DNA from: an uncultured Candidatus Saccharibacteria bacterium
GTDB taxonomy: Bacteria; Patescibacteriota; Minisyncoccia; Phycocordibacterales; CAIZIN01
NCBI GenBank assembly: GCA_964462115.1
Contig: CAYWWA010000002.1
Coordinates: 6,560-70,559 of the forward strand
Reading direction: 5' to 3'
Length of the DNA stretch: 64,000 nucleotides
Part shown: positions 1-64,000 of the stretch, in pieces
Numbering within the stretch: position 1 is the first letter of the stretch
Layout: the number at the start of each line of letters is the position of its first letter
Notes under the pieces: generated by a model
What the model was told of the DNA's origin: nothing
The model's database searches: none
Seen by the model: only the letters and a program-made list of their open reading frames with translations
Made by a program: the position numbers and the translations under genes

Positions 1-148
1 AGCAGTGTCCGTGGTTAACAGGTTTATTATCCAAAAAAGCCAAAGTGTGTTCATCTTCGTAGACTTTATGACTAGGTAATTCGCCAGAAATGATTTTACA
101 AAATACACAGTCGTTTGCAAAATCTTCATTTTGATTAATTTTATTCAT
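1..148 (-). CDS. HIT-family (histidine triad) protein, N-terminal part; gene continues past window start
   Basis: Reverse-strand translation gives MNKINQNEDFANDCVFCKIISGELPSHKVYEDEHTLAFLDNKPVNHGH, a typical HIT/HinT N-terminus; ATG at 146-148. Confidence 0.6.
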   Translation of the reverse strand, partial: MNKINQNEDFANDCVFCKIISGELPSHKVYEDEHTLAFLDNKPVNHGHC

Positions 149-154
149 TTTTTA

Positions 155-163
155 ATTTTAACA
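155..163 (-). promoter_or_regulatory. Extended -10 (TGTTAAAAT) 6 nt upstream of the HIT ATG; leaderless
   Basis: Reverse complement of 155-163 is TGTTAAAAT; spacing to ATG is 6 nt. Confidence 0.4.
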
Positions 164-186
164 AAAAATGCAAAAAAATAAAAAAA

Positions 187-195
187 TGTTATAAT
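187..195 (+). promoter_or_regulatory. Extended -10 (TGTTATAAT) 7 nt upstream of the pgk ATG; leaderless
   Basis: TGTTATAAT at 187-195, ATG at 203, no SD. Confidence 0.45.
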
Positions 196-202
196 CATTT
201 AT

Positions 203-1351
203 ATGAAAACAATTCAAGATTTAATTAAGCTTGGCGATTTATCGGGTAAAAGAGTTTTGCTCAGAGCTGATTTTAATGTGCCGATGGAAGCAGGGAAAAT
301 TACTGATGATTTTAGAATTATTTCTACCTTACCGACCTTAGAAAAATTACAACAAGCTGGTTTGAAAATTATTATTATTGCTCACATCGAACCCAACAAG
401 GAGGGTGAGACAGCGACGCTTCAACCAGTGTTTGCTGAGCTTCAAACTAAATTGGCTGACAAAATATTTTGGGCTGAAAATCTTGAAGCAGTTAGTGAAA
501 AATTATCTTCCTTACAAAATGGGGAAATTATCCTGATGGAAAATATCCGTCAATACGAAGGAGAAAAGAAAAATTCAGCAGAATTGGCCGAGCAGTTAGC
601 TGGTTTGGCTGATTTTTACATCAATGATGCTTTTTCAGTTTGTCACAGAAAACACAGTTCTATTGTCGGGGTGCCAGAACTATTACCTTCTTTTGCTGGA
701 TTGCAATTGGAAAAAGAGATAACCAATTTATCTCGCGCCTTTAATCCCGCCCGACCATTTGGTTTTATTTTAGGCGGCGCTAAATTTGAAACCAAATTGC
801 CTTTAGTAGAAAAATATTTAGACCGAGCTGATTGGGTCGCTATTGGTGGAGCTTTGGCTCACGATATTCTAAAGCAAAAAGGTAAAGAGGTTGGATTATC
901 TAAAGTCTCAAAAGAAGCGGTGGACTTAACTAGGGTGGTAAGTAGCGAGAAATTATTAGCAATTATAGATGTGGTAGTGGTAAATGATAAGCAAGAAATC
1001 AATATAAAAAAACTTGACGATGTTTTACCTACCGATTCCATCAACGATCTTGGGCCAGAAACGGTGGCAGCTTGGGGACAAAAAATTGGTCAAAGTAAAT
1101 TTATTTTATGGAATGGGCCAGTGGGCTGGTTTGAACGTAAAGAATTTGCGGTTGGTACTAATGCTTTGGCTCAGTTTTTGGTAGATAGTGGCGCTGAAGT
1201 CTTGGTGGGGGGTGGAGATACGGTTTCGGCTATTACCCAAATTGGACTTCTCCATGATTACAGTTTTGTCTCTACCGGCGGTGGCGCTACTTTAGATTTT
1301 TTGGCCAACGAAACTCTACCTGGAATTGAGCTAATTGGTAAAAAAAATTAA
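203..1351 (+). CDS. pgk: Phosphoglycerate kinase
   Basis: N-terminus KRVLLRADFNVP and overall PGK architecture, 382 aa. Confidence 0.9.
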   Translation: MKTIQDLIKLGDLSGKRVLLRADFNVPMEAGKITDDFRIISTLPTLEKLQQAGLKIIIIAHIEPNKEGETATLQPVFAELQTKLADKIFWAENLEAVSEKLSSLQNGEIILMENIRQYEGEKKNSAELAEQLAGLADFYINDAFSVCHRKHSSIVGVPELLPSFAGLQLEKEITNLSRAFNPARPFGFILGGAKFETKLPLVEKYLDRADWVAIGGALAHDILKQKGKEVGLSKVSKEAVDLTRVVSSEKLLAIIDVVVVNDKQEINIKKLDDVLPTDSINDLGPETVAAWGQKIGQSKFILWNGPVGWFERKEFAVGTNALAQFLVDSGAEVLVGGGDTVSAITQIGLLHDYSFVSTGGGATLDFLANETLPGIELIGKKN

Positions 1352-1393
1352 AAAAATAAAAGCCATGAACCCTAATAGTTCATGGCTTTTGGG
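1351..1393. terminator. Bidirectional intrinsic terminator between convergent pgk and a small minus-strand gene
   Basis: Hairpin agccatgaac/gttcatggct flanked by an A-run and a T-run. Confidence 0.5.
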
Positions 1394-1403
1394 AAAACTG
1401 CGA

Positions 1404-1619
1404 TTATTTTTTTCCTAGCAATCGCTCAAGCTGGCTTTTGACCTCCAGCTCGTTATGACGTGCTGAGTCGGGTAACATTACCCGCTTGCCGTCACCATCC
1501 AAATGAGTGATGGCCCAGGTTCCGACCTGGGCATCGTGGAGAGAGCAATACCTGAAGGCTGTATCTAGCCTGTCAGAATCAACCCTCTCAAGTTTCAGAT
1601 CACTTCTGTTTGTTTTCAT
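1404..1619 (-). CDS. Hypothetical small protein (71 aa), GC-rich, SD-led
   Basis: Internal Met preceded by AAGGAGG 7 nt upstream; local GC well above background; product MKTNRSDLKLERVDSDRLDTAFRYCSLHDAQVGTWAITHLDGDGKRVMLPDSARHNELEVKSQLERLLGKK has no recognised family. Confidence 0.5.
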   Translation of the reverse strand: MKTNRSDLKLERVDSDRLDTAFRYCSLHDAQVGTWAITHLDGDGKRVMLPDSARHNELEVKSQLERLLGKK

Positions 1620-1723
1620 CTTTACTCCTCCTTGAGTAATGTACAAAAAATCCTACACGTTTTTTTGGAACAAGAACAGTAATTCATGGGAGCTTATTTC
1701 AGTCACTAAAGACTTCCCACATC

Positions 1724-1732
1724 TTACCATTA
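1724..1732 (-). promoter_or_regulatory. Extended -10 (TGGTATAAT) on minus strand about 100 nt upstream of the small GC-rich ORF
   Basis: Reverse complement of ccattatacca gives TGGTATAATGG. Confidence 0.35.
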
Positions 1733-1868
1733 TACCATATTTATTTTTTGGATAAACATTTTTTATCTGATGCCGTTAAAAAAACTTATTAAATAAGGCT
1801 TATTGCGAAATAGAAAAAATTGTCGATTAAAAGCGACAAAAAATACACTTATAATTTTCTCCATTTTA

Positions 1869-1877
1869 TGTTAGACT
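1869..1877 (+). promoter_or_regulatory. Extended -10-like TGTTAGACT 6 nt upstream of the gatB ATG (1884)
   Basis: TGtTAGACT then gtgtca then ATG. Confidence 0.35.
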
Positions 1878-1883
1878 GTGTCA

Positions 1884-3347
1884 ATGACAAATGAAGAATT
1901 TTTGAAAATAAAAGAAAAATATGAGTTAGTGGTGGGTTTGGAAGTTCACGCCGAGCTGAAGACTAAGACTAAAATGTTTTGCGCTTGTGTTAACGATCCG
2001 GATGAGAAAGAAGCAAACCTTAACACTTGTCCAATTTGTTGGGGTCATCCTGGCACACTGCCAGTGGTCAACAAGGAAGCTTTTAAATCAATGATAAAAA
2101 TTGGTTTGAGTGTAGGTGGTAAAATTGCCGATTTTACTGAGTTTGATCGTAAAAACTATTTTTATCCAGACATTCCTAAGGGTTATCAGATTTCTCAATA
2201 TAAATATCCGATTGTCTCGGGTGGAACTTTAGCCGGGGTAGAATTAACTCGTATTCACTTGGAAGAAGATACCGGCACCTCACAGCATGATAAGGGAGAT
2301 TTTTCTTTAGTGAACTACAATCGCGCAGGAGTGCCACTGATGGAGCTGGTTACCGAACCAGTGATTCATTCAGCTGAAAAGGCTACCGAATTTGCCACCG
2401 AATTGCAATTATTGTTGCGAACCTTAGGGGTAGCAGAAGCTAATATGGAGAAAGGGCAGATGCGAGTGGAGGCTAACATTTCAGTGCGACTTAAGGGTGC
2501 AGAAAAATTTGGCACCAAGGTTGAGGTGAAAAATTTAAACTCATTTAAATCAGCTGGACGGGCTATTGAGTTTGAGCAGAGGCGGATGATTGAACTATTG
2601 GAAAGTGGGCGAGGTGATGAAATTGTGCAGGAAACCAGAGGTTTTAATGAAGACAAAGGCTCGACTTTTTCTCAGCGCAAAAAAGAAAACTCCAACGATT
2701 ATCGATATTTTCCTGAACCAGATATTCCTAAGTTTTATATTTCGCAAATTCCAGAGTTTCAAGCGGAAGTTTTACGAGGAGAAATTCCTGAACTGCCTTG
2801 GCAGAAGCGGGAGCGATATGAAAAAGAATTTGGCATTAAAAGCGAGGATGTAGAATTATTTGTGCGAGAAAAAGTGTTGGGGGATTATTTTGAAAAAGTT
2901 ATTGCAGATTTTGCTGGAGCGAAAGCAAAAGTGGTTTTAGCCTCAAACTATATTTTGTCAGACTTGATCGGTTTAGCCAGTCGAGAGAAAATTGGCATTG
3001 AGATTATTTTGGAAAAAGTAAACGATAAAACATTGGCTGAAGTGGTTAATTTGCTTGCGGACAAAAAAATCTCTTCTCGTGGAGCCAAGGATATCTTGCA
3101 GATAATTTACAAAGAGGGTGGTGAACCAACTCAAATCGCTGAAGCTAAAGGTTTGATAATTAAAAAAGATCCAGAATTGCTCAAAAAAATAATTGAGGAA
3201 ATCATTGCCGAAAATCCCCAAGTGGTTGCGGAATATAAATCAGGTAAAACTAACTTGATTCAGTTTTTGGTTGGACAGGGAATGAAAAAAATGAAAGGCG
3301 CCGGCGACCCAGCAGAAATCAAAGAGGGGTTGTTGGGGAAGGTTTAG
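1884..3347 (+). CDS. gatB: Asp/Glu-tRNA(Asn/Gln) amidotransferase subunit B
   Basis: YELVVGLEVHAELKTKTKMFCAC, CPICWGHPGTLP, 487 aa; ORF track starts at GTG 1878, ATG 1884 more likely. Confidence 0.9.
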   Translation: MTNEEFLKIKEKYELVVGLEVHAELKTKTKMFCACVNDPDEKEANLNTCPICWGHPGTLPVVNKEAFKSMIKIGLSVGGKIADFTEFDRKNYFYPDIPKGYQISQYKYPIVSGGTLAGVELTRIHLEEDTGTSQHDKGDFSLVNYNRAGVPLMELVTEPVIHSAEKATEFATELQLLLRTLGVAEANMEKGQMRVEANISVRLKGAEKFGTKVEVKNLNSFKSAGRAIEFEQRRMIELLESGRGDEIVQETRGFNEDKGSTFSQRKKENSNDYRYFPEPDIPKFYISQIPEFQAEVLRGEIPELPWQKRERYEKEFGIKSEDVELFVREKVLGDYFEKVIADFAGAKAKVVLASNYILSDLIGLASREKIGIEIILEKVNDKTLAEVVNLLADKKISSRGAKDILQIIYKEGGEPTQIAEAKGLIIKKDPELLKKIIEEIIAENPQVVAEYKSGKTNLIQFLVGQGMKKMKGAGDPAEIKEGLLGKV

Positions 3348-3437
3348 TTATAAAATTATTTGTCAAAAAATCGATTTTGGTGTAAGATGGTTGGCGTTAT
3401 TTATTATTAATTTTTTATTTAAAAAAACAGAATTTTT

Positions 3438-4934
3438 ATGTCTAAAAAAACGAAAATTATTTGCACGATTGGTCCAGCTAGTATCGCTGAAGACAAACTA
3501 GCTAAGCTGTTGAAGGCGGGGATGAACGTGATTCGCCTAAACTTTGCTCACGGCGATTTTAAAGAGCATTTAACCAAAATTAACAACGCCAAAAAGGCTG
3601 GTATTCCGTTTGCGGTTTTGCAAGACTTGGGTGGTCCTAAAATTAGGATCGGGACTTTTGGTTCAGACAAGAATCAAGATGTGGCTATTACTCTTAAGAA
3701 GGGCCAAAAATTTACTATCACTACCGACGAGGTGGTTGGGGATGAAAATAAAGTTTCAGTAAATTATCCATTGTTTGCTAAGGAAGTTAAAGCGGGTGAT
3801 CAGGTGTTCCTGCAAGATGGCAAAAAGAAATTGAAAGCCATAGAAGTAAAAGGTAATGAGGTAATCTGTGAGGTAATTGTAGGTGGTGAATTAAAGGGCA
3901 GAAAGGGGGTCAATCTTCCAGACTCCGAACTAACCATTCCAGCCTTAACCGACAAGGATATTGTTGATTTGGAATTTGGTATTAAAAATAAAGTAGAATA
4001 TATTTGTCTATCTTTTGTGCGTCGGGCTGATGATATTATTAAGCTACGAGAAATTTTAGCTAAACGAAAATCTACCGCTAAAATTATTGCCAAGATTGAA
4101 ACTCCTCAGGCGATGAAGCGAATTGATCAGATTCTACCTTTGGTGGATGGTATTATGGTTGGCCGTGGTGATTTGTCGGTAGAAGTGCCTCGTGAACGAG
4201 TTAATGCTTATCAAAAAATCTTAATTGGTAAAGCTAAAGCCCAAGGCAAAATTGTGATTTTGGCTACTACCGTGATGGAATCTATGATCAAAAATTTTGT
4301 GCCAACTGCCGCCGAAGTGGGAGACGTGACCAACGCTATTTTAGAGGGAGCAGATATGGTGATGACCTCAGACGAGACCGCGACTGGTGATTATCCTGTA
4401 GAAACTGTTGAAACTATGGCTCGCATTGCTGAGTTTGTAGAAAATTCACCAATTACTAAAGATTATATTGGAATTGGGGCTAGTCTATATGTTGATAGTT
4501 GTGTTTGTGACTATGCTTCAGGTGTGGTTTGTGATAGTTGCAACGGTGTAAAAACAGTAGACGACTCATCGTCAGTTATGACTTCCATCACTAAATCGGC
4601 TGTGGTAACTGCTGATATGGTTGGAGCTAAGTTAATTGCCAATTTTACTCTAACAGGTTTGTCGGCTAATTGGCTTTCTTCTTACAAACCAGTTTGCCCA
4701 ATTATTTCCTTTACTCCAAACGAAAGCACCGCTAAACAATTGATAGCCGTCTGGGGAGTAACTCCAGTTTTGACTAAGAAATTCAAAAACTTAGATGAAG
4801 CGTTGAAAGAAGCTAAAACTTATTTGATAAAAAATAAATTAGCAGTTAAAGGTGATAAAGTGGTCTTTACCTACGGTCATCCTTTTGCTGGCAAGGACAC
4901 TGTTTCTAATGCAGTCTTTGTAGAAACTCTATAA
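3438..4934 (+). CDS. pyk: Pyruvate kinase, with a Cys-rich insertion in the C-terminal domain
   Basis: KIICTIGPAS, NVIRLNFAHGD, MVGRGDLSVEVP; insert SCVCDYASGVVCDSCNG. Confidence 0.88.
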   Translation: MSKKTKIICTIGPASIAEDKLAKLLKAGMNVIRLNFAHGDFKEHLTKINNAKKAGIPFAVLQDLGGPKIRIGTFGSDKNQDVAITLKKGQKFTITTDEVVGDENKVSVNYPLFAKEVKAGDQVFLQDGKKKLKAIEVKGNEVICEVIVGGELKGRKGVNLPDSELTIPALTDKDIVDLEFGIKNKVEYICLSFVRRADDIIKLREILAKRKSTAKIIAKIETPQAMKRIDQILPLVDGIMVGRGDLSVEVPRERVNAYQKILIGKAKAQGKIVILATTVMESMIKNFVPTAAEVGDVTNAILEGADMVMTSDETATGDYPVETVETMARIAEFVENSPITKDYIGIGASLYVDSCVCDYASGVVCDSCNGVKTVDDSSSVMTSITKSAVVTADMVGAKLIANFTLTGLSANWLSSYKPVCPIISFTPNESTAKQLIAVWGVTPVLTKKFKNLDEALKEAKTYLIKNKLAVKGDKVVFTYGHPFAGKDTVSNAVFVETL

Positions 4935-4960
4935 ACTTTTTCTCCAAAGTAAAAACAAAA

Positions 4961-4997
4961 AATAGTTTGAATCCCTAAATTCAGGCTATTTTTTTTT
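4961..4997 (+). terminator. Intrinsic terminator after pyk
   Basis: 12-bp stem aatagtttgaat/attcaggctatt (two G-U pairs) followed by a T9 run. Confidence 0.6.
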
Positions 4998-5016
4998 GCA
5001 TTTTATATTAAAATAT

Positions 5017-5025
5017 GGTATAATG
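5017..5025 (+). promoter_or_regulatory. Extended -10 TGGTATAAT with -35 TTGCAT, 5 nt upstream of the folD ATG
   Basis: TTGCAT-N17-TATAAT, ATG at 5031. Confidence 0.5.
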
Positions 5026-5030
5026 TAAAG

Positions 5031-5831
5031 ATGTGTGAAGAGTTACGGGGTAAGGAAATATCCTTGCAAATCAAGGACAATCAGGTAAAAACGGTGCTTG
5101 GTTTTAAAAAAAATGGCATTTTTCCATGTCTTTGTATTGTGCGCGATTCACAAAATCCTGTGATTGAAAAATATGTTCAGTTGAAGAAAAAATATGGTGA
5201 AGAGATTGGGGTTAGAGTTGAAGATATTTTAGTTAAAACAGATGAGTTGGCTGAAACTATTGAAAAACTAAATCAAGATGAAAAAGTCAACGGTTTAATC
5301 TTGCAATTTCCTATTCTGGATAAAGATAAAGGTGACGAATTAAGCAATTTAATCGCTGCCCACAAAGATGTTGATGGTTTGAATGAAAAAAAAAGCAATT
5401 TTAATTCCGCTACCGCTGAGGCAATTTTGTATTTATTGGAAAAAAATAATATTGATTTATTAAACAAGAAAATTGCTTTAGTAGGCTGTGGCAAACTGGT
5501 AGGACGTCCGTTGATTAAAATATTTACTGAACGAAATTATAATTTTGAAATTTTTCGGTCAAAAGATGAGGCAAAATTAGCAAAAGAATTACCTGGGTTT
5601 GATATAATCATCACAGCGGTGGGGAAGGCTAATTTACTTACTTCAGCGATGATTAAGGATGGTGCCATAGTGGTAGATGCTGGCACAGCCTGCGAAGATG
5701 GTAAAATCTTAGGAGATGTCTCAGACTGCGTTCGTGAGCGAAACAATGTTAAAATATCAGCTAAAATTGGTGGGGTTGGGCCACTTACGATTACTATACT
5801 TTTTGCTCATTTGATAGAAACCTGTGAATAG
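5031..5831 (+). CDS. folD: Bifunctional methylene-THF dehydrogenase/cyclohydrolase
   Basis: VGCGKLVGRPL NAD(P) motif, DAGT, C-terminal GGVGPLTITIL. Confidence 0.8.
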   Translation: MCEELRGKEISLQIKDNQVKTVLGFKKNGIFPCLCIVRDSQNPVIEKYVQLKKKYGEEIGVRVEDILVKTDELAETIEKLNQDEKVNGLILQFPILDKDKGDELSNLIAAHKDVDGLNEKKSNFNSATAEAILYLLEKNNIDLLNKKIALVGCGKLVGRPLIKIFTERNYNFEIFRSKDEAKLAKELPGFDIIITAVGKANLLTSAMIKDGAIVVDAGTACEDGKILGDVSDCVRERNNVKISAKIGGVGPLTITILFAHLIETCE

Positions 5832-5949
5832 GTTGTGGAGGATTTAAAATAATTGACTTTTTTAATTTTTTATGTTAGATTGCAGGCTGTTGTTCACATA
5901 ACGAGTGTTGTGTGAATATTGTTCTTTTGAATCGAAAAAAGGAAAGAAA

Positions 5950-6369
5950 ATGAAAAAGATGTTGTTTGTTGTTATCTTGTGCCTGTGTTATCAAGCAATG
6001 TTCGTTGTTGCTGACACTAATGTGGTCGGTATTATCAAAATTAACCCCACCGCATCGGTCTACTATCCTACAAATGCTTTTTGTGAGACAGTGGCCGGTA
6101 CTAATGCCTTGAATTTCAACATGGATTTGTTTCAGGTTGAAAACGGCACAACCACCAACAAGGTTAATAAATGGACGGTGACTCCTATGGTCTCCACCAA
6201 TTTATTGAGTGGGTTTAAAAAGCTCAACAGTCAGAGCCTGTTTGTCTGGACAAACTCGTTTGCGAGAGTCAAAGCTGTCTCTTTGCTGGAGTATTCCAAA
6301 CACCAAGTCATCATTTTCAGAGCAGAATCTATCTATCCAGAATTTTTTATTAAGTTTGAGATAGAATGA
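5950..6369 (+). CDS. Hypothetical secreted protein (signal peptide)
   Basis: MKKMLFVVILCLCYQAMFVVA signal peptide; SD aaggaaag upstream; ORF-track start 5905 unlikely. Confidence 0.5.
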   Translation: MKKMLFVVILCLCYQAMFVVADTNVVGIIKINPTASVYYPTNAFCETVAGTNALNFNMDLFQVENGTTTNKVNKWTVTPMVSTNLLSGFKKLNSQSLFVWTNSFARVKAVSLLEYSKHQVIIFRAESIYPEFFIKFEIE

Positions 6370-6475
6370 TTTTGTCGGTGTGCTGGTGGTATTGTGTTTT
6401 TGCACTTACCACCAGCTCCACCCATTTTCTCTTTTTGTGTTATTATATTTAATAATAAAAATAAATTTTATAAAA

Positions 6476-7477
6476 ATGAAAAAAATATTTCAAATAAGTC
6501 TAATATTCACCTTTGTGTTTTTGGGTTTTTATGTTGTAAGTAGCGCAGAAGAAGAACCAATCGCTGTCATTGATTTTCAGAATGAAGAAACTCCAACTAT
6601 TGTTATCCCGTTAGCTGATGATTCCCAAGGGACCACAACAATTATCAATTCCGAAGTAAATGGTTTAAGTTTTCAATCGCTTGACAACAGCACGTTGAAC
6701 AATAGTTGTGTTTTTTCTAATGAGAACGGTATGACCTACGATTGTGATATTGATGGTGATGGTATAGAAAATAAAGACGACTTATGTATTACAGTTTATG
6801 GTATCAGCGAAAACTTTGGTTGCCCAGCGGGCGATACTAATCACGATGGTAATGTTGATGGAGACGACCTGGGAACATGTACAATTGCAGGAAAACAATC
6901 TTTAGCTGCTAATGATTCAAATTGTACAAATACATCTTCAGGTGGCGGATCTTCTGCTTTTACTGGAACAGTTAAGGGTGCTTGTGATATCAATGTAGAT
7001 TTGTCTAAGATTATCACCGACCTTGAGTCTATGACTGCAGATGAAATTCAGGCAGTAGTTAACGAAATTACCTCTGGAATTGAGTGTTTAGGTGGTTCAA
7101 CTGCCGTAACTGGTTCTGTCACTGGCTACTTGTCAAAATGTGCCGATCTAAAATATAATGATGCCCACGTTTGTGTGCTATTGTTGCAACAATATTTAAA
7201 TGCTAACGATGCCTTATTGGTTAAGCCCCTTGCTTCAAACAGTGTCGCTGGTATCACAGGATCGGAAACAGCCTATTTCTGCAATCGTACTGAAACCGCT
7301 CTGTTAAAATTCCAGAAAGAAAACAATATCACCACTTCTGGTGTGCTTGATTCAGTCACTAAGGAATTAATTGTCAAAAAAGGTGATTTCTTCAAAACTA
7401 ACTTAGTTAGCACTTTATTCTCAGCCCCTATCATTTCTGCTGATTGTCCAGCCGGAGAGTATCGTGTTAATGGTTAA
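6476..7477 (+). CDS. Secreted protein with dockerin/thrombospondin-type Ca-binding loops and a C-terminal PG_binding_1-like domain
   Basis: Signal peptide MKKIFQISLIFTFVFLGFYVVSS; DIDGDGIENKDD and DTNHDGNVDGDD loops; C-terminal NRTETALLKFQKENNITTSGVLDSVTKELI resembles the peptidoglycan-binding domain consensus. Confidence 0.55.
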   Translation: MKKIFQISLIFTFVFLGFYVVSSAEEEPIAVIDFQNEETPTIVIPLADDSQGTTTIINSEVNGLSFQSLDNSTLNNSCVFSNENGMTYDCDIDGDGIENKDDLCITVYGISENFGCPAGDTNHDGNVDGDDLGTCTIAGKQSLAANDSNCTNTSSGGGSSAFTGTVKGACDINVDLSKIITDLESMTADEIQAVVNEITSGIECLGGSTAVTGSVTGYLSKCADLKYNDAHVCVLLLQQYLNANDALLVKPLASNSVAGITGSETAYFCNRTETALLKFQKENNITTSGVLDSVTKELIVKKGDFFKTNLVSTLFSAPIISADCPAGEYRVNG

Positions 7478-7492
7478 TTTAAAAATCTAATT

Positions 7493-7522
7493 AAAAAAAA
7501 TCGCTTAGAAGCGATTTTTTTT
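7493..7522 (+). terminator. Intrinsic terminator
   Basis: aatcgcttagaagcgatt hairpin followed by a T8 run. Confidence 0.55.
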
Positions 7523-7531
7523 AATGTTTTA

Positions 7532-7540
7532 TGCTATAAT
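7532..7540 (+). promoter_or_regulatory. Extended -10 TGCTATAAT 7 nt upstream of ATG 7547; leaderless
   Basis: TGCTATAAT motif recurs across the window at the same distance from start codons. Confidence 0.5.
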
Positions 7541-7546
7541 TTTCTT

Positions 7547-9076
7547 ATGGACAACAAGTCTTCATCGCCATTTCGGGATTATTATTTTAATCGGGCTCAG
7601 CTAGAGAATAATAAAACTGAATATTTGTCATTCTTATCGGCTCTAAGGGTATTTGTAAATGCCATCAGAGATTATAAGAAGGGCGAAATTTTAAGCACTA
7701 AAGATTTTGTAGAATTTGTTAAGGTTCATAATGAAAATAATATTGAGTTAAATGATGTTGGGCCGTTTGCTAAATTAGATCAAGCGGTTAATTTTATGAC
7801 TGTGCACAAAGCAAAAGGTTTAGAGTTTGAAACAGTCTTTATCTTATCAGTCATTGATAGTGTTTGGGGCAAGGAAAGCCGAGCTAATAAATTAGCAATG
7901 CCGCTTAATTTAAAATTAAAATCTGATAGTGAAGACAATGACGATGATTGTTTGCGCTTATTTTTTGTAGCATTGACCAGAGCAAAGAAAAATTTATACA
8001 TCAGCTCTTTTGCTCAAAAAGATGATGGTAAAGAGGCGAACAAATTAAAGTTTTTATCGGGAACTGAAAATGAAGAAAAACTAAAATTGATTGATAAAAA
8101 TTATAATCAAAAAAATGAATCCATAGTTCCTGACGCTACTCTAGTCTTGGAGTCATCGTTGTTAGAGAATCAAAATCCACCAGTGGAATTTGTGGCTGAT
8201 GAAAAAGAACTATTAAAAACCTTAGTTAAAGATTATAAAATCTCTGTCACTCACTTAAATAATTTTCTAGATTTAACTAATGGTCATGGAGCAGAAAATA
8301 ATTATGGCCCACTATATTTTTTGGAGAATAATCTGTTAAGGTTTCCCTCAGGAAAAAGTTTGTCGGGTAGTTTCGGCTCCGCTATCCACTTTGCGCTAGA
8401 AAGGGCAATCAAAAATTTTAAAAAATCTGAGTCAAGCAAAATTGATAAGATAGTATCGGAGCAGGATTTATTCAAATGGTTTGAACAGAGTTTAAAAAGA
8501 GAAAAAATGTCTAAAATAGACTTTGCTAAATATTACGAGCGGGGAGTTTTTGCTTTGAAAAAATTTTGGCAAGAAAATAAAGATGATTTTAAAGTTAGCG
8601 ATTGGTCAGAATTTAGTTTTGCGAACGAGGGGGTAAAAATCGGTCAAGCTGTTCTTAATGGTAAGATTGATCGAATTAGTCAAACAGAAAAAGGGATTTT
8701 AGAGGTTTTTGATTTCAAAACCGGCAAAGCATTGAGAAAGTGGGGAAAGGATATCAAATCAATAAACTACAAGAGACAGTTGATTTTTTATAAAATTTTA
8801 GTTGAAAACTCTAAAAGTTTTGGTGATCAATTTGTGGTTCCTAAAGGAGAACTAGTTTTTATTGAACCAGACGAAAATGGGGAATTAACTCGATTGGCTT
8901 TAGAAATTGATTCTGATGAGGTAGAAAAGTTAAAGAGTTTACTTGATATTGTTTATACTAAAATTATCTCGTTAGAATTTCTAGATGAGGAGTTTCTGCA
9001 AAAACTATATAAATATCCTAAAACCATAGAGGGCAATCAACAGTTTGAACATGATTTATTAAATGGGCTAATCTAA
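7547..9076 (+). CDS. C-terminal half of a UvrD/PcrA-like SF1 helicase fused to a RecB-family PD-(D/E)xK nuclease domain
   Basis: Helicase motifs V/VI (FMTVHKAKGLEFETVF, RLFFVALTRAKKNLYIS); nuclease motifs GKIDRI, VFDFKTGK, QLIFYKIL; no Walker A or motifs I-IV. Confidence 0.7.
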   Translation: MDNKSSSPFRDYYFNRAQLENNKTEYLSFLSALRVFVNAIRDYKKGEILSTKDFVEFVKVHNENNIELNDVGPFAKLDQAVNFMTVHKAKGLEFETVFILSVIDSVWGKESRANKLAMPLNLKLKSDSEDNDDDCLRLFFVALTRAKKNLYISSFAQKDDGKEANKLKFLSGTENEEKLKLIDKNYNQKNESIVPDATLVLESSLLENQNPPVEFVADEKELLKTLVKDYKISVTHLNNFLDLTNGHGAENNYGPLYFLENNLLRFPSGKSLSGSFGSAIHFALERAIKNFKKSESSKIDKIVSEQDLFKWFEQSLKREKMSKIDFAKYYERGVFALKKFWQENKDDFKVSDWSEFSFANEGVKIGQAVLNGKIDRISQTEKGILEVFDFKTGKALRKWGKDIKSINYKRQLIFYKILVENSKSFGDQFVVPKGELVFIEPDENGELTRLALEIDSDEVEKLKSLLDIVYTKIISLEFLDEEFLQKLYKYPKTIEGNQQFEHDLLNGLI

Positions 9077-9104
9077 CTCTTACTAAAAGTAAACTATTAT
9101 TTTG

Positions 9105-9176
9105 CGGGCCCGCCCCGACTCGAACGGGGAACCTCGGTTTTGGAGACCGATGTTTTACCATTGAAACTACAAGCCC
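9105..9176 (-). tRNA. tRNA-Trp (anticodon CCA)
   Basis: Reverse complement folds as a cloverleaf: acceptor GGGCUUG/CGGGCCC with two G-U pairs, anticodon loop CUCCAAA, T-loop GTTCGAGTC; no encoded CCA. Confidence 0.75.
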
Positions 9177-9391
9177 TAGTTTCTTCCTGTTTAGGATATC
9201 ATTTTTTTATGAAAAAAGCAATTTTACTTTGATTTTGTTTTTAAAAAAGAATATTTAGATTTAGTGGAAAAATACAAAAATAAGTTTTTATCTATTAAAA
9301 GCGACCGTGATTATTATCTTTAATATTGCCAACTCTAAAATAGTATTTTATACTACTATATCCACAAAATAGCTATATTTTTTCAATGTTA

Positions 9392-9400
9392 TGTTATCAT
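9392..9400 (+). promoter_or_regulatory. Extended -10 TGTTATCAT 7 nt upstream of ATG 9408
   Basis: Same TGnTAT..AT pattern and spacing as other genes. Confidence 0.4.
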
Positions 9401-9407
9401 CAGAATC

Positions 9408-10304
9408 ATGAGAAAAGAAAAGGTAGTAAAGAAAAAAATATTAGTCCACGATGGCAGCTTTCACTGTGATGATGTCTGTGCGGTAGCCGTTTTATCGTTA
9501 TTATTCAATGGTCAGATTGAAATTATTCGTAGTCGAGAAGCAGCCAAAATTGCTACGGCAGATTATGTTTTAGACGTAGGGGGAAAATATGACGGTTTAC
9601 ATTTGTTCGACCATCATCAGGAGTCAATTTTGCGAGATAATGGTGTGCCGTTTGCAGCGTTTGGCTTGGTCTGGCGTAGTTTTGGCGAAGTGCTCTGTGG
9701 TGGTTCAGATCGAGTAGCTAAAATTATTGATCAAGAGCTAGTTCAACCTTGTGATGCTAATGATAATGGTTATAGTTTTTTTACTGCTTGCGACACTTTG
9801 TCACCCTTTGCTTTACCAGACTTAATTCATATTTTTAATAATACTTGGAAGGAAAAAGATCGAAAAGCAGATCAGGTTTTTGCTGATTTAGTAGAGTTTG
9901 CTAAGGGAGTAATTGCTCGTAAAATTGTTCGCACCATTGCTCAAATAGACGCTGAGGTAAAAATTAAAAAAATTTATAACGAAAGTAACGATAAGAAAAT
10001 TTTGGTTTTTGATGATAGTTATCCAGCTCGTGATCTTTTATTTTCAGATTTACTTGATGTAATTTTTACCGTAACTCCAGGTAATGATGACAAGTGGCGG
10101 GTGGAGGGTGTGCGCCAACAACCCAACTCTTATAAGTTGAGGAAAAGTCTACCTAAGAAATGGGCTGGCTTACGTGATGAAGAGTTGCAGGCGGTTTCAG
10201 GAGTATCCGACGCAGTTTTTTGTCATCGCAATTTATTTATGGCTGCTGCTAAAAGCCGAGAGGGGGCAATTCTCTTAGCACAGAAAGCTCTGGGCAAAAG
10301 ATAG
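9408..10304 (+). CDS. MYG1/UPF0160-family metal-dependent hydrolase
   Basis: N-terminal ILVHDGSFHCDDVCAVAVLSLL matches the UPF0160 signature. Confidence 0.7.
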   Translation: MRKEKVVKKKILVHDGSFHCDDVCAVAVLSLLFNGQIEIIRSREAAKIATADYVLDVGGKYDGLHLFDHHQESILRDNGVPFAAFGLVWRSFGEVLCGGSDRVAKIIDQELVQPCDANDNGYSFFTACDTLSPFALPDLIHIFNNTWKEKDRKADQVFADLVEFAKGVIARKIVRTIAQIDAEVKIKKIYNESNDKKILVFDDSYPARDLLFSDLLDVIFTVTPGNDDKWRVEGVRQQPNSYKLRKSLPKKWAGLRDEELQAVSGVSDAVFCHRNLFMAAAKSREGAILLAQKALGKR

Positions 10305-10308
10305 TCTT

Positions 10309-11142
10309 ATGCTTGAAAAAATATATCAAACTGTGGTGATTAATCTTGATAAGGATACTGATCGGATTTTGTTTATGCGACAGCAGTTTGAGCAGCAGGG
10401 GATTAGTTTTGAACGAATTAAAGGGGTGGACGGTCGTCATTATCTACAACTAAACCCACCCGGCACTGTGGGGGCAGAATATGATGAGAGTAAAGCTATT
10501 TTAAAATCTAGATTTGGCACAGCTTTAAGACCTGGAGTTTTGGGTTGTGCACTGGCTCATCAGCAGGCCTATCGGGAGTTTTTAACTAATCCCAGATATC
10601 AGAATGTAAAATTTTTAGTTATCTTTGAAGATGACGTGGTAATAAAAAATAATTTTAAGACAATTTTAGAAGCAGAAATTCAAAAAAATCTTAATCGCGC
10701 CGAAACAAAGCGGTGGAACTGTTTACAGTTTGATTATCCCCAATATAATTTTAATCTTTTTAGTCATTATAGGATGCAATTTAATCTTTTTAAAAAATTT
10801 TCTAAAAATAAATTTAGACGTTTACCTTATTTATTTTTTGCTCCTATTGCAATTTTATTGGAGCAATTACGTGGTTTACTTTTAGGAAAATTTTTTGCTG
10901 GTTCCTATCCTGTTTTTATGAGGGTGCCATCTAACTTAGGTTGCTACGTAATAGATAAAAAATTAGCTAAAAAATTGATAGAAGAAAATAGTCCCATCAT
11001 TAATCTGGCTGATGTCAATACCGATGTGGTTTATCAAAAATACAAAAAAACCACCACACCACTCATCTTTTTTCAATATTTTCCCAGAATTTCATATCAA
11101 GATCATCATCAGTTTTTGTCTTCTTCTAGTCAAATAGGCTAA
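10309..11142 (+). CDS. Glycosyltransferase family 25 (LPS/LOS-type)
   Basis: N-terminus VVINLDKDTDRILFMRQQFEQQGISFERIKGVDG is GT25-like; 4-nt gap from upstream gene. Confidence 0.6.
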   Translation: MLEKIYQTVVINLDKDTDRILFMRQQFEQQGISFERIKGVDGRHYLQLNPPGTVGAEYDESKAILKSRFGTALRPGVLGCALAHQQAYREFLTNPRYQNVKFLVIFEDDVVIKNNFKTILEAEIQKNLNRAETKRWNCLQFDYPQYNFNLFSHYRMQFNLFKKFSKNKFRRLPYLFFAPIAILLEQLRGLLLGKFFAGSYPVFMRVPSNLGCYVIDKKLAKKLIEENSPIINLADVNTDVVYQKYKKTTTPLIFFQYFPRISYQDHHQFLSSSSQIG

Positions 11143-11224
11143 ATGGGGTATTAAAAGTTTACAAAAATAAAACGCGTTAGAAATTAGATTTACGCGTTCA
11201 TTCATATAAATGACCCTATCTTTT

Positions 11225-11262
11225 AATTATAGCATATTTTACTTTTTTTGTCAAGTTTATAT
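11225..11262 (-). promoter_or_regulatory. Consensus sigma70 promoter (TTGACA-N17-TGcTATAAT) on minus strand, antisense to the GT25 3' end
   Basis: Reverse complement reads cTTGACAaaaaaagtaaaataTGCTATAATtaaaagataggg; the 23-nt block tatgctataattaaaagataggg is identical to the rplJ promoter at 17361-17383. Confidence 0.5.
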
Positions 11263-11274
11263 TTATATTTTTCC

Positions 11275-11300
11275 AAGCAAAAACCACTTGTGGTGGTTAT
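11275..11300 (-). terminator. Terminator downstream of tRNA-Ala
   Basis: aaccac/gtggtt hairpin followed by T-run on minus strand. Confidence 0.45.
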
Positions 11301-11313
11301 TTTCTTAGTTTTG

Positions 11314-11386
11314 TGGACCTTAGCGGATTCGAACCGCTGACCTCCTCATTGCAAATGAGGCGCTCTACCAACTAAGCTAAAGGCCC
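11314..11386 (-). tRNA. tRNA-Ala (anticodon TGC)
   Basis: Reverse complement GGGCCTTTAGCTTAGTTGGTAGAGCGCCTCATTTGCAATGAGG...GGTTCGAATCC; G3:U70 and A73 are Ala identity elements. Confidence 0.85.
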
Positions 11387-11433
11387 AACTTCTAGAGTAT
11401 AACACAAACTCGTTTTTTTGACAAACTAAAAGA

Positions 11434-12756
11434 CTAATTTTTGAGCGGTTGAATTATGGCCTGCCAAATAATTTTTCTCTGGTCTTTCATGGCTGGTAAA
11501 GCCAACAAAACCATCACTGGTAAGATACTGCAAATAATTCTGGTATAAGCCGCACCAATTACCCCAAAGTAATTTACTAAAACAACATTGATAATTACAC
11601 TACTTATTGCTCCCACCATACTATAGAGCATCATCAATTTAAATTGATTTTGTGATAATAGGTGTTGATATAAAATCAATCCAATATAGCTAAAAATAAT
11701 GGACCAAACTACTGTTTGTAAGAGTGAAATTGAAGCTAAATAAGCTTCACCGTAAAGTATGGTAATAGCTGGAGTAGCTGTTAGATAAGTGAAAAATGCT
11801 ATTAGTAAACTCAAATAAAACAAGAGAGAATAATATTTTTTAAGTCGTGATAAAAAAACTTGGTAATTATTACGGGACGAATTCAAGACTGCAGGCAAGA
11901 GGGCGGTAGAAATTGTGCCCAAAATTATTCCCCAGCCGTTACTTAGGGTAGTAGCAACAGTGTAAAATCCGACGTTTTCGGTGGTGGTGAAAGTTTTTAA
12001 AATTAGTTTATCAATTTCTCCACCGACGGTGCCAGTAAAAGCAGCGATGGAAAACGGAATTGAGTTCCAGCATAAAAATTTTACAATATCCTTATTGACT
12101 CTCCATGATAAAATATTATGATAGTGTCTTTGATAAAGAATAATATATCTAATGCTTGTCATCAGACTAAACAAGGCAAAGCTGGCAATGATAAAAGCAA
12201 TATCCAACCCCAATAAGACAATAACAATTCTAGCTAAGGCAAAAATAATTTCCCAAATAGCGTTCATAATAGCCACCGGTTTATTTTTGGCATCAGCTTG
12301 AAACTGCTGGTCAATAAAACTAAATACTCCCCAGATATTTCCAGAGGTGTATAAAATAATTAAGAAAAGCGTAAAGTTGCTCTTGGCCGAAATCAATGAA
12401 GCTAATAATACAATTAAAAAAGCGATTAGATTATTTACTATCTTAATCACTAAAGCTGAACCTAAAATTTCATTTCTTTTTTCTGGTTCAGCATTTAATT
12501 TTTTAACTAATAGTGAATTGGTGACAAAAAGGGAAATATTGAAGACTGCCACAAAACTTAAAATTGTGCTAAATAGACCATAACCTTCTGGGGTTAAGTA
12601 GCGAGCAATTGAGATAGAGGCAATTAGGCTGACGATGGTAGAGCAGAGTTTACAAATAAACATCCAAGAAATATTGGATAAATATTTACGAAAACCGTGA
12701 TGATTATGATATTGATCATAATATTTTTGCCAGATCTGTGTCATCCAAGCCATCAT
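11434..12756 (-). CDS. Wzx-like oligosaccharide flippase / polysaccharide biosynthesis protein (MOP superfamily)
   Basis: 440-aa polytopic membrane protein with a MOP-flippase-like N-terminus. Confidence 0.6.
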   Translation of the reverse strand: MMAWMTQIWQKYYDQYHNHHGFRKYLSNISWMFICKLCSTIVSLIASISIARYLTPEGYGLFSTILSFVAVFNISLFVTNSLLVKKLNAEPEKRNEILGSALVIKIVNNLIAFLIVLLASLISAKSNFTLFLIILYTSGNIWGVFSFIDQQFQADAKNKPVAIMNAIWEIIFALARIVIVLLGLDIAFIIASFALFSLMTSIRYIILYQRHYHNILSWRVNKDIVKFLCWNSIPFSIAAFTGTVGGEIDKLILKTFTTTENVGFYTVATTLSNGWGIILGTISTALLPAVLNSSRNNYQVFLSRLKKYYSLLFYLSLLIAFFTYLTATPAITILYGEAYLASISLLQTVVWSIIFSYIGLILYQHLLSQNQFKLMMLYSMVGAISSVIINVVLVNYFGVIGAAYTRIICSILPVMVLLALPAMKDQRKIIWQAIIQPLKN

Positions 12757-12762
12757 TTGTTT

Positions 12763-12771
12763 AGTATAACA
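12763..12771 (-). promoter_or_regulatory. Extended -10 TGTTATACT 6 nt upstream of the flippase ATG
   Basis: Reverse complement gives tTGtTATACTaaacaaATG. Confidence 0.4.
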
Positions 12772-12827
12772 AAAAATGCATTTTATGATAAAATATTGAT
12801 AATTTATTTCTTAACTTAAAAAAAGTT

Positions 12828-13253
12828 ATGTCATTATGGATTTGGTGGTTGATAATAATTATCATATTAGTGCTGGTGGAGGTAAGCACAGTCAATTTGG
12901 TTTCTATCTGGTTTGTGATTAGTGGAATTATTTCTTTGCTGTTAAGTTTAATTCCTAGCTTGGCAGATAATTATTTGTTGCAAACTGGCATTTTTGTCAT
13001 CGGTGGAGTTTTCTTTATGTTCCTTACCAAAGATTTTGTCCGAGGAATTAAAATGAATAAAAAGATTCCTACCAACTATGATCGCTTGTTTAATTTAGAG
13101 GGTGAGGTCTTAAATGATTTTGTGGGTAAAAAAGGTGAAGTAAAAATTGATGGAAAAATCTGGTCAGCACATTCTGAACAGGAAATTAAAAAAGGTGATA
13201 TAATAAAAGTGTTAGCGGTGGAAAGCACCAAATTAAAAGTAATTAAAAAATAA
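12828..13253 (+). CDS. NfeD-like membrane protein (short form; TM helices plus C-terminal OB-fold)
   Basis: Hydrophobic N-terminus, C-terminal beta-rich GEVKIDGKIWSAHSEQEIKKGDIIKVLAV; directly upstream of the SPFH gene. Confidence 0.65.
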   Translation: MSLWIWWLIIIIILVLVEVSTVNLVSIWFVISGIISLLLSLIPSLADNYLLQTGIFVIGGVFFMFLTKDFVRGIKMNKKIPTNYDRLFNLEGEVLNDFVGKKGEVKIDGKIWSAHSEQEIKKGDIIKVLAVESTKLKVIKK

Positions 13254-13256
13254 AAC

Positions 13257-14138
13257 ATGGAACTATTTTTTGTCATATTTATTATTGCGGTTATCTTTAT
13301 TGTTCTCGGAGTTAAGGTTGTGCCTCAATCAGAAAGTTATGTCTTGGAGCGTTTGGGAAGTTATTATGTGACTTGGAGTAATGGTCTACATTTTATGATT
13401 CCTTTGATAGATAAAATTTCTAATAAAATTACTCTAAAAGAGCGTTTGGGTGATTTTCCACCACAGCCAGTAATTACCAAGGATAACGTAACCATGCAAA
13501 TTGATACGGTGGTTTATTTCCAAGTGATTGATCCTAAACTTTATACCTACGGAATTCAAAATCCAATTTCTGCCATCGAAAACTTAACCGCAACAACTTT
13601 ACGTAACATTATTGGAGAGTTGGAACTGGACGAGACTTTGACTTCTCGTGATACTATTAACACTCAGATGCGAGCAATTCTAGATGACGCTACTGATGCT
13701 TGGGGAATCAAAATTAATCGAGTAGAATTAAAAAATATTTTACCTCCTGCTGCGATTCGTGAAGCGATGGAAAAACAAATGCGAGCCGAACGAGAACGAC
13801 GAGAGAAAATTTTACAAGCCGAGGGAGAAAAGAAAAGTCAAATTTTAATCGCTGAAGGTGAAAAGGAAAGTGCAATTTTGCGAGCAGAAGGGGTTAAACA
13901 ATCAAGAATTAAAGAGGCAGAAGGTGAAGCGCAGGCCATTGTGTCTTTGAATCAAGCGGAAGCCAAAGCAATTAATTTAATTAACGAGGCTGATGCTGGT
14001 AAGGCTTTTCTAACTTTGAAAGGATTTGAAGCTTTAGAGAAAGTCGCCAACGGTACAGCTACTAAGATAATTGTGCCAAGCAACCTACAAGATATCACTT
14101 CTTGGACTTCGTTGGTGGGAGATGTGCTAAAAAAATAA
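13257..14138 (+). CDS. SPFH/band-7 (stomatin/prohibitin-like) protein
   Basis: SPFH core plus coiled-coil EA-repeat tail. Confidence 0.8.
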   Translation: MELFFVIFIIAVIFIVLGVKVVPQSESYVLERLGSYYVTWSNGLHFMIPLIDKISNKITLKERLGDFPPQPVITKDNVTMQIDTVVYFQVIDPKLYTYGIQNPISAIENLTATTLRNIIGELELDETLTSRDTINTQMRAILDDATDAWGIKINRVELKNILPPAAIREAMEKQMRAERERREKILQAEGEKKSQILIAEGEKESAILRAEGVKQSRIKEAEGEAQAIVSLNQAEAKAINLINEADAGKAFLTLKGFEALEKVANGTATKIIVPSNLQDITSWTSLVGDVLKK

Positions 14139-14154
14139 AAGACTGGTAGAAAAT

Positions 14155-14191
14155 AAGGCGGAAATCGCAAAGCGATTTCTGCCTTATTTTT
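14155..14191 (+). terminator. Intrinsic terminator after the SPFH gene
   Basis: 14-bp stem aaggcggaaatcgc/gcgatttctgcctt followed by a T-run. Confidence 0.6.
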
Positions 14192-14212
14192 ATGGATTTT
14201 TTCTCAAAAATA

Positions 14213-14221
14213 TGCTATAAT
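14213..14221 (+). promoter_or_regulatory. Extended -10 TGCTATAAT 6 nt upstream of ATG 14228
   Basis: atatgctataatatatagATG. Confidence 0.5.
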
Positions 14222-14227
14222 ATATAG

Positions 14228-14791
14228 ATGGATAGAATTAGAAATTTTTCAATTATCGCTCATATTGATCATGGAAAATCAACTTTGGCTGATAGAATGT
14301 TGGAAATTACCCATACTGTAGAAGCGCGCAAAATGCACGATCGGGTTTTAGATGACATGGAGTTAGAACAAGAGCGAGGAATCACTATTAAAATGCGACC
14401 GGTGCGAATGGAGTTTCTGAGTAAACGTGATCAACAAAAATATATTCTTAATTTGATTGATACTCCCGGACACATAGATTTTTATTATGAAGTATCGCGC
14501 GCGCTCAAGGCGGTGGAGGGAAGTGTGCTTTTAGTAGATGCAACTCAGGGGGTTCAAGCTCAAACTTTAACCACCTTACAAATGGCTCGTGATGGTGGTC
14601 TAACTATTATCCCTGTGATCACCAAAATCGATTCTCCGATTGCCAACGTGGAAGAAACTAAATTAGAAATTATGCAGTTGCTTAATTGTGAAGAGAAAGA
14701 AATTATTGCCGTCTCCGGTAAAACTGGTGAAAATGTAGAATTTTTATTGGAGGAAATCTGCACCCGAGTCCCAGCTCCCAAAAAAATTTAA
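14228..14791 (+). CDS. LepA/EF4-like translational GTPase, G-domain only (187 aa)
   Basis: IRNFSIIAHIDHGKSTLADRMLE (G1), DTPGH (G3), TKID (G4); ends where LepA domain II would begin; stop overlaps next start (TAATG). Confidence 0.7.
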   Translation: MDRIRNFSIIAHIDHGKSTLADRMLEITHTVEARKMHDRVLDDMELEQERGITIKMRPVRMEFLSKRDQQKYILNLIDTPGHIDFYYEVSRALKAVEGSVLLVDATQGVQAQTLTTLQMARDGGLTIIPVITKIDSPIANVEETKLEIMQLLNCEEKEIIAVSGKTGENVEFLLEEICTRVPAPKKI

Positions 14792-16332
14792 TGAAAAGTA
14801 TTGTCGCTAAAAAAATAAAATATAGCTTGTGGAACGAAATTGTAGGAGAAAAAGAAATTTTGAAAGAGGTAAGTTTTAAGTGCGATCAAAACGAACGGCT
14901 TTGTATTTTTGGTGAAAATGGCGCTGGTAAATCTACTTTGTTGAAAATTTTAGACGCAAGGATTGGCGATGGCGAGTCTGAAATTTTAAGTGGCAGCATT
15001 GAAAAAACTGGTCATGTGCGGACTTTTTACGTGGGCCAAGAATTTGATCAAAATTTTTTACAAAAAAATATTGGAGCATACGTGGAGGTGCTGGCAGGTA
15101 AAAGTTTATATAAAAAAGTTTTTGATTATGGGCGATTGTTGGGTTTTGATTTAGAAAAAAATTCGGAAAAACTTTGCAGCGAGCTTTCAGGTGGACAACA
15201 AAAGATTTTAGTGCTATCAGTGGCGTTTGCGATTTGTCCAGATTTCTTATTTTTAGATGAACCAGAAAACCATTTAGACATTGTCTCCAGAACTGAGTTA
15301 ATGGGAATGATGGCGGATTTTTCGGGAGGAATCATTTTTGTTTCGCATGATCGACTTTTGATTGATTCGGTTGTGACAAAAATTGGAGAGTTAGTTGGTG
15401 GTGTCATGTATATATCGGAAGGTAATTATGATGACTATATTGCCAAGAAAACCGAACGACTAGAAACAGCTCAAGATTCGTATGATAAAATCTCCAAAAG
15501 AATTAAAACTTTACAAGCGATGTTGGTGATTTTAAAAAAGAAAGCTATACGGAGTAATGGACAATCAGCTTATCACCGTGCTCTAAATGAATTGGAGGAG
15601 TTACGTAGAGAGCATGGTCAAGTAGAACGGCCAAGAGATAAAAAAACTAAAATTAATTTATCCTTAGATAATAATAATTTTCATCACGGTCGCCGTCTGT
15701 GGCAGATGAAAAACGGTGGTTTTAAATTTGAAAATATGAAGCATCGGATTTTTGGTGAGACAGATTTAGAAATTCGCTCTGGTGACAGAATTGTCCTCCT
15801 TGGCAGGAACGGAAAAGGGAAAACTACTTTCTTGAGGTGTTTAACTGGTGAAACTCAAATGCTAAGTGGTGAATCTATTTGGGCAGATAAGACTGCTTGG
15901 TCATATTTTGACCAGCACTGTGCCTTTGCTGCTGATCAAACCCCAATCAAAATTGTGCAAGAGAAATTGGCTTGCGGTGAAACAGACGCTAAAGCGGCGC
16001 TGGGTATGATGAAGTTTGATGACAAAAAAATGATTACTAAGGTTGGCCAACTGTCGGGTGGTGAACGAATGCGAATTCGGTTTGCGTTAGCTTTTGGTAA
16101 GAAACCAGATTTAATCATTTTAGACGAACCGACCAACCATATTGACGAAATCACTTGGGAGATTTTAGTAGCCGCTTTAGATGAAACCAAGAGCGCTGTT
16201 TTGTTAGTGACTCATGATTATGAGTTTATTGAAGAGTTTGAACCAAGCAAGTATTGGACTTTTTCTACTGACAACAAAGTGCTAGAGCGACATAAAACTT
16301 TAGATGAGCTTTTAGATGAAATGAGGGGTTAA
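14791..16332 (+). CDS. ABC-F family ATPase (two NBDs, no TMD)
   Basis: GENGAGKST / LSGGQQKILVLSVAF / FLFLDEPENHLD and GRNGKGKTT / LSGGERMRIRFALAF / LIILDEPTNHID with an inter-domain linker. Confidence 0.8.
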   Translation: MKSIVAKKIKYSLWNEIVGEKEILKEVSFKCDQNERLCIFGENGAGKSTLLKILDARIGDGESEILSGSIEKTGHVRTFYVGQEFDQNFLQKNIGAYVEVLAGKSLYKKVFDYGRLLGFDLEKNSEKLCSELSGGQQKILVLSVAFAICPDFLFLDEPENHLDIVSRTELMGMMADFSGGIIFVSHDRLLIDSVVTKIGELVGGVMYISEGNYDDYIAKKTERLETAQDSYDKISKRIKTLQAMLVILKKKAIRSNGQSAYHRALNELEELRREHGQVERPRDKKTKINLSLDNNNFHHGRRLWQMKNGGFKFENMKHRIFGETDLEIRSGDRIVLLGRNGKGKTTFLRCLTGETQMLSGESIWADKTAWSYFDQHCAFAADQTPIKIVQEKLACGETDAKAALGMMKFDDKKMITKVGQLSGGERMRIRFALAFGKKPDLIILDEPTNHIDEITWEILVAALDETKSAVLLVTHDYEFIEEFEPSKYWTFSTDNKVLERHKTLDELLDEMRG

Positions 16333-16357
16333 AAAATTTAGCTAAAATCTTAAAATA

Positions 16358-16366
16358 AGTTATAAT
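16358..16366 (+). promoter_or_regulatory. -10 TATAAT 6 nt upstream of the dedA ATG
   Basis: aagTTATAATtgaccgATG. Confidence 0.35.
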
Positions 16367-16372
16367 TGACCG

Positions 16373-16999
16373 ATGTCTTGGTTGAATGAATTAATGACTT
16401 ATTTAGATCCAGAATTTTTGATCACTACTTTCGGTGCAATTGGGTTATGGTTAATTGTCTTTGCTGAAAGTGGGTTATTTTTTGGATTCTTCTTACCAGG
16501 AGACTCCTTACTTTTTGCAGCCGGTATTCTATCTCATTTTTTTTCAATTCCATTTTGGATATTGGTAATCTTGTTGTGTGTGGCGGCTATTTTAGGTGAC
16601 ACTGTTGGTTTTTGGTTTGGCCAAAAGGTTGGTCCCAAAATTTTCTGCAAAGAAGATGGTCTGTTTTTTAAAAAAAAATATGCCGAAGAAGCACAAAAGT
16701 TTTTTGAACATCATGGACACAAAGCTATTTTTTTAGCTCGGTTTATTCCTATAGTGAGAACCTTTACGCCAATCGTGGCTGGAGTGGGGAATATGCCCTA
16801 CCGTATTTTCTTAACTTATAACATTGTTGGTGGAATTGTTTGGACGGTTGGCTTTACTTCAGCTGGATACTTTTTAGGTAATAGTTTTCCTCAAATCAAA
16901 GATAATTTAGAATTAGCGATTGTGATAATAATCTTTGTTTCTATTTTACCAGTAGCTTGGGAATTTTTTAAACATAAAAAGCAGCAAAAAAATCATTGA
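16373..16999 (+). CDS. DedA-family membrane protein
   Basis: FAESGLFFGFFLPGDSLLFAAG motif. Confidence 0.8.
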   Translation: MSWLNELMTYLDPEFLITTFGAIGLWLIVFAESGLFFGFFLPGDSLLFAAGILSHFFSIPFWILVILLCVAAILGDTVGFWFGQKVGPKIFCKEDGLFFKKKYAEEAQKFFEHHGHKAIFLARFIPIVRTFTPIVAGVGNMPYRIFLTYNIVGGIVWTVGFTSAGYFLGNSFPQIKDNLELAIVIIIFVSILPVAWEFFKHKKQQKNH

Positions 17000-17071
17000 T
17001 TTTTTCTATATTTTATGATATAAAATAGTTTGATTGTTTTTTCTTAAATTGCTAAAGAAAGGTAGTAAGTT

Positions 17072-17284
17072 ATGAATCAAAGTATTGATAGTACAGCACA
17101 CGAAAATCTATACGCTTCACTGGGCGATACACCCAGAAACCGCGGGGCGGCGGAACGCCTTCAGCGAACAATCACTGACCCGAATTTGCGCAGAATCATC
17201 CCGATGGATGACTCTAACGCAGCGGCCTATTCAAGTATTTTGAGCGCCGTGGAGGAGCGAAATCGGTCTCTCAATGACTGGTAG
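17072..17284 (+). CDS. Hypothetical small protein (70 aa), GC-rich, SD-led, followed by a strong terminator
   Basis: SD gaaagg upstream; roughly 50% GC versus ~33% background. Confidence 0.45.
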   Translation: MNQSIDSTAHENLYASLGDTPRNRGAAERLQRTITDPNLRRIIPMDDSNAAAYSSILSAVEERNRSLNDW

Positions 17285-17316
17285 CCTCACAAAAGCTGGG
17301 GCTTTAATAAACTTGT

Positions 17317-17341
17317 GCGGGAGACCACTCCCGCTTTTTTT
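17317..17341 (+). terminator. Intrinsic terminator
   Basis: gcggga/tcccgc hairpin followed by a T7 run. Confidence 0.6.
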
Positions 17342-17371
17342 CTTGCATTTTTAAATCAAATATGCTATAAT
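17341..17371 (+). promoter_or_regulatory. rplJ promoter: -35 TTGCAT, 17-nt spacer, TGcTATAAT
   Basis: tcTTGCATttttaaatcaaataTGCTATAAT. Confidence 0.5.
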
Positions 17372-17377
17372 TAAAAG

Positions 17378-17512
17378 ATAGGGCCAAAGAAATGGGGTAG
17401 CTGAAAAGCATAATTATCCTCACGAGGTTCGCAAAAAGTTAAAACTTTTTGCATACTCTGATCAAAGCGGCCTTACAAAAGGTCGCTTATTATTATATCA
17501 AGGCAAAAAAAT
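17378..17512 (+). ncRNA. rplJ 5' leader of about 135 nt; candidate L10(L12)4 autoregulatory leader
   Basis: Long structured-looking leader before rplJ, unlike the leaderless norm; L10 leaders are a known cis-regulatory class. Confidence 0.3.
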
Positions 17513-18010
17513 ATGCCAATCAATAAAAGTAAAAAAACAGAAATTTACAACAAGTTAGTTGATGCAAGCAAAGTTGCTCAATCTTGGACTTTTGTAAAAT
17601 TTAACGGCTTAACCGTAGCAGATTCAACTGCTATGCGAAAAGAGCTACGCGAGAAAAATGTAAAATATTTTGTCGCCAAAAAAGCAATTGCTGCTAAGGC
17701 ACTTGCAGAGGCAAAATTTGAAGGAGCACTTCCAGAACTTCCGGGAGAAATTGCATTTGCTTGGAGTGAGGATGCTTTAGCATCTGCACAGGGGGTAAAT
17801 GAATTTGTAAAGAAATTTGCAGATAGGGTTTCAATCGTAGGTGGAGTGTTTGAAGGGAAATATCAAGACGCTATTGCAATGAACGCAATCGCCAATATTC
17901 CTCCACTTCAGACTTTGCGAGGAATGTTTGTCAATATTATCAATTCACCAATCCAGCGATTTGCTATGGTGTTGAGTGAAGTGGCAAAGAAAAAAGAGAC
18001 AACTGCTTAA
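17513..18010 (+). CDS. rplJ: 50S ribosomal protein L10
   Basis: L10-like sequence throughout, positioned directly before rplL. Confidence 0.85.
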   Translation: MPINKSKKTEIYNKLVDASKVAQSWTFVKFNGLTVADSTAMRKELREKNVKYFVAKKAIAAKALAEAKFEGALPELPGEIAFAWSEDALASAQGVNEFVKKFADRVSIVGGVFEGKYQDAIAMNAIANIPPLQTLRGMFVNIINSPIQRFAMVLSEVAKKKETTA

Positions 18011-18074
18011 TCTTACGAGCTTAGACTTGTAAAAAGTGTTGTAATAATTATTAAAAATTAATTTAAACAAAAAA

Positions 18075-18467
18075 ATGGAAGAAAATAAAGTTGTAGAAGT
18101 TCCTGCAAAATTCAAAACAATTGTAGAAGCAATTGATGGATTGACAGTTTTGGAACTACATGAATTAGTAAAAATCTTTGAAGAAAAATTCGGAGTATCA
18201 GCTGCTGCCGCTGTAGCAGCAGCTCCAGCTGCTGCTGGTGCTGCCGCTGAAGAAAAAACAGAATTCGATGTTAATTTAACTGACGTTGGAGCTGGAAAGG
18301 TTGCAGTTATCAAGGCAATCAAAGAAGCTTTAGGTCTTGGATTAGGTGAAGCAAAGGCTTTAGTTGATGCTGCTCCTGGACCACTTAAGGCCGGTATGAA
18401 AAAAGAAGAAGCTGAAGCTTTGAAAAAAGCAGTTGAAGCTGCTGGTGGAAAAGTAGAATTGAAATAA
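18075..18467 (+). CDS. rplL: 50S ribosomal protein L7/L12
   Basis: Ala-rich hinge, C-terminal [16 protein letters not shown]...[21 protein letters not shown]. Confidence 0.9.
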
Positions 18468-18547
18468 GACGTTTTCGCTTCAAATAAAAAAACTACCATG
18501 TAACGTGGTGGTTTTTTGTATTGGTGGTATGATGGGAGCAAATAATT

Positions 18548-20334
18548 ATGAACTCGGACTTGAAAAATAAAACATTTACTAACTGGCAAATATGTAAAAA
18601 GTTTTTTTCTGTCTTATTTGCTAGGTATAAAATAATTTGGATATTGGTTTTTGTTGGGGTTGGAATACACCGTGTTTTGAGTTTTGTGCCAGATTATTTA
18701 GTAAAACTTGGAATCGATAAGGGAAGTGAATTTATTGGTGGAATTCTAAGCAAAAATGATTATATAGAATATTTACTACTTCTAATTATAATTTATTTTG
18801 TGGCGATGTTTTTTCAAACCACGTTGGGATTAGTAAAAGATCGGGTCTATTTTATCTATCTACGTAAACAGGCAGTAGAGTTGAAACAAAAACTTTATTC
18901 ACACTTACTAGACTTGGATCATAAATTTTGGACAAAAACCCATAATGGATCTATCTTTTCAGCACAGAGTCGTGGAATCAATTCATTTTCAATGCAGACT
19001 AATATTTTTATTCAACGCTTATTGCCTCAAGTAATTTCTCTTATCACTTCTGTTATTATTATTGTGGTCATCGTAAAAGCCGCTTTATTAATAGCAGTTC
19101 TGGTCATAGCGATAATGTTTATCTGGTCTTATTGGCTACAACAAAAGATTACTAAAATAGTTAAAAAGAGAAACGAAGCTGCTGATAAAGAAACTGGTTT
19201 CTTTGCTGATGGTATTACTAACGTTCAAGCAATCAAAAATTTTGGTAAAGAAAGTTTTATGATGAAGCTGTATAAACTTTTAATTGATGATACTGAAAGT
19301 AAAAATCTAGAAATTAATGCTAAATATGTTTTAATGCAAGTTCTTAATGGTCTGATGAATGACACTGGAGTTGGTTTAATTTTAGTAGTTTCTTTTTGGG
19401 GATTTTTGAATGGAGAAATAAGTATTGGCTCACTGTTTTTTGTTTATGCTTCCGCCTCTCAACTAATTAATAGTTTTTCAGCTTTGAATTATACTTATCA
19501 AGATTTGGCGCAACATTTTGCTCATATGGATAAAATGTTTGTGTTGTTGGAACAAAAAGCTGAAATTATTGATGACAAAAATGCCACTGAGCTAAAAGTA
19601 AGCGAAGGAAATATAAAATTTGAGGAAATAACTTTTGGGTACAATGAAGACAGAAAAATTTTTAATCAATTATCTTTAAATATTTTACCAGGAGAAAGGT
19701 GGCTTTCGTCGGTGAGACCGGTGTAGGTAAAACAACCTTAATCAATTTAATTTATCGTTTGTATGATTTAGATAGTGGTCGGATTTTAATTGATGGGCAA
19801 GATATTAAAAAAGTAAAACAAAGCTCACTGCATAATGCAATGTCAATTGTGCCACAGGAAACAGTTTTGTTTAATGATACAATTTTTAACAATATTGCTT
19901 TCTCTAATCCAGAAGCCACAAAGGAGGAGGTTTGGCAAGCAATTAGCTTTGCTCAACTAGATAATTTTATCAATAATCTGAAAGATAAGGAAAATACATT
20001 GGTAGGAGAGCGGGGGATAAAATTATCGGGTGGCGAAAAACAACGAGTCTCGGTTGCACGAGCAATTTTAGCAAATAAGAAAATTTTAATTTTAGATGAG
20101 GCCACTTCATCACTTGATTCACAAACCGAAAAAGAGCTTTCTGATGACTTGCAAAAACTAATGAAGGGCAGGACCTCTATCATTATTGCTCACCGCCTTT
20201 CAACCATTATGGATGCGGATAAAATCGTGGTATTAAAAGATGGAAAAATTGCAGAAATTGGAAAGCACCTTGAGCTATTAGAACAGACGACTATTTATGC
20301 TAAATTATGGCATTCGCAATTTAGGATTAGTTAG
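18548..20334 (+). pseudogene. ABC exporter (fused TMD-NBD) disrupted by a 1-nt frameshift near 19697
   Basis: TMD ORF ends LNILPGER then shifts frame; the NBD ORF continues VAFVGETGVGKTT (Walker A split across frames), LSGGEKQRVSVARA, ILILDEATSSLD; homopolymer ggagaaaggtgg lacks one g. Confidence 0.65.
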
Positions 20335-20403
20335 TAAAAAGCTTATCAGATATAATTGGGTAATAAACTACTACAAAAAATTTGACAAAAATTAGTTTTT
20401 AAC

Positions 20404-20409
20404 TATACT
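20404..20409 (+). promoter_or_regulatory. -10 TATACT 10 nt upstream of the rpoD ATG
   Basis: aacTATACTgggtagccagATG. Confidence 0.3.
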
Positions 20410-20419
20410 GGGTAGCCAG

Positions 20420-21715
20420 ATGCTTAAAAAGCAAAAGCCACAATTAAATAAGGTTTCTAAAAAAAAAGCAGCTAAGACTGCTAAACAAAATAAAACGAAC
20501 AAGTTGCCTAAGCGCAGCAGTTCCAGTGATAAAAAAAACAAAACGAGGTCAGAGGTAAAAAAGAAAATTTTAAAAAAAATTGAGAAAAAAAAATCTAAGG
20601 TTTTACCTAAAAAAATAGCTAAAAAAAATAAGAAGCAGGAGCGTAAACAAAACAAATTAGAAGAGCGAGCTAATCGCTTAATTCAAAAAGGAGTTCAGCG
20701 CGGTTTTATTACGCGCGATGATATCCTAAAAGAGTTTCCTTTTATTGAGAGTGATATTGAATTTTATGAGGATTTTTTGGATCGTTTAGAAGAAGCTAGG
20801 ATTGATATTTTAGAACCGGGTGGAATGTTGGATTTAAACGAAAAGGAAATTGTTTATAATCGTGATGATAGTCAACACGATTCAATTCAAATTTATTTAA
20901 AAGAAATCGGAAAATACCCACTAATTACTGCCAGTGAGGAGCGAAATTTAGCTCAAAGAATTTTACGTGGTGATGGGGAGGCAAAAAATATTTTAGCCCA
21001 ATCTAACTTGCGTCTAGTGGTGTCAATTGCTAAAAAATATGTGAACCGGAGCAGAGATTTGACTTTATTAGATTTAATCCAGGAGGGTAACTTGGGATTG
21101 TATCGTGCCGTGGATAAATTTGACTGGGAAAAAGGATTCAAGTTTTCGACTTACGCTACTTGGTGGATTAGACAGGCCATCACCCGAGCCCTAGCTGATC
21201 AATCACGCACTATTCGTATTCCGGTGCATATGGTAGAAACTATTCAGAAGTATAAACAGAGTATCAGAAAATTAACAATGGATTTGGGTCGTGAACCAAT
21301 GGCCGAGGAGGTGGCAGCTGATATGGAGTTAGAAGTAGATAAGATCTATCAGATTGAAAAAATTGATCAAGCAACCGTTTCGTTGGATACCCCAGTCGGA
21401 GATGGTGGCGAAGAAAAAACTACGATGAGTGATTTTGTAGCTGATAGCTCTATCTTGTCCCCCGAAGAGGAAGCAGACCGCCGTATTTTAGCTGATCAAA
21501 TTAATGAAATTTTATCTGGTTTATCAGAAAAAGAAAGAGCGATTTTAGAAATGAGAAATGGTTTGGGTAAATATGATGGAGCCCAGCACACTCTGGAAGA
21601 GGTGGGGGCTGAGTTTGGTGTGACTCGAGAACGAATTAGACAAATTGAATCTAAAGCCCATGAACATATCCGTAGTCACGTGAGAGCCGACCATTTAAAA
21701 ACATATACTAATTAA
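20420..21715 (+). CDS. rpoD: RNA polymerase sigma factor (sigma-70 family) with a ~90-aa Lys-rich N-terminal extension
   Basis: Sigma regions 2-4 are conserved; the N-terminal region is poly-lysine instead of an acidic region 1.1. Confidence 0.88.
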
Positions 21716-21734
21716 AAATTCATCAAGATAATCT

Positions 21735-21768
21735 AAAAAATACCCAACAAAATTGGGTATTTTTTTTA
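21735..21768 (+). terminator. Intrinsic terminator after rpoD
   Basis: aatacccaa/ttgggtatt hairpin followed by a T8 run. Confidence 0.6.
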
Positions 21769-21772
21769 TCTG

Positions 21773-21781
21773 TGTTAAAAT
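21773..21781 (+). promoter_or_regulatory. Extended -10 TGTTAAAAT 10 nt upstream of ATG 21792
   Basis: tgTGTTAAAATaaaaactattATG. Confidence 0.4.
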
Positions 21782-21791
21782 AAAAACTATT

Positions 21792-24413
21792 ATGTTATTA
21801 ATTAATGAACAAAAAGATAAAAAATTTTGGGCCCTGCCAGCTGATGAGGTCTTAACTTTATTAGAAAGTGATAAAGAAACTGGTTTAGATGAGGTGGAGG
21901 TGAAAGATAGACTAAAGCGGTTTGGTGCCAATATCATTCAGGGGGAATATAAGAATACTAAAATAAAAATTTTATTAGAACAATTATTATCTCCGTTAAT
22001 TTTAATACTAATTATTGCTGGGACGGTTTGTTTATTTATCCAAGAATGGAAAGACGCCGGTTTTATCTTTTTAGCAGTCTTCGTTAATACTATTCTAGGT
22101 TTTTACCAAGAAAATAAAGCGGACGAAGCTCTGGCTTCTCTAAAAAACTATCTAAGAGAGCAGTGCCTAATTATCCGCGAAGGCAAAGAAAAAAAAGTTG
22201 ATGTTAATGAAGTGGTAATTGGTGATATAATCCACCTTAGTCAAGGTGACAGGGTGCCAGCCGATGCCAGACTAATATCGGTAAATGATCTAGAAGTAGA
22301 TGAAGCAGTTTTAACTGGTGAAAGTTTACCAGCAGACAAACAGATTTTAGCTGTAAAAGAAAATGTTGGTATACCTGATCAAACTGGAATGGTATTTGCC
22401 GGAACCCTAGTGATGCAGGGTGCCGCCATCGCGGTGGTGGTGCGAACTGGTAGAAATACTGAAATTGGTAAAATTGCGACTTTACTGGCCGAGTCTAAAG
22501 GTGAAAAAACCCCACTGCAAAAAACCCTAACCACTTTCACGATGTGGTCAGGGTTGGTTTTAATTTTATTAACTGTGGTTGTTTTTATAATAGGTACTGT
22601 ATCGGGAGAGGGCTGGGTGGCAATGTTTTTGGTTGCCGTCGCCATTGCGGTTGGGTCAATCCCAGAGGGTTTACCGATTTCTATGACAGTAGTCTTGGCA
22701 GTTGGAGTAGAAAGAATGGCAAAACGTAAAGGGGTGGTGCGTAAATTAATGGCGGCCGAAACACTTGGTTCAGCTTCAATAATTTTGACTGATAAAACTG
22801 GAACACTAACACAGGCCAAAATGATTCTGAATAAAATAATTGGCTTTGATTTTGAAGAAGATCAATTATTGCGCTTTGCTTTAACTAATACCGCGGTAGT
22901 AGTAGAAAATCCTGAAGATAAGGTGGATGATTGGCGTATAGATGGAAAAATTATGGACGTGGCCTTGGTGCGAGAAGCAGGTAAACGTGGTATTAAACTG
23001 AGTGAAGTTTTAGCGCAAAGCAATATTTTACAAACCCTGCCATTCAATTCAACTCAAAAATATTCAGCCAGCCTAATTAAAGAGGGAGATAAACATAAAA
23101 TGTTATTTGTTGGTGCTCCAGATGTCTTACTCAAACAAGTTAATGTGGATCCTGCCGTAAAGAAACATTTAGAAAAACGAGTGGAAGAGTTGGCTTTTGC
23201 TGGTAATAGGGTTTTAGGTATCGCCAGCAAAGATTTAAATAAAATTAGTGCTAATTTTTCAATCACCCACGACAACATTTTAACTGAGATAAAACTAATT
23301 GGATTATTTGTTTTTAATGATCCAATCCGTCCTCATATTAAAGAAACTATTGCTCAAATTTCTATGGCGGGTATTAGAACAATAATCATGACCGGTGATC
23401 ATAAGGGAACTGCTATGGCGGTAGCTAAAGAAGTTGGTTTAAAAATAGATGGAAACTCAGTCTTGGACGCTAGTGAGTTAACTAAGTTGAGTGATACGGA
23501 GTTATCAAGCAGGTTACAACATCTTGCTGTGGTTTCTCGAGTTACCCCAGAAGATAAATTGCGTATCGCTAAACTTTTCCAAAAGGCGGGTGAAATTGTA
23601 GCTATGACTGGCGATGGAGTGAATGATGCTCCAAGTATCAAACAGGCTGATGTTGGTATCGCTATGGGATCGGGAACTGACGTGTCTCGTAACGTAGCCG
23701 ATTTGGTGCTGTTGGATGATAATTTTGAAACCGTGGTTGCTGCCATTGAAGAGGGAAGACAAATTCTAAAAAACCTAAAAAAGACCCTAACTTACAATTT
23801 CTTAAACGTAGCTGATTCCTTATGTTTAATTACTGGTTCATTATTGATTGGATTACCGCTACCGATGAACGCACTGCAGATCCTTTGGGTTAATTTCTTT
23901 TCTGATAGTTTTCCATCTATCGCTTTTGCCTTTGAACAAGAAAAAAATATTTTTGCCACTCCGCAGCATAAACGACAGACCTTATTTGATCCTTTGATGA
24001 AAAATATTATCTTATTTGCTGGTATCCTAACCTCAGTGCTCTTGTTATTTATTTACTGGTCATTATCAGTCTGGACCGAGATTGACGGCAAAACTATTCG
24101 CACCTTCATTTTCTTTACCTTCGGAATTTATACTATGTTTTGTACTTTTCCAATGCGTCAAATGCAAAAAAATATTTGGCAATATAATCCGCTTGAAAAT
24201 AAATTCTTAAATGGTGCTTCAATTTTAGGGTTGTGTCTAATGTTTTTAGCTATTTACGCACCTTTTATGCAAGACTTATTAGGAACAGTGGCCTTGTCGG
24301 GTCGGTGGTTTTTAGCAGCTATAGCCTTTTCTATAACAGCCATAGGTTTAATTGAGGCAGTTAAGGCTGTATTTAGAGTTAAAAGAAACAAACTTAAAGC
24401 TTATGTTAAATAA
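21792..24413 (+). CDS. P-type cation-transporting ATPase (P2-type, Ca2+-ATPase-like)
   Basis: DKTGTLT, PEGLP in TM4, MTGDHKGTAMAVAKEVGL, TGDGVNDAPSIKQADVGIAMG; ORF-track start 21753 less likely. Confidence 0.85.
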   Translation: MLLINEQKDKKFWALPADEVLTLLESDKETGLDEVEVKDRLKRFGANIIQGEYKNTKIKILLEQLLSPLILILIIAGTVCLFIQEWKDAGFIFLAVFVNTILGFYQENKADEALASLKNYLREQCLIIREGKEKKVDVNEVVIGDIIHLSQGDRVPADARLISVNDLEVDEAVLTGESLPADKQILAVKENVGIPDQTGMVFAGTLVMQGAAIAVVVRTGRNTEIGKIATLLAESKGEKTPLQKTLTTFTMWSGLVLILLTVVVFIIGTVSGEGWVAMFLVAVAIAVGSIPEGLPISMTVVLAVGVERMAKRKGVVRKLMAAETLGSASIILTDKTGTLTQAKMILNKIIGFDFEEDQLLRFALTNTAVVVENPEDKVDDWRIDGKIMDVALVREAGKRGIKLSEVLAQSNILQTLPFNSTQKYSASLIKEGDKHKMLFVGAPDVLLKQVNVDPAVKKHLEKRVEELAFAGNRVLGIASKDLNKISANFSITHDNILTEIKLIGLFVFNDPIRPHIKETIAQISMAGIRTIIMTGDHKGTAMAVAKEVGLKIDGNSVLDASELTKLSDTELSSRLQHLAVVSRVTPEDKLRIAKLFQKAGEIVAMTGDGVNDAPSIKQADVGIAMGSGTDVSRNVADLVLLDDNFETVVAAIEEGRQILKNLKKTLTYNFLNVADSLCLITGSLLIGLPLPMNALQILWVNFFSDSFPSIAFAFEQEKNIFATPQHKRQTLFDPLMKNIILFAGILTSVLLLFIYWSLSVWTEIDGKTIRTFIFFTFGIYTMFCTFPMRQMQKNIWQYNPLENKFLNGASILGLCLMFLAIYAPFMQDLLGTVALSGRWFLAAIAFSITAIGLIEAVKAVFRVKRNKLKAYVK

Positions 24414-25356
24414 TATATTTATACTAGCCGCTTCATTGTATTTTGTGATTATGGCGGCCGAATTGGCAACTAAATATGCTACCGGTTTAGCAAAACATTT
24501 TAGACTTTCTAAACACACAGTGGGTGTATTGGTGGTAGCAGTTATCTCTATTTTGCCAGAAACATTTATCTCAGTGACTTCAGCGCTTCATGGCGAGTCA
24601 GAGGTTGGTTTGGGTATGTTATTTGGGGCTAATATTGCAGACCTGACACTGATAATGGGCTTAATAGTTTTGTTGGCTGGAGCTACTAGTCTAAAAGTTA
24701 ATAAAAAGATTTTAAAAGAAAATAAAATTTATCCACTTTTTATGCTATTGCCGGTTATTTTTGGTTTAGATGGAGTCTACACCAGATTTGATGGATTATC
24801 CCTAGTAGTAGCAGGAGCAATTTTTTATTATCTAACTTTTAAAAACAATGTGGTGGATCAGCCAGCCGAAAATGAGCTGCCAATTCAAAGTGGTCGGGCT
24901 AAAAATGCTTTAGCCCTTTTGTCCAGTATGGCGCTTTTATTAGTAGCGGCAAACTATGTAGTTTCTTCCTCAGTAGGCTTGGCAGAGCAATTAGAAATTA
25001 GTCCGATTCTGATTTCGATGGTATTGATTGCTGTTGGTACCACTGTACCAGAATTCATCTTTTCTTATAAGGCGGTTAAAAAGAATGAGGACGCTTTGGC
25101 TTTGGGTGATTTGTTGGGGACTGTTTTGGCTAACGCCACCATTGTGACTGGAATACTGGTCTTAATTAACCCATTTACAGTTAATAAGGCAATTATTTAT
25201 GTTTCCGGCACCTTTATGGTGGTAGCAGCCTTTTTACTGTTTAAGTTTATGCATTCTAATCGTAATGTGTCTAGAAATGAAGCGGTGTGGTTAATATTGT
25301 TCTGGGTTTGTTTCGTTTTTGTTCAATTTGTCACACAGGAATTTATCATCAACTAA
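24403..25356 (+). CDS. CaCA-family Na+/Ca2+ exchanger-like membrane protein (YrbG-like)
   Basis: Two alpha-repeat motifs ILPETFISV and GTTVPEFIFS; start overlaps the ATPase stop. Confidence 0.7.
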   Translation: MLNNIFILAASLYFVIMAAELATKYATGLAKHFRLSKHTVGVLVVAVISILPETFISVTSALHGESEVGLGMLFGANIADLTLIMGLIVLLAGATSLKVNKKILKENKIYPLFMLLPVIFGLDGVYTRFDGLSLVVAGAIFYYLTFKNNVVDQPAENELPIQSGRAKNALALLSSMALLLVAANYVVSSSVGLAEQLEISPILISMVLIAVGTTVPEFIFSYKAVKKNEDALALGDLLGTVLANATIVTGILVLINPFTVNKAIIYVSGTFMVVAAFLLFKFMHSNRNVSRNEAVWLILFWVCFVFVQFVTQEFIIN

Positions 25357-25390
25357 AAAATCAACCTAAATAAAAACCACCTAAATCGTG

Positions 25391-25423
25391 GTTTTTATTA
25401 TTTTGTTGCGGGGGTCGGAATCG
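25391..25423. repeat. 33-bp direct repeat copy 1: the tRNA-fMet 3' end (T-loop to discriminator) plus 15 nt of 3' flank
   Basis: gtttttattattttgttgcgggggtcggaatcg is identical at 25391-25423 and 25566-25598. Confidence 0.8.
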
Positions 25424-25565
25424 CCCTGCATAAAATCCTCGTCGCCACTCGGATTTTTGCTCGGGCCTGCTCTCGGTCAAATTTTTTGCTAAAAATTTGA
25501 CCTGCGATCTTCGATTCCTCCTTCCTGCTAATAAAATATAATAAAAACTCTTTCCAGAAGTCAGA

Positions 25566-25598
25566 GTTTTTATTATTTTGTTGCGGGGGTCGGAATCG
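25566..25598. repeat. 33-bp direct repeat copy 2; overlaps the genuine tRNA-fMet 3' end
   Basis: See copy 1. Confidence 0.8.
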
Positions 25599-25652
25599 AA
25601 CCGACAGTCCCAAGGTTATGAGCCTTGTGAGTTACCGTTACTCCACCCCGCT
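25581..25652 (-). tRNA. Initiator-type tRNA-Met (anticodon CAT), immediately downstream of fmt
   Basis: Cloverleaf has A11:U24 in the D-stem, A72 with an unpaired 1:72 (A.A), anticodon loop CUCAUAA; only two of the three G-C pairs typical of initiator anticodon stems. Confidence 0.65.
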
Positions 25653-25726
25653 ATAAACTTCTTTGATAATATCATTCTTTTCAGAAAAAAGCAAGTGCAA
25701 AAATGTTTAATTTTTTCACCAAAATA

Positions 25727-26614
25727 TTATTTAAGCCCTCGCAAAAAATCTAGCCAATTCATTTCTTTTTTACCTTCTGGAATCACTGTTAAGATTTCTA
25801 ATTTTTCATTTTTAAGTTCAGCTGTTTTAATCACAAGGCGGATTTGTTTGTGATTGTGCTCTACTAAAGTCCAAGCGTTTGGCCAACCATAATAGGCTTG
25901 AATTTTTAAGAAATTTTTTCGTGCTAAATTACTTTGTTGCAAATCTTGCCAACTAATTTCAGCCTCCTGTTTATTGATTTTTTTAGTATAACTAGCCTCT
26001 GCGTGATTTTGAGCTTGGGGAGTAATTTTGTTCTCTATCCAATCTGGCAAAATCTCAACCAGCAACCTTGCATTTAGCTCTGCTAATTTTTGTTCCAGAA
26101 TCTCTCGGTTAAAAATTTCTGAATTCCCAAGCTGAGCTTGTTTTAAAATTGGCCCATGATCCATTTCTTTATCTAACAACATGACCGACACCCCGATATT
26201 TTTTTCATCATCTAAAATTTGATATTCAATGGGAGCAGGACCGCGATATTTAGGTAAAAGTGATGGATGAGCGTTAAGGGTCTGGTGGGGTGGTAGCCCC
26301 AAAAATCTTTCAGGAATTATTTTGCCATAGGAGGCTACAATCGCTACATCAACCCGGTGTTGAGAGATAAAATTTTGTAAAAACTCAAAAGCTTCCTCAT
26401 CTAACTTATTTGGCTGAAAAATCGGCACCTGATTATTTTGAGCCCAAATTTTGGTCAGGGTGGGCTTAATTTCCATTTTACGACCTTGGGCTTGATCGGG
26501 GGTTGAAACAATCAAGCAGGGCTTAAAATTAGCCTTTAACAAGGTGTCCAAGATGAAAACGGAAAATTCTGAAGTGCCGTAAAAAATAAAATTAATTTGG
26601 GGCATGGGTGACAT
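25727..26614 (-). CDS. fmt: Methionyl-tRNA formyltransferase
   Basis: SLLPKYRGPAPIEYQILDDEKNIGVSVM; N-terminal formyltransferase domain; adjacent to tRNA-fMet. Confidence 0.85.
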   Translation of the reverse strand: MSPMPQINFIFYGTSEFSVFILDTLLKANFKPCLIVSTPDQAQGRKMEIKPTLTKIWAQNNQVPIFQPNKLDEEAFEFLQNFISQHRVDVAIVASYGKIIPERFLGLPPHQTLNAHPSLLPKYRGPAPIEYQILDDEKNIGVSVMLLDKEMDHGPILKQAQLGNSEIFNREILEQKLAELNARLLVEILPDWIENKITPQAQNHAEASYTKKINKQEAEISWQDLQQSNLARKNFLKIQAYYGWPNAWTLVEHNHKQIRLVIKTAELKNEKLEILTVIPEGKKEMNWLDFLRGLK

Positions 26615-26620
26615 TTGATG

Positions 26621-26629
26621 ATTATAACA
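26621..26629 (-). promoter_or_regulatory. Extended -10 TGTTATAAT 6 nt upstream of the fmt ATG
   Basis: Reverse complement gives aaaaaTGTTATAATcatcaaATG. Confidence 0.45.
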
Positions 26630-26686
26630 TTTTTACTTAAATATATCTATTTAGATTATTTTATCCACTACTAAATATTTTTTCTA

Positions 26687-26695
26687 TGCTATAAT
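26687..26695 (+). promoter_or_regulatory. Extended -10 TGCTATAAT; first usable ATG at 26703 (leaderless)
   Basis: The ORF-track ATG at 26694 lies inside the -10, so 26703 is the likely start. Confidence 0.45.
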
Positions 26696-26702
26696 GTTAA
26701 GA

Positions 26703-27587
26703 ATGATTTTAAGCACAAGAAAAAAAATTAAGAGAGCTGTTTTATTAACTACATTATTTTATGGATTAAGTTTTTTAAATCTGTCTCCAGTCTCAGCTAT
26801 TCAAATTCAAGATAAATATCAAAATATTGGTGGTGAAAAAGTAAAAATTTTATTAGTTCCAGGACATGATCTAAAAAGTGGCGGGGCAGAAATTGACGGA
26901 CTCAAGGAGCGAGAGATTGTGGTCAAAGTGGCAGAAGCGCTAAATCAACTATTGGAGGACGACCATAGAATTAAAGTGGTGCAGATTCGCGATAGCGAGA
27001 AATGGAACCCTGATTTTAAAAAATATTTATCATCACGTAATGTGAAGAAGGTGGTAGGGTGGATTGAAGCAAGTAAGAAGAAATTTAATAGTAAAAAAGT
27101 TAATAGGGAGATATTTGATAATGTGGTGGTTTATCACAATACTGTCAACACCCGCACCAGAGACCGGTTGTATGCTATCAATAAATTTGCCAATGATAAT
27201 AATTTTGATTTAGTGCTCAACCTACATTTCAATGATTATCCTAATCGTATAGTTGGCGAAGAAAAATATCGCGGTTTTGCAATTTATATTCCAGACCAGG
27301 CTTATAAAAATAGTGCCAATAGTGAGGCAATTGCTAAGTCTGTTTTTAACAGCCTGCTCAAAGTTAATACAGTTAGTAACTTGCCCGGTGAAAATACTGG
27401 CGTCGTCTATGATCCAGAATTGATTGCTGTTGGGGCTTATAATACACTCAAGGCTCCTAGCTTACTAATTGAATATGCCTATCTTCATGAACTACTAAAC
27501 TTAACTGAAACCGAGTGGGAAGAAAAAATTACCGCTTTAGCTGTGGCCACCTATGAAGGCTTGCAAAATTTTTTACAAAGCAAATAA
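26703..27587 (+). CDS. N-acetylmuramoyl-L-alanine amidase (Amidase_3 family), secreted
   Basis: Signal peptide; LLVPGHDLKSGGAEIDGLKEREIVVKVAEAL resembles the Amidase_3 catalytic N-terminus. Confidence 0.55.
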   Translation: MILSTRKKIKRAVLLTTLFYGLSFLNLSPVSAIQIQDKYQNIGGEKVKILLVPGHDLKSGGAEIDGLKEREIVVKVAEALNQLLEDDHRIKVVQIRDSEKWNPDFKKYLSSRNVKKVVGWIEASKKKFNSKKVNREIFDNVVVYHNTVNTRTRDRLYAINKFANDNNFDLVLNLHFNDYPNRIVGEEKYRGFAIYIPDQAYKNSANSEAIAKSVFNSLLKVNTVSNLPGENTGVVYDPELIAVGAYNTLKAPSLLIEYAYLHELLNLTETEWEEKITALAVATYEGLQNFLQSK

Positions 27588-27634
27588 TAAAAAAGATACC
27601 CCAACTCAAGCCTGAAGCAGAGTTGGGGTGTTTT

Positions 27635-28048
27635 TTAAATAGAAATGGCACAAATGTCACGTTTTAATTTTAGCGTTAATTGCGCCACTGTCTCATTCCA
27701 AACCGATTTAGTGAATAGGTCATCAAAGACCACTAGAATTATCAACTTACCCTGGTTGAGAGCCAGCAAATTGGCAACACGTTCGGGATCATAAGATATC
27801 CCACGTAGAGCCAGATCTTCGCTTGCGATAGCCTCGGTTGCAAAAAATTTTGGGTTGGCAATAATTTCAGCCGTTTGCCTGACAAAATTGATTGGCGTGT
27901 AAAAAATTTTAACCTCACCAATCTTACTATCAGCCAACTCTTTCCAAAGTTGGCAAGCTCGCCTATGCACTTGGCTACTTCCATAATCTGTAAGGTCGTT
28001 TCCTTTTCGTTCTCCGTTTTTGAAGACGCAAACTAAAGAAATGCTCAT
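27635..28048 (-). CDS. Hypothetical GC-rich protein (137 aa) with a flavodoxin-like/TIR-like or histidine-phosphatase-like pattern lacking canonical catalytic residues
   Basis: SD GGGAG upstream; TTGACT-N17-TTATAT promoter; VCVFKNGERKG near the N-terminus and LIILVVFDDLFTKSVW near the C-terminus. Confidence 0.4.
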   Translation of the reverse strand: MSISLVCVFKNGERKGNDLTDYGSSQVHRRACQLWKELADSKIGEVKIFYTPINFVRQTAEIIANPKFFATEAIASEDLALRGISYDPERVANLLALNQGKLIILVVFDDLFTKSVWNETVAQLTLKLKRDICAISI

Positions 28049-28197
28049 CGTTTTTCTCCCGCTGACCAGACTAATAAGTCTCACAAAAGTTTTGTTTGTG
28101 ATAAAAAACTCTAAGCCTGATAGTCTTGTAAAAGAACTTACTATATATAATCATATTTTTAGAGATAAGTCAATTAGTTGTTTTCAAGCAAAAATAG

Positions 28198-28206
28198 AGT
28201 TATAAT
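28198..28206 (+). promoter_or_regulatory. -10 TATAAT 6 nt upstream of ATG 28213
   Basis: gagtTATAATatttaaATG. Confidence 0.4.
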
Positions 28207-28212
28207 ATTTAA

Positions 28213-30138
28213 ATGGCAACCGCAAATAAAGAATCAAATATTATTTTTGAACAACAATATAAAAAATTAAACAAGAAACAAAAACAAGCGGTAGACACTA
28301 TTGATGGTCCTTTATTAGTAGTGGCTGGTCCAGGCTCTGGCAAAACTGAAATATTATCTTTACGGGTGGGGAAAATTTTACAAAAAAGTCATGGTATATC
28401 ACCAAGCAATATCTTGTGTCTAACTTTTACCGATGCTGCCGCTAGCAACATGCGTCAACGTTTAGCAAAATATATTGGTGAGAGTGCCTATAAGGTTGGT
28501 ATCTATACTTTTCATTCTTTTTGTCAGGATATCATTCAAAAATATCCAGAGTATTTTTTTAATAATGCCACTTTTAATGTACCAAGCGAAGCGGAAAAGT
28601 TTCAAGTAATGACTGAAATTTTTAACCAACTACCCGAAGGGGAAGGGAAGCATCCGCTCAATTCTTTCCACCCAGAGCAAGGTTATGTATTTTTAAATCC
28701 CGCTCTGCAAAATATTTCCAAACTTAAACGCGAAGGTGTTTCTCCAGAAGATTTTGAACAGATTTTAGCGTGCAATATGGCAGATATGGAAAAAATTAAT
28801 AAAATTTTATCGCCTATTTTTAGTGAACGCGTATCTAGCAAAACTATCAATAAACTAGATGAAGTTTTAGAAGAAGTAAAAAAAATTGCAGTTAAAAGCA
28901 AAGAGGCTTTTCCTAATAAACACTCCTATCAAAATTATGCCGAAGTGTTGTGGCAAGATTTAGCTAAGGCAATCAGCGCTCACAATTTATCAGAATTTAA
29001 ATCTGATAATTTCAAAAAAATGGACGAAGTTTCAGTTTTAAAAGACTTCGTTAATTTACCCAAAATTAAAGCGTTTGCGCAGGTTTATAAAAATTATTTG
29101 ACCAAAATGTTTGAAAGGGGATTTTATGATTTTGACGATATGATCATGCATTGTTTAAATATTTTGGAAGGAGAAAGAGATTTGCGAGCAATGTTACAGG
29201 AACAATACCAATATATTTTGGTTGATGAGTTTCAGGATTCCAACGATCCGCAGATGCGTTTAATTAAGTGTTTAACCTCTGATGTAGAACAGCCCAACAT
29301 TATGGTGGTAGGAGACGATGATCAAGCTATCTACAAATTTCAAGGAGCAAACATTGCCAATATTTTAAATTTTAACGAAAATTATGCTGGCAAAACTATA
29401 ACCATGGTGGAGAACTATCGTTCTTCCCAAGATATTTTAGATTTAGCTAGCTTTATGATTAGAAAAGGACAAAACAGGTTAGAAAATATAAATCCCCAAA
29501 TTAGTAAAGAATTAGTGGCGTCTAGGCCTGAGCCGTTGGAGGGTGAAATTGGTTTTTTATCTTTCCCCAGCCAACCTGATGAATTTACCTTTATCGCTTC
29601 TGAGGTAAAAAAAATAATTAACAACGGAACTAAAGCTGAAGAAATTGCCGTGTTATCTCGTGATCACAAAACTCTGCAAAAACTAGTGCCATATTTTCAT
29701 CATCAAAAAATTTCCATTGCCTACGAAAAACAACGCAATGTCTTAAAGGATGCTCGCATAAAACAAATTATTACCATTATTGAATATTTAGATTCATTTG
29801 GACAAGAGAACAAAGAAGAAAGAGATGATTTGCTGCCAGCAATAATGGCTATGCCGTTTTGGGAAATACCCAGAATTGAAATTTGGAAAGTGGCCCAAAA
29901 AACTGGTTGGAAAGAGAGTGGACTTGATCAAAACGGAGATAAAAAATTTATCAACAAAAAATGGTTAGAGGTTATGTTGGAAAGCTCTCATCAAAAAGTT
30001 AGAGGACTAGCCGAGTTTTTATTGGAATTGCAAATAGACGCTAAAAATGTTCCTCTAGAAAAAATATTAGATCGGATTATTGGTTCTAAAATAAATTACA
30101 CCCATACCACAGATGAAGAAGAAAATGAAGAGCTATAG
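28213..30138 (+). CDS. N-terminal half of a UvrD/PcrA-like SF1 helicase (motifs Q, I-IV)
   Basis: VVAGPGSGKTE (Walker A), ILVDEFQDSN (II), VVGDDDQAIYKFQGA (III), ENYRSSQDIL (IV); ends inside the predicted 2B domain; motifs V/VI absent. Confidence 0.75.
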   Translation: MATANKESNIIFEQQYKKLNKKQKQAVDTIDGPLLVVAGPGSGKTEILSLRVGKILQKSHGISPSNILCLTFTDAAASNMRQRLAKYIGESAYKVGIYTFHSFCQDIIQKYPEYFFNNATFNVPSEAEKFQVMTEIFNQLPEGEGKHPLNSFHPEQGYVFLNPALQNISKLKREGVSPEDFEQILACNMADMEKINKILSPIFSERVSSKTINKLDEVLEEVKKIAVKSKEAFPNKHSYQNYAEVLWQDLAKAISAHNLSEFKSDNFKKMDEVSVLKDFVNLPKIKAFAQVYKNYLTKMFERGFYDFDDMIMHCLNILEGERDLRAMLQEQYQYILVDEFQDSNDPQMRLIKCLTSDVEQPNIMVVGDDDQAIYKFQGANIANILNFNENYAGKTITMVENYRSSQDILDLASFMIRKGQNRLENINPQISKELVASRPEPLEGEIGFLSFPSQPDEFTFIASEVKKIINNGTKAEEIAVLSRDHKTLQKLVPYFHHQKISIAYEKQRNVLKDARIKQIITIIEYLDSFGQENKEERDDLLPAIMAMPFWEIPRIEIWKVAQKTGWKESGLDQNGDKKFINKKWLEVMLESSHQKVRGLAEFLLELQIDAKNVPLEKILDRIIGSKINYTHTTDEEENEEL

Positions 30139-30200
30139 AAATCAATTAGAATTGCACAAAAAACTTTATTTATTATACTGGATTAAGATATAATAGGGTA

Positions 30201-31715
30201 ATGATTAAGCATCATGGTTTTATCTACACCCTTAAGGTGTGTATGGGTCTCGGATTATTACTTAACCTACTTGGATTCGGAGCTAGTTTTTCTCTAGCTG
30301 ATGGTCAATGTGGTTTAGCGGATTTTAAAGAACTATCATCTGCGCCCTCTGGATCTATTAATCTTTGTATTACCGGTTCAGCTTCATCTGTGGTTTGGGA
30401 TGATGATATGGAACGGTGGGAATGGTCTTGCGCAGACTCAGAATCAACTGATGACTGTTTGGCTTATAAAACCGATGAGGCGGTGGATGGAAGATGTGGC
30501 GGTTATGATATTTTTAGTTTTGAAGAATCTCCTCTGTTTCACTTTCCTCCTGACAATAATGGTTTTTGTTTTTCTGGCATGCCAGCCAGTGTTTCTAGTT
30601 CTCCTAATCAATTAGGACAATGGAGCTGGGTCTGTCAGGGAGTAAACGGTGGAAGCGCCGTTAGTTGTTTGAGTGATATTTTTGAACCAGAAGATGCTGA
30701 TGATAGTGATGAAGGGAGCGATGATAATCAAACTGATTACTATGATAACAGCAATGATTCAACTGGAGCAGACGGATCTCTTTATGGGGGAGAAGATGGT
30801 CAGCAAGAAATCGGAGACGATGTAGTGATTTCTGATGAAGAATTAGCGGCGATGAGTCAAGGTACTTGTTCCTTAGAAAGTCTTGCTGCTTGTAACACCC
30901 AAGCAGACTGTTTGGATATTCAAAAATATTGGTATGTGGGCTCCGGACAAGACTATGCTAGTTGTCATGCAGAAAATTTATGTATAACTAATAATATTGC
31001 TGGTTGCAATACTGAAGCTAAATGTAATAGTATTAGCAAATATTGGTTTCAAGGAGTAGGTGAAACTGAACCAGCCTGTCATTCAATGCTGGCATGTAAT
31101 TCAAACAATTTGGAACTATGTTATTCTAACTATCTCTGTTCTGCTGTTGGAAAATATTTTTTTAATAATGCTTGCCACGAAGCACCATCCTGTAGCCGCA
31201 CCTACATTGAAGAATGTACCACACAGACACTTTGTGAAAGCAAGGGTCTATACTGGTATGATGAAACCTGTAACCTTGATCCTACTTGTGACCTAAATCA
31301 CATTTATTTATGTAATACTGAAGCCAAATGTGACAGTGTCGGTAAATATTGGTATTATGACACCTGTCATTCCGAAGAAGAGGGAAATAGTATTGATCCT
31401 CCATTTTATAAAAATTCAGATAATAGAACCGGAGTCAAAGTGGTTGATAACAAACTGGGTACCTTAGTGGTTAATTATCTTGATGTTTTAGGAAAATCTA
31501 TTTTAGCAAAAACCTCCTTGTCTAGATTGATTATTGCTGATAGCAGTAGTTATAATCCACCAGAAAATGCTAAAGGTCTAAGTTATGTGCCACTATTACT
31601 GGCGGCTGAAGGCAATGTAGTAGTAAATCAATTGTGTAATAATAATGGTGAGTGTATTTCGGTTGACACCATTGTGGAGCAATATAATAAATTAAAAAAC
31701 TTACAATGTCAATAA
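30201..31715 (+). CDS. Secreted Cys-rich tandem-repeat protein (novel repeat)
   Basis: Signal peptide; about 5 tandem units of 30-39 aa with consensus C-N-T-x-A-x-C-x-S-x-G-K-Y-W-[YF]...C-H...C, also repeated at DNA level; acidic D/E-rich segment. Confidence 0.6.
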   Translation: MIKHHGFIYTLKVCMGLGLLLNLLGFGASFSLADGQCGLADFKELSSAPSGSINLCITGSASSVVWDDDMERWEWSCADSESTDDCLAYKTDEAVDGRCGGYDIFSFEESPLFHFPPDNNGFCFSGMPASVSSSPNQLGQWSWVCQGVNGGSAVSCLSDIFEPEDADDSDEGSDDNQTDYYDNSNDSTGADGSLYGGEDGQQEIGDDVVISDEELAAMSQGTCSLESLAACNTQADCLDIQKYWYVGSGQDYASCHAENLCITNNIAGCNTEAKCNSISKYWFQGVGETEPACHSMLACNSNNLELCYSNYLCSAVGKYFFNNACHEAPSCSRTYIEECTTQTLCESKGLYWYDETCNLDPTCDLNHIYLCNTEAKCDSVGKYWYYDTCHSEEEGNSIDPPFYKNSDNRTGVKVVDNKLGTLVVNYLDVLGKSILAKTSLSRLIIADSSSYNPPENAKGLSYVPLLLAAEGNVVVNQLCNNNGECISVDTIVEQYNKLKNLQCQ

Positions 31716-32125
31716 AAATTAAAAGAACACTCTTATGCCTTGTTATGTTGGTTCCAATCTTAGTATTTGGTAATGAAATTTTAAATCCAGTGATAAAAAC
31801 TAATACAGAAGATAGGCAACAGATTGATAATCCAATATCAGTCGGGGCTTTAATAGTAAACCAAGAAGCAATTTTCAATAAACTTTTCATCACTGAAAAT
31901 AATAAGATTAGAATTGGTGATTTAATAACTGGCGCCTATAGTAATTCTATTCAAGTCCAACTTAAAAAAACTAACTTAAAAACCGCCGCTGGAGCCAGAC
32001 AATATTGTACTACTGGTGGAAGGTGCTTTAATTCTAAACAGCTGTTAGATATGATTAACACCATCAAAAACCAATCCCCAGCCCCCACCTGTTCTAATGC
32101 TTCGATAAAAATTAACCAGCTTTAA
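31706..32125 (+). CDS. Hypothetical secreted protein (139 aa)
   Basis: Signal peptide LLCLVMLVPILVFG; overlaps upstream gene by 10 nt. Confidence 0.5.
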   Translation: MSIKIKRTLLCLVMLVPILVFGNEILNPVIKTNTEDRQQIDNPISVGALIVNQEAIFNKLFITENNKIRIGDLITGAYSNSIQVQLKKTNLKTAAGARQYCTTGGRCFNSKQLLDMINTIKNQSPAPTCSNASIKINQL

Positions 32126-32137
32126 CCCAAAATCACT

Positions 32138-33289
32138 ATGAAAATCATCAAAGTAAAAAAAATAAGCACCATAATGATTTTGTTGACTACGCTGTTTTTA
32201 GCACCATCTTTATCTGCTAATACAGAGAATTTACTGCCACCGCTCAACACCTCTGTTTCGTCTCAAAAAGTAAACTCGCTCAAACTGGGTAGTGATGGAC
32301 TGGTGTCATTTCAATTATATACTCAAGGCGAAACAATAATTTCTGGGACAACTAAAGCTCAAGGAGTTTATGTTGAGGGTAAATCGTTTGCTCAAATCAA
32401 TGATGGTGGATCTGGAATATCAGCTGGCAGTTTAGTCATAAACACTCTGGATAATGATGGTAAAATGTCAGCCGACTATTTTTGCGACGAGAATGGTGAA
32501 AATTGTATTTCTATTGATACCTTGTTGAAATTAGACGATATTGGCAATTGTACTAAAAATTGTCCCACCCCACCTCCTCCAGCTAATACTGATGAAATGT
32601 GGTGGTCTGATACAAGAAAAATCAAAGCTGCTGATATTTTTAATACTTGCAACAATCTAAATGCGGCCGCTACATACAAGGGAGATGGCAAGAGCTATGA
32701 TGATTGGCGGGTGCCAACAGTGGAAGAAGTTATTTCAGCTATGGTAGGACAGATTGGTAGTCGTGGCAGTACCCGTCCAAGATCCGAACTTTTATTTGGT
32801 GTGAACAAAAGCCAAGTTGGTTCTCGGGCAGCTAGGAGAAACAATAAATTGGTTACTATGGAATATAACTGTGCTTTATTAGAGAATGGTGTTAATACCT
32901 ATAGCAGCAACTACACCGCGCTGTGTGTAAGAGGGAGCGTAGAAAAGAAAACTTTTGCTAGCACCAAATTACAAGACTTAATGACTGGCGTAAGTAATTA
33001 TTATTCAACAGATTTGGATCCATTCATCGCATCTAATAGACGGAATTATACTTCCAATAATGGAACCCAGAGATACTATATGAATGATGGCCATACTTGG
33101 ATTGGTACTACTTCCGGATTTTCAGCAGAAAAATCCGGAAGCAGTTGGGGTGTGTCACTGGCTGAAGATATGAAAGGTAACATTAGTAGTCCATCCAATT
33201 ATGTAATCCATGCCTATAGAGCATACTGTAAAAGCTCTAACCCAGTTTGGATCAATGGGGGAAGCTATTTTAGAATATTAACAAGTTAA
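32138..33289 (+). CDS. Secreted protein with a DUF1566-like (Lcl C-terminal) domain
   Basis: Signal peptide; SYDDWRVPTVEEVISAM resembles the WRLPT..EL motif of DUF1566; ALCVRG near the C-terminus. Confidence 0.45.
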   Translation: MKIIKVKKISTIMILLTTLFLAPSLSANTENLLPPLNTSVSSQKVNSLKLGSDGLVSFQLYTQGETIISGTTKAQGVYVEGKSFAQINDGGSGISAGSLVINTLDNDGKMSADYFCDENGENCISIDTLLKLDDIGNCTKNCPTPPPPANTDEMWWSDTRKIKAADIFNTCNNLNAAATYKGDGKSYDDWRVPTVEEVISAMVGQIGSRGSTRPRSELLFGVNKSQVGSRAARRNNKLVTMEYNCALLENGVNTYSSNYTALCVRGSVEKKTFASTKLQDLMTGVSNYYSTDLDPFIASNRRNYTSNNGTQRYYMNDGHTWIGTTSGFSAEKSGSSWGVSLAEDMKGNISSPSNYVIHAYRAYCKSSNPVWINGGSYFRILTS

Positions 33290-33300
33290 TCAAAATTTAA

Positions 33301-33792
33301 ATGAAAAAGATCATCATATTAATTATTCTGATTTTAGTTATTGCTTCTGGATTGTATTTAATTTTTAAACTGAATCAGACTGAAACAAAAAACAAGATAG
33401 AGTTTAATCCCGAAGTTGTTCCGACCAAGGAAGAAATATCATATAATCTGATTGCGCCATCGGCTGAAAATATTGCAGAGAATATGTCAATTAGTGATAA
33501 AGAAGAATATTCTTCTTGGCTACAAGAGCAGAAAGAATCAGACTGTGCTAATGATGGTAGTTGTATGATTTTTCTGTGTAGAAATTACGACAGGATGGTG
33601 GTCCAACTCACTGAAAGCGGTGCTTATGTAACTATCAAGAACGACGTTTATGCTTATACAGCAGACTATAATGAAGAAACTGGGACTACCAATCTTACCC
33701 TTGATAATAAAAAAATTATTTATGATCACGAGACTACCGATTTAACTATTTACGAAAAAGAGGGGGAACAAACCTGCTATTTAGCATATTAA
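33301..33792 (+). CDS. Hypothetical membrane-anchored protein (163 aa)
   Basis: Single N-terminal TM IIILIILILVIASGLYLIF; last gene of a 4-gene operon. Confidence 0.5.
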   Translation: MKKIIILIILILVIASGLYLIFKLNQTETKNKIEFNPEVVPTKEEISYNLIAPSAENIAENMSISDKEEYSSWLQEQKESDCANDGSCMIFLCRNYDRMVVQLTESGAYVTIKNDVYAYTADYNEETGTTNLTLDNKKIIYDHETTDLTIYEKEGEQTCYLAY

Positions 33793-33813
33793 AATATTTA
33801 ACTAAGATAAAAA

Positions 33814-33848
33814 GGGGTCGGATTTTTGTGAAGCAAAAATCCGACCCC
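33814..33848. terminator. 14-bp perfect palindrome (ggggtcggattttt/aaaaatccgacccc); likely operon terminator or protein-binding site
   Basis: Perfect inverted repeat with a 7-nt loop; T-run follows only on the minus strand. Confidence 0.4.
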
Positions 33849-33923
33849 CCATCTTCATATTATACCATATTTTAATAAAAAATGCAAGTTTTAAACAAAA
33901 GTTTTGAAATTTACCTTGTTTTA

Positions 33924-33932
33924 TGGTATATT
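33924..33932 (+). promoter_or_regulatory. Extended -10 TGGTATATT 9 nt upstream of the glyS ATG
   Basis: tatGGTATATTttgaaaattATG. Confidence 0.4.
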
Positions 33933-33941
33933 TTGAAAATT

Positions 33942-35351
33942 ATGGCTGAGACCAAAAAAGATGAAGTTTTAATGGAAAAAATCATTTCGCTTTGTAAAAG
34001 ACGTGGTTTTATTTTTCAAGGCAGCGAAATTTACGGCGGTTTAGCTGGAACTTTTGACTATGGGCCACTGGGTGTAGCTTTAAAAAACAATATTCAAAAT
34101 TTATGGTGGAAAAGATTTGTGGATAATAGGGAAGACATGTTTGGTATGGATGCGGCGATTTTGATGAATCCTCGCGTCTGGGAAGCCACAGGACACACGG
34201 CAACTTTTGCAGATCCGTTAGTGGAGGATCTGAAAACTCATAAACGATATCGGGTGGACCATCTTTTGGAGGATAATGGGATTTCGCCAATTGGAATGAC
34301 TGTTGAGACAATGGATAAAATTTTGAAAGAAAAGAAAATCTTATCACCAGACGGTAATCAGCTAGGTGATGCTCGTCAATTTAATTTAATGCTCCAAACT
34401 AAAATTGGTGCCGAACAGCGAGAAGAAGATATTTCTTATTTACGTCCAGAAACCGCCCAAGGGATATTTGTTAATTTCAAAAATGTGGTAGACAGTTTTC
34501 ATCCTAAGCTGCCGTTTGGGATGGCTCAAATTGGTAAAGCTTTTAGAAACGAAATTGCTCCGCGAGATTTTGTTTTTCGAGTGCGTGAGTTAGAGCAAAT
34601 GGAAATTGAATATTTTTTGAAAGCACCCAAAACTGATGAAGAATGGCAGGAAATTTTTTCTGAATTAAAAAAAGAAACTTGGGCGTTCTTTCAAGACTTG
34701 GGTTTGTCAGATCAAAACGTACATGAACTAGAAGTCTCTGAGGAAGACCGAGCTTTTTATTCCAAACGCACAGTCGATTTTGAGTTTGATTATCCTTTTG
34801 GTCGGAAAGAACTTTCTGGTTTAGCTTATCGCACTGATTACGATCTAAAACGACATCAAGATTTTTCGAAAGTTGCTTTAGAATATTTTGACGAAGAAAC
34901 TAAAGAAAAATTTGTGCCTCACTGTATTGAGCCGTCGTTTGGAGTCGGACGTCTTTTATTGGCGGTTTTGTGTGCCAGCTACACCGAAGATAATTTAGGC
35001 GAAGGACGATCTTATTTAAAATTACCAGCTAAAATTGCTCCCACCTTAGTTGCTGTCTCTCCTTTGTTAAAGAACAAACCGCAACTAGTCGCTAGAGCTC
35101 GTGAGATTTTTACTGATTTAAAACAAGAATTTGGCCGAGTAGTTTTTGACGACAACGGTAACGTTGGTAAACGTTACCGTCGTCAAGATGAAATCGGCAC
35201 TCCATTTTGTGTGGTAGTAGATTTTGATACTATCGGTGATGAGGCTAAACCAGCTGACAATAAAGTTTCGATTCGCTTTCGTGATACCGGAGAACAAGAA
35301 AGGGTAGAGGTTGGTGAATTAAAAAAATGGCTCAAAAATAAACTTAATTAA
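33942..35351 (+). CDS. glyQS: Glycyl-tRNA synthetase (alpha2 dimeric type)
   Basis: CKRRGFIFQGSEIYGGLAGTFDYGPLG N-terminus and class II aaRS motifs. Confidence 0.88.
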   Translation: MAETKKDEVLMEKIISLCKRRGFIFQGSEIYGGLAGTFDYGPLGVALKNNIQNLWWKRFVDNREDMFGMDAAILMNPRVWEATGHTATFADPLVEDLKTHKRYRVDHLLEDNGISPIGMTVETMDKILKEKKILSPDGNQLGDARQFNLMLQTKIGAEQREEDISYLRPETAQGIFVNFKNVVDSFHPKLPFGMAQIGKAFRNEIAPRDFVFRVRELEQMEIEYFLKAPKTDEEWQEIFSELKKETWAFFQDLGLSDQNVHELEVSEEDRAFYSKRTVDFEFDYPFGRKELSGLAYRTDYDLKRHQDFSKVALEYFDEETKEKFVPHCIEPSFGVGRLLLAVLCASYTEDNLGEGRSYLKLPAKIAPTLVAVSPLLKNKPQLVARAREIFTDLKQEFGRVVFDDNGNVGKRYRRQDEIGTPFCVVVDFDTIGDEAKPADNKVSIRFRDTGEQERVEVGELKKWLKNKLN

Positions 35352-35356
35352 AATAT

Positions 35357-36157
35357 ATGGCAGAGAAACGAAAAACGGTAGGCTTAGTTTTAGGTTCTGG
35401 TGGTGGTAGAGGCATGGCCCATTTTGGCGTTATTAAAACCCTCCAAAAGCATAATATTCCGATTGATTATGTTAGTGGTTCAAGTATTGGTGCCCTAATT
35501 GGTGCCTATTTTGCCCTAAATCAAGAGGTAGACTCTTTAATTGAGATCTTTAAGGCAGCAGTCAAAAAACGCTCTTCTTTCTTTGATTTTGCTGGTAGAA
35601 GAGGTTCAGTCTTGGGCGGCACAAAAATCAAAAAAGTTTTAGAGCAAATTTTTCAAGACCAAACATTTGATAATTTGAAATTGCCTTTTTTAGCAGTCTC
35701 GACCGATCTCGGAAGTGGGGAAGCTATCACTTTAAATTCAGGGAAAATTTTGGAGGCAGTTTTACCGTCAATTAGTATTCCTGGAGTTTTACCGATTTAC
35801 GATCAAAAGCCACCTTATCACTTGGTGGATGGTGGGCTATCTTCGGCCTTACCAATTAAACAAATGTTGGAAAATTTTCAGCCTGATGTTTTAATTATCG
35901 TAGACCTCTACACGCCTAAAAGTAAAACCTCAATCGATTATACTGTGAGTTCAGTTTCTAAAAGAGTTTATGAGTTGACGATTGCAAAATTGTCGCAGAT
36001 TAATATGACTGAAATTGATCGCCCTGCTGCAATTCTATTACCTGATACCAACGAAGATTGGCGCAACTTGTTTTTTGCTCATATTGATGATAATGTGGAA
36101 AAGGGTAGTAAAGAATGTGAAGCAAAAATTTTATCAATCAAGCAATTATTAGAATAA
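35357..36157 (+). CDS. Patatin-like phospholipase
   Basis: GLVLGSGGGRGMAHFG oxyanion hole, GSSIG nucleophile elbow, DGG. Confidence 0.8.
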   Translation: MAEKRKTVGLVLGSGGGRGMAHFGVIKTLQKHNIPIDYVSGSSIGALIGAYFALNQEVDSLIEIFKAAVKKRSSFFDFAGRRGSVLGGTKIKKVLEQIFQDQTFDNLKLPFLAVSTDLGSGEAITLNSGKILEAVLPSISIPGVLPIYDQKPPYHLVDGGLSSALPIKQMLENFQPDVLIIVDLYTPKSKTSIDYTVSSVSKRVYELTIAKLSQINMTEIDRPAAILLPDTNEDWRNLFFAHIDDNVEKGSKECEAKILSIKQLLE

Positions 36158-36314
36158 AAAAATAAATTAAAAACACATGAGCGAAATAACCAACATTTTT
36201 ACCGTAGATTATATTAGTTTAGTCAAAGATTTTTTTAGTTTAGTGACCCAACCAGCTGTCGCACTAGGGCTTTTAGTCTGGGCTTGTTTAAGTTAATAAC
36301 CCAATAAAAAATAT

Positions 36315-36923
36315 ATGAAAAGAAAAGTTATCTTGGCGTCTGGTTCTCCAAGACGTGTTCAAATAATGCAAGAACTGGCCAAGGAGTTACTGTTTGACTT
36401 AGATATCTTGCCTAATGATTATGATGAAGAGATTTTAAAGCAAACAATTTTTGATCCTCAAGAGTTAGTTAAACAACTCTCTTATCAGAAAGCGTTGGCT
36501 ACTTACGATCAAATCAAAAACGTGGCCGATGAAATTATAGTTATTGGTGGTGATACTATTGTGGCTTTCGAAAATGAATTATTGGGCAAGCCTCATACGG
36601 CAGAAAATGCCAAGAAAATGTTAGCGAAACTTTCAGATAAAACTAATCAAATTATTACTGGTTTAAGTATAATTGTCAAAGACCAGCAACAAGAATATTT
36701 AATTCAAGAAATAGGCATCACGGACGTAAAAATGAAAAAAATGACAGCCCTAGAAATAGACGAATACGTATTGACAGGGGAGCCGTTGGATAAAGCTGGA
36801 GCTTTTGCTATTCAAGAACAAGGTTTTAAATTTATTGATAATATATCTGGCAACATAGAATCTTATTATGGAATAGATAAGACAGCAGTAAAGAATCATT
36901 TAAGCAAAATACTAAACAGTTAG
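36315..36923 (+). CDS. maf: Maf-like nucleoside triphosphate pyrophosphatase
   Basis: VILASGSPRR N-terminus. Confidence 0.75.
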   Translation: MKRKVILASGSPRRVQIMQELAKELLFDLDILPNDYDEEILKQTIFDPQELVKQLSYQKALATYDQIKNVADEIIVIGGDTIVAFENELLGKPHTAENAKKMLAKLSDKTNQIITGLSIIVKDQQQEYLIQEIGITDVKMKKMTALEIDEYVLTGEPLDKAGAFAIQEQGFKFIDNISGNIESYYGIDKTAVKNHLSKILNS

Positions 36924-37266
36924 TTTATTTGGGTTTAAAAGGATGGTGGGGCAAGAGCTGGTTGAACCGGTCCTATTTTTATCTAACACTATTTTGTTTA
37001 TTGTTTTAATTTAGTATGTATAAATACTGGGGTAGTTAAATAGATACCATGTTGCACAATATACCTTTTGCAACATCATATCTAAAAAACTATTCATTAA
37101 CCATATAATAATAAATACATATAAGCCAACACCACTAAGTTATTGCTTTAGCTATTCTCGCCATGATTGCGTTTATAGCTTTTTTGGGTGCTGCTATCAA
37201 GTTGATGTTAGGCTATCGCATGGATCTAAAGAATAATAAATGGATCGAGCCTAAGGACTAAACTGC

Positions 37267-38352
37267 TTATGACTTCTTGTGCTTAGAAACACTCATGATA
37301 ATTCCCGCCGCAGTTAACTCAAAGAACAAGGCGGTGCCACCCTGTGAAATAAACGGTAGGTGTTCCCCCAAAATCGGAATAATTCCAGTCATGGAAAAAA
37401 TATTAATTAGTGCTTGGCCAATAAATAACAAAATTATTCCTAAAACAATTAACGAACCAAAAATTTCTGCCTGTAAGGCAATTCTTAAAGCTGAAAATGA
37501 TAGGGAAAGAAAAAGTAGAATTACAACAACACAACCCACAAACCCTAACTCCTCCCCTACTACTGAAAAAATTGAATCGGACTGACTTTCTGGCAAGTTG
37601 CCATATTTTTGGATACTCTGATTATAACCCCGGCCCCAAACACCTCCTGAGCCAAGAGCAATCTTTGACTGATTGGTGTGCCAACAACTTCCTTGAAAAT
37701 TACTATCACAGTTAACAAAACCATCGATTCGGTTGAGTGCATAAGGTGTTTGCCAGATCATCAAGATACCCATCACCACCAGTAGAACTACTGACGGCAC
37801 CCAGATATACCAACGACTCCCAGCTGCCACATACATCACAAACAAAACCACCGCTAAGATAATTACAGTCATTCGGTCGGGTTGTAAAATTAATAAAGTG
37901 CCACCCAGCAGTAACGGCACCAGCCACAACAAAATACCAGAAAGATGTTTAAGTTTGGAATTAAATTCCACCAACAAAAAAGCCACAAAAATAATAGTGG
38001 TAATTTTTAATATCTCGACTGGTTGAAAGGTAAAAAAATAGAGATCCAACCATCTGGTGGAATTATTGAAGGTTGCCCCCAAAGGAGTAAAGACCAAAGC
38101 AGTAATAACTAAAGCCAAGAGATAAGCAATGGTGGCTGTTTTCTTAAATACCAAATAATTTATTTTAGAAAATAGCCAGCATGAAATCAAACCCCCGACA
38201 CAACCTATCACCAAGTGATTAAATAACAAAGCAGGATAGTTACTAGTCTTCAAAAAAAGAGCAGCTGAAGCGGAGTAAAAAAACACTATCCCAACCATCA
38301 ATAGCGCCAGCACCGACCATAAAAACCAAGAATCTATTTTTCCGACTCGCAT
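37267..38352 (-). CDS. ftsW: SEDS-family peptidoglycan polymerase (FtsW/RodA)
   Basis: LPESQSDSIFSVVGEELGFVGCVVVILLF matches the SEDS LPE..TDFIF..GEE.G motif; 10 TM helices. Confidence 0.8.
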   Translation of the reverse strand: MRVGKIDSWFLWSVLALLMVGIVFFYSASAALFLKTSNYPALLFNHLVIGCVGGLISCWLFSKINYLVFKKTATIAYLLALVITALVFTPLGATFNNSTRWLDLYFFTFQPVEILKITTIIFVAFLLVEFNSKLKHLSGILLWLVPLLLGGTLLILQPDRMTVIILAVVLFVMYVAAGSRWYIWVPSVVLLVVMGILMIWQTPYALNRIDGFVNCDSNFQGSCWHTNQSKIALGSGGVWGRGYNQSIQKYGNLPESQSDSIFSVVGEELGFVGCVVVILLFLSLSFSALRIALQAEIFGSLIVLGIILLFIGQALINIFSMTGIIPILGEHLPFISQGGTALFFELTAAGIIMSVSKHKKS

Positions 38353-38358
38353 TGTCTA

Positions 38359-38364
38359 ATTATA
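38359..38364 (-). promoter_or_regulatory. -10 TATAAT 6 nt upstream of the ftsW ATG
   Basis: Reverse complement gives TATATAATtagacaATG. Confidence 0.35.
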
Positions 38365-38406
38365 TAACAAATCAACACATTTACAATCAAAACGTGTAAA
38401 ATAATA

Positions 38407-39210
38407 CTATTTTGAAGTCTTTCTTAGTCTCTGTAGATATTTTTTAGTCACCTTAACCAAACCTTCATCTATAATCTCGGCTGGGATTGAAAAAAACAAA
38501 GTTATGAAAAATGTTAGTGTCTTACTTAGAAGAGAATTCACGCCCAAGCTGTTCCTAATTTTTTGCTTCCAAACTCGTGCTCTTCTGGCGACAGGTGATG
38601 ACCAATTAGAATTAAAATGATGAATAGTATAACTGCTCTCGTCTAACTCGATTTGTCCAGTTGCTACATTCTTAGCTGTAAAATATTTCCAATCTAAAAT
38701 CTCAAAAGTAAAATTGTTTTTTCGGTAAACTTGATACCAAATTTCTGGGGCAATTCTAGGGTAATATGTTTCTTGTTTTTCATACCAACTCATACAGTTT
38801 TTGACAAACTGGTTTTGTTTAGCAGCTCCGAAAACACCTGCTTCAATAGAATTTTTTTTAAAATTTTCAAAAGCAAAAACCTGATTATGATTTAACAAAT
38901 CATTAAAATTTTTTATCACCTCTACATCCATATCCAAATAAAAACCTCCATAATTATAGACCGCCCATAACCTAATATAATCAGCAACAAAAGCATATCG
39001 CTTCAACTCATAAGCCTGTTTAGTCCATGCGATTTTAGTTATATCAAAATTAGCTGTTGTCCAAAATATAAATTGATAATCTGATAATTTCGTTTTCCAC
39101 TCTTCAACAAATTTCTGATAATCATTCGGGATTTTATCACCAGATAACCAACAAAAATGAATTATTTTAGGAATCTCTCCAGGTTCTTTTTGTCTATCTT
39201 TGCCTGACAT
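38407..39210 (-). CDS. Glycosyltransferase (GT32-like, DXD sugar-binding region)
   Basis: IPKIIHFCWLSGDKIPNDYQKFVEEW...FWT pattern. Confidence 0.55.
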   Translation of the reverse strand: MSGKDRQKEPGEIPKIIHFCWLSGDKIPNDYQKFVEEWKTKLSDYQFIFWTTANFDITKIAWTKQAYELKRYAFVADYIRLWAVYNYGGFYLDMDVEVIKNFNDLLNHNQVFAFENFKKNSIEAGVFGAAKQNQFVKNCMSWYEKQETYYPRIAPEIWYQVYRKNNFTFEILDWKYFTAKNVATGQIELDESSYTIHHFNSNWSSPVARRARVWKQKIRNSLGVNSLLSKTLTFFITLFFSIPAEIIDEGLVKVTKKYLQRLRKTSK

Positions 39211-39213
39211 ATT

Positions 39214-40578
39214 TTAATTGTTGGCTGAAATTAGTTTATTCAAAGCAGTTTGAATTCTCTTCAAAGTTTCTACTTTGCCTAAGATACTAGCCACTAAAAA
39301 TGGCTCAGGGGACTTGTCTTTACCGGTTAATGACACTCTTAGCGGCCAAAGCACATTTCCCTTCCCTGCTGCCTCTACATAAGCCCACAATGCTTCTTTT
39401 ATACCTTCTGCCTCCCAAATACCATTAAAATTAGTTAAAATTTCTCTCACTTCAGTTAGCTTATCAGCCGTATTTTTTGCGTCTGGATCTTTTTTCCAAA
39501 ATAATAGTTCTGTTTGGTATTCCGGTTCAGTCAAGAAAAAACCCAACTCACCACTATCTCGCATGGCATCAATATCCGACCAGACCACAATCCTATCCAA
39601 AACAATTTGGTAGATTTTCTGGGCCAGCTCGTTTGAAATTTTCATTCGTTCCTCAATTTCTTTCAAAATAATTTCGGCTGGTAATTTTAGTAAATACTCG
39701 CGATTAAACCAGTTTAATTTTTCAATATTAAAAACTCCTCCCGATTTCGAGATACCCTTAATATCAAAAACCTCTTTTAATTCTGCTAAAGAATAAATTT
39801 CTTTTTCTCCACCTGGATTCCAACCAAGAAAAGCTAAGAAATTGATTAAAGCCTCACGAATATAGCCTTTATCTTGATATTCTTTTAAGGATGTTGCACC
39901 GTGTCGTTTCGACATTTTAGATCGATCGGTCGCTAAGACCATCGGCAAATGAGCGTAAATCGGTGTGGGAGCACCAATAGCTTCTTGAATTAGAACATGA
40001 CGCGGGGTGTTAGAAATGTGGTCATCACCTCGCATAACATGCGTAATCCCCATTTCAAAATCATCCACTACTACCGCCAAATGAAAAACTGGCTCGTCAA
40101 TACTTTTAGCAATCACAAAGTCACCTAAATCACTGGTATCCATTTTTATTTCACCGTGAATTAAGTCGGAGAACGAAACAACCTTCTGGGGATTTTTAAA
40201 ACGAATTACTTCACTTCTTAATTCATTCTTTTTGCCAGTCTTTTCGTCAATTTCTAGCTTAGGCTCCTCTTTAGAAATATAGGCCTTACCCTCATCTAAT
40301 AATTTTTGTAAATATTTTTTATAAATATCAGTCCGCTCACTTTGGCGATAGAATTCATCATATTTTACCCCAAGATAATCTAATCCCGCTATAATATTTT
40401 GTTCAAATTCTTTGGTGGAACGAATTCGGTCGGTGTCTTCAATTCGCAAGACTAACTTAGCTCCAATTTTGTGAGCATACAAAAAGTTAAATAAAGCAAG
40501 TCTAGCAGTGCCAATATGTAGGTTACCAGTCGGCGATGGTGCGATTCGTAATTTGGGTGTTTGATTTAAATCAGTCAT
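39214..40578 (-). CDS. gltX: Glutamyl-tRNA synthetase (likely non-discriminating, given gatB)
   Basis: RIAPSPTGNLHIGTARLALFN HIGH region, LRIEDTDRIRS, KMSKR; start taken at Met9 (TACAAT 6 nt upstream); ORF track extends to 40602. Confidence 0.85.
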   Translation of the reverse strand: MTDLNQTPKLRIAPSPTGNLHIGTARLALFNFLYAHKIGAKLVLRIEDTDRIRSTKEFEQNIIAGLDYLGVKYDEFYRQSERTDIYKKYLQKLLDEGKAYISKEEPKLEIDEKTGKKNELRSEVIRFKNPQKVVSFSDLIHGEIKMDTSDLGDFVIAKSIDEPVFHLAVVVDDFEMGITHVMRGDDHISNTPRHVLIQEAIGAPTPIYAHLPMVLATDRSKMSKRHGATSLKEYQDKGYIREALINFLAFLGWNPGGEKEIYSLAELKEVFDIKGISKSGGVFNIEKLNWFNREYLLKLPAEIILKEIEERMKISNELAQKIYQIVLDRIVVWSDIDAMRDSGELGFFLTEPEYQTELLFWKKDPDAKNTADKLTEVREILTNFNGIWEAEGIKEALWAYVEAAGKGNVLWPLRVSLTGKDKSPEPFLVASILGKVETLKRIQTALNKLISANN

Positions 40579-40599
40579 AGTTACATTGTAAAAAAAAAT

Positions 40600-40638
40600 C
40601 AAAAAAAAAACAATGCCCGTTCGGACATTATTTTTTTA
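40600..40638. terminator. Hairpin flanked by A- and T-runs (bidirectional terminator after secY)
   Basis: aatgcccg ttcg gacatt flanked by A10 and T8. Confidence 0.45.
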
Positions 40639-40652
40639 TCTACGTTTTCGAA

Positions 40653-41918
40653 TTAGTATTCTCGCATAGTTAACTGAGCCTCGGTCTTTTTCACTAAATC
40701 TGACACTACCGAAACCACAATCAATAAACCGGTTCCGCCGATTACCAAGGAAGAGACACCTGACCAAGCTTTAACTAAGAGTGGTAGAATAGCAATTATA
40801 CCCAAGAATAAAGCTCCCACCAAAGTAATTCGTACAATTACATTGCCCACGTATTCAGCGGTGGGTGCGCCTGGACGAACTCCAGGGACGAAGGCTCCGT
40901 TCTTTTGGAGATTGCTGGCCATTTGGTCAGGATCAAAAGTCATGGCGGTATAGAAATAAGTGAACAAGACTACCAAAACAAAATAGGTAATACCATAAGC
41001 CCACTGATCATTCATAAACCAATTAATTTTTTCCGCTATCAAGGTAACAGTTTCCGAAGTGGATGAAGCTAAAAATTGAGCAATCATCTGAGGAAAAGCT
41101 AAAATTGACATCGCAAAAATAATTGGAATAACTCCCGCTTGATTAATCCGTAACGGAATATAAGTTGAAACTCCACCAGTGGTAGATTGACCTCTAACCT
41201 GTTTAGCATAGGTCACAGGAATTGGCCTTTCCCCTTCGGTGACGAAGACCACTCCCGCGATTACCAATAGAGCCATAACCGCGAAGACTACCATCATTGG
41301 GATATTAGAAGTGTCGATGGTGGTGAGGGCTTGAGGTAAGCGAGATACAATACCAGCAAAGATAATTAAGGATACACCGTTACCAATACCGAACTCACTA
41401 ATCAATTCTCCAATCCACATCAATAAAACTGAACCAGCAGAAATTACTATCACGTTAAGCGCGAAAGCAAAAGCGGTTAAATCAGCTGGAAAAACCCCTT
41501 GGTTCTTCAATAAGAAAAGATAACCAACCGCCTGAATTAAGGCTAAGGGAATTGATAATAACCTAGTCCACTGTGAAAACTTCTTACGTCCGATCTCCCC
41601 TTCTTCGTTAGTCATAGCTTTTAGCGCCGGTACCATCATGGTTAAGAGTTGCAAGATAATAGAAGCGGTAATATATGGTCCTACACCCAACATCATAATT
41701 GACACGGCCGAAAGACCACCTCCCGAAATCATATCCACAATACCAAAAATCTGATTACTGCCGATAAAATTAGACAAAGCAAGCTTGTCTACATCTGGTA
41801 CTGGAATATTGGCCAAAAGTCGATAAACGAATAAAGCCCCTAATACAAATAGAAAACGATTTCTCATCTTTCTATCAGCCCAAATCAGTCCAAGTTTACG
41901 AAAAAAAGTTTCAATCAT
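40653..41918 (-). CDS. secY: Preprotein translocase SecY
   Basis: 10-TM SecY sequence in canonical position after L15. Confidence 0.9.
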   Translation of the reverse strand: MIETFFRKLGLIWADRKMRNRFLFVLGALFVYRLLANIPVPDVDKLALSNFIGSNQIFGIVDMISGGGLSAVSIMMLGVGPYITASIILQLLTMMVPALKAMTNEEGEIGRKKFSQWTRLLSIPLALIQAVGYLFLLKNQGVFPADLTAFAFALNVIVISAGSVLLMWIGELISEFGIGNGVSLIIFAGIVSRLPQALTTIDTSNIPMMVVFAVMALLVIAGVVFVTEGERPIPVTYAKQVRGQSTTGGVSTYIPLRINQAGVIPIIFAMSILAFPQMIAQFLASSTSETVTLIAEKINWFMNDQWAYGITYFVLVVLFTYFYTAMTFDPDQMASNLQKNGAFVPGVRPGAPTAEYVGNVIVRITLVGALFLGIIAILPLLVKAWSGVSSLVIGGTGLLIVVSVVSDLVKKTEAQLTMREY

Positions 41919-41922
41919 AATT

Positions 41923-42375
41923 TTATTCAGTTACTGTGCCGCCAGCTTTTTCAATCACTGCTTTAGCAGAACTGGTCACGGCTAACCCATTAAAACTAAG
42001 TTTTTTAGTTAATTCGCCACCACCCAAGACTTTAACCTTAGGTAGTTTACCTTTTCTTAATTCCACCAACCCTTTTTCTTTTAGAGTTTTAATTGAAACC
42101 TTGTCGCCATTGTCAAAACTATTTTCAACAACTGTCAATCTAATTTCAACCGGATATTCACTTTTAATTGTTTTGTTAGAATTTTTACCTCGTCCACGCA
42201 TCTTAGGTAATCGTTTGATCACATCACGAAACTCTGGACGAATTTTGCGACCCGAACGAGCATTTTGTCCTTTGGTACCACGACCAGCAGTTTTACCCTT
42301 ACCAGATGATTGGCCGCGGCCAAGCTGTTTGGAGGTAATACGTTTGGTTTTAGATTTTAGATTATGAGTTTGCAT
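41923..42375 (-). CDS. rplO: 50S ribosomal protein L15
   Basis: GRGQSSGKGKTAGRGTKGQ Gly/Lys-rich N-terminus. Confidence 0.85.
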   Translation of the reverse strand: MQTHNLKSKTKRITSKQLGRGQSSGKGKTAGRGTKGQNARSGRKIRPEFRDVIKRLPKMRGRGKNSNKTIKSEYPVEIRLTVVENSFDNGDKVSIKTLKEKGLVELRKGKLPKVKVLGGGELTKKLSFNGLAVTSSAKAVIEKAGGTVTE

Positions 42376-43085
42376 TATTTTTCAGTAGTTAGTTTTACTG
42401 TTTTTTCTGCGACCTTTGATTTTTCGTCTTTTGAAACAGACTCCGATCGAACTGGTTTAACTGGCAGATCTTCTTTTTTAGGATTTTTCAATAGAGACAG
42501 AGCCTTGACAGTGGCTTGGGCAATATTAAGTTTGTTCTTTGATTTAGATAACACCTTAGCGTTCACATCCCGCACTCCAGCAAGTTGCAAAACGTCAGCT
42601 ACAGCTGAACCAGCAATAATCCCTCGTCCGGGAGCTGGTTTGATCATTACTCTGGCTGAAGAATATTTACAACTAACTTCATGTGGAATAGTAAAACCTT
42701 TAATGGTTTTAACTTGAATCAAATTCTTTTTGGCATCACGTACCGCTTTATCAATAGCTAAAGTAGTATCAGATGCTTTACCAGTTCCTACTCCGACCTT
42801 ACCTCGTCGGTTACCAACTACGATAGCGACCGAGAAATTGAATCGGCGACCACCAGCTGAAACTCGAGTTACTCGGCGGATGTTTAAGGTTTTCTGATCA
42901 AATTCTGATTTAACTTTTTCTGGACGTCGCCCATTGCGACCGCCCTTTCGTCTGAAATCTCGTCTTGGTCGTTCTTGAGCAGCAGTGGTAGAAGTTTCCT
43001 GCTTGCTGACAGATGCCTTGGAGAAGTTATCAAATTTAACTTCTTTCTTTTCTGCTACGGGAGCATTTTGTGTATTTTCTGTCAT
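42375..43085 (-). CDS. rpsE: 30S ribosomal protein S5 with N- and C-terminal extensions (236 aa)
   Basis: RRVTRVSAGGRRFNFSVAIVVGNRRGKVGVGTGKA core; no L30 gene between S5 and L15. Confidence 0.85.
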   Translation of the reverse strand: MTENTQNAPVAEKKEVKFDNFSKASVSKQETSTTAAQERPRRDFRRKGGRNGRRPEKVKSEFDQKTLNIRRVTRVSAGGRRFNFSVAIVVGNRRGKVGVGTGKASDTTLAIDKAVRDAKKNLIQVKTIKGFTIPHEVSCKYSSARVMIKPAPGRGIIAGSAVADVLQLAGVRDVNAKVLSKSKNKLNIAQATVKALSLLKNPKKEDLPVKPVRSESVSKDEKSKVAEKTVKLTTEK

Positions 43086-43089
43086 TGAT

Positions 43090-43434
43090 TTAGAAAGTTA
43101 ATCCACCCTCACGAGCGGCATCAGCTAATAATTGGATTTTTCCAGCATAATTAAAACCACCTCGATCAAAAACGATCTTGGTAATTTTTAATGTCTTGGC
43201 TTTAGTAGCAATTTCTTTTCCAACTTCTTGAGCAGCTGCACCCATTTTAGATTTGCTTTTCAAAGAAGTAGCAGTTGCTAAAGTTTTGCCAGCTACATCG
43301 TCAACCAATTGAGCATAAATATACTTATTAGATTTGAATATAGCCAAACGAGGTGTTTCAGCAGTGCCAGAAATCTTAGCTCGAATACGATTGTGTCGAG
43401 TTTGTCGTTTAATTACTTTTTTATTTGTTGTCAT
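43090..43434 (-). CDS. rplR: 50S ribosomal protein L18
   Basis: [18 protein letters not shown]...[23 protein letters not shown]. Confidence 0.85.
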
Positions 43435-43447
43435 ATTTTATATTTGA

Positions 43448-43981
43448 TTACACTGTTTTCTTACCTTGTTTGCGACGAATGTATTCACCAACATAATGAA
43501 TACCTTTGCCTTTGTATGGTTCAGGTTTCTTTAAGTCGCGAATTTTCGCTGCAAATGATCCGACCTTTTCTTTATCAATTCCAGAAATTTTCATTTTTAA
43601 TTTATCAATCTCCACTTTAAGATCTTTAGGAATTTCCACCTCTACAGGATGAGAAAAGCCAAGCGCAAGAACAATTTTTGTTCCTTTAACATCCCATTTG
43701 AATCCCACACCTTCAACTTCTAATTCTTTCTCAAAGCCCTTGGTCACACCAATAATCATGTTGCGAGCGTGGGCAGGATAAGTACCTAAAAGTTTTGCTG
43801 TTGTTCCTTCAGCATCGGTTGGAGTAAAAATCATTTCACTAGCTGTGATCTCTACTTTAATCACCGGATTAACAGTGATTGATAGCGAGCCTTTTGGACC
43901 CTTGATGGTTAAGATATTATTTTCCAATTTGGCTTCCACGCCAGCAGGAATTTTTGTAGGTTTTTTTGCTAATCGTGACAT
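43448..43981 (-). CDS. rplF: 50S ribosomal protein L6
   Basis: MSRLAKKPTKIPAGVEAKLENNILTIKGPKGSL; the ORF-track N-terminal extension would overlap S8. Confidence 0.85.
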   Translation of the reverse strand: MSRLAKKPTKIPAGVEAKLENNILTIKGPKGSLSITVNPVIKVEITASEMIFTPTDAEGTTAKLLGTYPAHARNMIIGVTKGFEKELEVEGVGFKWDVKGTKIVLALGFSHPVEVEIPKDLKVEIDKLKMKISGIDKEKVGSFAAKIRDLKKPEPYKGKGIHYVGEYIRRKQGKKTV

Positions 43982-43985
43982 ATTT

Positions 43986-44384
43986 TTACCAAATGTTAAA
44001 TAATACTTCTCCACCGACCTTTTGATTTTTTGCATCAGTACCGGTTAAGATACCTTTGGGAGTTGTAAGAACTAATAAACCATAACCATTTTTTACTGGA
44101 ACAATCTCAGCGGCTTTGGTATAAACTCGTCTAGAATTTTTAGAAAGTCGTTTGACGTTAGTAATTTTTGGTTCTTTATTTTCACCATAAAGTAATTCTA
44201 CTTCAATGGATTTTAATCCACCCTTACGAGCAGATTCTTTTACTTTTCCGACATAACCTTCTTTGGAAAGAAGATCTAAAATGTCGCGTTTCATCTTAGA
44301 AAAAGTTACTGTCGCAGAACTTAAACCAACTGCGTTAGAGTTTTTAAGATGAATAATAAGATTTGAAATTGGATCGTTTACCAT
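43986..44384 (-). CDS. rpsH: 30S ribosomal protein S8
   Basis: [20 protein letters not shown]. Confidence 0.85.
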
Positions 44385-44563
44385 GATGATTTTTTGATGC
44401 CCGGAAGCAAACCTTCGTTAGCTGCTTCACGGAAACACACACGGCACAAACCGAAGTCCCGCATAAATCCTCGTTTGCGACCACAACGAGAACATCTTCG
44501 CACTAAACGTGACGAAAATTTCGGCTTTCGGCTTGCACGAACCTTAACTGATGTTTTTGCCAT
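44378..44563 (-). CDS. rpsN: 30S ribosomal protein S14, Zn-ribbon type (61 aa)
   Basis: [23 protein letters not shown] is the CxxC...CxxC S14-Z signature. Confidence 0.85.
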
Positions 44564-44709
44564 TAGTTTTTAGATTGTGTTTGACAGTCTCCTGTCATTA
44601 ACTTAATAATAAACCCAATTTTTGGGTCTTAACAATTTAACATAATTTAATAAAAAAATCAAGGAAAAATTTGTTTTTTTAGAGTTTTTATGCTATATTT
44701 TATCGCGCC

Positions 44710-44786
44710 GTCGGCATAGCTCAGTTAGTTAGAGCGCGGGACTCATAAGCCCGAGGTCAGTAGTGCAATTCTACTTGCCGACACCA
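44710..44786 (+). tRNA. Elongator tRNA with CAT anticodon (Met, or Ile2 after lysidine modification); atypical D/T loops; CCA encoded
   Basis: Acceptor GTCGGCA/TGCCGAC, C11:G24, anticodon loop CTCATAA, discriminator A plus CCA; D-loop lacks GG, T-loop is TGCAATT; preceded by TGCTATATT 8 nt upstream. Confidence 0.6.
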
Positions 44787-44837
44787 GAAAAAAAGAAGCA
44801 CACACGGTTTTAAAACCATGAGTGCTCTTTGGGGCTA

Positions 44838-44945
44838 CTAGCGCCCTTGTCCGCGGTTCTGCGACCGCTTCTCATAGCCCTTCGGCTTTTTGCCAAAAGG
44901 CCGGCGGTCACGTCGCCGCTGGCGGCTCTTGCCTGTTTTTGCCAT
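44838..44945 (-). CDS. 35-aa Arg/Lys-rich peptide (MAKTGKSRQRRRDRRPFGKKPKGYEKRSQNRGQGR); possible ribosome-associated micro-protein
   Basis: Strong SD GGGAGGTGA 8 nt upstream of the ATG; consensus promoter just upstream; GC-rich; the 67-aa ORF-track frame includes promoter sequence. Confidence 0.5.
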   Translation of the reverse strand: MAKTGKSRQRRRDRRPFGKKPKGYEKRSQNRGQGR

Positions 44946-44972
44946 TTTACTTTTCACCTCCCTTCTCTTAGT

Positions 44973-45001
44973 ATTATAGCATATTTGAGTTTTTTTGTCA
45001 A
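44973..45001 (-). promoter_or_regulatory. Consensus sigma70 promoter TTGACA-N17-TGcTATAAT on minus strand driving the 35-aa peptide gene
   Basis: Reverse complement gives gCTTGACAaaaaaactcaaataTGCTATAATactaagagaagGGAGGtgaaaagtaaaATG. Confidence 0.55.
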
Positions 45002-45041
45002 GCATTAAGTCCAAAAAGTGAGTATTTACCTTAAAAAACAA

Positions 45042-47910
45042 CTACCTGTCTCCACAATAAGCACTATAAAATTCTTCAGCTTTATCTACTCCATCAACAT
45101 AAATTTCCGTTGGCTCCTTACGAAAACCAATGGTGTTAATATTTAAATTATTGATATAAACTGTCCATAAATTATTCAGGGACAGACTGGTTTTATCACA
45201 ATAAAATTTAAGCTTGGATGATTCGCTTAAACAGTCTTGAAATTTACTATCTGTAATATTACTCCAAAGAGTTGAAGCTTGGTAGCTAGCAATTAAATCA
45301 GCTGGCACACAAATTTTTAAGACGTTAGCATCAGTTAGGTTAATAGAGTTATAAGTGGAAGAATAAGGTGTGAGAATGGTTGGACTGTGAAGGTAAGCAG
45401 TAACTTTAGGCGAAGCGGAAGCACCAGCTAATCCAAAAACATTATACATTTTTGCATTTAACATCAACTGAGAACCAGACCAACCCATAAACCAGTCTAT
45501 CTCATTTAATCGACTATTACCATAGTGGAGATAGTGCATAAAATAAGTTCCGATAGAACTTGGTGACCAATCTTTAAGGGGGGTTAAATCTATTGACCGT
45601 TTTAAATAGGTATTATAATTATGAGTATAAGCGAGAAAATAAGTTCCAATACTGCTTGGGCGCCAGTTTTTTAACGGGCTTAAATCTATTACTTCACAAA
45701 CATTGTCTCCAGGATTAGTATAACAGTTATAGCTGTGGGTATAAGCTAAAAAAGAATTAGGTATGCTAGGTATATTCCAATCAGATATTGGTGACAAATC
45801 AATCGGCTTGGTTAGATATGTATTATAATAATGCGTGTAAGCTAAAAAATAAGTAGAAATGCTTGTTGGATTCCAATCATTCATAAAAGATAAATCTAAT
45901 GGTTCAGTCGCTCCGCTATAACCAAAAGTGTAATAGAAAAAATAGCTACTGCCAATATTTGACGGTCTCCAACCTGATAAAACCTGATAACTAGGAACGG
46001 TAAACGATGACGAATTTCCAGCGTAATAAAAAGTGTAATTATTAAAATAATAACCTATGGTGGTAATTCCAGAGATATCACCACCAGCCACTAAGTTAGC
46101 TTCGGTTAAATATCGACAACCGTAAAATAGATGAGACATAAAATAATTTCCAGTGCTGACTCCACTCACAGGTAAAAAACCATAAACCGGTAATTGTTCT
46201 ACTGAAATAACTTTATTTTTATTAGCCTGTAGGTTGGATAAAGTAATTGCCGAGTGAAAACCAAAAGCCGATAGCCAACCGCGAGACGGAGAGGCTGTAG
46301 TTGGATAAATTATTATTGTATGCTGTCCAGTGGATAAACCTGTCAGGTTTATTCCGGTATTAGCCGCTCCAGTTCCAGTATAACGGGCCGCTCCCCCACC
46401 ATCAATTTGGACTAGCCAATCATAGGCGCCACCCAATACCCCTCCGTTATAACCACCGGTTGGGATTGAGAAAGTGCCGTCGGTGGTGCTGACGGTGAAC
46501 TTTAGAGCAAATGGTTCCAACTGTATTAAATCCGCAGCAGAAAAATAATAAACCCTAAAAGTGCCAGTTTGAATAGCGGTATTGCCGATTATATCTTCTA
46601 CCGTCAAAGAATAATTATAGACCACACCATTGTTATCTCCATCGGTGGCACCCAGTAAATTAGTAATATAAATACTATCATTTGGATTAGCCGTAACATT
46701 ATAATTTAACGAAGAGGTTCCATAAGCAAAAGTCATTGTAGCCATCAAGGCACTGGTCTCAACCCGCAAAGACGCTGGTAAACTTTCCTCAAATGAGACT
46801 GAAGTAATTTTAATAGGAGGAATATAGTTTTCATAATATCCATCCCAATATAAGTAAGGATAACCAGCATTATTATTTTCTCCCGCGCAATCTATTTTCC
46901 AAATAGTATTAGCCGAATCAGCGGTGCAAGAAATATCCCAACTTGAAAAAGTTTGTGATGTCTTCATTTGCGCAGTGGTCTTCGGTTGAGTATTACCAGT
47001 AGTGTTAGTATAGCCAGAAAGATTTTGATCATAAAAAGTATTAGTGGTAGTAAACCCCCCATAAGCCTCACCAGTAAAACCACCACAAAGGCCGCCAGCA
47101 CAGGTTACCTGACCAGCAGAATAACAATTAGTGCAAGAACCACCGGTGGAACCCTGTCCAAAACCAGAAGTCCGTCCGTCGAAAGCATAATCCTCAAAAA
47201 CTGAAGAACGAGAATAGGAGTTTGATACTGGCGCATTAATTAATCCAGTAAAACCGCCGTTTTGGCCCCGACGGGCGATTACCTCGTTAAAACTAAACGA
47301 TTCAGAAACAGTATTACTGTTGTAAGCAGTGTGAGCAATTAGACCGGCTACTTGGTTTCCTTCATTGTTGCTGCTGTCTCTATTGCCGGTGATCGTTCCA
47401 CCATTACATCCCACCCTGGTCACTGTAGAATTATTTAACTGCCCCACCAAGCAAGCCACATAACCTATACCAGTGCTATTTGTGTTATACAGTCTTAAAT
47501 TTGAGATGGTGGCACCATTAGTTACACCAAAAAGCGCCTGAAAACCAGAGGTGGCTTGTGTGCCAGTTGGTCTATATAGTGTCAAATTATAAATATTAAA
47601 ATAGTTTCCATTTAGTTGACCAGAAAAAGCTGTAGTGACATTTCCAATCGGCACAAAGCCGGCTCCACTGTTCCAATTTACCGTATCAGAACAATCAACA
47701 TCTTGGGTTAAAATATAATTTAAACCCAAACCTGTAGTATTGATATTTTGTAACTGGGAACAGGTGGAAATTTCATACCAACCATCACTGTTCGAATCTG
47801 TAGGCAAATCCCCAGAATCGTAAGCTGCCAAAATCAAATTGCTTGATAGCAGAAACAAAAAAACCAAAGCGAAAAGGAATTTAATTGGTTTTAGCTTGCC
47901 ACCCATAATC
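45042..47910 (-). CDS. Large secreted/surface protein (~956 aa): GLUG-like beta-helix N-region, C-terminal DUF285/BspA-like repeats
   Basis: Signal peptide; FSGQLNGNYFNIYNLTLYR resembles the F.G.fdGnGhtI.NL beta-helix start motif; C-terminal ~32-aa repeats IDLSPLKNWRPSSIGTYFLAYTHNYNTYL; start taken after the minus-strand TGCTATAAT at 47928-47936. Confidence 0.55.
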
Positions 47911-47927
47911 ATAAAACTATGCATGTT

Positions 47928-47936
47928 ATTATAGCA
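47928..47936 (-). promoter_or_regulatory. Extended -10 TGCTATAAT upstream of the surface-protein gene
   Basis: Reverse complement of attatagca. Confidence 0.4.
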
Positions 47937-47984
47937 TTATTTTATGAGGAAAAAACAAAATTTGTTGAAATCAATGATAAAAAT

Positions 47985-49844
47985 TTAATTATTCTTTTTC
48001 TTTCTTTTCAGCATGCGCTCCAGATATTGACCAGTGTAAGATCCAGTTTTTTTCCAAGTGTCCGCCACTGTCTCTGGTGTGCCTTTAGCGATCAATTTTC
48101 CTCCTCCGATTCCTCCCTCAGGACCAATGTCAATTATATAGTCAGCACATTTAAGAAAATCTAAGTTGTGTTCAATCACCACCACCGAGTTTCCTTTATC
48201 CACCAATTTTTGCAGAATCTCAATTAGCTTTTTCACATCTTCATAATGCAAACCAACTGTGGGCTCATCTAAAAGATAAATAGTTTTTTGTAAATTCTGA
48301 CGGTATAATTCAGCAGAGATTTTGACTCGCTGTGCTTCTCCACCTGAAAGTTCAGTGGCGGGTTGACCTAATTTAATATAACCCAAACCCACATCTTGTA
48401 AGGTAATTAAACGATCGTGGATGGCTGGTATGTCTTGAAAAAAATCCACCGCCTCATCTATCGTCATTGCTAAAACATCGTGAATATTTTTCTTCTTGTA
48501 TTTTATTTCCAAAGTTTCTTTGGTAAACCTTTTACCATCACAAATATCGCATCTAACAAAGACACTCGGTAAAAACGACATCTCCACCTCAATCATCCCA
48601 TTGCCTTCACAGGCTTCACATCTACCGCCCGGCACGTTAAAAGAAAATCTTCCTGGTCCCCAACCGCGAACTTTAGCCTCATCGGCGTTAGCAAATAAAT
48701 CACGAATATGAGTTAAGGCTCCCACATATGATACTGGATTACTACGGGGGGTGCGTCCGATTGGCGACTGATCAATTAAAATTGTTCGTCCTAAATATCC
48801 CGCACCTTCAAAATTACTACAATTAAAAAATTTAGCGCTGCGGTGTTTTTTTTCTAACTGTCCTTGTAAATTTTTATGAATAATTTCATACATTAAAGAT
48901 GACTTTCCACTGCCCGAAACTCCAGTAATACAAACCAATTTTGAAAGTGGAATTTCTAAGTTTAAGTTTTTAATGTTAAAAATATTACCGCCAGTAATTT
49001 TTATTTTCCCCCGATCTTGAGTCCGTCGGTCTGGAATATCAATCTGATCCTCTCCACGTAAATAGGCCAAAGTTTTAGATCCGCTGTCATTTTTTTTGGC
49101 ATCTAATAATTGATCCACCCAACCAGAGACCACTACTTCACCACCATGCACTCCAGCTTTGGGCCCGACATCAACAATATAATCTGAAGCAAAAATAGTA
49201 TCCTCGTCATGTTCTACCACCACAATTGTATTACCCATATCACGCAAATCGGTAATAGTTTTGATTAACTTATCGTTGTCTCGCTGATGCAAACCAATCG
49301 TTGGTTCATCCAAAACATACAAAGCTCCGACTAAACCACTGCCCAGCTGTGAAGCTAGGCGGATTCGCTGAGTTTCGCCACCAGATAGAGTTGTCGCTCG
49401 TCTATCCAGAGAAAGATATTCAATCCCTACGTTAGTCATAAATTTGAGTCGTTCTACAATTTCTTTGATGGGGATTTTGGCAATCTCCATTTCTTGTTCA
49501 GAAAGTTGCTGAACTAAGTCAGTAAAAAATTTTTGGCTATCGGTAATAGTTTTTTCGGTCAGCTTCATAATATTCATTTTATCCTTGCTGTCGCCTAAAA
49601 AAATACTTAAAGCTTCTGGTCGCAATCTTTGGCCGTGACAAACTGAACATTCTTCATTCACAAAGAATTCTCTAGTGCCTAAGCCGTTACATTCAGGACA
49701 GGCTCCATAGGGTGAATTAAAAGAAAAAAGTCTCGGCTCAATTTCAGGAAAAGAAAACCCATCATAAGGACACATGAATTTTGCCGAAATCATTTTGTAG
49801 TCGTAGTTTATTTTTTTATTTTTAGAGTCGGGCCGAGTTGACAT
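47985..49844 (-). CDS. uvrA: UvrA C-terminal fragment (619 aa: Zn-finger insertion region, end of ABC module I, complete ABC module II)
   Basis: CPYDGFSFPEIEPRLFSFNSPYGACPECNGLG, LSGGETQRIRLASQLGSGLVGALYVLDEPTIGLH, second Walker [29 protein letters not shown]; resumes where the fragment at 59408-60325 stops. Confidence 0.8.
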   Translation of the reverse strand: MSTRPDSKNKKINYDYKMISAKFMCPYDGFSFPEIEPRLFSFNSPYGACPECNGLGTREFFVNEECSVCHGQRLRPEALSIFLGDSKDKMNIMKLTEKTITDSQKFFTDLVQQLSEQEMEIAKIPIKEIVERLKFMTNVGIEYLSLDRRATTLSGGETQRIRLASQLGSGLVGALYVLDEPTIGLHQRDNDKLIKTITDLRDMGNTIVVVEHDEDTIFASDYIVDVGPKAGVHGGEVVVSGWVDQLLDAKKNDSGSKTLAYLRGEDQIDIPDRRTQDRGKIKITGGNIFNIKNLNLEIPLSKLVCITGVSGSGKSSLMYEIIHKNLQGQLEKKHRSAKFFNCSNFEGAGYLGRTILIDQSPIGRTPRSNPVSYVGALTHIRDLFANADEAKVRGWGPGRFSFNVPGGRCEACEGNGMIEVEMSFLPSVFVRCDICDGKRFTKETLEIKYKKKNIHDVLAMTIDEAVDFFQDIPAIHDRLITLQDVGLGYIKLGQPATELSGGEAQRVKISAELYRQNLQKTIYLLDEPTVGLHYEDVKKLIEILQKLVDKGNSVVVIEHNLDFLKCADYIIDIGPEGGIGGGKLIAKGTPETVADTWKKTGSYTGQYLERMLKRKKKNN

Positions 49845-50033
49845 TATCCAGATAAAATACCATAGTTTTTATTAAAAATCAAACAGAATATTTTATATGC
49901 CAATAACACATCCTCTTTATAAAGAGCAAATTATACGCCAATTTTTTAAACGATAAAAGCTAAATTCTATTGAGTCATTTAAGTTAAATAACAATTTATG
50001 CTATAATAGCCAAATTAAGCAAGCTTAAGACCT

Positions 50034-50690
50034 ATGAACAACAACTTCATCAAATATGCGGAAAAATATGCCAAGGTTAACCTTACAGAAGCCCAAACAG
50101 ATAAATTTCAAGCCTTGGCGGATTTTTTATTAAGTTATAATCAAAAAGTTAATTTAACCGCTATTCGTGATTTAGATGGAGTTTATCTTAAACATTTTAT
50201 AGATAGTTTGACTGTCAATTTAGCTGTGAGCGAAATTGAAAAAGCTGGGACCAAAATTCAAAACCTTGCCGACGTCGGCAGCGGTGCCGGCTTCCCCGCC
50301 CTGCCTTTAGCTATTATCTATGAAGATAAAAAAATTACCGCTATTGATTCTGTTGGTAAAAAAACTAAATTTATTAGCGAAGCAGCGAAAATTTTAGGAT
50401 TAGAAAATATAAAAGTCATCAACGATCGAGCGGAAAAAATTGTCCTTCAAAAGTTCGGTTTAGTTGTCTCGCGTGCCGTAGCCCAACTGCCCCAACTTTT
50501 AGACTGGTGTCTACCACTAGTAAAAAATGGCGGCTATTTTGTGGCAATGAAAAATGCTGAAACTTCAGACCAAGAAATATCTGACTCTCAGAAAAATCTT
50601 CAACAATCTTCAGTGGAAATAATCAATCGCTTTAAGATTGAGATTCCAAATCTTACCAATCGCGAACTAATAATTTGTAAAAAAAAATAA
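50034..50690 (+). CDS. rsmG: 16S rRNA (guanine527-N7)-methyltransferase RsmG/GidB
   Basis: LADVGSGAGFPALPLAI SAM motif; TGCTATAAT at 49998-50006 upstream. Confidence 0.8.
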   Translation: MNNNFIKYAEKYAKVNLTEAQTDKFQALADFLLSYNQKVNLTAIRDLDGVYLKHFIDSLTVNLAVSEIEKAGTKIQNLADVGSGAGFPALPLAIIYEDKKITAIDSVGKKTKFISEAAKILGLENIKVINDRAEKIVLQKFGLVVSRAVAQLPQLLDWCLPLVKNGGYFVAMKNAETSDQEISDSQKNLQQSSVEIINRFKIEIPNLTNRELIICKKK

Positions 50691-50766
50691 ACTATTTTTT
50701 ATAAATAAATAGTTTATTTTAAAATTTATAACTAAGTTAGCAAAATATGCCAAGTTATTTATCTTT

Positions 50767-53700
50767 TTACTTTTCTACCACAAAAGTATTTCCTCTACTT
50801 CTACCAAAAATATCCGGCATATATAAAGATTCAATTTTGGCAGGCAGGTGTTGATATTTTCCAGGTACCAATGCTCGCAAATAATACTCATATTGATAAA
50901 CACCGCTGTTTACTCTTTCACTGTATAAGAAAATTCTGTCATCGTGATTCTCCTCTACGCTTGGATAAAATCTGTTATCAAGTGAAGTGTGTCTAATTAA
51001 ACTTTGATCTTCAGTTGCAAAACTGAAGTTAACAATTTCAAAACCAGCTGGAATATAATCTTCTATTGCAATGTCAGCTGCATTAAACGGCACTGTTAAA
51101 GTTAATCTGCCTTTAATTACATCACCAACTTTAGCAGAAAGAATTGGAATCTTTTGCTCTTCATCATCAAGGCGGAAAAATTCACGAACGACACCCAAAC
51201 CTTCGTCACGAGCTGGTAAATTTTGTACAGGTAAATAATACTTAAACAGTATATCGTAATAGAAATTATTTTTATTTTTAGTATTATCAATTTTTAAGAA
51301 AGTTAACGGCAAAACTTTTTTACGCTCTAGATCATTTATTGACAAGAATTGACTTTGTGTTTCAAAAATATTTTGACCACCAAAATTAAAATTAAATAAT
51401 TCATCACCGTTTAATGTACCAATTAAATCAAAGTCTGCCTCGTTTTCTTTTTGCCATTTCAGATATTGCACCATTGCATCTATCACTTCAAAAGTGTTCT
51501 GTGTGTTACCCCACGCACCCTGATTGTTTCGGCTAGCCAAAAGCCATTTCATGATATTGGAAATCATTACATTTTTATCTTGATGAGCCACAAATACTTT
51601 CAGAGCCAGTGCGGTATTTTTAATAGAGGTTTCATAGAGATTATAGCTGGTATTTTTACCAGGCTTAAAATACGCACCACGACCATCAATGGAAAGTCTG
51701 TTAGTGAATTGCTTATAAATTTCCTGATTATTAGGATACATAATAGCCAAATAAGCTAAAGCTGGACTGCTGATATTTTCGTTTAGATATTGTTTATCAC
51801 TTATAAAGCTTGATACGATAGAATTAATTACTGTATATTTTTTACCTGAAAGATTCAATAAGAATCCAGCTCCAATCAAAGTGTCTTTATCTATTTCTCT
51901 TTGTGTATAACGATTATTTGCTTCGGTTTCAATATATTTTAATGCTTTATTTAAATATTCTTCATCTATTGCAAATCCTGCATTTTTAATAACCAACAGC
52001 CCCTCTACCACCCGCAACGTTAGATAAAAATTTGAATAATAAATTGATGGATAATAAGAAAATCCACCATCCAATTTTTGAGTGGCATAAATTTTCTTAA
52101 GTGTAGAATTTATAATATCATCAATTGTGTAATCAATTCCATCTTTGTTAATTGTTCCAATTTCCCCATCAACATTTTTCAAGTCATAGACGCTACTCAA
52201 AATAGCAACAGAACTCATCGCAGAAGTTAACTGCTCAGAACAACCATAAGGATAATTAACCATGTATTTTAGAGCGTCTTGTAAAAAGACAACTAAGGTA
52301 GCATTGGTATTTATAGTTATTCCACCTTTATCTGCAAGAACATTCTCAGGTATATAAAAATATTCTTTAGAAATATTTTGGTTAGTCATATTGGCTGTCG
52401 ATACTGTTTCGTAAGTTTGGTTTGGGGTAATTTTTATTGTTTGTTCTACTTCATCAACACTATCATTTAATTCAGCTTTCAAAGTAAAAGTAACTTGACC
52501 TTCTACTAATGTTGTCGGTGCTTCAACGTTAAAATAAATTATTTCTGATTTACCAGCATTGATTTTAATTATTCGTTCAGTTTTTTCCAGCAAGTTTAAA
52601 TCCTTACTTTGCAAAGAAACCTTTACACTTACAGACTTATTAGTTTGATTGAAAACCGTAGCTCCCAATTCAAAATTATCACCAGGTACTATAAATCTTG
52701 GTTTAATCGGCGAAACCATTAAATCTTTTTTTGTAGTAAATTCAGCGTAGCTCGCACCAAATTTTGAATCTAAACTTTGAGCTACAACCTCTGCTTGCCA
52801 AGTTGTTAAATTGTCTGGTAAAGTGAAAGAAAGTTGGGTTAACCCTTTTTGATCGGTTTCTGCTTGAGCTATCCAGAAAGCAGTATCTTTAAATTCACCA
52901 CGTTTCTTTGAAGCTAAATCTTCTGCACCATTTCCGCCACCACCACCCTTCGTTCCTGTTGGTATATCCATTTCGTATAAAATATTTTTTAAGTTATGAG
53001 TAGTATTAATGGTATTATAAAAATAATTATAAAAATGAAGCCAAGGGTTTTTCTTTGGATTTCCCTTGAGAGCCAAAACCGACATATCAACTACCGCAAC
53101 AGAAACTTCAGACTGAACGGGGTTATTTTTTTCATCTTTCGATTCAATTTGCAAATTCACATTCTCACCTGGCAGATAAAATGTTTTATCACTTTTAACT
53201 GACAAAAATATTTTCTTTGCATCAGAATTAACACCAAAATCCACATTCCCAAATTTAATCTCTGGTTCATCTGTTAGAAGCAAAACCGATACAAAAATAT
53301 TTGGAGCATAATTTTCTTTAATTAAGAAACTGTATTCTGCTAATCCACCGATCACATCTATAATTTTATAATCAAAAATTACTCCCCGCTCAATTGTAAT
53401 CAGTGCTTTTGCTTTAGCTGCTGGGGATTTAATCAAAATCGTAGCCATATCTCCAACTTTAAGCTCATTTTTTTCTACTACTAAATCTAAACTGTAATTA
53501 TTGTTAGGTGGAACTTGCACGGTTTTATCGCCGTAAATATATAGACTAATAGTGGTGCTGATGTTATTTTTTCTATTATCGCTGCCAACAATTTCAATTT
53601 CATATTCGCCCTCTTCGGCTATTGAAAAATCATTAATGTAGTTGCCGTTTTTATCAGTACCAAGTTTTATCGTTTTAACTTCAGTTGTACTTTTATCATA

Positions 53701-56700
53701 ATGATAATAATAACCACCATCAACCTCTTGTCGTTTATAAATTTCGTAAGAAATTTTTTTAATCTTTGCTATTAAATTAGAAACTGAAATTGGCTTACCA
53801 AAAGTGTCAACAGTTTTAATCCTTAACTTATTTTCACCATCAACATTGGTGTAATATTTATCAGTTTTAGCACCAATGTAATATTCGCCTCTATGTACTA
53901 TAAAAGATTTTTGAATGGAAATTGTTTTACCACTAGCGTCTTGCACCGAAACAGAAACTGTGATTATTTTACTTTTTTCATCATTATCAGATAATTTTAA
54001 TTCTTGTTTAATTATCGCTTGACCATCAGTATTTAAACTGGTTTCACCACGTAATAAATATTTATCACCATAATCACAATTATAGCAATAATACCAACCG
54101 CTTCCAAAGGAAAAATATTCATCAGTATATTTATCAAAATAATAATCTTGCTCAGTAATAGTATAAGAAACATTTCCGCTATCAAGCGGTACACCAAAAT
54201 AATAATCAGCTTGGAGAGATAAATTTAAAGTATCACCACTTAAATATTCCTCCTTATCCGTGACAGCTTCCAGTTTGAAAGCAGCTGGAGTATATTCTTC
54301 TACTGAAAAGTTAAAATATCCATCACTAGCGGTGTTAATCTGATAGCTCCCCAATTTAGCGTCTTTTGGTAAAGTAAATTCACCAGCGAAAGAGCCATAT
54401 TTATTATTTTTTAAAGTTGTTGCAAAAACTTGATCCCAACCTGAATCACGAATAGAGACTTGGATTTCTTGGTCTTTTAGTATCTCATAATTTCCATCAA
54501 AACCAAGTCGTTGTATACCCTTAAAATAAACCACATCACCTGGACGATAAATTGGTCTATCAGTGTAAAGATATGTTTTGAGTGCGTATTCTGCAGTGGT
54601 CCAATTTGAACCAAGCGTATCAGCCCAGTCAGAAATGATTGCATTTTCATTATTATAACTAATTACCGCACCATCAACATAGTTTTCAATTTTAAGTTTC
54701 GCGATTCCATCTTGGTCAGTAAAATTAGTGTCAGATAAAGTTAAGCCATCTCCAAACGCTGTTTGGTCCCAAATTCCATTAACATGCTTATATTGAGATA
54801 CTATCGCACCAGCTATTGGTAACAATGTTTTAGCGTTATTAACCCAATAGATATTTTTACTATTTTCAATTAGATTATCTTGTGGTTTAATTTTTTCTTC
54901 ATAATGGTCACGATTAACTTCTTTTTTGCCGACCGCCAAGTTAGAAACGCTTAAATAAACATGTTCGAACCTCGGTACCTCAAAATCCTCTGCATAGTAA
55001 TCACTCACATAAGTGTAATCTGGATTGTTTAATGTGATAACAAATTGTCCACGAGTGTCAGCAAAATAATCTTTCAAATCAATTTGAAAATAATTATTTA
55101 CAAAATATGTTTTCGGTAAATCAATTCTAGCTGTTTTAATTTCAGTACATTTGTTAGGAGCTGGTTGCTTAATACTTAAACTACCTAATACTTCTAAGAA
55201 GTCAGTCGCATTCATTTTGCAAATTTGTAAATCAACAAAAGTTAAATTCTCTACAGCAAAAGTTAATTTAGTTTTATCTGGTGTGGTAACATTATATTGC
55301 TTTTGTAAATTGTAAATATGTTTATATATGTGTTTCGGTTTAGTGGTGTTAAATTCTAAACTTTGATTTATTTTTTGACCAAACACATCTTCCAAATTTA
55401 AATTCATCAAATAATAACTTTCTGGCAATAAACCATATTTAATACTGGTCTGATATTGACCATTTTGACACTGATTATAGTCGCCTTCTACCATATATGA
55501 TCCTCTCCAGTTATTATAAACTATATAATTTTCCACCACACTCAGGTGCGTCCTCATACCCTCCTCACCTGGTTTTTTAATTGGAGAATTAGAACAAATT
55601 ATCATCTCTGTCAGAGAAGCATCTTTGTCATTATTTTTAGGCAAAGTGTTGTAAATTTGAAATTTAGGATAGGTAGTAAAATGTCCGCTGACATTATCGG
55701 CTTTAGAAATGTATTCAGATCCATCGGATAAAACAATTTTTGGTAAAATGATTTGTAGTTGTTCATTCAAACCAAATTCGTTAGCATTAAAAGAAAGAAC
55801 AATTCTCTGTTTATCATCAACTTTAATACATTCATCTGTTAATCCATTTTTTATTTCTCGCAAATAACCATCTTTATCAGTTTCAGTTTTACAATTCTGT
55901 TGATATTCAACTTTTTTTAAACCCTTAACCTTAAACTCTGTTTTGTCTTTATTTATTTCCTCTGTAAAAACTACTTCAATTTGATCATTAGGATCAAAAA
56001 TATTTTTATCACCACTGTAACCATTTTGGGTAATAATATTAAAACCAGATAAAATATTACCAACAAAGAAAGAATAATTCTGTGAATCACTAAATGGCAA
56101 GTTACCTTTTAGTGTAGAAACCAAACCGACTTTGACGCTGTAGGAAGTATCATAATCCCAGGATTTTTTATGTCCATACTTATCTGTTTTCTGATAAATA
56201 TTTATTTTTGATTTATCTTCGACCTCTAAATATTTTTTAGCTTTTTTGTCATATTTTTTACTCGTGCCATATTCTAAAATAATTTCACTTTTATCACCAC
56301 TGGAGGTGGTAATTTCAATGTCACTCTTAATGCTATCAATATCCACTTCTTGATTGTAGTGCAAGAAAAATGGCGATTTATGAGAGATCTTTTCACTTGT
56401 TTTATTATCCAATCTTAAATGTCGAGTATCAAAAGTAAAAGAAACTGGATCCACAGTTAATCCCTCGATGGAAGTTAGCTGACCAATCTCAACCGTATAG
56501 CGAGTAGCTGGATTAAGTTTATCTTTTGGTAAAAATTGTAACTGACGAGTAGTAGTCCACTTCCATTTTCCATCAACTTTTGGACTGATAGAAATCGGTA
56601 GATTATTTTTTGGCTCTGAAAATGCAGCCGCGACCTGTGCTAACAAGCCCTCACCGTTTTCTTGTTGATCGAGAGTTGTTAAAGCTACCATTGGTCGATT

Positions 56701-57201
56701 AAAGACGATGGTAATCTTTGTATCTTCATCTACCTCTGTATTTTGCTCTGGAAAAACTGCTTCAATTTTAGGATTTTCTGCTACCAAAATATCACCAGAC
56801 ATTTTTAAATTAGCTGTTTCTAGAGAAACATTATAGTAAGTTCCAATTTCTAAATCCTTTTTCGGTTTATAAAGAAGAGCTTGTTCTAAATTATCCCCTT
56901 CAATCTCTACCCAATCACCAGCTATTTTAGGTTCAAAAGAAATATTTTCACGAGCTTCATCTGAAGTAATTTCATTTGGTAATTTAATAGTAATAACCGC
57001 CGATTTAGAAATTGACTCCGGCACAAAGGTTTCCACCACTGCTACTTCTCCAGTATATTTTTTAACACTGTGATCAGAAATATAAAAAGAAAAAAATATA
57101 ATTAAAATCAATGAAATAAAAGTAGAAATAATAATAAAAATCGGCTTGTTTCTGTTTTTATTTTCAACAGACAAACCGGAAACCATTTCTTGATTTTTCA
57201 T
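50767..57201 (-). CDS. Bacterial alpha-2-macroglobulin family protein (2144 aa) with N-terminal TM anchor and thioester motif
   Basis: NYPYGCSEQLTSAM (CxEQ thioester), very large beta-rich ectodomain, divergent from a pbpC-like gene as in yfhM-pbpC; ATG at 57201 sits 6 nt after a TGCTATAAT. Confidence 0.75.
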   Translation of the reverse strand: MKNQEMVSGLSVENKNRNKPIFIIISTFISLILIIFFSFYISDHSVKKYTGEVAVVETFVPESISKSAVITIKLPNEITSDEARENISFEPKIAGDWVEIEGDNLEQALLYKPKKDLEIGTYYNVSLETANLKMSGDILVAENPKIEAVFPEQNTEVDEDTKITIVFNRPMVALTTLDQQENGEGLLAQVAAAFSEPKNNLPISISPKVDGKWKWTTTRQLQFLPKDKLNPATRYTVEIGQLTSIEGLTVDPVSFTFDTRHLRLDNKTSEKISHKSPFFLHYNQEVDIDSIKSDIEITTSSGDKSEIILEYGTSKKYDKKAKKYLEVEDKSKINIYQKTDKYGHKKSWDYDTSYSVKVGLVSTLKGNLPFSDSQNYSFFVGNILSGFNIITQNGYSGDKNIFDPNDQIEVVFTEEINKDKTEFKVKGLKKVEYQQNCKTETDKDGYLREIKNGLTDECIKVDDKQRIVLSFNANEFGLNEQLQIILPKIVLSDGSEYISKADNVSGHFTTYPKFQIYNTLPKNNDKDASLTEMIICSNSPIKKPGEEGMRTHLSVVENYIVYNNWRGSYMVEGDYNQCQNGQYQTSIKYGLLPESYYLMNLNLEDVFGQKINQSLEFNTTKPKHIYKHIYNLQKQYNVTTPDKTKLTFAVENLTFVDLQICKMNATDFLEVLGSLSIKQPAPNKCTEIKTARIDLPKTYFVNNYFQIDLKDYFADTRGQFVITLNNPDYTYVSDYYAEDFEVPRFEHVYLSVSNLAVGKKEVNRDHYEEKIKPQDNLIENSKNIYWVNNAKTLLPIAGAIVSQYKHVNGIWDQTAFGDGLTLSDTNFTDQDGIAKLKIENYVDGAVISYNNENAIISDWADTLGSNWTTAEYALKTYLYTDRPIYRPGDVVYFKGIQRLGFDGNYEILKDQEIQVSIRDSGWDQVFATTLKNNKYGSFAGEFTLPKDAKLGSYQINTASDGYFNFSVEEYTPAAFKLEAVTDKEEYLSGDTLNLSLQADYYFGVPLDSGNVSYTITEQDYYFDKYTDEYFSFGSGWYYCYNCDYGDKYLLRGETSLNTDGQAIIKQELKLSDNDEKSKIITVSVSVQDASGKTISIQKSFIVHRGEYYIGAKTDKYYTNVDGENKLRIKTVDTFGKPISVSNLIAKIKKISYEIYKRQEVDGGYYYHYDKSTTEVKTIKLGTDKNGNYINDFSIAEEGEYEIEIVGSDNRKNNISTTISLYIYGDKTVQVPPNNNYSLDLVVEKNELKVGDMATILIKSPAAKAKALITIERGVIFDYKIIDVIGGLAEYSFLIKENYAPNIFVSVLLLTDEPEIKFGNVDFGVNSDAKKIFLSVKSDKTFYLPGENVNLQIESKDEKNNPVQSEVSVAVVDMSVLALKGNPKKNPWLHFYNYFYNTINTTHNLKNILYEMDIPTGTKGGGGGNGAEDLASKKRGEFKDTAFWIAQAETDQKGLTQLSFTLPDNLTTWQAEVVAQSLDSKFGASYAEFTTKKDLMVSPIKPRFIVPGDNFELGATVFNQTNKSVSVKVSLQSKDLNLLEKTERIIKINAGKSEIIYFNVEAPTTLVEGQVTFTLKAELNDSVDEVEQTIKITPNQTYETVSTANMTNQNISKEYFYIPENVLADKGGITINTNATLVVFLQDALKYMVNYPYGCSEQLTSAMSSVAILSSVYDLKNVDGEIGTINKDGIDYTIDDIINSTLKKIYATQKLDGGFSYYPSIYYSNFYLTLRVVEGLLVIKNAGFAIDEEYLNKALKYIETEANNRYTQREIDKDTLIGAGFLLNLSGKKYTVINSIVSSFISDKQYLNENISSPALAYLAIMYPNNQEIYKQFTNRLSIDGRGAYFKPGKNTSYNLYETSIKNTALALKVFVAHQDKNVMISNIMKWLLASRNNQGAWGNTQNTFEVIDAMVQYLKWQKENEADFDLIGTLNGDELFNFNFGGQNIFETQSQFLSINDLERKKVLPLTFLKIDNTKNKNNFYYDILFKYYLPVQNLPARDEGLGVVREFFRLDDEEQKIPILSAKVGDVIKGRLTLTVPFNAADIAIEDYIPAGFEIVNFSFATEDQSLIRHTSLDNRFYPSVEENHDDRIFLYSERVNSGVYQYEYYLRALVPGKYQHLPAKIESLYMPDIFGRSRGNTFVVEK

Positions 57202-57207
57202 CACTCA

Positions 57208-57216
57208 ATTATAGCA
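57208..57216 (-). promoter_or_regulatory. Extended -10 TGCTATAAT 6 nt upstream of the A2M ATG
   Basis: Reverse complement gives gtttTGCTATAATtgagtgATG. Confidence 0.45.
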
Positions 57217-57278
57217 AAACCAGTACAAAAAAACTGCTTTTTGTGTAAAAGTATTTTTGTGATATGATTTAGCTGTAA

Positions 57279-59393
57279 ATGAAGATTTTTTTGAAAAAAA
57301 TTAAAAAATATAAAAAAAAATTATCTATCTTCTCTATTTTTATCATTATTTTTTTTAGTTTTTCTCTATTTTTATTATTTGACATAAAAGAAAAATATCA
57401 AAACAATTTATCCGTAATCATATATGACAGGAACGAAGAAATTATTTCCATCAAAACAAATATTAAAGATCATTATGTCTATGAAACCAAAGAAATACCA
57501 GATGATTTAGAAAAATTACTACTCAAGAAAGAAGATAGATATTTTTACTGGCATTTTGGAGTTAACCCAGTCAGCAACCTGCGAGCGTTGTGGCAGATTT
57601 CAACCATTCAAAAACATGGCGGGGCCTCCACCATTACCCAACAACTAGCTAAAAACCTACTTGGCAACGAAAATAATCGAACATTTTATAATAAAATCAA
57701 AGAATTATTCTACACTTTTAATTTAGAATTATTTTTTTCTAAAAAAGAAATTTTAACAATGTATGCTAATACTACTTTTTTTGGCAATCAAGCTCAGGGT
57801 TTTGAAACAGCATCACGCATGTATTTCAATAAAGATCTAGCCAAACTAAATCACAATGAGCAAATTTCTTTGCTTGCCACAATCTCTTATCCCAATAATC
57901 GTAACCCATGGAAAGATAGCGAACAAAAATTTGCTACAGCTTTAAATCAACAGATCTCGCCAGACGAAACTTTTACAAAACCGCTGATCAATAAAAATTT
58001 TAATTTTCAAAATGAAGCCAATTTTGAATTAAGCTCTATTGGATTTTCTTGCGAAAAAAGCTGCCGCACCACTATAGATGTAAAAATTACTGAAAAAATT
58101 CGTCAAATTATTAAAGAGTATACCGACAAAGAAAGTTCGCGCGGTGCAAAAAATTCCTCTGTGGTTGTGATTGATCCCAGAAGTGAAGAAATAATTGCTA
58201 TAGTTGGTAGTGTAGATCCTAGTTCTACAAGAAATGGTAATAAAATAAATATGGCAATTAAACCGCGACCGATCGGTTCCACTATCAAACCATTAATGTA
58301 TCTTAAGGGTTTTGAAGATGGTTTGAGACCTTATACCATAGTAGAAGATCGTGAATATAAATATCAAATCGGACTTGGGTTCGCCCAATATCCCAAAAAC
58401 TATGACGGAGCATATCAAGGAGAGGTTTCTCTACATTATGCCTTAAGCAACTCTCTTAATGTACCGTCTGTTAAAGTTTTGGAATATATTGGTTTAGAAA
58501 AATTTTACAATTTTTTAGATCAAAAATTAAAATTTGAACCAATTCAAGATTATGATAATTATCAATATGGTATCGCTCTTGGTGGTCTAGAAATGGACTT
58601 AACTACCCTCACCCACTATTTTACTATTTTTCCACGTTTAGGAAATATCGCCCCGCTTAAGATTTCAACTGATGGGCAAAATAATTTTAAATTGGCTCCA
58701 CAAAATAAAATTGAATCATATCAAGAAATTTCTGATAAAAAATATGTAGCACTAATTCATAAAATAATTTCTGATCGTCTTACTGGTGTTGGTCAATTTT
58801 CACTGGAAAGTTCGCTCAATTTGCCAATAAAAGATTATGGAGTTAAGACCGGAACCTCTCGCGATTGGCATGATTCGTGGGTTGTTGGATATACCGGTGA
58901 TTTTGTTGTGGGGGTTTGGGTTGGTAATACAGAAAACACTTCACTGCAACAAATTTCTGGCGCCCAAGGAGCTGGAGTTGTTTGGAATCAAGTAATGAAC
59001 CTAATGATTAATTCAAAATATAACCACCAAACATCCATTAATACAAGCGATGTTATGCCAATTAAAATCAATAATTCTATTGAATGGGGCCTTACTGATG
59101 ACGATATTGAATTAAGTAAAAATCTGATGAAAGAAGATATTTTAATCTTGTCACCACACGACGAAGATAAGTTTGAATTTGAAAAAACAAAATCTATCCC
59201 ACTAAAAAGTTCACAGCTAGTAGAGTGGACCATTAAAAAACTAACTAACACTGGCGACAAAATTATCTTTTCCGACAGTAAAAAAGAAAGTTTTTGGCAA
59301 CCAAGCGAATCTGGTTATTATCAAATTTTTGCTAAAAATCCGGAAACAAATTTTTCTCAAACTATCTATATTAAAATTCAAGCCGATAAATAG
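57279..59393 (+). CDS. pbpC: Class A penicillin-binding protein (GT51 transglycosylase plus transpeptidase), PbpC-like
   Basis: GT51 motifs EDRYFYWHFG, GGSTITQQLAKNL, KEILTMYANTTFFG; transpeptidase SIGSTIKP (SxxK), SNS, KTGTS; 704 aa; adjacent to A2M. Confidence 0.75.
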   Translation: MKIFLKKIKKYKKKLSIFSIFIIIFFSFSLFLLFDIKEKYQNNLSVIIYDRNEEIISIKTNIKDHYVYETKEIPDDLEKLLLKKEDRYFYWHFGVNPVSNLRALWQISTIQKHGGASTITQQLAKNLLGNENNRTFYNKIKELFYTFNLELFFSKKEILTMYANTTFFGNQAQGFETASRMYFNKDLAKLNHNEQISLLATISYPNNRNPWKDSEQKFATALNQQISPDETFTKPLINKNFNFQNEANFELSSIGFSCEKSCRTTIDVKITEKIRQIIKEYTDKESSRGAKNSSVVVIDPRSEEIIAIVGSVDPSSTRNGNKINMAIKPRPIGSTIKPLMYLKGFEDGLRPYTIVEDREYKYQIGLGFAQYPKNYDGAYQGEVSLHYALSNSLNVPSVKVLEYIGLEKFYNFLDQKLKFEPIQDYDNYQYGIALGGLEMDLTTLTHYFTIFPRLGNIAPLKISTDGQNNFKLAPQNKIESYQEISDKKYVALIHKIISDRLTGVGQFSLESSLNLPIKDYGVKTGTSRDWHDSWVVGYTGDFVVGVWVGNTENTSLQQISGAQGAGVVWNQVMNLMINSKYNHQTSINTSDVMPIKINNSIEWGLTDDDIELSKNLMKEDILILSPHDEDKFEFEKTKSIPLKSSQLVEWTIKKLTNTGDKIIFSDSKKESFWQPSESGYYQIFAKNPETNFSQTIYIKIQADK

Positions 59394-59407
59394 CCTTCTT
59401 TTAATAT

Positions 59408-60325
59408 TTATTCACTTTTAGGAATCCCCAACTGGATTAAACCATCACTTTCTTCCAAACATTTTTCAATCGCTTCAGATAATCTTTCCTTAATTCCTTC
59501 TGCCTTGTAGTTGTTGGCCATCTTTTTAATTTCAGAAATATAAAATTCATCCACCAAAACCGCGATATCGTGTTTTTTGTTTTTAGCTAAGTCAATCCGT
59601 TCACGAAGTTTTTGTTCTGCTCCATCAATCAAAACGTCTTCATAGCCTTTGCTCAATAAATCATACAGCAGTTGGTAATATTCACCCTTACGCCCAACCA
59701 CTAGCGGGGCGTAAAGTTTAATTTTTAAATCATTAACTTCCACCCCAAAGACTTTTTTATCAATTTTACTTGTATCAATCTCTCGCACTAATTTAATGAT
59801 GGTTTGTAAAATTTCTTCACGAGATAGTTTTTTAATTTCACGACCACATTCCAAACAGTGTGGTTTACCAATTCGAGCGTATAAAACTCGTAGGTAGTCA
59901 TAAATTTCAGTGATGGTAGCAACAGTCGAACGCGGATTGTTGGAGTGAGTTTTTTGATCAATTGAAATTGCAGGAGATAAACCAGTAATTTCATCAACAT
60001 CTGGTTTTTGCATTTGATGTAAAAAACGACGAGCATAAGAAGATAAACTTTCCATATATCGCCTCTGCCCTTCCGCAAAAATAGTATCGAAAGCCAAAGA
60101 TGATTTTCCTGAACCAGACAAGCCGGTGATAGCTACAATTTTATTTCGTGGCATTTCCACCGTGATATTTTTCAGATTATGAGTCCTGGCTCCTTTCACT
60201 ACGATTTTATCATCTACTTCTCGTCCAGCCACTGTTTTTTTGCTAGATTTTATTTTTTTTTCACTCTCAGCATGAAAAAGCCGACTAGAACCGCTTGCAG
60301 CCTTATCTTGGACTTTCTTTGACAT
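59408..60325 (-). CDS. uvrA: UvrA N-terminal fragment (305 aa: first Walker A, UvrB-binding/insertion region)
   Basis: [60 protein letters not shown]; ends at the point where the 47985-49844 ORF resumes; TGaTATACT 9 nt upstream of ATG. Confidence 0.8.
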
Positions 60326-60451
60326 AATTCGATAAGTATATCATAAAAAGTGAAAAAACACACTAGAGCTATCTTGGATTGGTTCATAAAAAATATTTTT
60401 TAACAAATAAAATTAGTTGTATTTTTTCCTAAAAAACATTAAAATAAGCTG

Positions 60452-63400
60452 ATGGAAAACAACAATGATAAACCAGTTTTTGTACACCTGCACACTCATT
60501 CTCACTACACACTACTTAACGGTTTACCCAAAGTTCCTGACCTATTGAAAGTAACCCGTAAATATAATATGCCCGCTTTGGCTATTACTGAAAGTGGCAA
60601 CATGTATTCCGCTATTGAATTCTACGAACAAAGTAAAAAAACTAAAGACAAAAAAGGTAACGAACTGGCCCCAGTCAAAGCAATTATTGGGGTGGATTTT
60701 TACCTCTCTCCTCGCACTCGCAAAGATAAAGAAAGTCCGATTGATTTAGAAAAAACTCGCTTGGTATTGTTGGCCAAAAATTTTAATGGCTATCAAAATT
60801 TAATGCGTTTAGTTTCGGCTTCATATCTGGAAGGTTTTTTTGATGGTAAACCCAGAATTGATCGCGAGCTCTTAGAAAAATATCACCAAGATCTTATCGC
60901 TATCATGCCAGATTTTAATGGCGAATTATCTAATATGATTCGCCGTGAAGCTGAAGCAAGTGCTCAAGAAATTTTATCTTTTTATCACCACGTTTTTGCT
61001 GATGATTTTTATCAAGAAATTACTCACCATATTGAAATCGCCGGTCACGAAGAAGGTGTGAAAAAAATAATTGCTTGGAGCCGTCAAAATAAAGTTCAAT
61101 TAGTAGCAGCGCACGATGTCTATTATATCAACTCTGAGGATAAAGCAGCGCGTGATTTAGTGGTAGCAATTGGCAAAAAAAAGAAGCTATCAGAAATGAC
61201 TGATGACGAAGACGCGGATTTTTCCTTTATCTCCCAAGAACAAGCAGCTGAAGCTTTTAAAGATGAGCCTGAAGCTCTATCAAACACCGTTAAGATTGCA
61301 GCGCAATGTAATTTTGAAATTGCATTAGGGGAGTGGAAATTTCCCAACTACATTGTCTCGGACGCGGAAATAGATTTTTCCGATTTAGATCCTGAATTAC
61401 GAAAAATTTCTGATGAACATCTACCCGATTATTGTCGAGATCAAAACAATCCTCTTTACAAACACGATTTAGCTTTACGCAAAATTGCCTACCGAGGAAT
61501 TAAGCTGCGCAATTTGGAAGCAAACCAAGAGGTAATTGATCGCTTAGAATATGAACTTAAAGTCATCCATGACAAAGGTTACCCGCAATATTTCTTAACC
61601 GTGGCAGATTTATTACAGTTCTCTGATGAGCACAATATCTATACCAACATCCGAGGATCAGTGGCTGGTTCACTTACTACTTATTTGACTTATATTACTA
61701 AAGTTAATCCCTTAGAATTTAAACTTCCCTTTGAACGTTTTCTGAACCCCGAGCGTCCGTCAGCTCCCGATATCGATATGGATTATGCCGATAATCGTCG
61801 AGATGATGTGATTGCTTATGCTCGAGGTAAATATGGCGATGATCGAGTGGGACAAATTGGCACCTTTGGCACCATGGCTGCACGTGGAGCAGTTAAAGAT
61901 GTAACTCGAGCTTTAGGCTATAGCTACTCTATAGGTGATCGACTTTCTAAAATGATCCCTATGGGTAAACAAGGAAAAACCGTAGAACTAAAAGATGTGC
62001 TCACCGAAGGTAAAGACAGTTATTCTCCCGAACTGAAAGAGGTTTATGACAGCGATGACAGTGCTAAAACCATTATTGATTTAGCGATGCAAATTGAAGG
62101 TAACGCTCGCCAGGTATCCATGCATGCCGCGGGAGTGGTTATTGCTCCCGGCCCCATTACCGACTATGTACCAATTCAGTTTGACTCTAAAACTGGAGAT
62201 AAAATTATCACTCAATACGAAATGCATGCGGTGGGAGAAGATGGGGTTGGTTTATTAAAGTTTGACTTTTTGGGTATTAAAAATTTATCCATTTTGGCCG
62301 ATGCTGTTAGAAGGATTAAGGAAACCGAAGGGGTGGAAATTGATATTGAAAAAATCCCCTTTGATGATCAAAAAGTTTTTTCTGCTCTTTCTCGTGGTGA
62401 AACTATGGGAGTCTTTCAGCTTGGTGGAGCGGGTATGACTAAATATCTGATGGAACTTAAGCCTACCACCATGTTTGATATTAACGCGATGTTGGCACTT
62501 TATCGTCCAGGGCCAATTGATGAAATTCCAACTTACATTGATGTTAAACATCATCCAGAAAAAATAAAATATATGGATCCCAGAATGGCTGAATATTTAG
62601 ACCAGAGTTACGGACTATTAGTTTATCAGGATGATGTGATGATGACCGCAATCAAACTGGCTGGTTATTCTTGGTTGGAAGCGGACAAATTCCGTAAGGC
62701 CATGGGTAAAAAAATCCCCGAACTGATGGCCGAGCAAGAAATCAAAATCCGCAAAGGTATGAAAGAATTCGGCCATTTAGATGAAAAATTGATTGATACC
62801 ATTTGGCAAAAAATGTTGCCGTTTGCCTCGTATGGATTCAACAAGGCTCACGCCGCTTCTTATGGTCACCTATCATACCAAACCGCTTATCTCAAAACCC
62901 ATTACCCCGCCTGCTATATGTCGGCAGTAATGACGGCTGACGCCGGAGACGTAGAAAAAATTGGTGCCTTCGTGACCGAGTGTAAAAACATTGGAGTAGA
63001 AATTCTTCCTCCCGATGTTAACGAAAGTATGAAAGAGTTTGCGGTTATCAAGGAAAATACAGCCGATAAGGCTTCACGGAAGGAGGTTATCCGTTTTGGT
63101 CTATTGACTATTAAAATGTTCGGTTCCCATATCTCCGATGTGATTATTGAAGAACGAAACAGAAATGGAAAATTCCTGTCTTTGGAAGATTTTTTAACTC
63201 GGATTACCGACAAAGATTTAAATAAAAAAAGTTTGGAAAGTTTAATTAAATGTGGAGCTTTAGATAAATTAGGTGAACGAGGAGAAATGTTGGGTAATGT
63301 AGAATATCTGTGTGAATTCCAACGCCAATTCATCAACAAACCAGAAGGACAGGCTGACTTGTTTGGCGATAGCGATGTTAAAGTCTCATCGTTGAAACTC

Positions 63401-63829
63401 AAAACAATGCGCGAGGCTTCTAAAGATGAAATGTTGATGTGGGAAAAAGAGTTGTTGGGTTTATATATTTCTGGACACCCAATTGATAAATATGAAGAAG
63501 CTTTGTCTCGTCGAGGAGCTACTTTAAAGCAAATCAAACAAACTGCTCGCAACGAACAAACCGTAGTAGCAACCGGCTTAGTTGAATCAATTAGAGAAAT
63601 AAGCACCAAAAAGGGTGATAAAATGGCTTTTGTGCTGATGAGAGATCAGAACGAAGAATTGGAGGTAGTATTTTTTCCTAAAGCTTATCAAAAATTTAAA
63701 AACATTTTAGCAAGCAACATTTGCTTATCGGTCAAGGGCAAATTTAACCAACGAGAAGATTTGGGTGATGTTAAATTTTCAGTTTTGGTGGATGAAGCAA
63801 AAATAATTGATAATAGTAGTGTAAAATAA
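60452..63829 (+). CDS. dnaE: DNA polymerase III alpha subunit
   Basis: PHP domain FVHLHTHSHYTLLNG; polymerase core and OB fold; 1125 aa. Confidence 0.9.
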   Translation: MENNNDKPVFVHLHTHSHYTLLNGLPKVPDLLKVTRKYNMPALAITESGNMYSAIEFYEQSKKTKDKKGNELAPVKAIIGVDFYLSPRTRKDKESPIDLEKTRLVLLAKNFNGYQNLMRLVSASYLEGFFDGKPRIDRELLEKYHQDLIAIMPDFNGELSNMIRREAEASAQEILSFYHHVFADDFYQEITHHIEIAGHEEGVKKIIAWSRQNKVQLVAAHDVYYINSEDKAARDLVVAIGKKKKLSEMTDDEDADFSFISQEQAAEAFKDEPEALSNTVKIAAQCNFEIALGEWKFPNYIVSDAEIDFSDLDPELRKISDEHLPDYCRDQNNPLYKHDLALRKIAYRGIKLRNLEANQEVIDRLEYELKVIHDKGYPQYFLTVADLLQFSDEHNIYTNIRGSVAGSLTTYLTYITKVNPLEFKLPFERFLNPERPSAPDIDMDYADNRRDDVIAYARGKYGDDRVGQIGTFGTMAARGAVKDVTRALGYSYSIGDRLSKMIPMGKQGKTVELKDVLTEGKDSYSPELKEVYDSDDSAKTIIDLAMQIEGNARQVSMHAAGVVIAPGPITDYVPIQFDSKTGDKIITQYEMHAVGEDGVGLLKFDFLGIKNLSILADAVRRIKETEGVEIDIEKIPFDDQKVFSALSRGETMGVFQLGGAGMTKYLMELKPTTMFDINAMLALYRPGPIDEIPTYIDVKHHPEKIKYMDPRMAEYLDQSYGLLVYQDDVMMTAIKLAGYSWLEADKFRKAMGKKIPELMAEQEIKIRKGMKEFGHLDEKLIDTIWQKMLPFASYGFNKAHAASYGHLSYQTAYLKTHYPACYMSAVMTADAGDVEKIGAFVTECKNIGVEILPPDVNESMKEFAVIKENTADKASRKEVIRFGLLTIKMFGSHISDVIIEERNRNGKFLSLEDFLTRITDKDLNKKSLESLIKCGALDKLGERGEMLGNVEYLCEFQRQFINKPEGQADLFGDSDVKVSSLKLKTMREASKDEMLMWEKELLGLYISGHPIDKYEEALSRRGATLKQIKQTARNEQTVVATGLVESIREISTKKGDKMAFVLMRDQNEELEVVFFPKAYQKFKNILASNICLSVKGKFNQREDLGDVKFSVLVDEAKIIDNSSVK

Positions 63830-63837
63830 AAAAACAC

Positions 63838-63863
63838 CGGTCAGATAGATCGGTGCGAGAAGA
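63838..63863 (-). terminator. Minus-strand intrinsic terminator (caccgatctatctgaccggtg plus T5)
   Basis: The hairpin is followed by a T-run only in minus orientation. Confidence 0.4.
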
Positions 63864-64000
63864 ATTCAGGCTTGTTTACTTTTTGCGTGCCAATACCCCG
63901 CCATCTTCAAAGCGAGATAGGCAGGAATTATACAAACCAGAGATACAACCAAGTGAACGTGTTTCTGGTTGACGCACAAAAAAACTAGGTTAAGCAATGC

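Follow-up and report, generated by a model that had tools for sequence, protein, structure and literature searches.

How do genes begin when promoter-like TGnTATAAT elements seem to stand almost on top of their start codons? The question arises from the 64,000-nt stretch of DNA analysed here (the window), part of a small, AT-rich genome of the candidate phyla radiation (CPR), a group of ultrasmall bacteria. In it, the initial annotation had placed extended -10 elements 5–10 nt before at least 20 ATG codons and had proposed two expression regimes, one leaderless and one served by Shine-Dalgarno (SD) sites. We consider it likely, reasoning from sequence, that most operon heads are leaderless or nearly so, with extended -10 promoters and SD-less initiation. 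This reading draws on the position specificity of the motif, its restriction to heads, the use of ATG alone as start codon, homology-backed N-termini, upstream neighbours too close to allow a leader and the presence of the pattern in related loci.

The pattern TGNTATAAT has 20 matches in the window against 4.6 ± 2.2 in dinucleotide-preserving shuffles (maximum 13; 4.3-fold enrichment), and TATAATNNNNNNATG (TATAAT-N6-ATG) has 11 against 1.5 ± 1.2 (maximum 5); neither observed count was reached by any shuffle. TATAAT-like hexamers might nevertheless lie near many ATGs by chance in DNA of 36% G+C. TANNNT does precede 15% of random ATGs in the window at 5–10 nt (5.7% at 6–7 nt), 6 of the 20 TGNTATAAT matches fall inside genes, approximately the chance expectation, and scanning the first 20 kb for generic -35/-10 pairs was hardly informative (82 sites versus 64.5 in shuffles). 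Against this stands a motif-blind test, for which the first ATG was taken from each of 47–48 non-overlapping long ORFs. It gave a single sharp peak in the distance from -10 box to ATG, at 6 nt, where 12/47 ORFs have a match to TATAAT of at least 5/6, 13/48 have TANNNT and 7/48 have TGnTANNNT. The peak recurs in related loci and is missing from AT-rich loci outside the CPR. The shuffles and the spacer peak refute a compositional artefact, to which we attach negligible probability; the adjacency of -10 box and ATG is real and far above chance.

The motif also distinguishes first genes from later ones. Among 36 curated transcription-unit heads, TANNNT lies 6–7 nt before the ATG of 16, 9–10 nt before that of six more and 3 nt before one, compared with 1 of 17 curated operon-internal genes at 6–7 nt. 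TGnTANNNT was found 3–10 nt upstream of 16/36 heads, 29/1601 other ATGs and 0/17 internal genes (Fisher p = 2.8e-17), and Fisher tests of heads versus all other ATGs gave p values from 1e-10 to 1e-17. The spacer is 6 nt in 13 genes, 7 nt in three and 9–10 nt in six (Table 1); the last six probably have leaders of 2–4 nt rather than zero. All 23 candidates start with ATG, and non-AUG codons are known from E. coli and mycobacterial studies to be poor start codons without a leader. The initial claim of an extended -10 stands for enrichment, spacing and 16/36 heads and fails for 7 of the 23 start-proximal boxes, which lack the TG carried by the other 16 (dedA, the genes at 28213 and 30201, ftsW, gltX, dnaE and rpoD). 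These seven are plain hexamers in 64% A+T DNA. Its list of examples named a HIT gene, which we did not find in the window, and lacked dnaE, rpoD and PBP1. The 3-nt spacer of the 960-aa gene does not fit the leaderless pattern; whether this gene has an unusual start site or an 8–9-nt leader to ATG 47912 is ambiguous.

Table 1. Start-proximal -10 elements and contrasting loci in the window.
Feature	Coordinates	Strand	Promoter elements	Spacer (nt)	ATG	Other features
pgk	187..205	+	TGtTATAAT	7	203	NCBIfam profile aligned from residue 2
gatB	1869..1886	+	TGtTAGACT	6	1884	GatB profile from ORF residue 13
folD	5016..5033	+	TTGCAT-N17-TGgTATAAT	6	5031	FolD profile 1-263 aligned to 1-275
Helicase-nuclease, C-terminal part	7532..7549	+	TGcTATAAT	6	7547	Bidirectional terminator 7490-7525, ending 21 nt 5' of ATG
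MYG1/UPF0160	9392..9410	+	TGtTATCAT	7	9408	
Flippase	12754..12771	-	TGtTATACT	6	12756	Divergent from nfeD, 71 nt ATG to ATG
lepA G-domain gene	14213..14230	+	TGcTATAAT	6	14228	20-bp terminator hairpin 14149-14191, ending 36 nt 5' of ATG; residues 3-185 aligned to LepA profile 2-183
dedA	16361..16375	+	TATAAT, no TG	6	16373	
rpoD	20382..20422	+	TTGACA-N16-TATACT	10	20420	Predicted 5' UTR about 1-4 nt
P-type ATPase	21773..21794	+	TGtTAAAAT	10	21792	Terminator hairpin ending 26 nt 5' of ATG; Cation_ATPase_N domain from ORF residue 25
fmt	26612..26629	-	TGtTATAAT	6	26614	Back to back with amidase promoter, 88 nt ATG to ATG
Amidase	26687..26705	+	TGcTATAAT	7	26703	
UvrD-type helicase, N-terminal part	28201..28215	+	TATAAT, no TG	6	28213	1111-aa orthologue in L067 has TATACT 7 nt 5' of ATG
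504-aa Cys-repeat gene	30189..30203	+	TATAAT	6	30201	
glyS	33924..33944	+	TTGAAA-N17-TGgTATATT	9	33942	
ftsW	38350..38364	-	TATAAT	6	38352	Pfam domain aligned from residue 10
gltX	40576..40590	-	TACAAT	6	40578	Terminator hairpin ending 25 nt 5' of ATG
960-aa secreted protein	47922..47936	-	TGcTATAAT	3	47924	
uvrA, C-terminal part	49842..49862	-	TGgTATTTT	9	49844	
Alpha-2-macroglobulin (A2M)	57199..57216	-	TGcTATAAT	6	57201	Divergent from PBP1, 77 nt ATG to ATG
PBP1	57260..57281	+	TGaTATGAT	10	57279	
uvrA, N-terminal part	60323..60343	-	TGaTATACT	9	60325	
dnaE	60440..60454	+	TAAAAT	6	60452	PHP domain from residue 12
Contrast, SD-led	1404..1737	-	TGgTATAAT	109		AAGGAGG, then 71-aa ORF from 1619
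Contrast, leadered (rplJ)	17363..17515	+	TTGCAT-N17-TGcTATAAT	141	17513	Rfam L10 leader; weak AAGG
Contrast, internal cistrons (rpsN-rpsH-rplF-rplR-rpsE-rplO-secY operon)	40653..44563	-				Internal genes without -10 box and without SD
Contrast, SD-led	44838..45003	-	TTGACA-N17-TGcTATAAT	27		Spacer with GGGAGGTGA, then 35-aa Arg/Lys-rich ORF, 63% GC

Several starts in the ORF track proved too long, as had been noted initially: gatB moves from GTG 1878 to 1884, the amidase from 26694 (an ATG within the -10 box) to 26703, gltX from TTG 40602 to 40578, A2M from GTG 57204 to 57201, the ATPase from TTG 21753 to 21792 and glyS from 33882 to 33942. These six starts were chosen partly by the -10 box, which is circular; four of them (gatB, glyS, gltX and the ATPase) are also backed by family-profile or homologue alignments, and for the amidase and A2M the motif is the sole basis. 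For GlyRS, 14 of 15 homologues start at or after the position matching Met-21 of the window protein, and this alignment places the true start at 33942, making the public 489-aa protein (start 33882) about 20 codons too long.

Alignments of this kind bear on the idea that the boxes are real promoters and that the true starts lie further downstream, behind ordinary SD-less leaders as in Bacteroidota. Leadered genes without SD do occur in the window (pyk with a 49-nt spacer, rsmG with 26 nt, nfeD, rpsN, rplJ and the 6476 gene), ATG 47912 of the 960-aa gene is as plausible as its first ATG, and the N-termini of rpoD and the N-terminal uvrA part leave 40–70 residues outside the family models. However, family profiles begin within 1–12 residues of the proposed Met in nine genes (pgk, folD, lepA, fmt, ftsW, dnaE, MYG1, gatB and the ATPase), the GlyRS homologues agree, and a random relation between promoter and ATG gives no single 6-nt peak. 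We consider downstream starts improbable.

SD use was scored as anti-SD duplex energy with a cut-off of -6 kcal/mol, assuming the canonical anti-SD, as the window is without a 16S 3' tail. On that assumption, 3/53 gene starts reach the cut-off compared with 8.8% of random ATGs, in keeping with the initial observation that start-proximal genes lack SD sites, and so do 0/16 internal cistrons of the motif-blind set. Among the curated internal genes, a doubtful ABC NBD gene alone reaches it. Still with the canonical anti-SD, internal and leadered genes in the window do not in general use SD sites. The SD minority described initially is confirmed as about five genes, mostly small (1619, 44945 and 28048 on the minus strand, 18548 and, weakly, 5950). 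It does not include rplJ, which had been given as a classic SD gene and has a weak AAGG only, while its long leader, matching the Rfam L10 family, was confirmed. The division into leaderless and SD-led regimes therefore gives way to at least three regimes, with SD near-absent throughout the window.

Internal cistrons are tightly packed, with stop-to-start gaps mostly of -10 to +13 nt (-1 to +13 in the rpsN-secY operon, with A-rich upstream tracts), and show A-rich sequence from -12 to -2. Downstream of the ATG, the first 35 nt are rich in A and less structured than internal windows (-2.1 and -1.6 versus -3.3 kcal/mol, p = 0.008). This accords with leaderless starts, but weak structure and A-richness near starts are features of genes in general.

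Could the TA-rich motif itself act in translation, as an SD-independent signal on a longer mRNA (for instance an A/U-rich enhancer or an S1 site), with no promoter there? An SD-less genome might need some other signal to recruit ribosomes, and the A-rich tracts of the internal genes could be read in this way, but the motif is missing from 17/17 internal cistrons, and absence before internal genes is how GeneMarkS-2 separates promoters from non-SD ribosome-binding sites (PMC6028130). Further, TGnTAnnnT is spaced as a promoter would be upstream of all four tRNAs and the L10 leader, which are untranslated, and of the SD-led small genes; it is therefore the organism's promoter and no translation signal. 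The TG extension argues likewise, as do the TTGnnn boxes 16–17 nt upstream of the -10 in several heads, including the -35 boxes at folD, rpoD and glyS that bear out the initial report of such boxes at some genes, and the terminators directly 5' of the motif. A translation signal is thus very unlikely. Many boxes have no TTGnnn at 16–18 nt, and at some a terminator occupies the -35 position. At four heads a terminator hairpin ends 21–36 nt 5' of the ATG, and in four divergent pairs just 71–126 nt separate the ATGs, so that upstream terminators or divergent partners leave no room for a leader.

The promoter reading extends to the primary sigma factor. RpoD (20420..21715, plus strand) has RIPVHMVE as region 3.0, in which we take the His and Glu to correspond to H455 and E458 of E. 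coli sigma-70, the readers of the extended -10 TG; by sequence, these TG-reading residues are kept. The start sites of 49 bacteria cluster around a position 7 bp 3' of the -10 box, and enrichment of TG one base 5' of the hexamer is widespread (PMC12641261). With a 6-nt spacer, the 7-bp rule predicts the A of the ATG as the start site. The window resembles the extended -10 promoters of E. coli, many Gram-positives and Campylobacterota in its TGnTATAAT consensus and sigma region 3.0 motif, and perhaps in a -35 that is weak or dispensable, and differs from them in that the promoter is fused straight to the start codon in most transcription units.

Among other loci, the spacer-6 peak was present in six Parcubacteria-like loci (14/91 ORFs; SD 2%) and absent from non-CPR loci, AT-rich ones included (1/196 ORFs). 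In 19 Saccharibacteria loci, including TM7i, TGnTANNNT likewise peaks at 6–7 nt before the first ATG (22/269 ORFs), and 33% of ORFs and 45% of internal genes have a duplex energy of -6 or stronger versus 8% of random ATGs; these look like ordinary genomes of GeneMarkS-2 group C. The SD share is 2–4% in the window and the Parcubacteria-like loci, and the window GlyRS is closest to Parcubacteria-type sequences.

Group C genomes have a Pribnow box 6–8 nt from the starts of operon-first genes and none before internal genes, with a leaderless share predicted at 40% of operons for M. tuberculosis and amounting to 167/262 genes for D. deserti (PMC6028130). The window shares with this group (Actinobacteria such as Mycobacterium tuberculosis and Streptomyces; Deinococcus-Thermus such as D. 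deserti) a box localised 6–8 nt before operon-first genes only and a large leaderless share, predicted at 16/36 heads on a strict count or 22–23/36 with leaders of up to 4 nt. It departs from it in that the remaining genes of group C use SD, whereas internal and leadered genes here are essentially without it, and in that known examples are mostly high in G+C, whereas the window is a CPR lineage with 36% G+C and an extended -10 consensus. In group B (Bacteroidota), a non-SD motif precedes all genes, internal ones included (PMC6028130). SD use at or below background is common to both; unlike group B, the motif here is a head-specific promoter, and internal genes show the A-rich tract alone. In Parcubacteria, CCTCCT is missing from about half of the 16S genes, overlapping with the group that lacks uL1 (PMC9297842), but the window keeps a few strong SD-like sites (AAGGAGG and GGGAGGTGA). 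A literature search found no published description of a leaderless promoter-ATG design in CPR, and the design would appear to be of a known kind (group C), newly seen in a CPR lineage.

We propose that the primary sigma holoenzyme would use extended -10 promoters (TGnTAtaaT) whose -35 is weak or absent and often replaced by the terminator of the upstream gene. In roughly 60% of transcription units the preferred start site, a purine 7 nt 3' of the -10, would either coincide with the A of the ATG (6-nt spacer) or fall within 1–4 nt of it (spacers of 7–10 nt). The resulting mRNAs would have no 5' UTR able to hold a ribosome-binding site, so ribosome and initiator tRNA would bind the 5'-terminal AUG directly; where the transcripts start and how ribosomes are recruited are both inferred. 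The gaps before SD-less downstream cistrons mostly span -10 to +13 nt, which makes termination-reinitiation or entry on unstructured A-rich RNA their most likely route to translation. Leaders would be kept for regulatory work, as with the L10 leader, and for a handful of small SD-led genes.

More tentative, and to our minds just short of an even chance, is that a whole CPR lineage (Parcubacteria/Paceibacteria-like, with this organism among them) has largely given up SD pairing, with first cistrons initiated at the 5'-terminal AUG of leaderless mRNAs made from ATG-fused extended -10 promoters and later cistrons served by reinitiation or A-rich entry. If so, this would account for translation initiation in Parcubacteria without an anti-SD motif, and a major bacterial radiation would have leaderless initiation as its default, as frequent as has otherwise been reported for Deinococcus and haloarchaea.

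Extended −10 boxes abutting start codons, as described in the initial annotation, were confirmed across the window. The motif TGNTATAAT was matched 20 times, compared with 4.6 ± 2.2 in dinucleotide-preserving shuffles, none of which reached 20, and TATAAT-N6-ATG was matched 11 times (1.5 ± 1.2 expected). For the motif search upstream of starts that the annotation had suggested, we used a motif-blind design, in which the first ATG of each long non-overlapping ORF was taken and its distance to any upstream −10-like hexamer was tabulated. The histogram had a single sharp peak at a spacer (the nucleotides between box and ATG) of 6 nt, where 12/47 ORFs had a hexamer matching TATAAT at five or more of six positions, 13/48 had TANNNT and 7/48 had TGnTANNNT, with the extended form found in 0–2 ORFs at other spacers. 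We then curated 36 transcription-unit heads (first genes) and 17 operon-internal genes; TGnTANNNT was found 3–10 nt before the ATG at 16/36 of the heads and 0/17 of the internal genes, compared with 29/1601 of all other ATGs (Fisher test, 2.8e-17). The spacer was 6 nt at 13 heads (gatB, folD, the 7547 nuclease part, flippase, the lepA G-domain gene, dedA, fmt, the 28213 helicase part, the 30201 gene, ftsW, gltX, A2M and dnaE), 7 nt at three (pgk, MYG1, amidase), 9–10 nt at six (glyS, both uvrA parts, rpoD, P-type ATPase, PBP1) and 3 nt at one (a 960-aa gene). Nearly all of the genes originally named were therefore retained and dnaE, rpoD and PBP1 are to be added, but the HIT gene was removed, as no HIT-motif ORF was found in any frame of the window, and the TG extension is absent in 7/23 start-proximal boxes.

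Coarser approaches were less useful: counting ATGs downstream of every TATAAT-like hexamer gave too much noise in related loci, the mixed spacers blurred an ATG-anchored positional profile over all 36 heads, and a generic −35/−10 scan returned scarcely more sites (82) than shuffled sequence (64.5). It is the extended −10 box that carries the information, rather than the −35 box. Six perfect copies of TGNTATAAT are intragenic or antisense to the L10 leader (Table), a number close to chance expectation.

The TGnTAnnnT box is a promoter, based on five lines of evidence. First, each of the four tRNA genes has a box 9–16 nt upstream, giving predicted tRNA 5′ leaders of ~2–9 nt. Second, a box precedes the Rfam L10 leader upstream of rplJ. 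Third, several small ORFs led by a Shine-Dalgarno (SD) site have a box 27–109 nt upstream, often preceded at 17 nt by a perfect TTGACA or TTGCAT. Fourth, RpoD of the window retains the region 3.0 motif RIPVHMVE, which we take to hold the His and Glu that read TG in E. coli sigma-70. Fifth, an extended box never precedes internal cistrons, and restriction to heads is the criterion by which GeneMarkS-2 tells promoters apart from non-SD ribosome-binding sites (PMC6028130).

At gathering score, only the four tRNAs and the L10 leader were recovered from the window using Rfam; two weak additions at E ≤0.5, Plastid-ycf2 (overlapping tRNA-Met) and Thr_leader, were far under their gathering scores. Encoded CCA is absent from three of these tRNA genes. 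Two promoters that rank among the strongest of the window (TTGACA or TTGCAT, N17, TGnTATAAT) have a hairpin and T-run within ~45–65 nt and so would yield tiny RNAs, for which there was no Rfam match; the L10 leader at 17372 opens with the same 12 nt (TAAAAGATAGGG) as the 11226(−) transcript.

The spacing between box and start codon, together with several supporting features, suggests that transcripts would begin at the ATG. In a set of 49 bacteria, mapped start sites are centered 7 bp past the −10 box (PMC12641261), so that with a 6-nt spacer the predicted first base is the A of the ATG. This spacing also matches the 6–8 nt between Pribnow box and start in leaderless genomes of GeneMarkS-2 group C (PMC6028130), the class with frequent leaderless transcription. 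All 23 candidate starts are ATG, and the proposed Met is within a few residues of the family-profile start for pgk, folD, lepA, fmt, ftsW, dnaE, MYG1, gatB and the ATPase. An intrinsic-terminator hairpin ends 21–36 nt before the ATG at four heads (7547, the lepA G-domain gene, ATPase, gltX) and four divergent gene pairs have ATG-to-ATG distances of 71–126 nt, leaving little room beyond a −10 box. Predicted transcripts are also A-rich over their first 35 nt and have less structure there than in internal windows (p = 0.008), but gene starts in general share this property and it counts weakly here. At the six genes with 9–10-nt spacers, a purine 6–8 nt after the box gives a predicted 5′ UTR of 2–4 nt, still too short for an SD. 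Most of the 22–23 units would quite likely give mRNAs with a 5′ UTR of 0–5 nt on these in silico grounds, and the leaderless mode proposed in the initial annotation, which we infer from sequence, is strongly supported.

Automatic gene starts had also been suspected of being too long, and at least seven cases were found. For glyS, 14/15 aligned homologues begin at or after Met-21 of the window (ATG 33942), with one having a comparable N-terminal extension, indicating that the automatic start and the deposited 489-aa GlyRS of the source contig (P0001) are ~20 codons too long.

Some genes of the window are divided or reduced. UvrA is encoded by two separate genes 10 kb apart: the UvrA interaction domain is the last domain of the N-terminal part (59408-60325), whereas the C-terminal part (47985-49844) starts at the zinc-finger region. 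A UvrD/AddA-type helicase-nuclease is also divided between two genes far apart, and a separate leaderless-type promoter precedes every one of these halves. In L067, a related locus, the helicase-nuclease is a single 1111-aa ORF. The stop of lepA, reduced to a 187-aa G domain, overlaps the start of an ABC-F gene, and an ABC exporter is split into permease and ATPase ORFs with a 28-nt overlap and AGGAG before the second. The exporter may be truly split, or its two ORFs could reflect a frameshift or a programmed event.

The initial annotation had proposed two expression regimes, leaderless and SD-led, but SD sites proved too scarce for this dichotomy. Using duplex energy against an assumed canonical anti-SD, the threshold of −6 kcal/mol was reached at only 3/53 gene starts, less often than at random ATGs (8.8%); no 16S fragment was present in any of the fetched relative loci. 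Apart from the doubtful ABC ATPase ORF, no operon-internal gene of the window is preceded by an SD; these genes mostly have stop-to-start gaps of −10 to +13 nt and an A-rich tract at positions −12 to −2. Leadered pyk, rsmG, nfeD, rpsN and rplJ had no convincing SD either, and clear SD-like sites are limited to five genes (Table). The window is better described by three regimes: leaderless heads, cistrons that are coupled or leadered but have no SD, and a very small group of SD-led genes. Three small ORFs, unusually GC-rich for this genome, may encode genuine small proteins or instead correspond to structured RNAs. Those of 35 and 71 aa (49–63% G+C) each have their own strong promoter, leader and strong SD, and the 70-aa ORF lacks a clear promoter and shows just a weak AAAGG. 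No Pfam match was found for the 71- and 70-aa ORFs, and no Rfam family for any of the three regions.

Table. Positions of features in the window.
Feature	Position (strand)	Detail
TGNTATAAT, intragenic or L10-antisense	13196-13204(+)	52 nt before hflK; could be an internal promoter
TGNTATAAT, intragenic or L10-antisense	5600-5608(+)	
TGNTATAAT, intragenic or L10-antisense	22223-22231(+)	
TGNTATAAT, intragenic or L10-antisense	54079-54087(-)	
TGNTATAAT, intragenic or L10-antisense	61122-61130(-)	
TGNTATAAT, intragenic or L10-antisense	17492-17500(-)	
tRNA gene	9104-9176(-)	
tRNA gene	11313-11386(-)	
tRNA gene	25580-25652(-)	
tRNA-Met gene	44710-44786(+)	
Thr_leader, weak	4929-4995	
Putative tiny RNA	11150-11260(-)	
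Putative tiny RNA	33810-33896(-)	
71-aa ORF	1404-1619(-)	SD-like AAGGAGG
35-aa Arg/Lys-rich basic ORF	44838-44945(-)	SD-like GGGAGGTGA
70-aa ORF	17072-17284(+)	
137-aa gene	start 28048(-)	SD-like GGGAG
ABC exporter	18548-20334(+)	permease (18548): SD-like GGGAG in 14-nt spacer
5950 gene	start 5950	SD-like, weak
UvrA part	59408-60325(-)	
UvrA part	47985-49844(-)	
Helicase part	28213-30138(+)	
Nuclease part	7547-9076(+)	
lepA G domain	14228-14791(+)	
glyS over-extension	33882-33941(+)	
Upstream of rplJ-rplL	16373-17513	
rpsE/rplO junction	42375	

The 64-kb window has a G+C content of 32–39%, and profile searches identified tightly packed housekeeping genes (pgk, gatB, pyk, folD, rplJ-rplL, rpoD, fmt, glyS, ftsW, gltX, dnaE) and a ribosomal operon from rpsN to secY. 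The uL30 gene is absent and rplO directly follows rpsE, an arrangement reported to be universal in the candidate phyla radiation (CPR) (PMC9297842). Upstream of rplJ-rplL, dedA and ~500 nt of other sequence are found instead of rplK-rplA. The missing uL30 and rplK-rplA are compatible with, and no proof of, the Parcubacteria subgroup without uL1, which often also lacks the anti-SD. The closest helicase relatives in the genome search are Saccharibacteria at only 35–38% identity, and one metagenome contig is at 45%; with all relatives in the genome and metagenome collections at ≤45%, they are too distant for nucleotide-level footprinting of orthologous promoters. GlyRS shares 67–73% identity with proteins that carry the labels Taylorbacteria, Paceibacterota or Parcubacteria, so we treated the host as a CPR bacterium, probably Parcubacteria-like.

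Comparison loci comprised 6 Parcubacteria-like (collected via GlyRS homologues), 19 Saccharibacteria and 16 non-CPR loci (Omnitrophota, Chitinophagales, Planctomycetia). The Parcubacteria-like loci showed a single peak, with TGnTANNNT at spacer 6 in 14/91 ORFs, and 2% SD use. The Saccharibacteria loci peaked at 6–7 nt (22/269 ORFs) and used SD normally (33% of ORFs, 45% of internal genes), and in the non-CPR loci the box was at 6–7 nt in 1/196 ORFs. The unsplit helicase-nuclease orthologue of L067 has TATACT 7 nt before its ATG. As the peak recurs in relative loci, the start-abutting −10 architecture is characteristic of the lineage and not peculiar to the contig studied. A Saccharibacterium label, taken from the best helicase matches at 38%, was dropped considering the GlyRS identities and an SD-free pattern like that of the Parcubacteria-like, not the Saccharibacteria, loci.

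The window pattern is that of group C, established experimentally in Mycobacterium, Corynebacterium, Streptomyces and Deinococcus (PMC6028130). The predicted leaderless share of heads (44% strict, 61–64% if leaders of ≤4 nt are counted) falls in the upper range for bacteria, compared with 167/262 in D. deserti (PMC6028130). Unlike textbook group C, the window lacks SD on its remaining genes, has its extended −10 consensus in a low-G+C setting and belongs to a different lineage. In the open-access literature we found no report of leaderless architecture in Saccharibacteria, CPR, Patescibacteria or Parcubacteria; the TM7x transcriptome preprint contains no promoter or UTR analysis and a recent Patescibacteria perspective mentions neither promoters nor translation initiation. 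Through its use of GeneMarkS-2, the NCBI pipeline may already capture the pattern implicitly. The kind of architecture is known; its lineage-level peculiarity is the near-total absence of SD.

Gene-start annotation of this genome and its relatives needs a leaderless model. As genetic tools for Patescibacteria are just beginning (PMC11665869), we advise that expression cassettes carry TGnTATAAT 6 nt before the ATG instead of an added RBS; UTR-based control devices such as riboswitches would be unfit for most native genes. The anti-SD motif is missing from about half of Parcubacteria, and the available part of that survey does not address how they initiate translation (PMC9297842); leaderless heads with coupled internal cistrons offer a possible answer that would explain initiation there. 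Frequent leaderless initiation in a deep, ribosome-reduced radiation would also be a data point for the debate on whether this mode is ancestral or a product of streamlining.

Follow-up and report, generated by a model that had tools for sequence, protein, structure and literature searches.

A patescibacterial helicase-nuclease apparently encoded as two unlinked, non-collinear half-genes

How a single multidomain enzyme might come to be encoded by two genes that lie 19 kb apart on the same strand, with the gene for its C-terminal half upstream of the gene for its N-terminal half, is the question raised by the window studied here, the whole 64-kb stretch of DNA that was analyzed. A first-pass annotation had read two open reading frames in this window as the halves of one UvrD-like helicase-nuclease, and both frames, the helicase and nuclease motifs quoted for them (GKIDRI, DFKTGK and QxxxY among the latter) and their same-strand, non-collinear order are borne out by the present analysis. 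The features on which the argument turns are collected in Table 1.

Table 1. Coordinates within the window of the two half-genes, their break points and the flanking features
Feature	Position	Strand	Description or evidence
N-half gene, 641 aa	28213..30138	+	Pfam UvrD-helicase and UvrD_C; alignment to P0125; conserved motifs
C-half gene, 509 aa	7547..9076	+	Pfam UvrD_C and PDDEXK_1; alignment to P0125
Break point, N side	30088..30138	+	Codons of the 16-aa acidic tail THTTDEEENEEL and stop; junction-region comparison
Break point, C side	7547..7564	+	MDNKSS, directly before conserved SPF(K/R)xYYF; junction comparison, AF2 model
Terminator-like hairpin with T-run	7490..7525	+	Ends the upstream PG_binding gene; upstream of the C-half promoter
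Extended -10 element TGCTATAAT	7532..7540	+	Ends 6 nt before the C-half ATG
-10 element TATAAT	28201..28206	+	Ends 6 nt before the N-half ATG; leaderless-type start
tRNA-Trp	9104..9176	-	Immediately downstream of the C-half
Interval between the halves	9177..28212	.	Ordinary chromosomal genes; ORF annotation

The profile matches show how the domains are divided between the two products. The N-half contains domains 1A and 1B of an SF1A helicase, the first part of 2A and most of 2B, with motifs Q, I (Walker A), Ia, II, III and IV, including GPGSGKT, DEFQD, GDDDQ and NYRS; it covers positions 1-270 of the 271 in the Pfam UvrD-helicase profile (E 6e-70) and positions 1-123 of the 350 in UvrD_C. The C-half resumes UvrD_C at positions 227-348 of 350 and continues into PDDEXK_1 (C261-466), so that it provides the final helices of 2B, the remainder of 2A with motifs V and VI, and a nuclease of the RecB-type PD-(D/E)xK class. 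The nuclease motifs GKIDRI (C372-377), DFKTGK (C389-394) and QLIFY (C411-415) are in place, and the retained residues of this half comprise H87, K90, G91, E93, VALTRA, D375, D389, K391, Q411 and Y415. The sequence features of an SF1A helicase are present, but not its single-chain arrangement, as motifs V and VI reside on a different polypeptide from motifs I-IV.

A family of helicase-nucleases of about 1100 aa is widespread in Patescibacteria, and the combined halves are homologous to it from end to end. Since P0125, a full-length homologue of 1102 aa, is matched by the N-half over residues 1-612 and by the C-half over 606-1102, the halves are exactly complementary; relative to the full-length family, nothing is missing and nothing is duplicated. 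The same group of full-length proteins, P0125-P0136, is the top match for each half, at a similar 44-47% identity, and profile search and alignment together confirm, at the level of sequence, that the halves are complementary parts of one helicase-nuclease family descended from a single ancestral gene. The opposing possibility, that the frames belong to different helicase families or represent an AddB-like protein and a separate nuclease, is contradicted by this shared membership and by the absence of AddB features. In particular, an AddB-like inactive helicase with an Fe-S nuclease was considered and rejected, given that the C-half has a single cysteine and the helicase motifs of both halves are intact. 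The single-chain proteins P0125, P0136 and P0138, which combine a UvrD-type helicase with a PD-(D/E)xK nuclease, share all of the conserved motifs with the window enzyme but differ from it in being one chain, whereas the latter is split between two unlinked genes that stand in reversed order, with the cut in an acidic loop of 2B. These three proteins are annotated merely as "ATP-dependent DNA helicase." The best relative shows just 48-49% identity, and the nearest relatives are not split at the acidic loop. No other fragment of this gene was found by tblastn in the 64-kb window, which belongs to a source contig of 83.8 kb, although an intact paralogue could lie elsewhere in the genome. A scan of genome contigs for the C-half alone, made with patterns that were too specific, returned only an unrelated Rhodobiaceae helicase.

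The description of the enzyme as AddA-like holds in one respect and fails in another. AddA (of Bacillus subtilis AddAB; PDB 4CEJ, 3U44) and RecB (of RecBCD) have the same architecture, with an SF1A helicase ahead of a RecB-type nuclease at the C terminus, and among full-length fold matches of the joined model AddA 4CEJ_A ranks first (Foldseek E 6e-34). However, AddA and RecB are only 13-18% identical to the window protein, whose helicase core is closer to PcrA/UvrD, and the curated equivalog scores all fall below their cut-offs. The N-half scores 120 bits against addA_Gpos (cut-off 708), 101 against recB (cut-off 696) and 246 against the NCBIfam PcrA model (cut-off 911), for which full-length P0125 reaches 287. 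The full-length homologues are likewise far below the AddA and RecB cut-offs, and no curated AddA, RecB, PcrA or UvrD cut-off is reached by the halves or by full-length homologues. No AddB, RecC or RecD partner was found among the annotated ORFs of the window.

The acidic tail of the N-half falls inside a variable acidic loop of the family, the length of which ranges from about 0 to 30 residues among homologues in the junction comparison. An AF2 single-chain model of the joined halves (mean pLDDT 83.3, pTM 0.77) places residues 627-644, with pLDDT below 50, between confident helices; this is the longest of four short low-confidence stretches. The break is a clean cut in a floppy surface loop of 2B. 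Because the cut parts two segments of the discontinuous 2A domain, function would require intimate complementation between the fragments. The PcrA entries 2PJR and 1QHH are deposited as several chains and, as a lead, may offer an earlier example of an SF1 helicase that is nicked yet folded.

Separate start signals also precede the two halves. As the first-pass annotation had proposed, a -10 element lies directly ahead of each gene. The C-half start is of the leaderless type, without a Shine-Dalgarno sequence. In the window, TATAAT occurs at -12 from an ATG, as it does ahead of both halves, at 11 sites against 1.3 expected, nine of them at the starts of long ORFs, and TATAAT placed 6 nt before the ATG is therefore taken as the leaderless start signal of this genome. 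The predicted terminator hairpin would set the C-half apart as its own transcription unit. Insertion of a mobile element between the halves is rejected because the 19 kb that separate them are occupied by housekeeping genes (MYG1, GT25, Wzx, NfeD/SPFH, a lepA G-domain piece, ABC-F, L10/L7-L12, an ABC exporter, rpoD, a P-type ATPase, fmt and an amidase). No repeats that could mediate rearrangement were found at the four boundaries of the halves; the tRNA-Trp gene is a possible rearrangement breakpoint.

Comparison across the family suggests that this helicase-nuclease has been split several times. A two-gene form cut at residue ~444 (L094-L096, P0104, P0041 and about 20 others) is likewise a natural, conserved split inside the 2A region, with a Walker-motif N-piece and a nuclease-bearing C-piece. 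The form pairs a 434-aa gene with one of ~690 aa. It differs in its cut site, which follows motif IV instead of lying in the 2B loop, and its best example has neighboring genes with coupled translation, as against genes 19 kb apart here: a 434-aa gene and a 686-aa gene overlap at ATGA. This ATGA form, an old one, is all but identical (at least 99.97%) across three samples, its C-piece protein is found on 11 contigs, one of 1.16 Mb, and 24 C-pieces of the ~444 type start at one common position even though their median pairwise identity is 37%. One further lineage has a stand-alone C-piece cut at residue ~592-631, of which P0087 and P0062 are 45% identical and occupy the same position beside a divergent GatB_Yqey gene. 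The ATGA form and the P0087/P0062 lineage are the only solid parallels. Additional breaks in the acidic loop occur in L001, L005, P0173 and possibly P0206, which is flagged as partial. L001 and L007, relatives with downstream synteny in common, were rejected as clean splits, each being a collinear gene with one frameshift, and lend weak support only. Several other candidates were also set aside: L092 comes from an assembly riddled with frameshifts, where further genes are broken up as well, the reading frame of L012 is open up to the contig edge, and database proteins comprising only the C-half and starting at ~575 or 689 (P0042, P0018 and others) begin at an internal conserved Met after frameshifts or contig ends. 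Many database "splits" are frameshift artefacts and must be told apart from real ones.

Whether the halves are functional or decaying was approached through 226 alignment columns at least 90% conserved across 111 full-length homologues. The split protein retains 92.5% of these positions, against a family mean of 97% and a minimum of 89%, and ranks second-lowest of 112 sequences. All but one of the listed replacements are substitutions, mostly conservative, and the catalytic motifs are unaffected. Such low retention is compatible with a long branch and also with some relaxation of selection. On the whole, as judged from its sequence, the locus gives the impression of a functional two-piece enzyme and not of a dead gene. 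The suggestion of a decaying repair system does not fit the intact catalytic motifs, the clean cut, the consensus leaderless promoter of each half or the stable split forms of the family in other lineages. The other option offered with it, gene fission with rearrangement, is favored by the evidence. Since uvrA and lepA are split in this genome as well, fission is not specific to repair genes. The ABC exporter was discarded as a further split gene, as it shows merely a 1-nt frameshift.

As the probable history we accordingly offer fission of the gene and its subsequent relocation, with a two-subunit enzyme as the outcome; enzymatic activity and biological role are inferred, as are the manner and sequence of the rearrangements. 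A once single gene, whose ~1100-aa product joined an SF1A helicase of the PcrA/UvrD type to a RecB-type nuclease, would have broken in the disordered acidic 2B loop, and both pieces would have become independent genes, each with its own -10-only promoter and a leaderless mRNA. A later chromosomal rearrangement may then have left the C-piece on the same strand as the N-piece but 19 kb upstream of it; for two independent genes, relative order on a circular chromosome makes no functional difference. Non-covalent reassembly of the two polypeptides into a heterodimer is most likely. Domains 1A and 1B, the bulk of 2B and motifs Q to IV would come from the N-piece, and the last 2B helices, the nuclease, and the motifs V and VI that complete the ATPase site from the C-piece. 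The heterodimer would act as a single-chain enzyme does, presumably as a DNA-end-processing or repair helicase-nuclease.

It is unlikely that these are instead recent pseudogene fragments, left non-functional when a rearrangement broke the gene and yet to accumulate disabling mutations, even though conserved-position retention is low for the family, a frameshifted ABC exporter and a truncated lepA occur in the same window, the exact split is seen in no relative, and a very recent break would likewise leave both ORFs intact. Against such decay, the break is exact with no sequence lost, tblastn of the window reveals no leftover fragments beside either half, frames of 1.5 and 1.9 kb stay open in a genome of 35% G+C with all catalytic motifs intact, the C-half has a new ATG with a consensus leaderless promoter and a terminator upstream, and split forms are kept elsewhere across 37-45% sequence divergence. 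The halves could also act independently, for example the C-half as a nuclease with a DNA-binding remnant and the N-half as an ATPase or translocase fragment with another role, and the C-pieces of L006, L090 and L008, for which no N-piece lies within 10 kb, may point in this direction. In SF1 helicases such as PcrA and UvrD, however, 1A and 2A form the ATP site between them, with an arginine contributed by motif VI; motifs V and VI are missing from the N-half, and Walker motifs from the C-half. As the helicase-specific columns of both halves are moreover no less conserved than the nuclease columns, which would be unexpected had helicase function been lost, independent action appears quite doubtful.

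The source is an uncultured metagenomic contig, and the contigs of the relatives L004 and P0206 end in or just past the acidic loop, as might be expected if a chimeric or mis-joined assembly had disrupted a gene that is really collinear. Yet a mis-join would not yield a stop with an acidic tail, nor an ATG with a consensus promoter and terminator; the four boundaries lack repeats, neither GC skew nor gene orientation changes across 1-36 kb, and long genes elsewhere in the window (2145, 1125 and 886 aa) are intact, all of which makes an artefact highly improbable. Split-intein genes such as cyanobacterial dnaE typically come as unlinked, non-collinear halves, and the layout here resembles them. 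An N-intein of ~100 aa and a C-intein of ~35 aa ending in HN before Cys, Ser or Thr would be expected, but the non-homologous sequence amounts to just 16 aa after the N-part and ~6 aa before the C-part, Pfam intein domains are absent from the halves, and so is the Cys/Ser/Thr +1 context. Nor do the boundaries contain introns or other RNA families that might support trans-splicing, and the flanking spacers of 62-128 nt are taken up by the terminator and promoters, so that joining of the products after expression, by either route, is scarcely credible.

A parallel to gene fission of this kind is offered by Nanoarchaeum equitans, in which reverse gyrase and other enzymes are encoded as unlinked halves (PMC6349945, PMC3655853). 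The likeness is that of an ultra-small symbiont with a reduced genome whose multi-domain enzymes are separate, unlinked genes cut between structural units. Nanoarchaeum-type fission would involve pieces that are intact, expressed separately and conserved, with products that associate; intactness and separate start signals are observed in the halves here. N. equitans differs in being an archaeon, with another protein cut between autonomous domains, whereas here the organism is a bacterium and the cut lies inside a discontinuous domain. Comparison with the nanoarchaeal split genes is suggested as a testable parallel. Only tentatively can the idea be extended to Patescibacteria routinely running large housekeeping and repair enzymes (helicase-nuclease, UvrA, LepA) as two-chain proteins from often unlinked genes, a trait of ultra-small episymbionts convergent with Nanoarchaeota.

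If Patescibacteria do run such enzymes in this way, this would be the first natural SF1 helicase in which the RecA-like 2A domain and the regulatory 2B domain are built from two polypeptides, and the acidic 2B loop, broken repeatedly and independently, would stand out as a permissive and perhaps regulatory position. In UvrD, Rep and PcrA, helicase activity is under the control of 2B. Should the two products reassemble, two chains divided within the 2B/2A region would suffice to form an SF1A helicase, and the pair would provide a natural fragment-complementation system for studying 2B control. In CPR genomes, automatic scoring of half-length "helicase," "UvrA" and "LepA" genes as pseudogenes or missing functions should be avoided; how they are scored affects estimates of both DNA-repair capacity and genome completeness.

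Both open reading frames of the split helicase-nuclease were recovered where the first-pass annotation had placed them, and profile searches define what each contributes. The N-half matches the Pfam UvrD-helicase profile over positions 1-270/271 (E 6e-70) and UvrD_C over positions 1-123/350 only, and the C-half matches UvrD_C over positions 227-348 only, followed by PDDEXK_1. On the NCBIfam UvrD/Rep alignment the N-half extends to about position 494 and the C-half begins at about 504-508; set against the UvrD domain boundaries, these limits presumably put the break within domain 2B, a short way ahead of the point where the chain re-enters 2A. Database searches show a protein of about 1100 aa with exactly the combined architecture to be widespread in Patescibacteria (Parcubacteria/Paceibacteria). 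Mapped on one such full-length reference, P0125 (1102 aa), the N-half corresponds to residues 1-612 and the C-half to 606-1102, with no part missing and none duplicated, and this mapping and the profile searches agree that the two are complementary parts of one helicase family, as had been proposed. No further fragments of the gene occur elsewhere in the 64-kb window. Because both halves are closest to one and the same group of full-length relatives (P0125-P0136), at equal distance (44-47% identity), they derive from one ancestral gene and not from two paralogues.

Features of the window discussed in the text
Feature	Position	Strand	Details
N-half of helicase-nuclease	28213-30138	+	641 aa
C-half of helicase-nuclease	7547-9076	+	509 aa
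TATAAT sites, examples	5019-5024, 7535-7540, 14216-14221, 16361-16366, 28201-28206, 30189-30194		
uvrA N-piece	59408-60325	-	UvrA profile 3-237/943
uvrA C-piece	47985-49844	-	UvrA profile 402-942/943
lepA (EF4) G-domain piece	14228-14791	+	187 aa, profile 2-183/595; only G domain present
MsbA-like ABC exporter	18548-20334	+	overlapping TMD and NBD ORFs; frameshift near 19694-19699
Cysteine-rich protein	30201-31715	+	504 aa; after N-half; ~58-nt internal repeat, CN[TS]xAxC...KYW
PG_binding_1 protein	6380-7477	+	precedes C-half

In homologues the shared motifs ...EPLEKILDxIIG and SPF(K/R)xYYF flank an acidic linker of highly variable length (about 0 to 30 residues); the N-half terminates within this linker (...IIGSKINYTHTTDEEENEEL, then stop) and the C-half starts within it (MDNKSSSPFRDYYF). 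The two halves, joined head to tail, were modelled with AlphaFold2 on an alignment of 70 full-length homologues. The model is confident overall (mean pLDDT 83.3, pTM 0.77); of its four low-confidence stretches the longest is the junction (residues 627-644), which lies between helices that are predicted well (615-623 and 650-683). Among full-length structural matches AddA of AddAB ranks best (4CEJ_A, E 6e-34, 18% identity), and the helicase core matches PcrA and UvrD. The description "AddA-like" thus holds for architecture and best fold match but not as a family assignment, as the halves and their full-length homologues all fall far below the cut-offs of the curated NCBIfam equivalogs. Judged by sequence, the enzyme would be of the AddA/RecB helicase-nuclease type, here with a PcrA/UvrD-like motor. 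An AddB-like identity was rejected, there being one cysteine and intact helicase motifs.

Conservation was assessed in an alignment with 111 full-length homologues. Of the 226 columns with at least 90% conservation the joined protein retains 92.5% (family mean 97%, minimum 89%), the 17 losses comprising 16 mostly conservative substitutions and one gap. Walker A, DEFQD, GDDDQ, NYRS and the motif V/VI residues are present, as are the aligned nuclease residues D, D-x-K and QxxxY. The -10 elements reported ahead of both halves prove to be TATAAT at exactly -12 from each ATG, with no Shine-Dalgarno sequence upstream of either half, and the terminator hairpin of the upstream gene precedes the C-half promoter. 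With catalytic motifs present, most conserved columns kept and a start signal for each half, the picture of a decaying repair system, one of two offered by the first-pass annotation, is not supported.

The same arrangement, TATAAT at -12 from an ATG, is found at 11 sites in the window, where chance alone would give 1.3, and nine of the 11 are starts of long ORFs, among them folD, the lepA piece, fmt, ftsW and a 2145-aa gene; it is therefore taken to be the genome's own leaderless-transcript signal. Upstream of many genes, exactly 6 nt separate the ATG from the end of a TATAAT element, in many cases with TGn in front of it, and there is no Shine-Dalgarno sequence. This pattern would indicate widespread leaderless mRNAs from -10-only promoters, and its spacing suggests that the 2145-aa ORF starts at ATG 57201 rather than at GTG 57204.

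The clean complementary cut, the common origin and the intact motifs favour the alternative the annotation had also raised, fission and rearrangement of the helicase-nuclease gene, which is the probable explanation. Recent inactivation of both gene pieces is unlikely, as the motifs are retained and an ATG with a consensus promoter lies exactly in the linker, which would not be expected of a random fragment. Somewhat less likely again is that the halves have independent functions: helicase motifs are retained in both although the ATPase site is incomplete in each, and it is for this reason that a joint function is argued. Misassembly of the contig is very improbable. The interval of 19 kb that separates the halves consists of ordinary chromosomal genes, among them rpoD, L10/L7-L12, fmt and transporters; GC skew is uniformly positive there, the genes are co-oriented, and no repeats are found at the boundaries of the halves. 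A split-intein gene was also considered and rejected from sequence, Pfam and RNA-family searches.

It had been pointed out that a simple insertion cannot produce the C...N order, and we agree that one insertion cannot; after the two had become independent genes, however, it could arise by any translocation, or by duplication and subsequent loss, and the order is then without functional meaning. The C-half adjoins a tRNA-Trp gene, and secreted-looking proteins flank both halves, the cysteine-rich one without a Pfam match. A perfect 33-nt direct repeat lies at 25391-25423 and 25566-25598 (175-nt spacing), its second copy overlapping the 3' end of tRNA-Met (25580-25652, minus strand), and could be the remnant of an att-like integration event. 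Cumulative GC skew peaks at about 36000-37300, with convergent genes, plus strand to the left and minus strand to the right, a pattern resembling a replication terminus.

In the collections searched, no sequence closer than 48-49% identity was found. Because the linker is unbroken in the nearest relatives (P0003, P0004, P0122, P0123) and the gene is intact and collinear in nearly all long loci of a metagenome scan, the split seen in the window is rare and undatable. Splitting as such is nevertheless clearly tolerated in this family. In relatives' loci L094-L096, a 434-aa and a 686-aa gene overlap by ATGA, with the cut at residue ~444, in a sequence at least 99.97% identical in three samples; the corresponding C-piece protein occurs on 11 recorded contigs, the size of one being 1.16 Mb. 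As 24 C-pieces of this form keep the same structural start position at a median pairwise identity of only 37%, the form is old; at least one of the 24 (L008) stands alone. Another stand-alone C-piece lineage, cut at residue ~592-631, comprises P0087 and P0062 (45% identical), each directly after a divergent GatB_Yqey gene; neither has an N-piece within 10 kb.

Other breaks in the acidic loop at which the window's gene is cut include a frameshift (L001), overlapping ORFs in different frames (L005), a stop codon (P0173) and an entry flagged partial that ends there (P0206); those due to single frameshifts may be sequencing errors and are given little weight. The helicase pieces of L092 (JGI Ga0558119_01552) were rejected as a real split: many genes of this error-laden assembly are in fragments, among them a PBP, LysRS and the helicase, the last in three pieces, a warning against taking database "splits" at face value. 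The L004 contig ends 15 nt after the N-half stop, and that of P0206 in or right after the acidic linker. Strain-level variation in linker length may break assemblies, which could inflate the count of apparent half genes in databases.

The split uvrA of the window is confirmed by UvrA profile matches. Its pieces are collinear and separated by 9.5 kb that include gidB, the 2145-aa ORF and a PBP1 gene; neither piece has the insertion-domain region. Each of the 120 top homologues of the N-piece is short (224-533 aa, mostly 60-76% identical), several lying on contigs >100 kb, and in locus L091 the N and C genes (336 and 480 aa) are adjacent between uvrB and uvrC; from sequence, uvrA looks like a conserved split in Paceibacteria-like lineages. 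The stop of the lepA piece overlaps the start of an ABC-F ATPase gene (TAATG), and in another Patescibacteria genome the complementary piece is a stand-alone 405-aa gene (1624-2846 of L094/L095), with domains II-V and LepA_C and without the G domain, so that lepA too appears to be split in this group. Not every broken ORF is a fission: the ABC exporter was rejected as one, because an A-run immediately ahead of Walker A has lost 1 nt (GAAAAG to GAAAG), which is a real frameshift or a sequencing error.

No account of split helicase-nucleases or of a split uvrA or lepA in CPR bacteria turned up in the literature searched, an absence that does not prove novelty. Conceptually, Nanoarchaeum equitans with its unlinked split genes comes closest (PMC6349945, PMC3655853). 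The suggested gene fission is real and, with lepA also split, is not confined to DNA repair. The two helicase-nuclease pieces would form a two-subunit enzyme by fragment complementation, the N-piece supplying 1A, 1B, the first 2A segment and most of 2B, while the C-piece would add the final helices of 2B, the second segment of 2A, which carries motifs V and VI, and the RecB-type nuclease. So reassembled, the active enzyme would probably serve in the processing or repair of DNA ends, as do AddA, RecB and UvrD.

Follow-up and report, generated by a model that had tools for sequence, protein, structure and literature searches.

EF4/LepA is near-universal and among the most conserved bacterial proteins. 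What, then, is a gene that encodes its G domain and stops exactly there? The question is raised by a 187-aa open reading frame (ORF) within a 64-kb stretch of DNA from a Paceibacterota-type bacterium of a candidate phylum (the window, which denotes the entire stretch that was analysed). The stop codon of this ORF overlaps the start of a gene for an ABC-F ATPase. The answer we favour, with a probability of roughly 0.45, is an independently transcribed and selectively kept gene for EF4/LepA domain I that was left by an old truncation.

Results

We analysed the ORF (positions 14228-14791 of the window, + strand, as for all features given below; ATG start, TAA stop) with regard to its family and extent. 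All G motifs could be read from the translation: G1/P-loop AHIDHGKST (residues 11-19, 14258-14284), G2/switch I RGITIK (residues 50-55, 14375-14392), G3/switch II DTPGH including the catalytic His82 (residues 78-82, 14459-14473, also read in the nucleotide sequence), G4 TKID (residues 132-135, 14621-14632) and G5 SGK (residues 163-165, 14714-14722). In a Pfam profile search, PF00009 (GTP_EFTU) scored 177.5 bits (cutoff 26.5) over residues 3-182 and was covered at profile positions 2-187 of 188. With G1-G5 present and PF00009 above its gathering score, the ORF belongs to the translational GTPase superfamily. Profile scores, PDB matches and tree position all identified the G domain as LepA-type: the NCBIfam lepA profile TIGR01393 gave 267.7 bits (versus 132.5 bits for TypA/BipA and 104.4 bits for EF-G), and the top PDB matches were all EF4 chains (best 5imq_B, E 8.8e-62, matched at chain residues 7-189 of 610).

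The full LepA architecture is not present. TIGR01393 was matched at positions 2-183 of 595, and the score stays below the family cutoff of 533.9 bits. The ORF ends two residues past the conserved PAPK, which closes domain I. Neither the ORF nor the window contains PF03144 (domain II), PF14492 (III), PF00679 (V) or PF06421 (the LepA C-terminal domain), and a tblastn search of the 64-kb window with full-length LepA as query matched the G domain alone, without a second lepA piece. The 187-aa ORF is thereby confirmed to encode the whole G domain of LepA/EF4 and no other part of the protein. An earlier note on this DNA had described a complete translational-GTPase G domain of LepA, with its stop at the boundary of domains I and II and no remainder of lepA nearby; in all these points it was right.

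We then considered how the gene might be transcribed. The gene upstream belongs to the SPFH/Band-7 family (PF01145, Band_7), and its strong intrinsic terminator (14149-14201; 20-bp stem and T run, located at 14149-14191 plus tail by the terminator scan) is predicted to separate the G-domain gene from upstream transcription. Between the two lies an extended -10 element, TGcTATAAT (14213-14221), which ends 6 nt before the ATG, so that the G-domain mRNA is predicted to be leaderless. As far as the window's sequence tells, TGcTATAAT-N6-ATG is the leaderless promoter layout typical of this genome, and the G-domain gene has its own predicted promoter. A perfect TATAAT is found 6-7 nt 5' of the ATG in nine other first-in-operon genes of the window (ten in all) and a one-mismatch hexamer at the same spacing in three more, while a Shine-Dalgarno-like motif occurs in 1 of the 48 window genes. 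The 3' limit of the putative two-gene unit is given by a further TATAAT (16361-16366), located 6 nt before the ATG of a DedA/VTT family gene (16373-16999) and read by us as that gene's own leaderless promoter. Further downstream in the window, an ABC exporter gene (18548-20334) is split at its Walker A motif.

Next on the predicted transcript, as its second cistron, lies an intact gene for a 513-aa ABC-F ATPase (14791-16332). As the earlier note had stated, the gene is full and its start is overlapped by the G-domain stop: the TAA (14789-14791) and the ATG (14791-14793) have one A in common (TAATG). It has no promoter and no Shine-Dalgarno site of its own. The protein comprises PF00005 twice and the PF12848 linker at residues 204-274, and no membrane domain; we read two Walker A motifs (GENGAGKST and GRNGKGKTT), two signatures (LSGGQQ and LSGGER) and two Walker B motifs (LFLDEPE and IILDEPT). 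Orthologues align end to end, and their N-termini match residue for residue, so the start is the natural N-terminus. Two ABC domains, PF12848 and two intact catalytic sites are shared with the ABC-F translation ATPases (EttA, Uup, YbiT, ARE). The cutoffs of the named NCBIfam ABC-F subfamilies, YbiT-like PRK15064 and the ARE types included, were all missed (best NF000355, 306.8 versus 380 bits; EttA 184 versus 599 bits; Uup 234.8 versus 900 bits). The protein is a member of a widespread Paceibacterota ABC-F group of about 503 aa; compared with its orthologues, it has two five-residue insertions in NBD1, the first ATPase domain.

Do the two genes form a functional pair? The earlier note had considered a two-component arrangement of G domain and ABC-F, which the comparison with other loci did not support. 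ABC-F was absent from the flanks of all 166 lepA loci examined. None was found beside the other G-only loci of the CPR (L001, L083, L084, L167 and L172, described below), whose downstream neighbours differ, or beside the distant L119, and lepA was upstream at none of the three ABC-F orthologue loci. Two ABC-F orthologues (57-59% identity) sit behind unrelated genes at gaps of 60-165 nt. That is, the adjacency is seen in this genome alone and is not conserved. The TAATG overlap is ordinary here, since 16 of the 36 same-strand junctions in the window overlap or are at most 13 nt apart. We consequently regard a dedicated pair of cooperating ribosome factors as very improbable, even if the overlap, the common predicted transcript and the lack of a separate ABC-F promoter would suit it. 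The same rating applies to a fusion by slippage. An A7 run (14780-14786) precedes the TAATG (14789-14793), and a -1 slip or one extra A on it would give PKKNL-MKS..., with the G domain in frame with ABC-F; but runs of at least seven bases are commonplace in the window (82 A-runs and 39 T-runs), and this one is probably there by chance. The ABC-F gene would then merely be the next cistron of a compact genome without Shine-Dalgarno sites.

Three metagenomic relatives, from other assemblies (L001, ERZ27245259; L083, IMG 3300042624; L084, IMG 3300042596), encode proteins 82-87% identical to the window protein. The four sequences form a clade (NJ bootstrap 99%, 98.5% in a second tree) that is nested among ordinary Paceibacterota LepA, and its distances to outgroups are inside the range of full-length LepAs. 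Homology among the four loci is limited to the G-domain ORF. The three relatives end at the same TAA and the window ORF one codon earlier; the stop position common to the three points to a truncation older than their divergence. Pairwise pS among the four ORFs was 0.62-0.80, at or near saturation, and pN was 0.10-0.15 (dN/dS about 0.08 or less). In a set of 77 other LepA G domains, 82 columns reach at least 95% conservation; of these LepA-conserved columns, 78 are unchanged in every one of the four clade members. Substitution patterns of this kind indicate that the G-domain ORF is real, under strongly purifying selection and no decaying pseudogene. The near-unchanged constraint is equally compatible with a G domain that still works with its old partner domains. 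We also considered S86Y in switch II, a Ser-to-Tyr change at the third position of DFSYEV, as a signature of domain loss and rejected it, given that full-length P0154, P0160 and P0168 have the same Tyr.

These data divide the earlier description of the ORF as a truncated lepA remnant. Derivation from lepA by truncation stands; decay does not, as the ORF is intact and conserved in all four genomes despite their deep divergence, and the frameshifts in relatives that would mark a simple pseudogene were not found in any of them. A non-functional stub that has so far escaped decay is improbable. It would be in keeping with the varied lepA lesions of related assemblies (L002, L086, P0083) and with a second broken gene in the window, the ABC exporter (18548-20334), but not with an ORF that has stayed open near synonymous saturation, at the dN/dS and residue conservation given above and behind a canonical promoter. 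An assembly chimera or sequencing error that produced a false stop or junction is hardly credible. While the contig stems from a MAG and some short LepA proteins in the databases stem from error-ridden long-read contigs (L085, L168), independent assemblies of other samples contain the same truncated protein with the same or an adjacent stop codon, and the ABC-F start is the natural N-terminus.

G-only lepA genes with other stop codons exist in other lineages: L167 (ERZ27247885), L172 (IMG 3300039288) and L119 (among the matches listed in the metagenome scan). L167 and L172 were tried as members of the window clade and rejected (bootstrap 2-32%, differing stop codons), so we treat them as separate events. 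The family consists of four clade members and three separate cases, all from metagenome assemblies. The L172 gene has the same promoter layout as the window gene, plus its own terminator, and is followed by lepB, a neighbour that is not conserved among CPR relatives. No lepA remainder was found at any G-only locus.

The linker that joins domains I and II is also where lepA is interrupted in related lineages. L002 carries an in-frame TGA there. L086 has a palindromic insertion that brings in two stops, after which a TTG stands at residue one of domain II. In either case the two halves have kept a common frame and show no other lesions. The L086 insertion is recent, as the closest relative P0010 does not have it. 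In P0083, lepA is broken inside domain II, and the full-length relatives L004 and L026 have long insertions in the I/II linker. We looked for synteny that would place the G-only gene at the ancestral lepA locus: MurJ and DivIC, neighbours of the L002 and L086 lepA, have no counterpart in the window, where the sole match to these neighbourhoods is the ATPase part of an ABC exporter (55% identity). A clade-wide splitting of lepA was suggested by the best 120 matches, which contained short LepA proteins only (172-326 aa). We rejected it because lepA is intact in species-representative relatives (593-617 aa, among the matches listed) and because nearly all matches of a LepA C-terminal query are full-length. 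Most of the short proteins are either fragments cut off by a contig end or products of contigs riddled with frameshifts (L085, L168).

Could domains II, III, V and the C-terminal domain be encoded outside the window, as the second piece of an EF4 that arose by gene fission and whose halves assemble non-covalently on the ribosome? We consider this unlikely, although it is the likeliest of the alternatives. The break coincides exactly with a domain boundary and lies in the linker where full-length relatives accommodate long insertions, and the G domain is under essentially the same constraint as in full-length LepA. In L002 and L086, from related lineages, lepA is interrupted at this linker while its two halves share a reading frame, and restart after such stops is plausible in a Shine-Dalgarno-free genome where internal cistrons get translated. 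Against fission, a C-terminal piece was absent from all G-only loci and from the 64-kb window, the part of the genome covered by our search for a trans-encoded C-terminal half or a second lepA. The C-terminal query brought up no ORF that was cleanly a C-terminal part by itself (P0216, a fragment, begins inside the G domain), in a search blind to partners below about 67% identity. The L086 insertion is recent, and fission would require the C-terminal half to have been relocated in each of at least four independent G-only origins. With their different stops, L167, L172 and L119 make repeated truncation more parsimonious than repeated relocation of this half.

Slightly less likely still is an extra copy, that is, a G-domain paralogue retained in an accessory or regulatory role beside a full-length lepA elsewhere in the genome. 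Our view of the genome is that of the 64-kb window, and the neighbourhood of the G-only gene differs in each genome with homology confined to the ORF, as expected for a small relocated unit. However, the clade is nested in ordinary Paceibacterota LepA with rates in the full-length range, and a truncated resident gene would be more parsimonious than repeated independent duplication of exactly the G domain. Mobility found no support either: PADLOC gave no match for the G domain, and phage matches had at most 57% identity and were ordinary lepA. That is, there was no sign of a defence, phage or mobile-element association of the G-only gene.

Discussion

We favour a truncated and selectively kept domain I gene. 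It would descend from an ordinary lepA of full length in a Paceibacterota lineage. An old truncation would have hit the flexible stretch that links domains I and II, with domains II, III, V and the C-terminal domain lost from the locus. The G-only product may still bind and hydrolyse GTP and dock on the ribosomal factor-binding site (sarcin-ricin loop and L7/L12 stalk), because nearly all LepA-conserved residues are kept, including both switches and the catalytic His. Since domain II and the C-terminal domain are missing, the tRNA-directed action of EF4 would not be possible. The product could thus be a minimal protein that occupies or senses the factor site in a GTP-dependent manner. An isolated translational-GTPase G domain is not known to have a function. 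E. coli is reported to tolerate the loss of EF4 (PMC4245954).

In more general terms, and with more doubt than confidence, a small Paceibacterota lineage may have reduced EF4 to, or split it into, a free-standing G domain long kept by selection. If true, a translational-GTPase G domain would be useful alone, or in trans with separately encoded partner domains, and the independent linker truncations of L167, L172 and L119 would reflect an evolutionary route that can be taken repeatedly, not random decay. A selectively kept G domain would reveal which part of EF4 is still useful without the tRNA-contacting domains, and G-only EF4 would offer a minimal system for G-domain action at the ribosomal GTPase centre. 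If a second half is encoded elsewhere, the case would be a clean translation-factor gene fission in a reduced genome. There is also a practical side: where marker-gene and completeness pipelines rely on counting lepA, the stub may be enough for such genomes to be scored as lepA-positive.

How does the gene compare with known systems? With EF4/LepA (TIGR01393; 3CB4, 3DEG, 2YWE, 5IMQ, 4W2E) it shares G1-G5, the catalytic His and the profile region at positions 2-183, but it is without domains II, III, V and the C-terminal domain and has 187 instead of about 600 aa. Nanoarchaeum equitans has split protein genes in a very small genome. The break at a domain boundary and the reduced genome resemble this situation, and L002 and L086 keep both halves; in contrast, the second half of the gene described here was not found in the window, and the L002 and L086 halves may be recent lesions. 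Isolated G-domain fragments of EF-Tu and EF-G have been made in the laboratory. Like these, the product would be a lone translational-GTPase G domain, a folded nucleotide-binding unit; unlike these engineered fragments, it is encoded by a natural gene that appears to be kept by selection.

Results

A LepA-type gene that encodes only a G domain

The ORF at 14228-14791 (forward strand, ATG to TAA, 187 codons) encodes the G domain of the translation factor EF4 (LepA) by every sequence test. Pfam GTP_EFTU covers residues 3-182 (177.5 bits), and the match to the NCBIfam lepA model TIGR01393 reaches 267.7 bits (profile positions 2-183 of 595), the TypA/BipA and EF-G models giving 132.5 and 104 bits. 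The best-matching solved structures are EF4 chains, headed by 5imq_B (E 8.8e-62; chain residues 7-189, with the alignment ending at RIPPPK). All five G motifs are present, the catalytic histidine of DTPGH is kept, and the stop lies two residues past PAPK, the close of domain I. The score falls below the TIGR01393 family cutoff, and the protein departs from the EF4 architecture in having no domains II, III, V or C-terminal domain. Tblastn of the 64-kb window with a complete LepA revealed no further lepA pieces. A complete LepA-type G domain ending at the domain I/II boundary, with no remainder nearby, was described correctly in an earlier note, and another GTPase family is ruled out.

The closest database proteins among the matches listed are P0002 (87% identical) and P0003 and P0004 (both 82%). 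Their contigs (loci L001, L083 and L084) carry complete ORFs that end in PAPK plus three residues and are followed by unrelated DNA: a tRNA-Glu on the opposite strand, 16 nt past the stop, in L001, and AT-rich spacers with secreted-protein genes in L083 and L084. According to tblastx, homology of these loci to the window starts at the ATG and stops at the stop codon. The TAA occupies the identical position in all three relatives, the window stop being one codon earlier, and neighbour-joining of G domains united the four genes in one clade (bootstrap 99% and 98.5%) nested among ordinary Paceibacterota LepAs. The common stop position and the clade together point to one ancestral truncation. Past the gene by about 25-45 nt, L083 (~1340-1352) and L084 (~805-817) share an exact DnaA-box-like 9-mer, TTATCCACA, followed by an (AT)n or (CT)n dinucleotide repeat and then TATAAT, with differing genes downstream; the window holds one 9-mer of this type (34118-34126), which equals chance expectation.

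Nei-Gojobori counts over 182 codons gave pS of 0.62-0.80 (at or near saturation) and pN of 0.10-0.145 among the four genes, with dN/dS of at most 0.08 where dS was computable. In 77 other LepA G domains, 82 alignment columns reach at least 95% conservation; all four proteins keep 78 of these unchanged, and their outgroup distances (0.53-0.55) fall within the full-length LepA range (0.47-0.56, median 0.52). Since purifying selection and conserved residues coincide with a canonical promoter (TGcTATAAT at 14213-14221, forward strand, six bases before the ATG), the simple decaying pseudogene that the earlier note had considered is ruled out, all four ORFs being intact; a pseudogene stub is very unlikely on the same grounds. 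These data also disfavour an assembly artefact, which is the least probable explanation. Residues specific to the clade occupy six positions (H37, R39, Q48, F63, Y86 and L146), four of which are in or beside the switch regions; Y86 is shared with some full-length LepAs, and we draw no conclusion from these residues.

Transcription unit and the ABC-F neighbour

The AT-rich window (36% GC) places the gene among ordinary chromosomal genes, with NfeD and an SPFH protein upstream and DedA-family, L10, L7/L12, sigma-70, DnaE, UvrD, P-type ATPase and alpha-2-macroglobulin genes downstream. Only 1 of 48 window genes has a Shine-Dalgarno-like motif. A perfect TATAAT stands 6-7 nt 5' of the ATG in ten first-in-operon genes, the G-domain gene included, and a one-mismatch hexamer has the same spacing in three more (examples of the pattern: 203, 5031, 7547, 14228, 16373, 28213, 30201 and, on the reverse strand, 25727-26614 and 37267-38352). 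Given this spacing, leaderless mRNAs appear to be standard for first cistrons in this genome. A terminator with a 20-bp stem (14149-14191) lies 5' of the G-domain promoter. Because the ABC-F gene has no TATAAT promoter of its own and the DedA gene at 16373 does, the predicted transcription unit comprises the G-domain gene and ABC-F.

The ABC-F ORF (14791-16332, forward strand, 513 aa) has two ABC domains and a PF12848 linker but no membrane domain; it is a member of an ABC-F family, about 503 aa in length, that is widespread in Paceibacterota. Its ATG shares one base with the TAA of the G-domain ORF (14789-14791), and this overlap, as previously proposed, is real, since the ABC-F N-terminus aligns residue by residue with its orthologues. 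Nine orthologues lack two insertions of five residues each, LWNEI and, close to the Walker A region of NBD1, GDGES. Tight packing is routine: 16 of 36 same-strand junctions in the window overlap or lie at most 13 nt apart, and another one-base overlap occurs at 42375. The TAATG thus indicates co-transcription and is uninformative on a specific partnership. Among the lepA loci fetched by then, 0 of 166 had an ABC-F homologue within 5-10 kb flanks, the other G-only genes each have different neighbours, and for two ABC-F orthologues (59% and 57% identity) the preceding gene is unrelated and lies 60-165 nt away. The pairing is therefore not conserved and the coupling is incidental. An A7 run immediately 5' of the G-domain stop would allow a -1 ribosomal slip, or one added A in the transcript, to bring ABC-F into frame; but runs of at least seven bases are common in the window (82 A-runs, 39 T-runs) and the relatives offer no fusable downstream partner at this stop. 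A dedicated partnership or fusion of the two proteins is thus very improbable.

Two other loci in the window deserve mention. An ABC exporter (transmembrane plus ATPase domain) is split into overlapping forward-strand ORFs (18548-19726 and 19699-20334) by a frameshift exactly at the Walker A (...GERWLSSVRPV* / MAFVGETGVGKTT...), which is either a sequencing artefact or the mark of a true pseudogene. An alpha-2-macroglobulin of 2144 aa (50767-57204, reverse strand; MG2, bait region, A2M, TED, MG10), a costly gene for a small genome, adjoins a penicillin-binding protein (57279-59393).

Other interrupted lepA genes

Full-length lepA is the norm. Among the matches listed, GTDB species representatives with 68-72% G-domain identity encode 593-617 aa with no internal stops, and almost all matches to a C-terminal LepA query are proteins of 590-670 aa. 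Three further G-only genes were found: L167 (183 aa, TAG stop, convergent gene downstream); L172 (50-823; 184 aa, TAG stop), monocistronic between a TATAAT-N6-ATG promoter and its own hairpin terminator; and L119 (4992-5603; 203 aa), from a distant Q/N-rich lineage, between mnmA-like and dihydroorotase-like genes with no lepA remainder in 10 kb. Their stop codons differ and their phylogenetic link to the four-member clade is weak or absent, so they are probably independent events. Downstream of L172 lie an opposite-strand tRNA-like sequence (by eye, GGATTCGAACC motif) and the signal peptidase gene lepB, which in E. coli classically shares an operon with lepA.

Other lesions are less complete. 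L002 retains a full lepA in one frame (619 codons) with a single in-frame TGA (3417-3419) inside an expanded linker, for which readthrough, recoding and a recent nonsense mutation are all candidate explanations; contigs from at least two samples record the same 189-aa product. In L086, a perfect 20-bp inverted repeat (10559-10611; GTGTCGGGTGTTTGACACCC ... GGGTGTCAAACACCCGACAC) sits in frame in the domain I/II linker and supplies two stops, with a TTG then at the first domain II residue. Its appearance recalls the small palindromic elements that enter coding sequences in Rickettsia; further copies of it were not found among the 168 loci fetched by then. As lesion searches began with a G-domain query, we do not claim the linker as a mutational hot spot, and breaks occur elsewhere too: P0083, nearest relative of the L172 gene (88% identical), enters domain II and then breaks.

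Discussion

We favour, at a probability of roughly 45%, a resident lepA that was truncated long ago and left a G-domain-only gene kept by selection. Its main rival is a two-piece EF4 whose other half is encoded outside the window. The unchanged constraint pattern of the G domain would fit such a protein, as would the linker interruptions in L002 and L086, but every independent lineage would need to have relocated its C-terminal half, and the search with the C-terminal query, insensitive below about 67% identity, brought up no stand-alone C-terminal LepA ORF; we consider it unlikely. Somewhat less likely still is that an intact lepA lies elsewhere in the genome and that this gene is an additional paralogue. 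Of the two readings in the earlier note, truncation is kept, with the dN/dS data speaking against decay, while the two-component arrangement with ABC-F is not supported, the pairing being unconserved.

The product of such a truncated gene may be a module that binds and hydrolyses GTP and remains able to dock at the ribosomal factor site, but it would be unable to perform the tRNA-directed work of EF4. No account of a natural LepA that is split or stands alone turned up in full-text literature searching, where absence is no proof. A conserved G-only lepA is genuinely unusual; the eye-catching coupling to ABC-F is incidental. In E. coli, deletion of EF4 is reported to cause no obvious growth defect (PMC4245954), which makes loss of the full factor tolerable. 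Compared with EF4 itself, the 187-aa protein corresponds to the G domain and dispenses with all that follows it.

Follow-up and report, generated by a model that had tools for sequence, protein, structure and literature searches.

An orphan 137-residue protein of a Candidatus Saccharibacteria bacterium, possibly a degenerate variant of the histidine-phosphatase fold

The stretch of 64,000 nucleotides analysed here (the window) contains a gene with its own expression signals that encodes an orphan protein of 137 residues, in which the positions corresponding to the catalytic residues of histidine phosphatases are substituted. We describe it as an orphan that may be a degenerate variant of the histidine-phosphatase fold. 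The reading that we favour holds that the gene is genuine, monocistronic and restricted to its lineage within an AT-rich genome, and that its product most likely derives, by strong divergence and shortening, from the histidine-phosphatase fold of branch 1 (the SixA/CobC/dPGM kind). Such a derivative would have kept scaffold motifs (G12 of the RHG motif, LTDYG and the Q-T-A helix start) and lost the catalytic set (Arg to K10, His to N11, the second Arg to F55 and the second His probably to D109). Judged by superfamily members that are catalytically dead, the protein, if functional, would bind or scaffold without catalysis. To this explanation as a whole, a lineage-restricted gene for a diverged pseudoenzyme of the histidine-phosphatase fold, we give an even chance. 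The reading frame, its signals, the lack of relatives and the substituted residues are observed, whereas homology, fold, inactivity and a binding role are inferred.

Results

A single gene with leader, Shine-Dalgarno sequence and terminator-like hairpin

The original prediction had described a GC-rich gene that differs from its neighbours by a Shine-Dalgarno sequence and by a promoter followed by a leader. The span concerned (27635-28160) holds a single open reading frame (ORF), which encodes 137 aa. The gene and its presumed signals are the following.

28048..27635, minus strand: coding sequence of 137 aa, with the ATG at 28048-28046 and the stop codon at 27637-27635 (from the ORF list)
28060-28056, minus strand: Shine-Dalgarno sequence GGGAG, followed by 7 nt (AAAAACG) and then the ATG (read from the sequence)
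28173-28145, minus strand: promoter-like site TTGACT-N17-TTATAT, with a TG 1 nt ahead of the -10 hexamer (function presumed)
28049..28138, minus strand: putative 5' leader of about 90 nt (from the position of the promoter-like site)
27591..27636, unstranded: hairpin with A/T runs on both sides (inverted repeat I3 and RNA folding)

The ATG at 28048 is preferred as the start because the Shine-Dalgarno sequence precedes it, whereas none is found at the alternative in-frame GTG at 28084, which would add 12 residues and give a protein of 149 aa. The predicted GGGAG motif and the predicted promoter-like site are both present. TTGACT-N17-TTATAT occurs once in the 64-kb window, with 0.02 matches expected by chance; a generic sigma-70 scan passed over the site only because it demands an A as the second base of the -10 hexamer, which TTATAT does not offer. 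The leader length assumes a transcription start about 7 nt past this hexamer. Neither significant RNA structure (z -1.37) nor an Rfam family was found in the leader; a regulatory RNA is thus not supported. At its other end, the stop codon of the gene abuts the hairpin, which has a folding energy of -22.3 kcal/mol (z -4.18; none of 200 shuffles was equally stable) and looks like a bidirectional intrinsic terminator common to the 137-aa gene and the convergent amidase gene (26694-27587, plus strand). The other flank is occupied by a divergent UvrD-like gene (28213-30138, plus strand). From this placement and the hairpin at the stop codon, the gene looks monocistronic.

The description as GC-rich was right in direction only. 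The gene has a GC content of 0.406 versus an ORF mean of 0.366 (sd 0.029), and a GC3 of 0.377 versus 0.299 (sd 0.049); the deviation is mild (+1.4 to +1.6 SD), several ORFs reach equal or higher values, and the gene is no outlier. The difference in translation signals, in turn, was borne out: a GGAG-type Shine-Dalgarno sequence precedes only 2-3 of 30 genes. TATAAT or TATACT stands 6-7 nt before the ATG, a leaderless arrangement, in 7 of the 30 genes inspected; such starts lie, for example, at 14228, 16373, 25727, 28213, 30201, 37267 and 11434. This suggests that leaderless transcription and translation are widespread in the source genome. Across the window, a Shine-Dalgarno sequence is missing from most genes.

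Motifs of the histidine phosphatases without the catalytic residues

The N-terminus had been likened to the RHGE loop of histidine phosphatases, with Lys-Asn in place of Arg-His, and a His-less pseudoenzyme had been considered. Both peptides quoted in the prediction were confirmed, VCVFKNGERKG at residues 6-16 and LIILVVFDDLFTKSVW at residues 102-117. Three segments of the protein bear on the comparison.

27998..28024, minus strand: FKNGERKGN, residues 9-17, where branch-1 histidine phosphatases have their RHG(E)xxxN loop (direct reading and alignment of the reverted sequence described below)
27854..28003, minus strand: family-matching stretch, residues 16-65, the only statistically notable family match, with LTDYG and TPINFVRQTAEII
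27722..27748, minus strand: KLIILVVFD, residues 101-109, candidate counterpart of the strand (vlvvgH) whose last residue is the second catalytic His

The catalytic cluster of the family consists of two His and two Arg residues, with the first Arg-His pair within the RHG motif, and an L(S/T)XXG motif is conserved at the start of helix alpha1 (PMC5501728). In PGAM5, the nucleophile is H105, the second Arg R152 and the second His H230 (PMC5501728); in SixA, H8 is the nucleophile, and the H8A mutant is inactive (PMC6282199). The 137-aa protein reads K10-N11-G12 at the RHG position. Thus, K10 replaces the Arg and N11 the nucleophilic His, and the Gly is kept. E13 and N17 likewise fit the RHGExxxN loop of dPGM and CobC. 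L19-T20-D21-Y22-G23 (LTDYG) constitutes an L(S/T)XXG motif. Residues 51-63, TPINFVRQTAEII, resemble the SPxxRAxQTA motif, except that F55 stands where this motif has its phosphate-binding Arg. BLASTP against the SixA-like Alr0221 of Nostoc (PDB 3f2i) aligned IFYTPINFVRQTAEII with IVTSPLIRARQTAEIL and paired the helix segment TPINFVRQTAEII with SPLIRARQTAEIL; within it, TPINFVRQTA faces SPLIRARQTA. The second catalytic His is H108 in SixA. When the reverted sequence was aligned to a local SixA-type HMM, LIILVVF[H] fell on vlvvgH and D109 on the His position; MAFFT gave a different register, which leaves this assignment uncertain. The sole His of the protein, H28, lies in predicted helix 1. The predicted non-canonical catalytic positions can therefore be named as K10, N11, F55 and probably D109. 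Because the catalytic residues are replaced, the sequence leads us to expect neither a phospho-histidine intermediate nor the hydrolysis of phosphate esters, whatever the ancestry of the protein.

Of about 88,000 profile models from Pfam, NCBIfam, PADLOC and PHROGs, the only one matched with E below 0.01 was NF038349 of NCBIfam, dPGM_arch (E = 8.7e-4, residues 16-65 on profile positions 23-66), which includes LTDYG. With 19.2 bits, this match spans only 50 residues and stays far below the curated cut-off of 225; with residues 1-70 alone it persisted (E = 2.8e-4). No match of the wild-type protein was found to His_Phos_1 (PF00300) in Pfam at E ≤ 10 or to sixA (TIGR00249) in NCBIfam. The Pfam model DUF2124 (E = 0.048) and phrog_36618 (E = 0.047) were dismissed as non-significant. 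The protein is not to be filed as a member of PF00300: it remains below the profile threshold and lacks the RHG motif and the second Arg, and LTxxG is the one family motif present.

We then reverted the catalytic positions in silico by introducing K10R, N11H, F55R and D109H. The reverted sequence matched Pfam His_Phos_1 with E = 5.9e-4 (residues 10-67 on profile positions 5-67), at 20.0 bits still below the gathering score of 21.7. It also matched five NCBIfam models, namely dPGM_arch (1.8e-5), MSMEG_4193, ribazole_cobC, sixA (E = 0.015, residues 16-66) and PRK07238. None of these histidine-phosphatase models matched any of seven shuffled controls, of which four left R, H, G, R and H at their positions and the other three were plain shuffles. 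With local SixA-type HMMs, the wild type scored above 97.6-99.5% of 2000 shuffles (empirical p 0.005-0.024), and the reverted sequence above at least 99.95% of the motif-keeping shuffles. A phmmer search of the PDB with the reverted sequence found nothing. In hhalign comparisons with two SixA alignments, the probabilities were 1.9% and 1.4%, for an unrelated 17-residue stretch and with thin alignments; the SixA profiles are thin because the searches yielded almost only sequences from Enterobacteriaceae and Agrobacterium. A likeness of ANPKFFATEAIASEDLAL to ETPPMFTTSAIASVTLDE of SixA was taken as chance, its position being incompatible with a collinear alignment.

Fold prediction yielded models of low confidence. 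AlphaFold gave a pLDDT of 47.6 from the single sequence and of 41.1 in a threading trial with SixA rows as the alignment. The MAFFT input for the latter was visibly mis-registered at the N-terminus, and the failure of this run is therefore weak evidence either way. In both runs, the secondary structure of the N-terminal half was identical (E3-9, H26-40, E46-48, H53-63), an order that we take to agree with the beta1-alpha1-beta2-alpha2 layout of SixA. This pattern is common to many alpha/beta folds. Fold searches on the low-confidence model returned only generic alpha/beta matches, and no confident assignment to an unrelated housekeeping fold was obtained. The protein is predicted to be an alpha/beta protein.

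The phosphatase-like pseudoenzyme of the original prediction is weakly supported. It gains from the dPGM_arch match, the reversion test and the substituted catalytic residues, and loses from the low pLDDT values and the hhalign probabilities below 2%. The closest competitor is an unrelated orphan alpha/beta protein of a generic Rossmann-like or flavodoxin-like beta-alpha-beta type, in which two short motifs would resemble those of phosphatases by chance and whose function would not be assignable by homology. We regard it as a serious contender, though somewhat doubtful. Against a chance likeness stand three results: the best match of about 88,000 profile models is to the very family that the motifs had suggested in advance, six independent histidine-phosphatase models recognise the reverted sequence and none of the controls, and the wild type itself exceeds most shuffles. 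Taking both sides together, we consider homology to the histidine-phosphatase superfamily, as judged from the sequence, to be roughly evenly balanced. If the protein is a derivative of this family, it is a pseudoenzyme.

No relatives in the databases searched

From about 15 billion proteins, only the protein's own sequence was recovered. A word-indexed search of 5.8 billion clusters returned nothing else (on one NCBI contig of 83.8 kb and one Logan contig), and an exhaustive phmmer search of 1.84 billion representatives returned the protein itself and two repeat proteins. Of the latter, one is mucin-like (5994 aa) and the other has 1267 aa; both were rejected as artefacts, as their scores sum 27 and 7 weak repeat matches, respectively. 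The Logan copy (SRR11845625, locus L001) is 100% identical at the DNA level and is the sole other copy, so that it offers no variation from which selection could be judged. No match to the protein was found among PDB sequences (phmmer), in viral contigs, or in phages and plasmids (tblastn).

Relatives were also sought by synteny, with the adjacent UvrD-like gene as the anchor. None of the 88 loci obtained in this way (54 from GTDB genomes and 34 from metagenomes) carried an ORF resembling the 137-aa protein. The closest relative of the UvrD-like protein, with 45% identity, is encoded at a metagenome locus (L059) where dnaG-rpoD stands upstream of the helicase gene in place of the 137-aa gene. 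Among the best relatives with a taxon name, the majority are Saccharibacteria and other candidate-phyla MAGs with 35-38% identity. From the empty searches and the distant UvrD relatives, we conclude that the source lineage is poorly sampled and that the 137-aa protein is an ORFan.

Coding capacity of the reading frame

A further alternative is that the gene is non-functional, either a decaying phosphatase relic with a still open frame or a fortuitous intergenic ORF. The frame itself exceeds chance: a shuffled window yields on average only 0.05 stop-to-stop ORFs with 149 codons or more. With a codon model trained on the Pfam-supported genes of the window, the 137-aa frame scored +0.163 bits per codon, and the other five frames were all negative. 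Its score lies below that of every training gene (0.344 ± 0.066, minimum 0.201) and close to those of four neighbouring orphan ORFs (0.13-0.21).

These values can be read in two directions. A codon score below all Pfam-supported genes would fit a non-functional gene, as would the replacement of all catalytic residues, a protein shorter than the family members, the lack of any homologue that could support conservation, and the occurrence of other broken-looking genes in the window (an ABC transporter and a helicase that are each split, and an EF-Tu GTPase domain on its own). On the other hand, the frame is intact in a stop-rich genome, a well-placed Shine-Dalgarno sequence, a promoter-like site and a terminator-like hairpin are all present, and the in-frame codon score is clearly above that of the other frames and resembles that of the neighbouring orphans. 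We consider a non-functional gene quite improbable.

Genes in the vicinity

The Pfam-scanned ORFs of the region from 11.4 to 44 kb are mostly housekeeping or envelope genes. Upstream, they encode a polysaccharide-synthesis protein, NfeD/SPFH, an EF-Tu-type GTPase domain, ABC-F, ribosomal protein L10, an ABC transporter, sigma-70, a Na/Ca exchanger, Fmt and the amidase. One more ORF on this side was judged P-type-ATPase-like by eye from its sequence and not from the scan. Downstream are the N-terminal part of the UvrD-like protein, GlyRS, a patatin-like protein, Maf, FtsW, a glycosyltransferase, a class I Glu/Gln-type tRNA synthetase, SecY and the ribosomal proteins L15, S5 and L6. The patatin-like phospholipase gene (35357-36157, plus strand) lies 7 kb from the 137-aa gene, between the genes for GlyRS and Maf, and no defence-type partner is adjacent to it. 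Ahead of the L10 gene (17513-18010), Rfam identified an L10_leader at 17366-17502 on the plus strand (46.7 bits, gathering score 44).

Several genes of the window have an unusual structure. The UvrD/AddA-type helicase-nuclease is distributed over two separate plus-strand ORFs 19 kb apart. The N-terminal part (28213-30138, 641 aa) comprises the UvrD-helicase domain and positions 1-123 of 350 of UvrD_C and ends in ...DEEENEEL; the C-terminal part (7547-9076, 509 aa) starts with MDNKSSSPFRDYY and comprises UvrD_C positions 227-348 of 350 and a PD-(D/E)XK nuclease domain. At L059, one undivided ORF of about 1100 aa (1148 codons stop-to-stop) encodes the homologue, of which residues 667-1142 match window positions 7565-9055 with 39.8% identity (E = 2e-96). 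The break point is in an acidic linker within the second RecA-like domain, and the split could represent a true gene fission, a rearrangement or a misassembly. An ABC exporter likewise appears divided into a membrane-domain ORF (18548-19726) and an ATPase ORF (19699-20334), both on the plus strand. The two overlap by 28 nt in different frames, and AGGAG stands ahead of the GTG that starts the second; these may be two genuine genes, or the division may stem from a frameshift or a sequencing error. A 187-aa ORF (14228-14791, plus strand) contains an EF-Tu-type GTP-binding domain only, ends exactly at the start of the ABC-F gene (14791-16332) and may encode a truncated translational GTPase. Directly after the N-terminal helicase part follow four consecutive plus-strand ORFs without Pfam match (30201-33792; 504, 139, 383 and 163 aa). 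By eye, the 504-aa product is rich in Cys and repeats the motif C-x-x-x-x-KYW(Y/F); several of the four have hydrophobic N-termini that suggest secretion.

The original prediction had also likened both termini of the 137-aa protein to a TIR domain and proposed a ThsB-like role in defence, for which SIR2, SLOG or macro-domain partners would be informative neighbours. The PHROGs search of the protein gave one match only, which was non-significant. In a PADLOC run on four ORFs, the UvrD-like gene matched GajB models, as is expected of any UvrD, and no GajA-like partner was found among the Pfam-scanned ORFs. A stand-alone, ThsB-like TIR-domain protein engaged in NAD-dependent defence signalling is extremely improbable: the 137-aa protein shares with ThsB and bacterial TIR proteins only a similar size, an alternating beta/alpha pattern and a by-eye motif resemblance, whereas it matched no Pfam TIR-family model at E ≤ 10 and no PADLOC model, those for ThsB included, at E ≤ 0.1, its gene has neither a Thoeris partner nor a defence-island context, none of the Pfam-scanned ORFs from 11.4 to 44 kb carries a SIR2, SLOG or macro domain, and on direct reading FKNGE is one residue longer than FRGED, so that the registers differ.

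Discussion

A diverged, catalytically dead derivative of the histidine-phosphatase fold would have to be placed among known members of branch 1. With archaeal-type dPGM and its relatives (NF038349, PF00300), the 137-aa protein has in common G12 of the RHG motif, LTDYG and the (S/T)Pxx-x-x-QTA helix start. It differs from them at all four catalytic positions (K10, N11, F55 and probably D109 for R, H, R and H), falls short of them by about 60 residues and has a loop of only 6 residues between RHG and LTxxG; judging from these residues, neither mutase nor phosphatase activity would be expected. SixA (TIGR00249; PDB 1ujb) is a small protein of the superfamily that stands alone, with 161 aa in E. 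coli versus 137 aa here, and its N-terminal order of strands and helices is comparable to the predicted one. However, SixA requires His8, and the 137-aa protein has Asn at this position.

A precedent for His-less members of the superfamily is provided by XcAP-1, -2 and -3 from flea saliva, which belong to branch 2, have lost both catalytic His residues, are inactive and bind ligands (PMC10728186). They offer a functional model, although they are eukaryotic, secreted and much larger and have no sequence relationship to the 137-aa protein; their fold and ligands were shown experimentally, whereas the latter is known from its sequence alone. Because these flea pseudo-acid phosphatases became ligand scavengers after the loss of both His residues, our best guess for the 137-aa protein, by analogy, would be a non-catalytic binding role.

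As to the origin of the gene, the Shine-Dalgarno sequence and leader, the slightly raised GC3 and the weaker codon fit would suit a gene gained recently from a foreign donor that uses Shine-Dalgarno sequences. No donor sequence was found in the databases searched, and no convincing repeats that would mark the boundaries of a mobile element flank the gene. A more far-reaching proposal would be that the protein represents a new, extremely lineage-restricted class of minimal (137-aa) histidine-phosphatase-fold pseudoenzymes, recently acquired or invented by a candidate-phyla bacterium, translated in a Shine-Dalgarno-dependent manner in a genome whose other genes are largely initiated without leader or Shine-Dalgarno sequence, and binding a phospho-ligand or a phospho-protein instead of acting as an enzyme. 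We consider this unlikely.

The practical importance of the finding is low: it concerns one uncharacterised orphan, for which neither evidence of conservation nor a connection with defence was found. Its Shine-Dalgarno-led, leadered expression, as opposed to that of its neighbours, which largely lack a Shine-Dalgarno sequence or a leader, could mark a recent gene gain. If the homology is real, the protein would be among the smallest derivatives of the histidine-phosphatase fold, with a catalytic set that is almost wholly lost. It would then exemplify a bacterial phosphatase turned pseudoenzyme, and this in a reduced genome, where each retained gene invites explanation.
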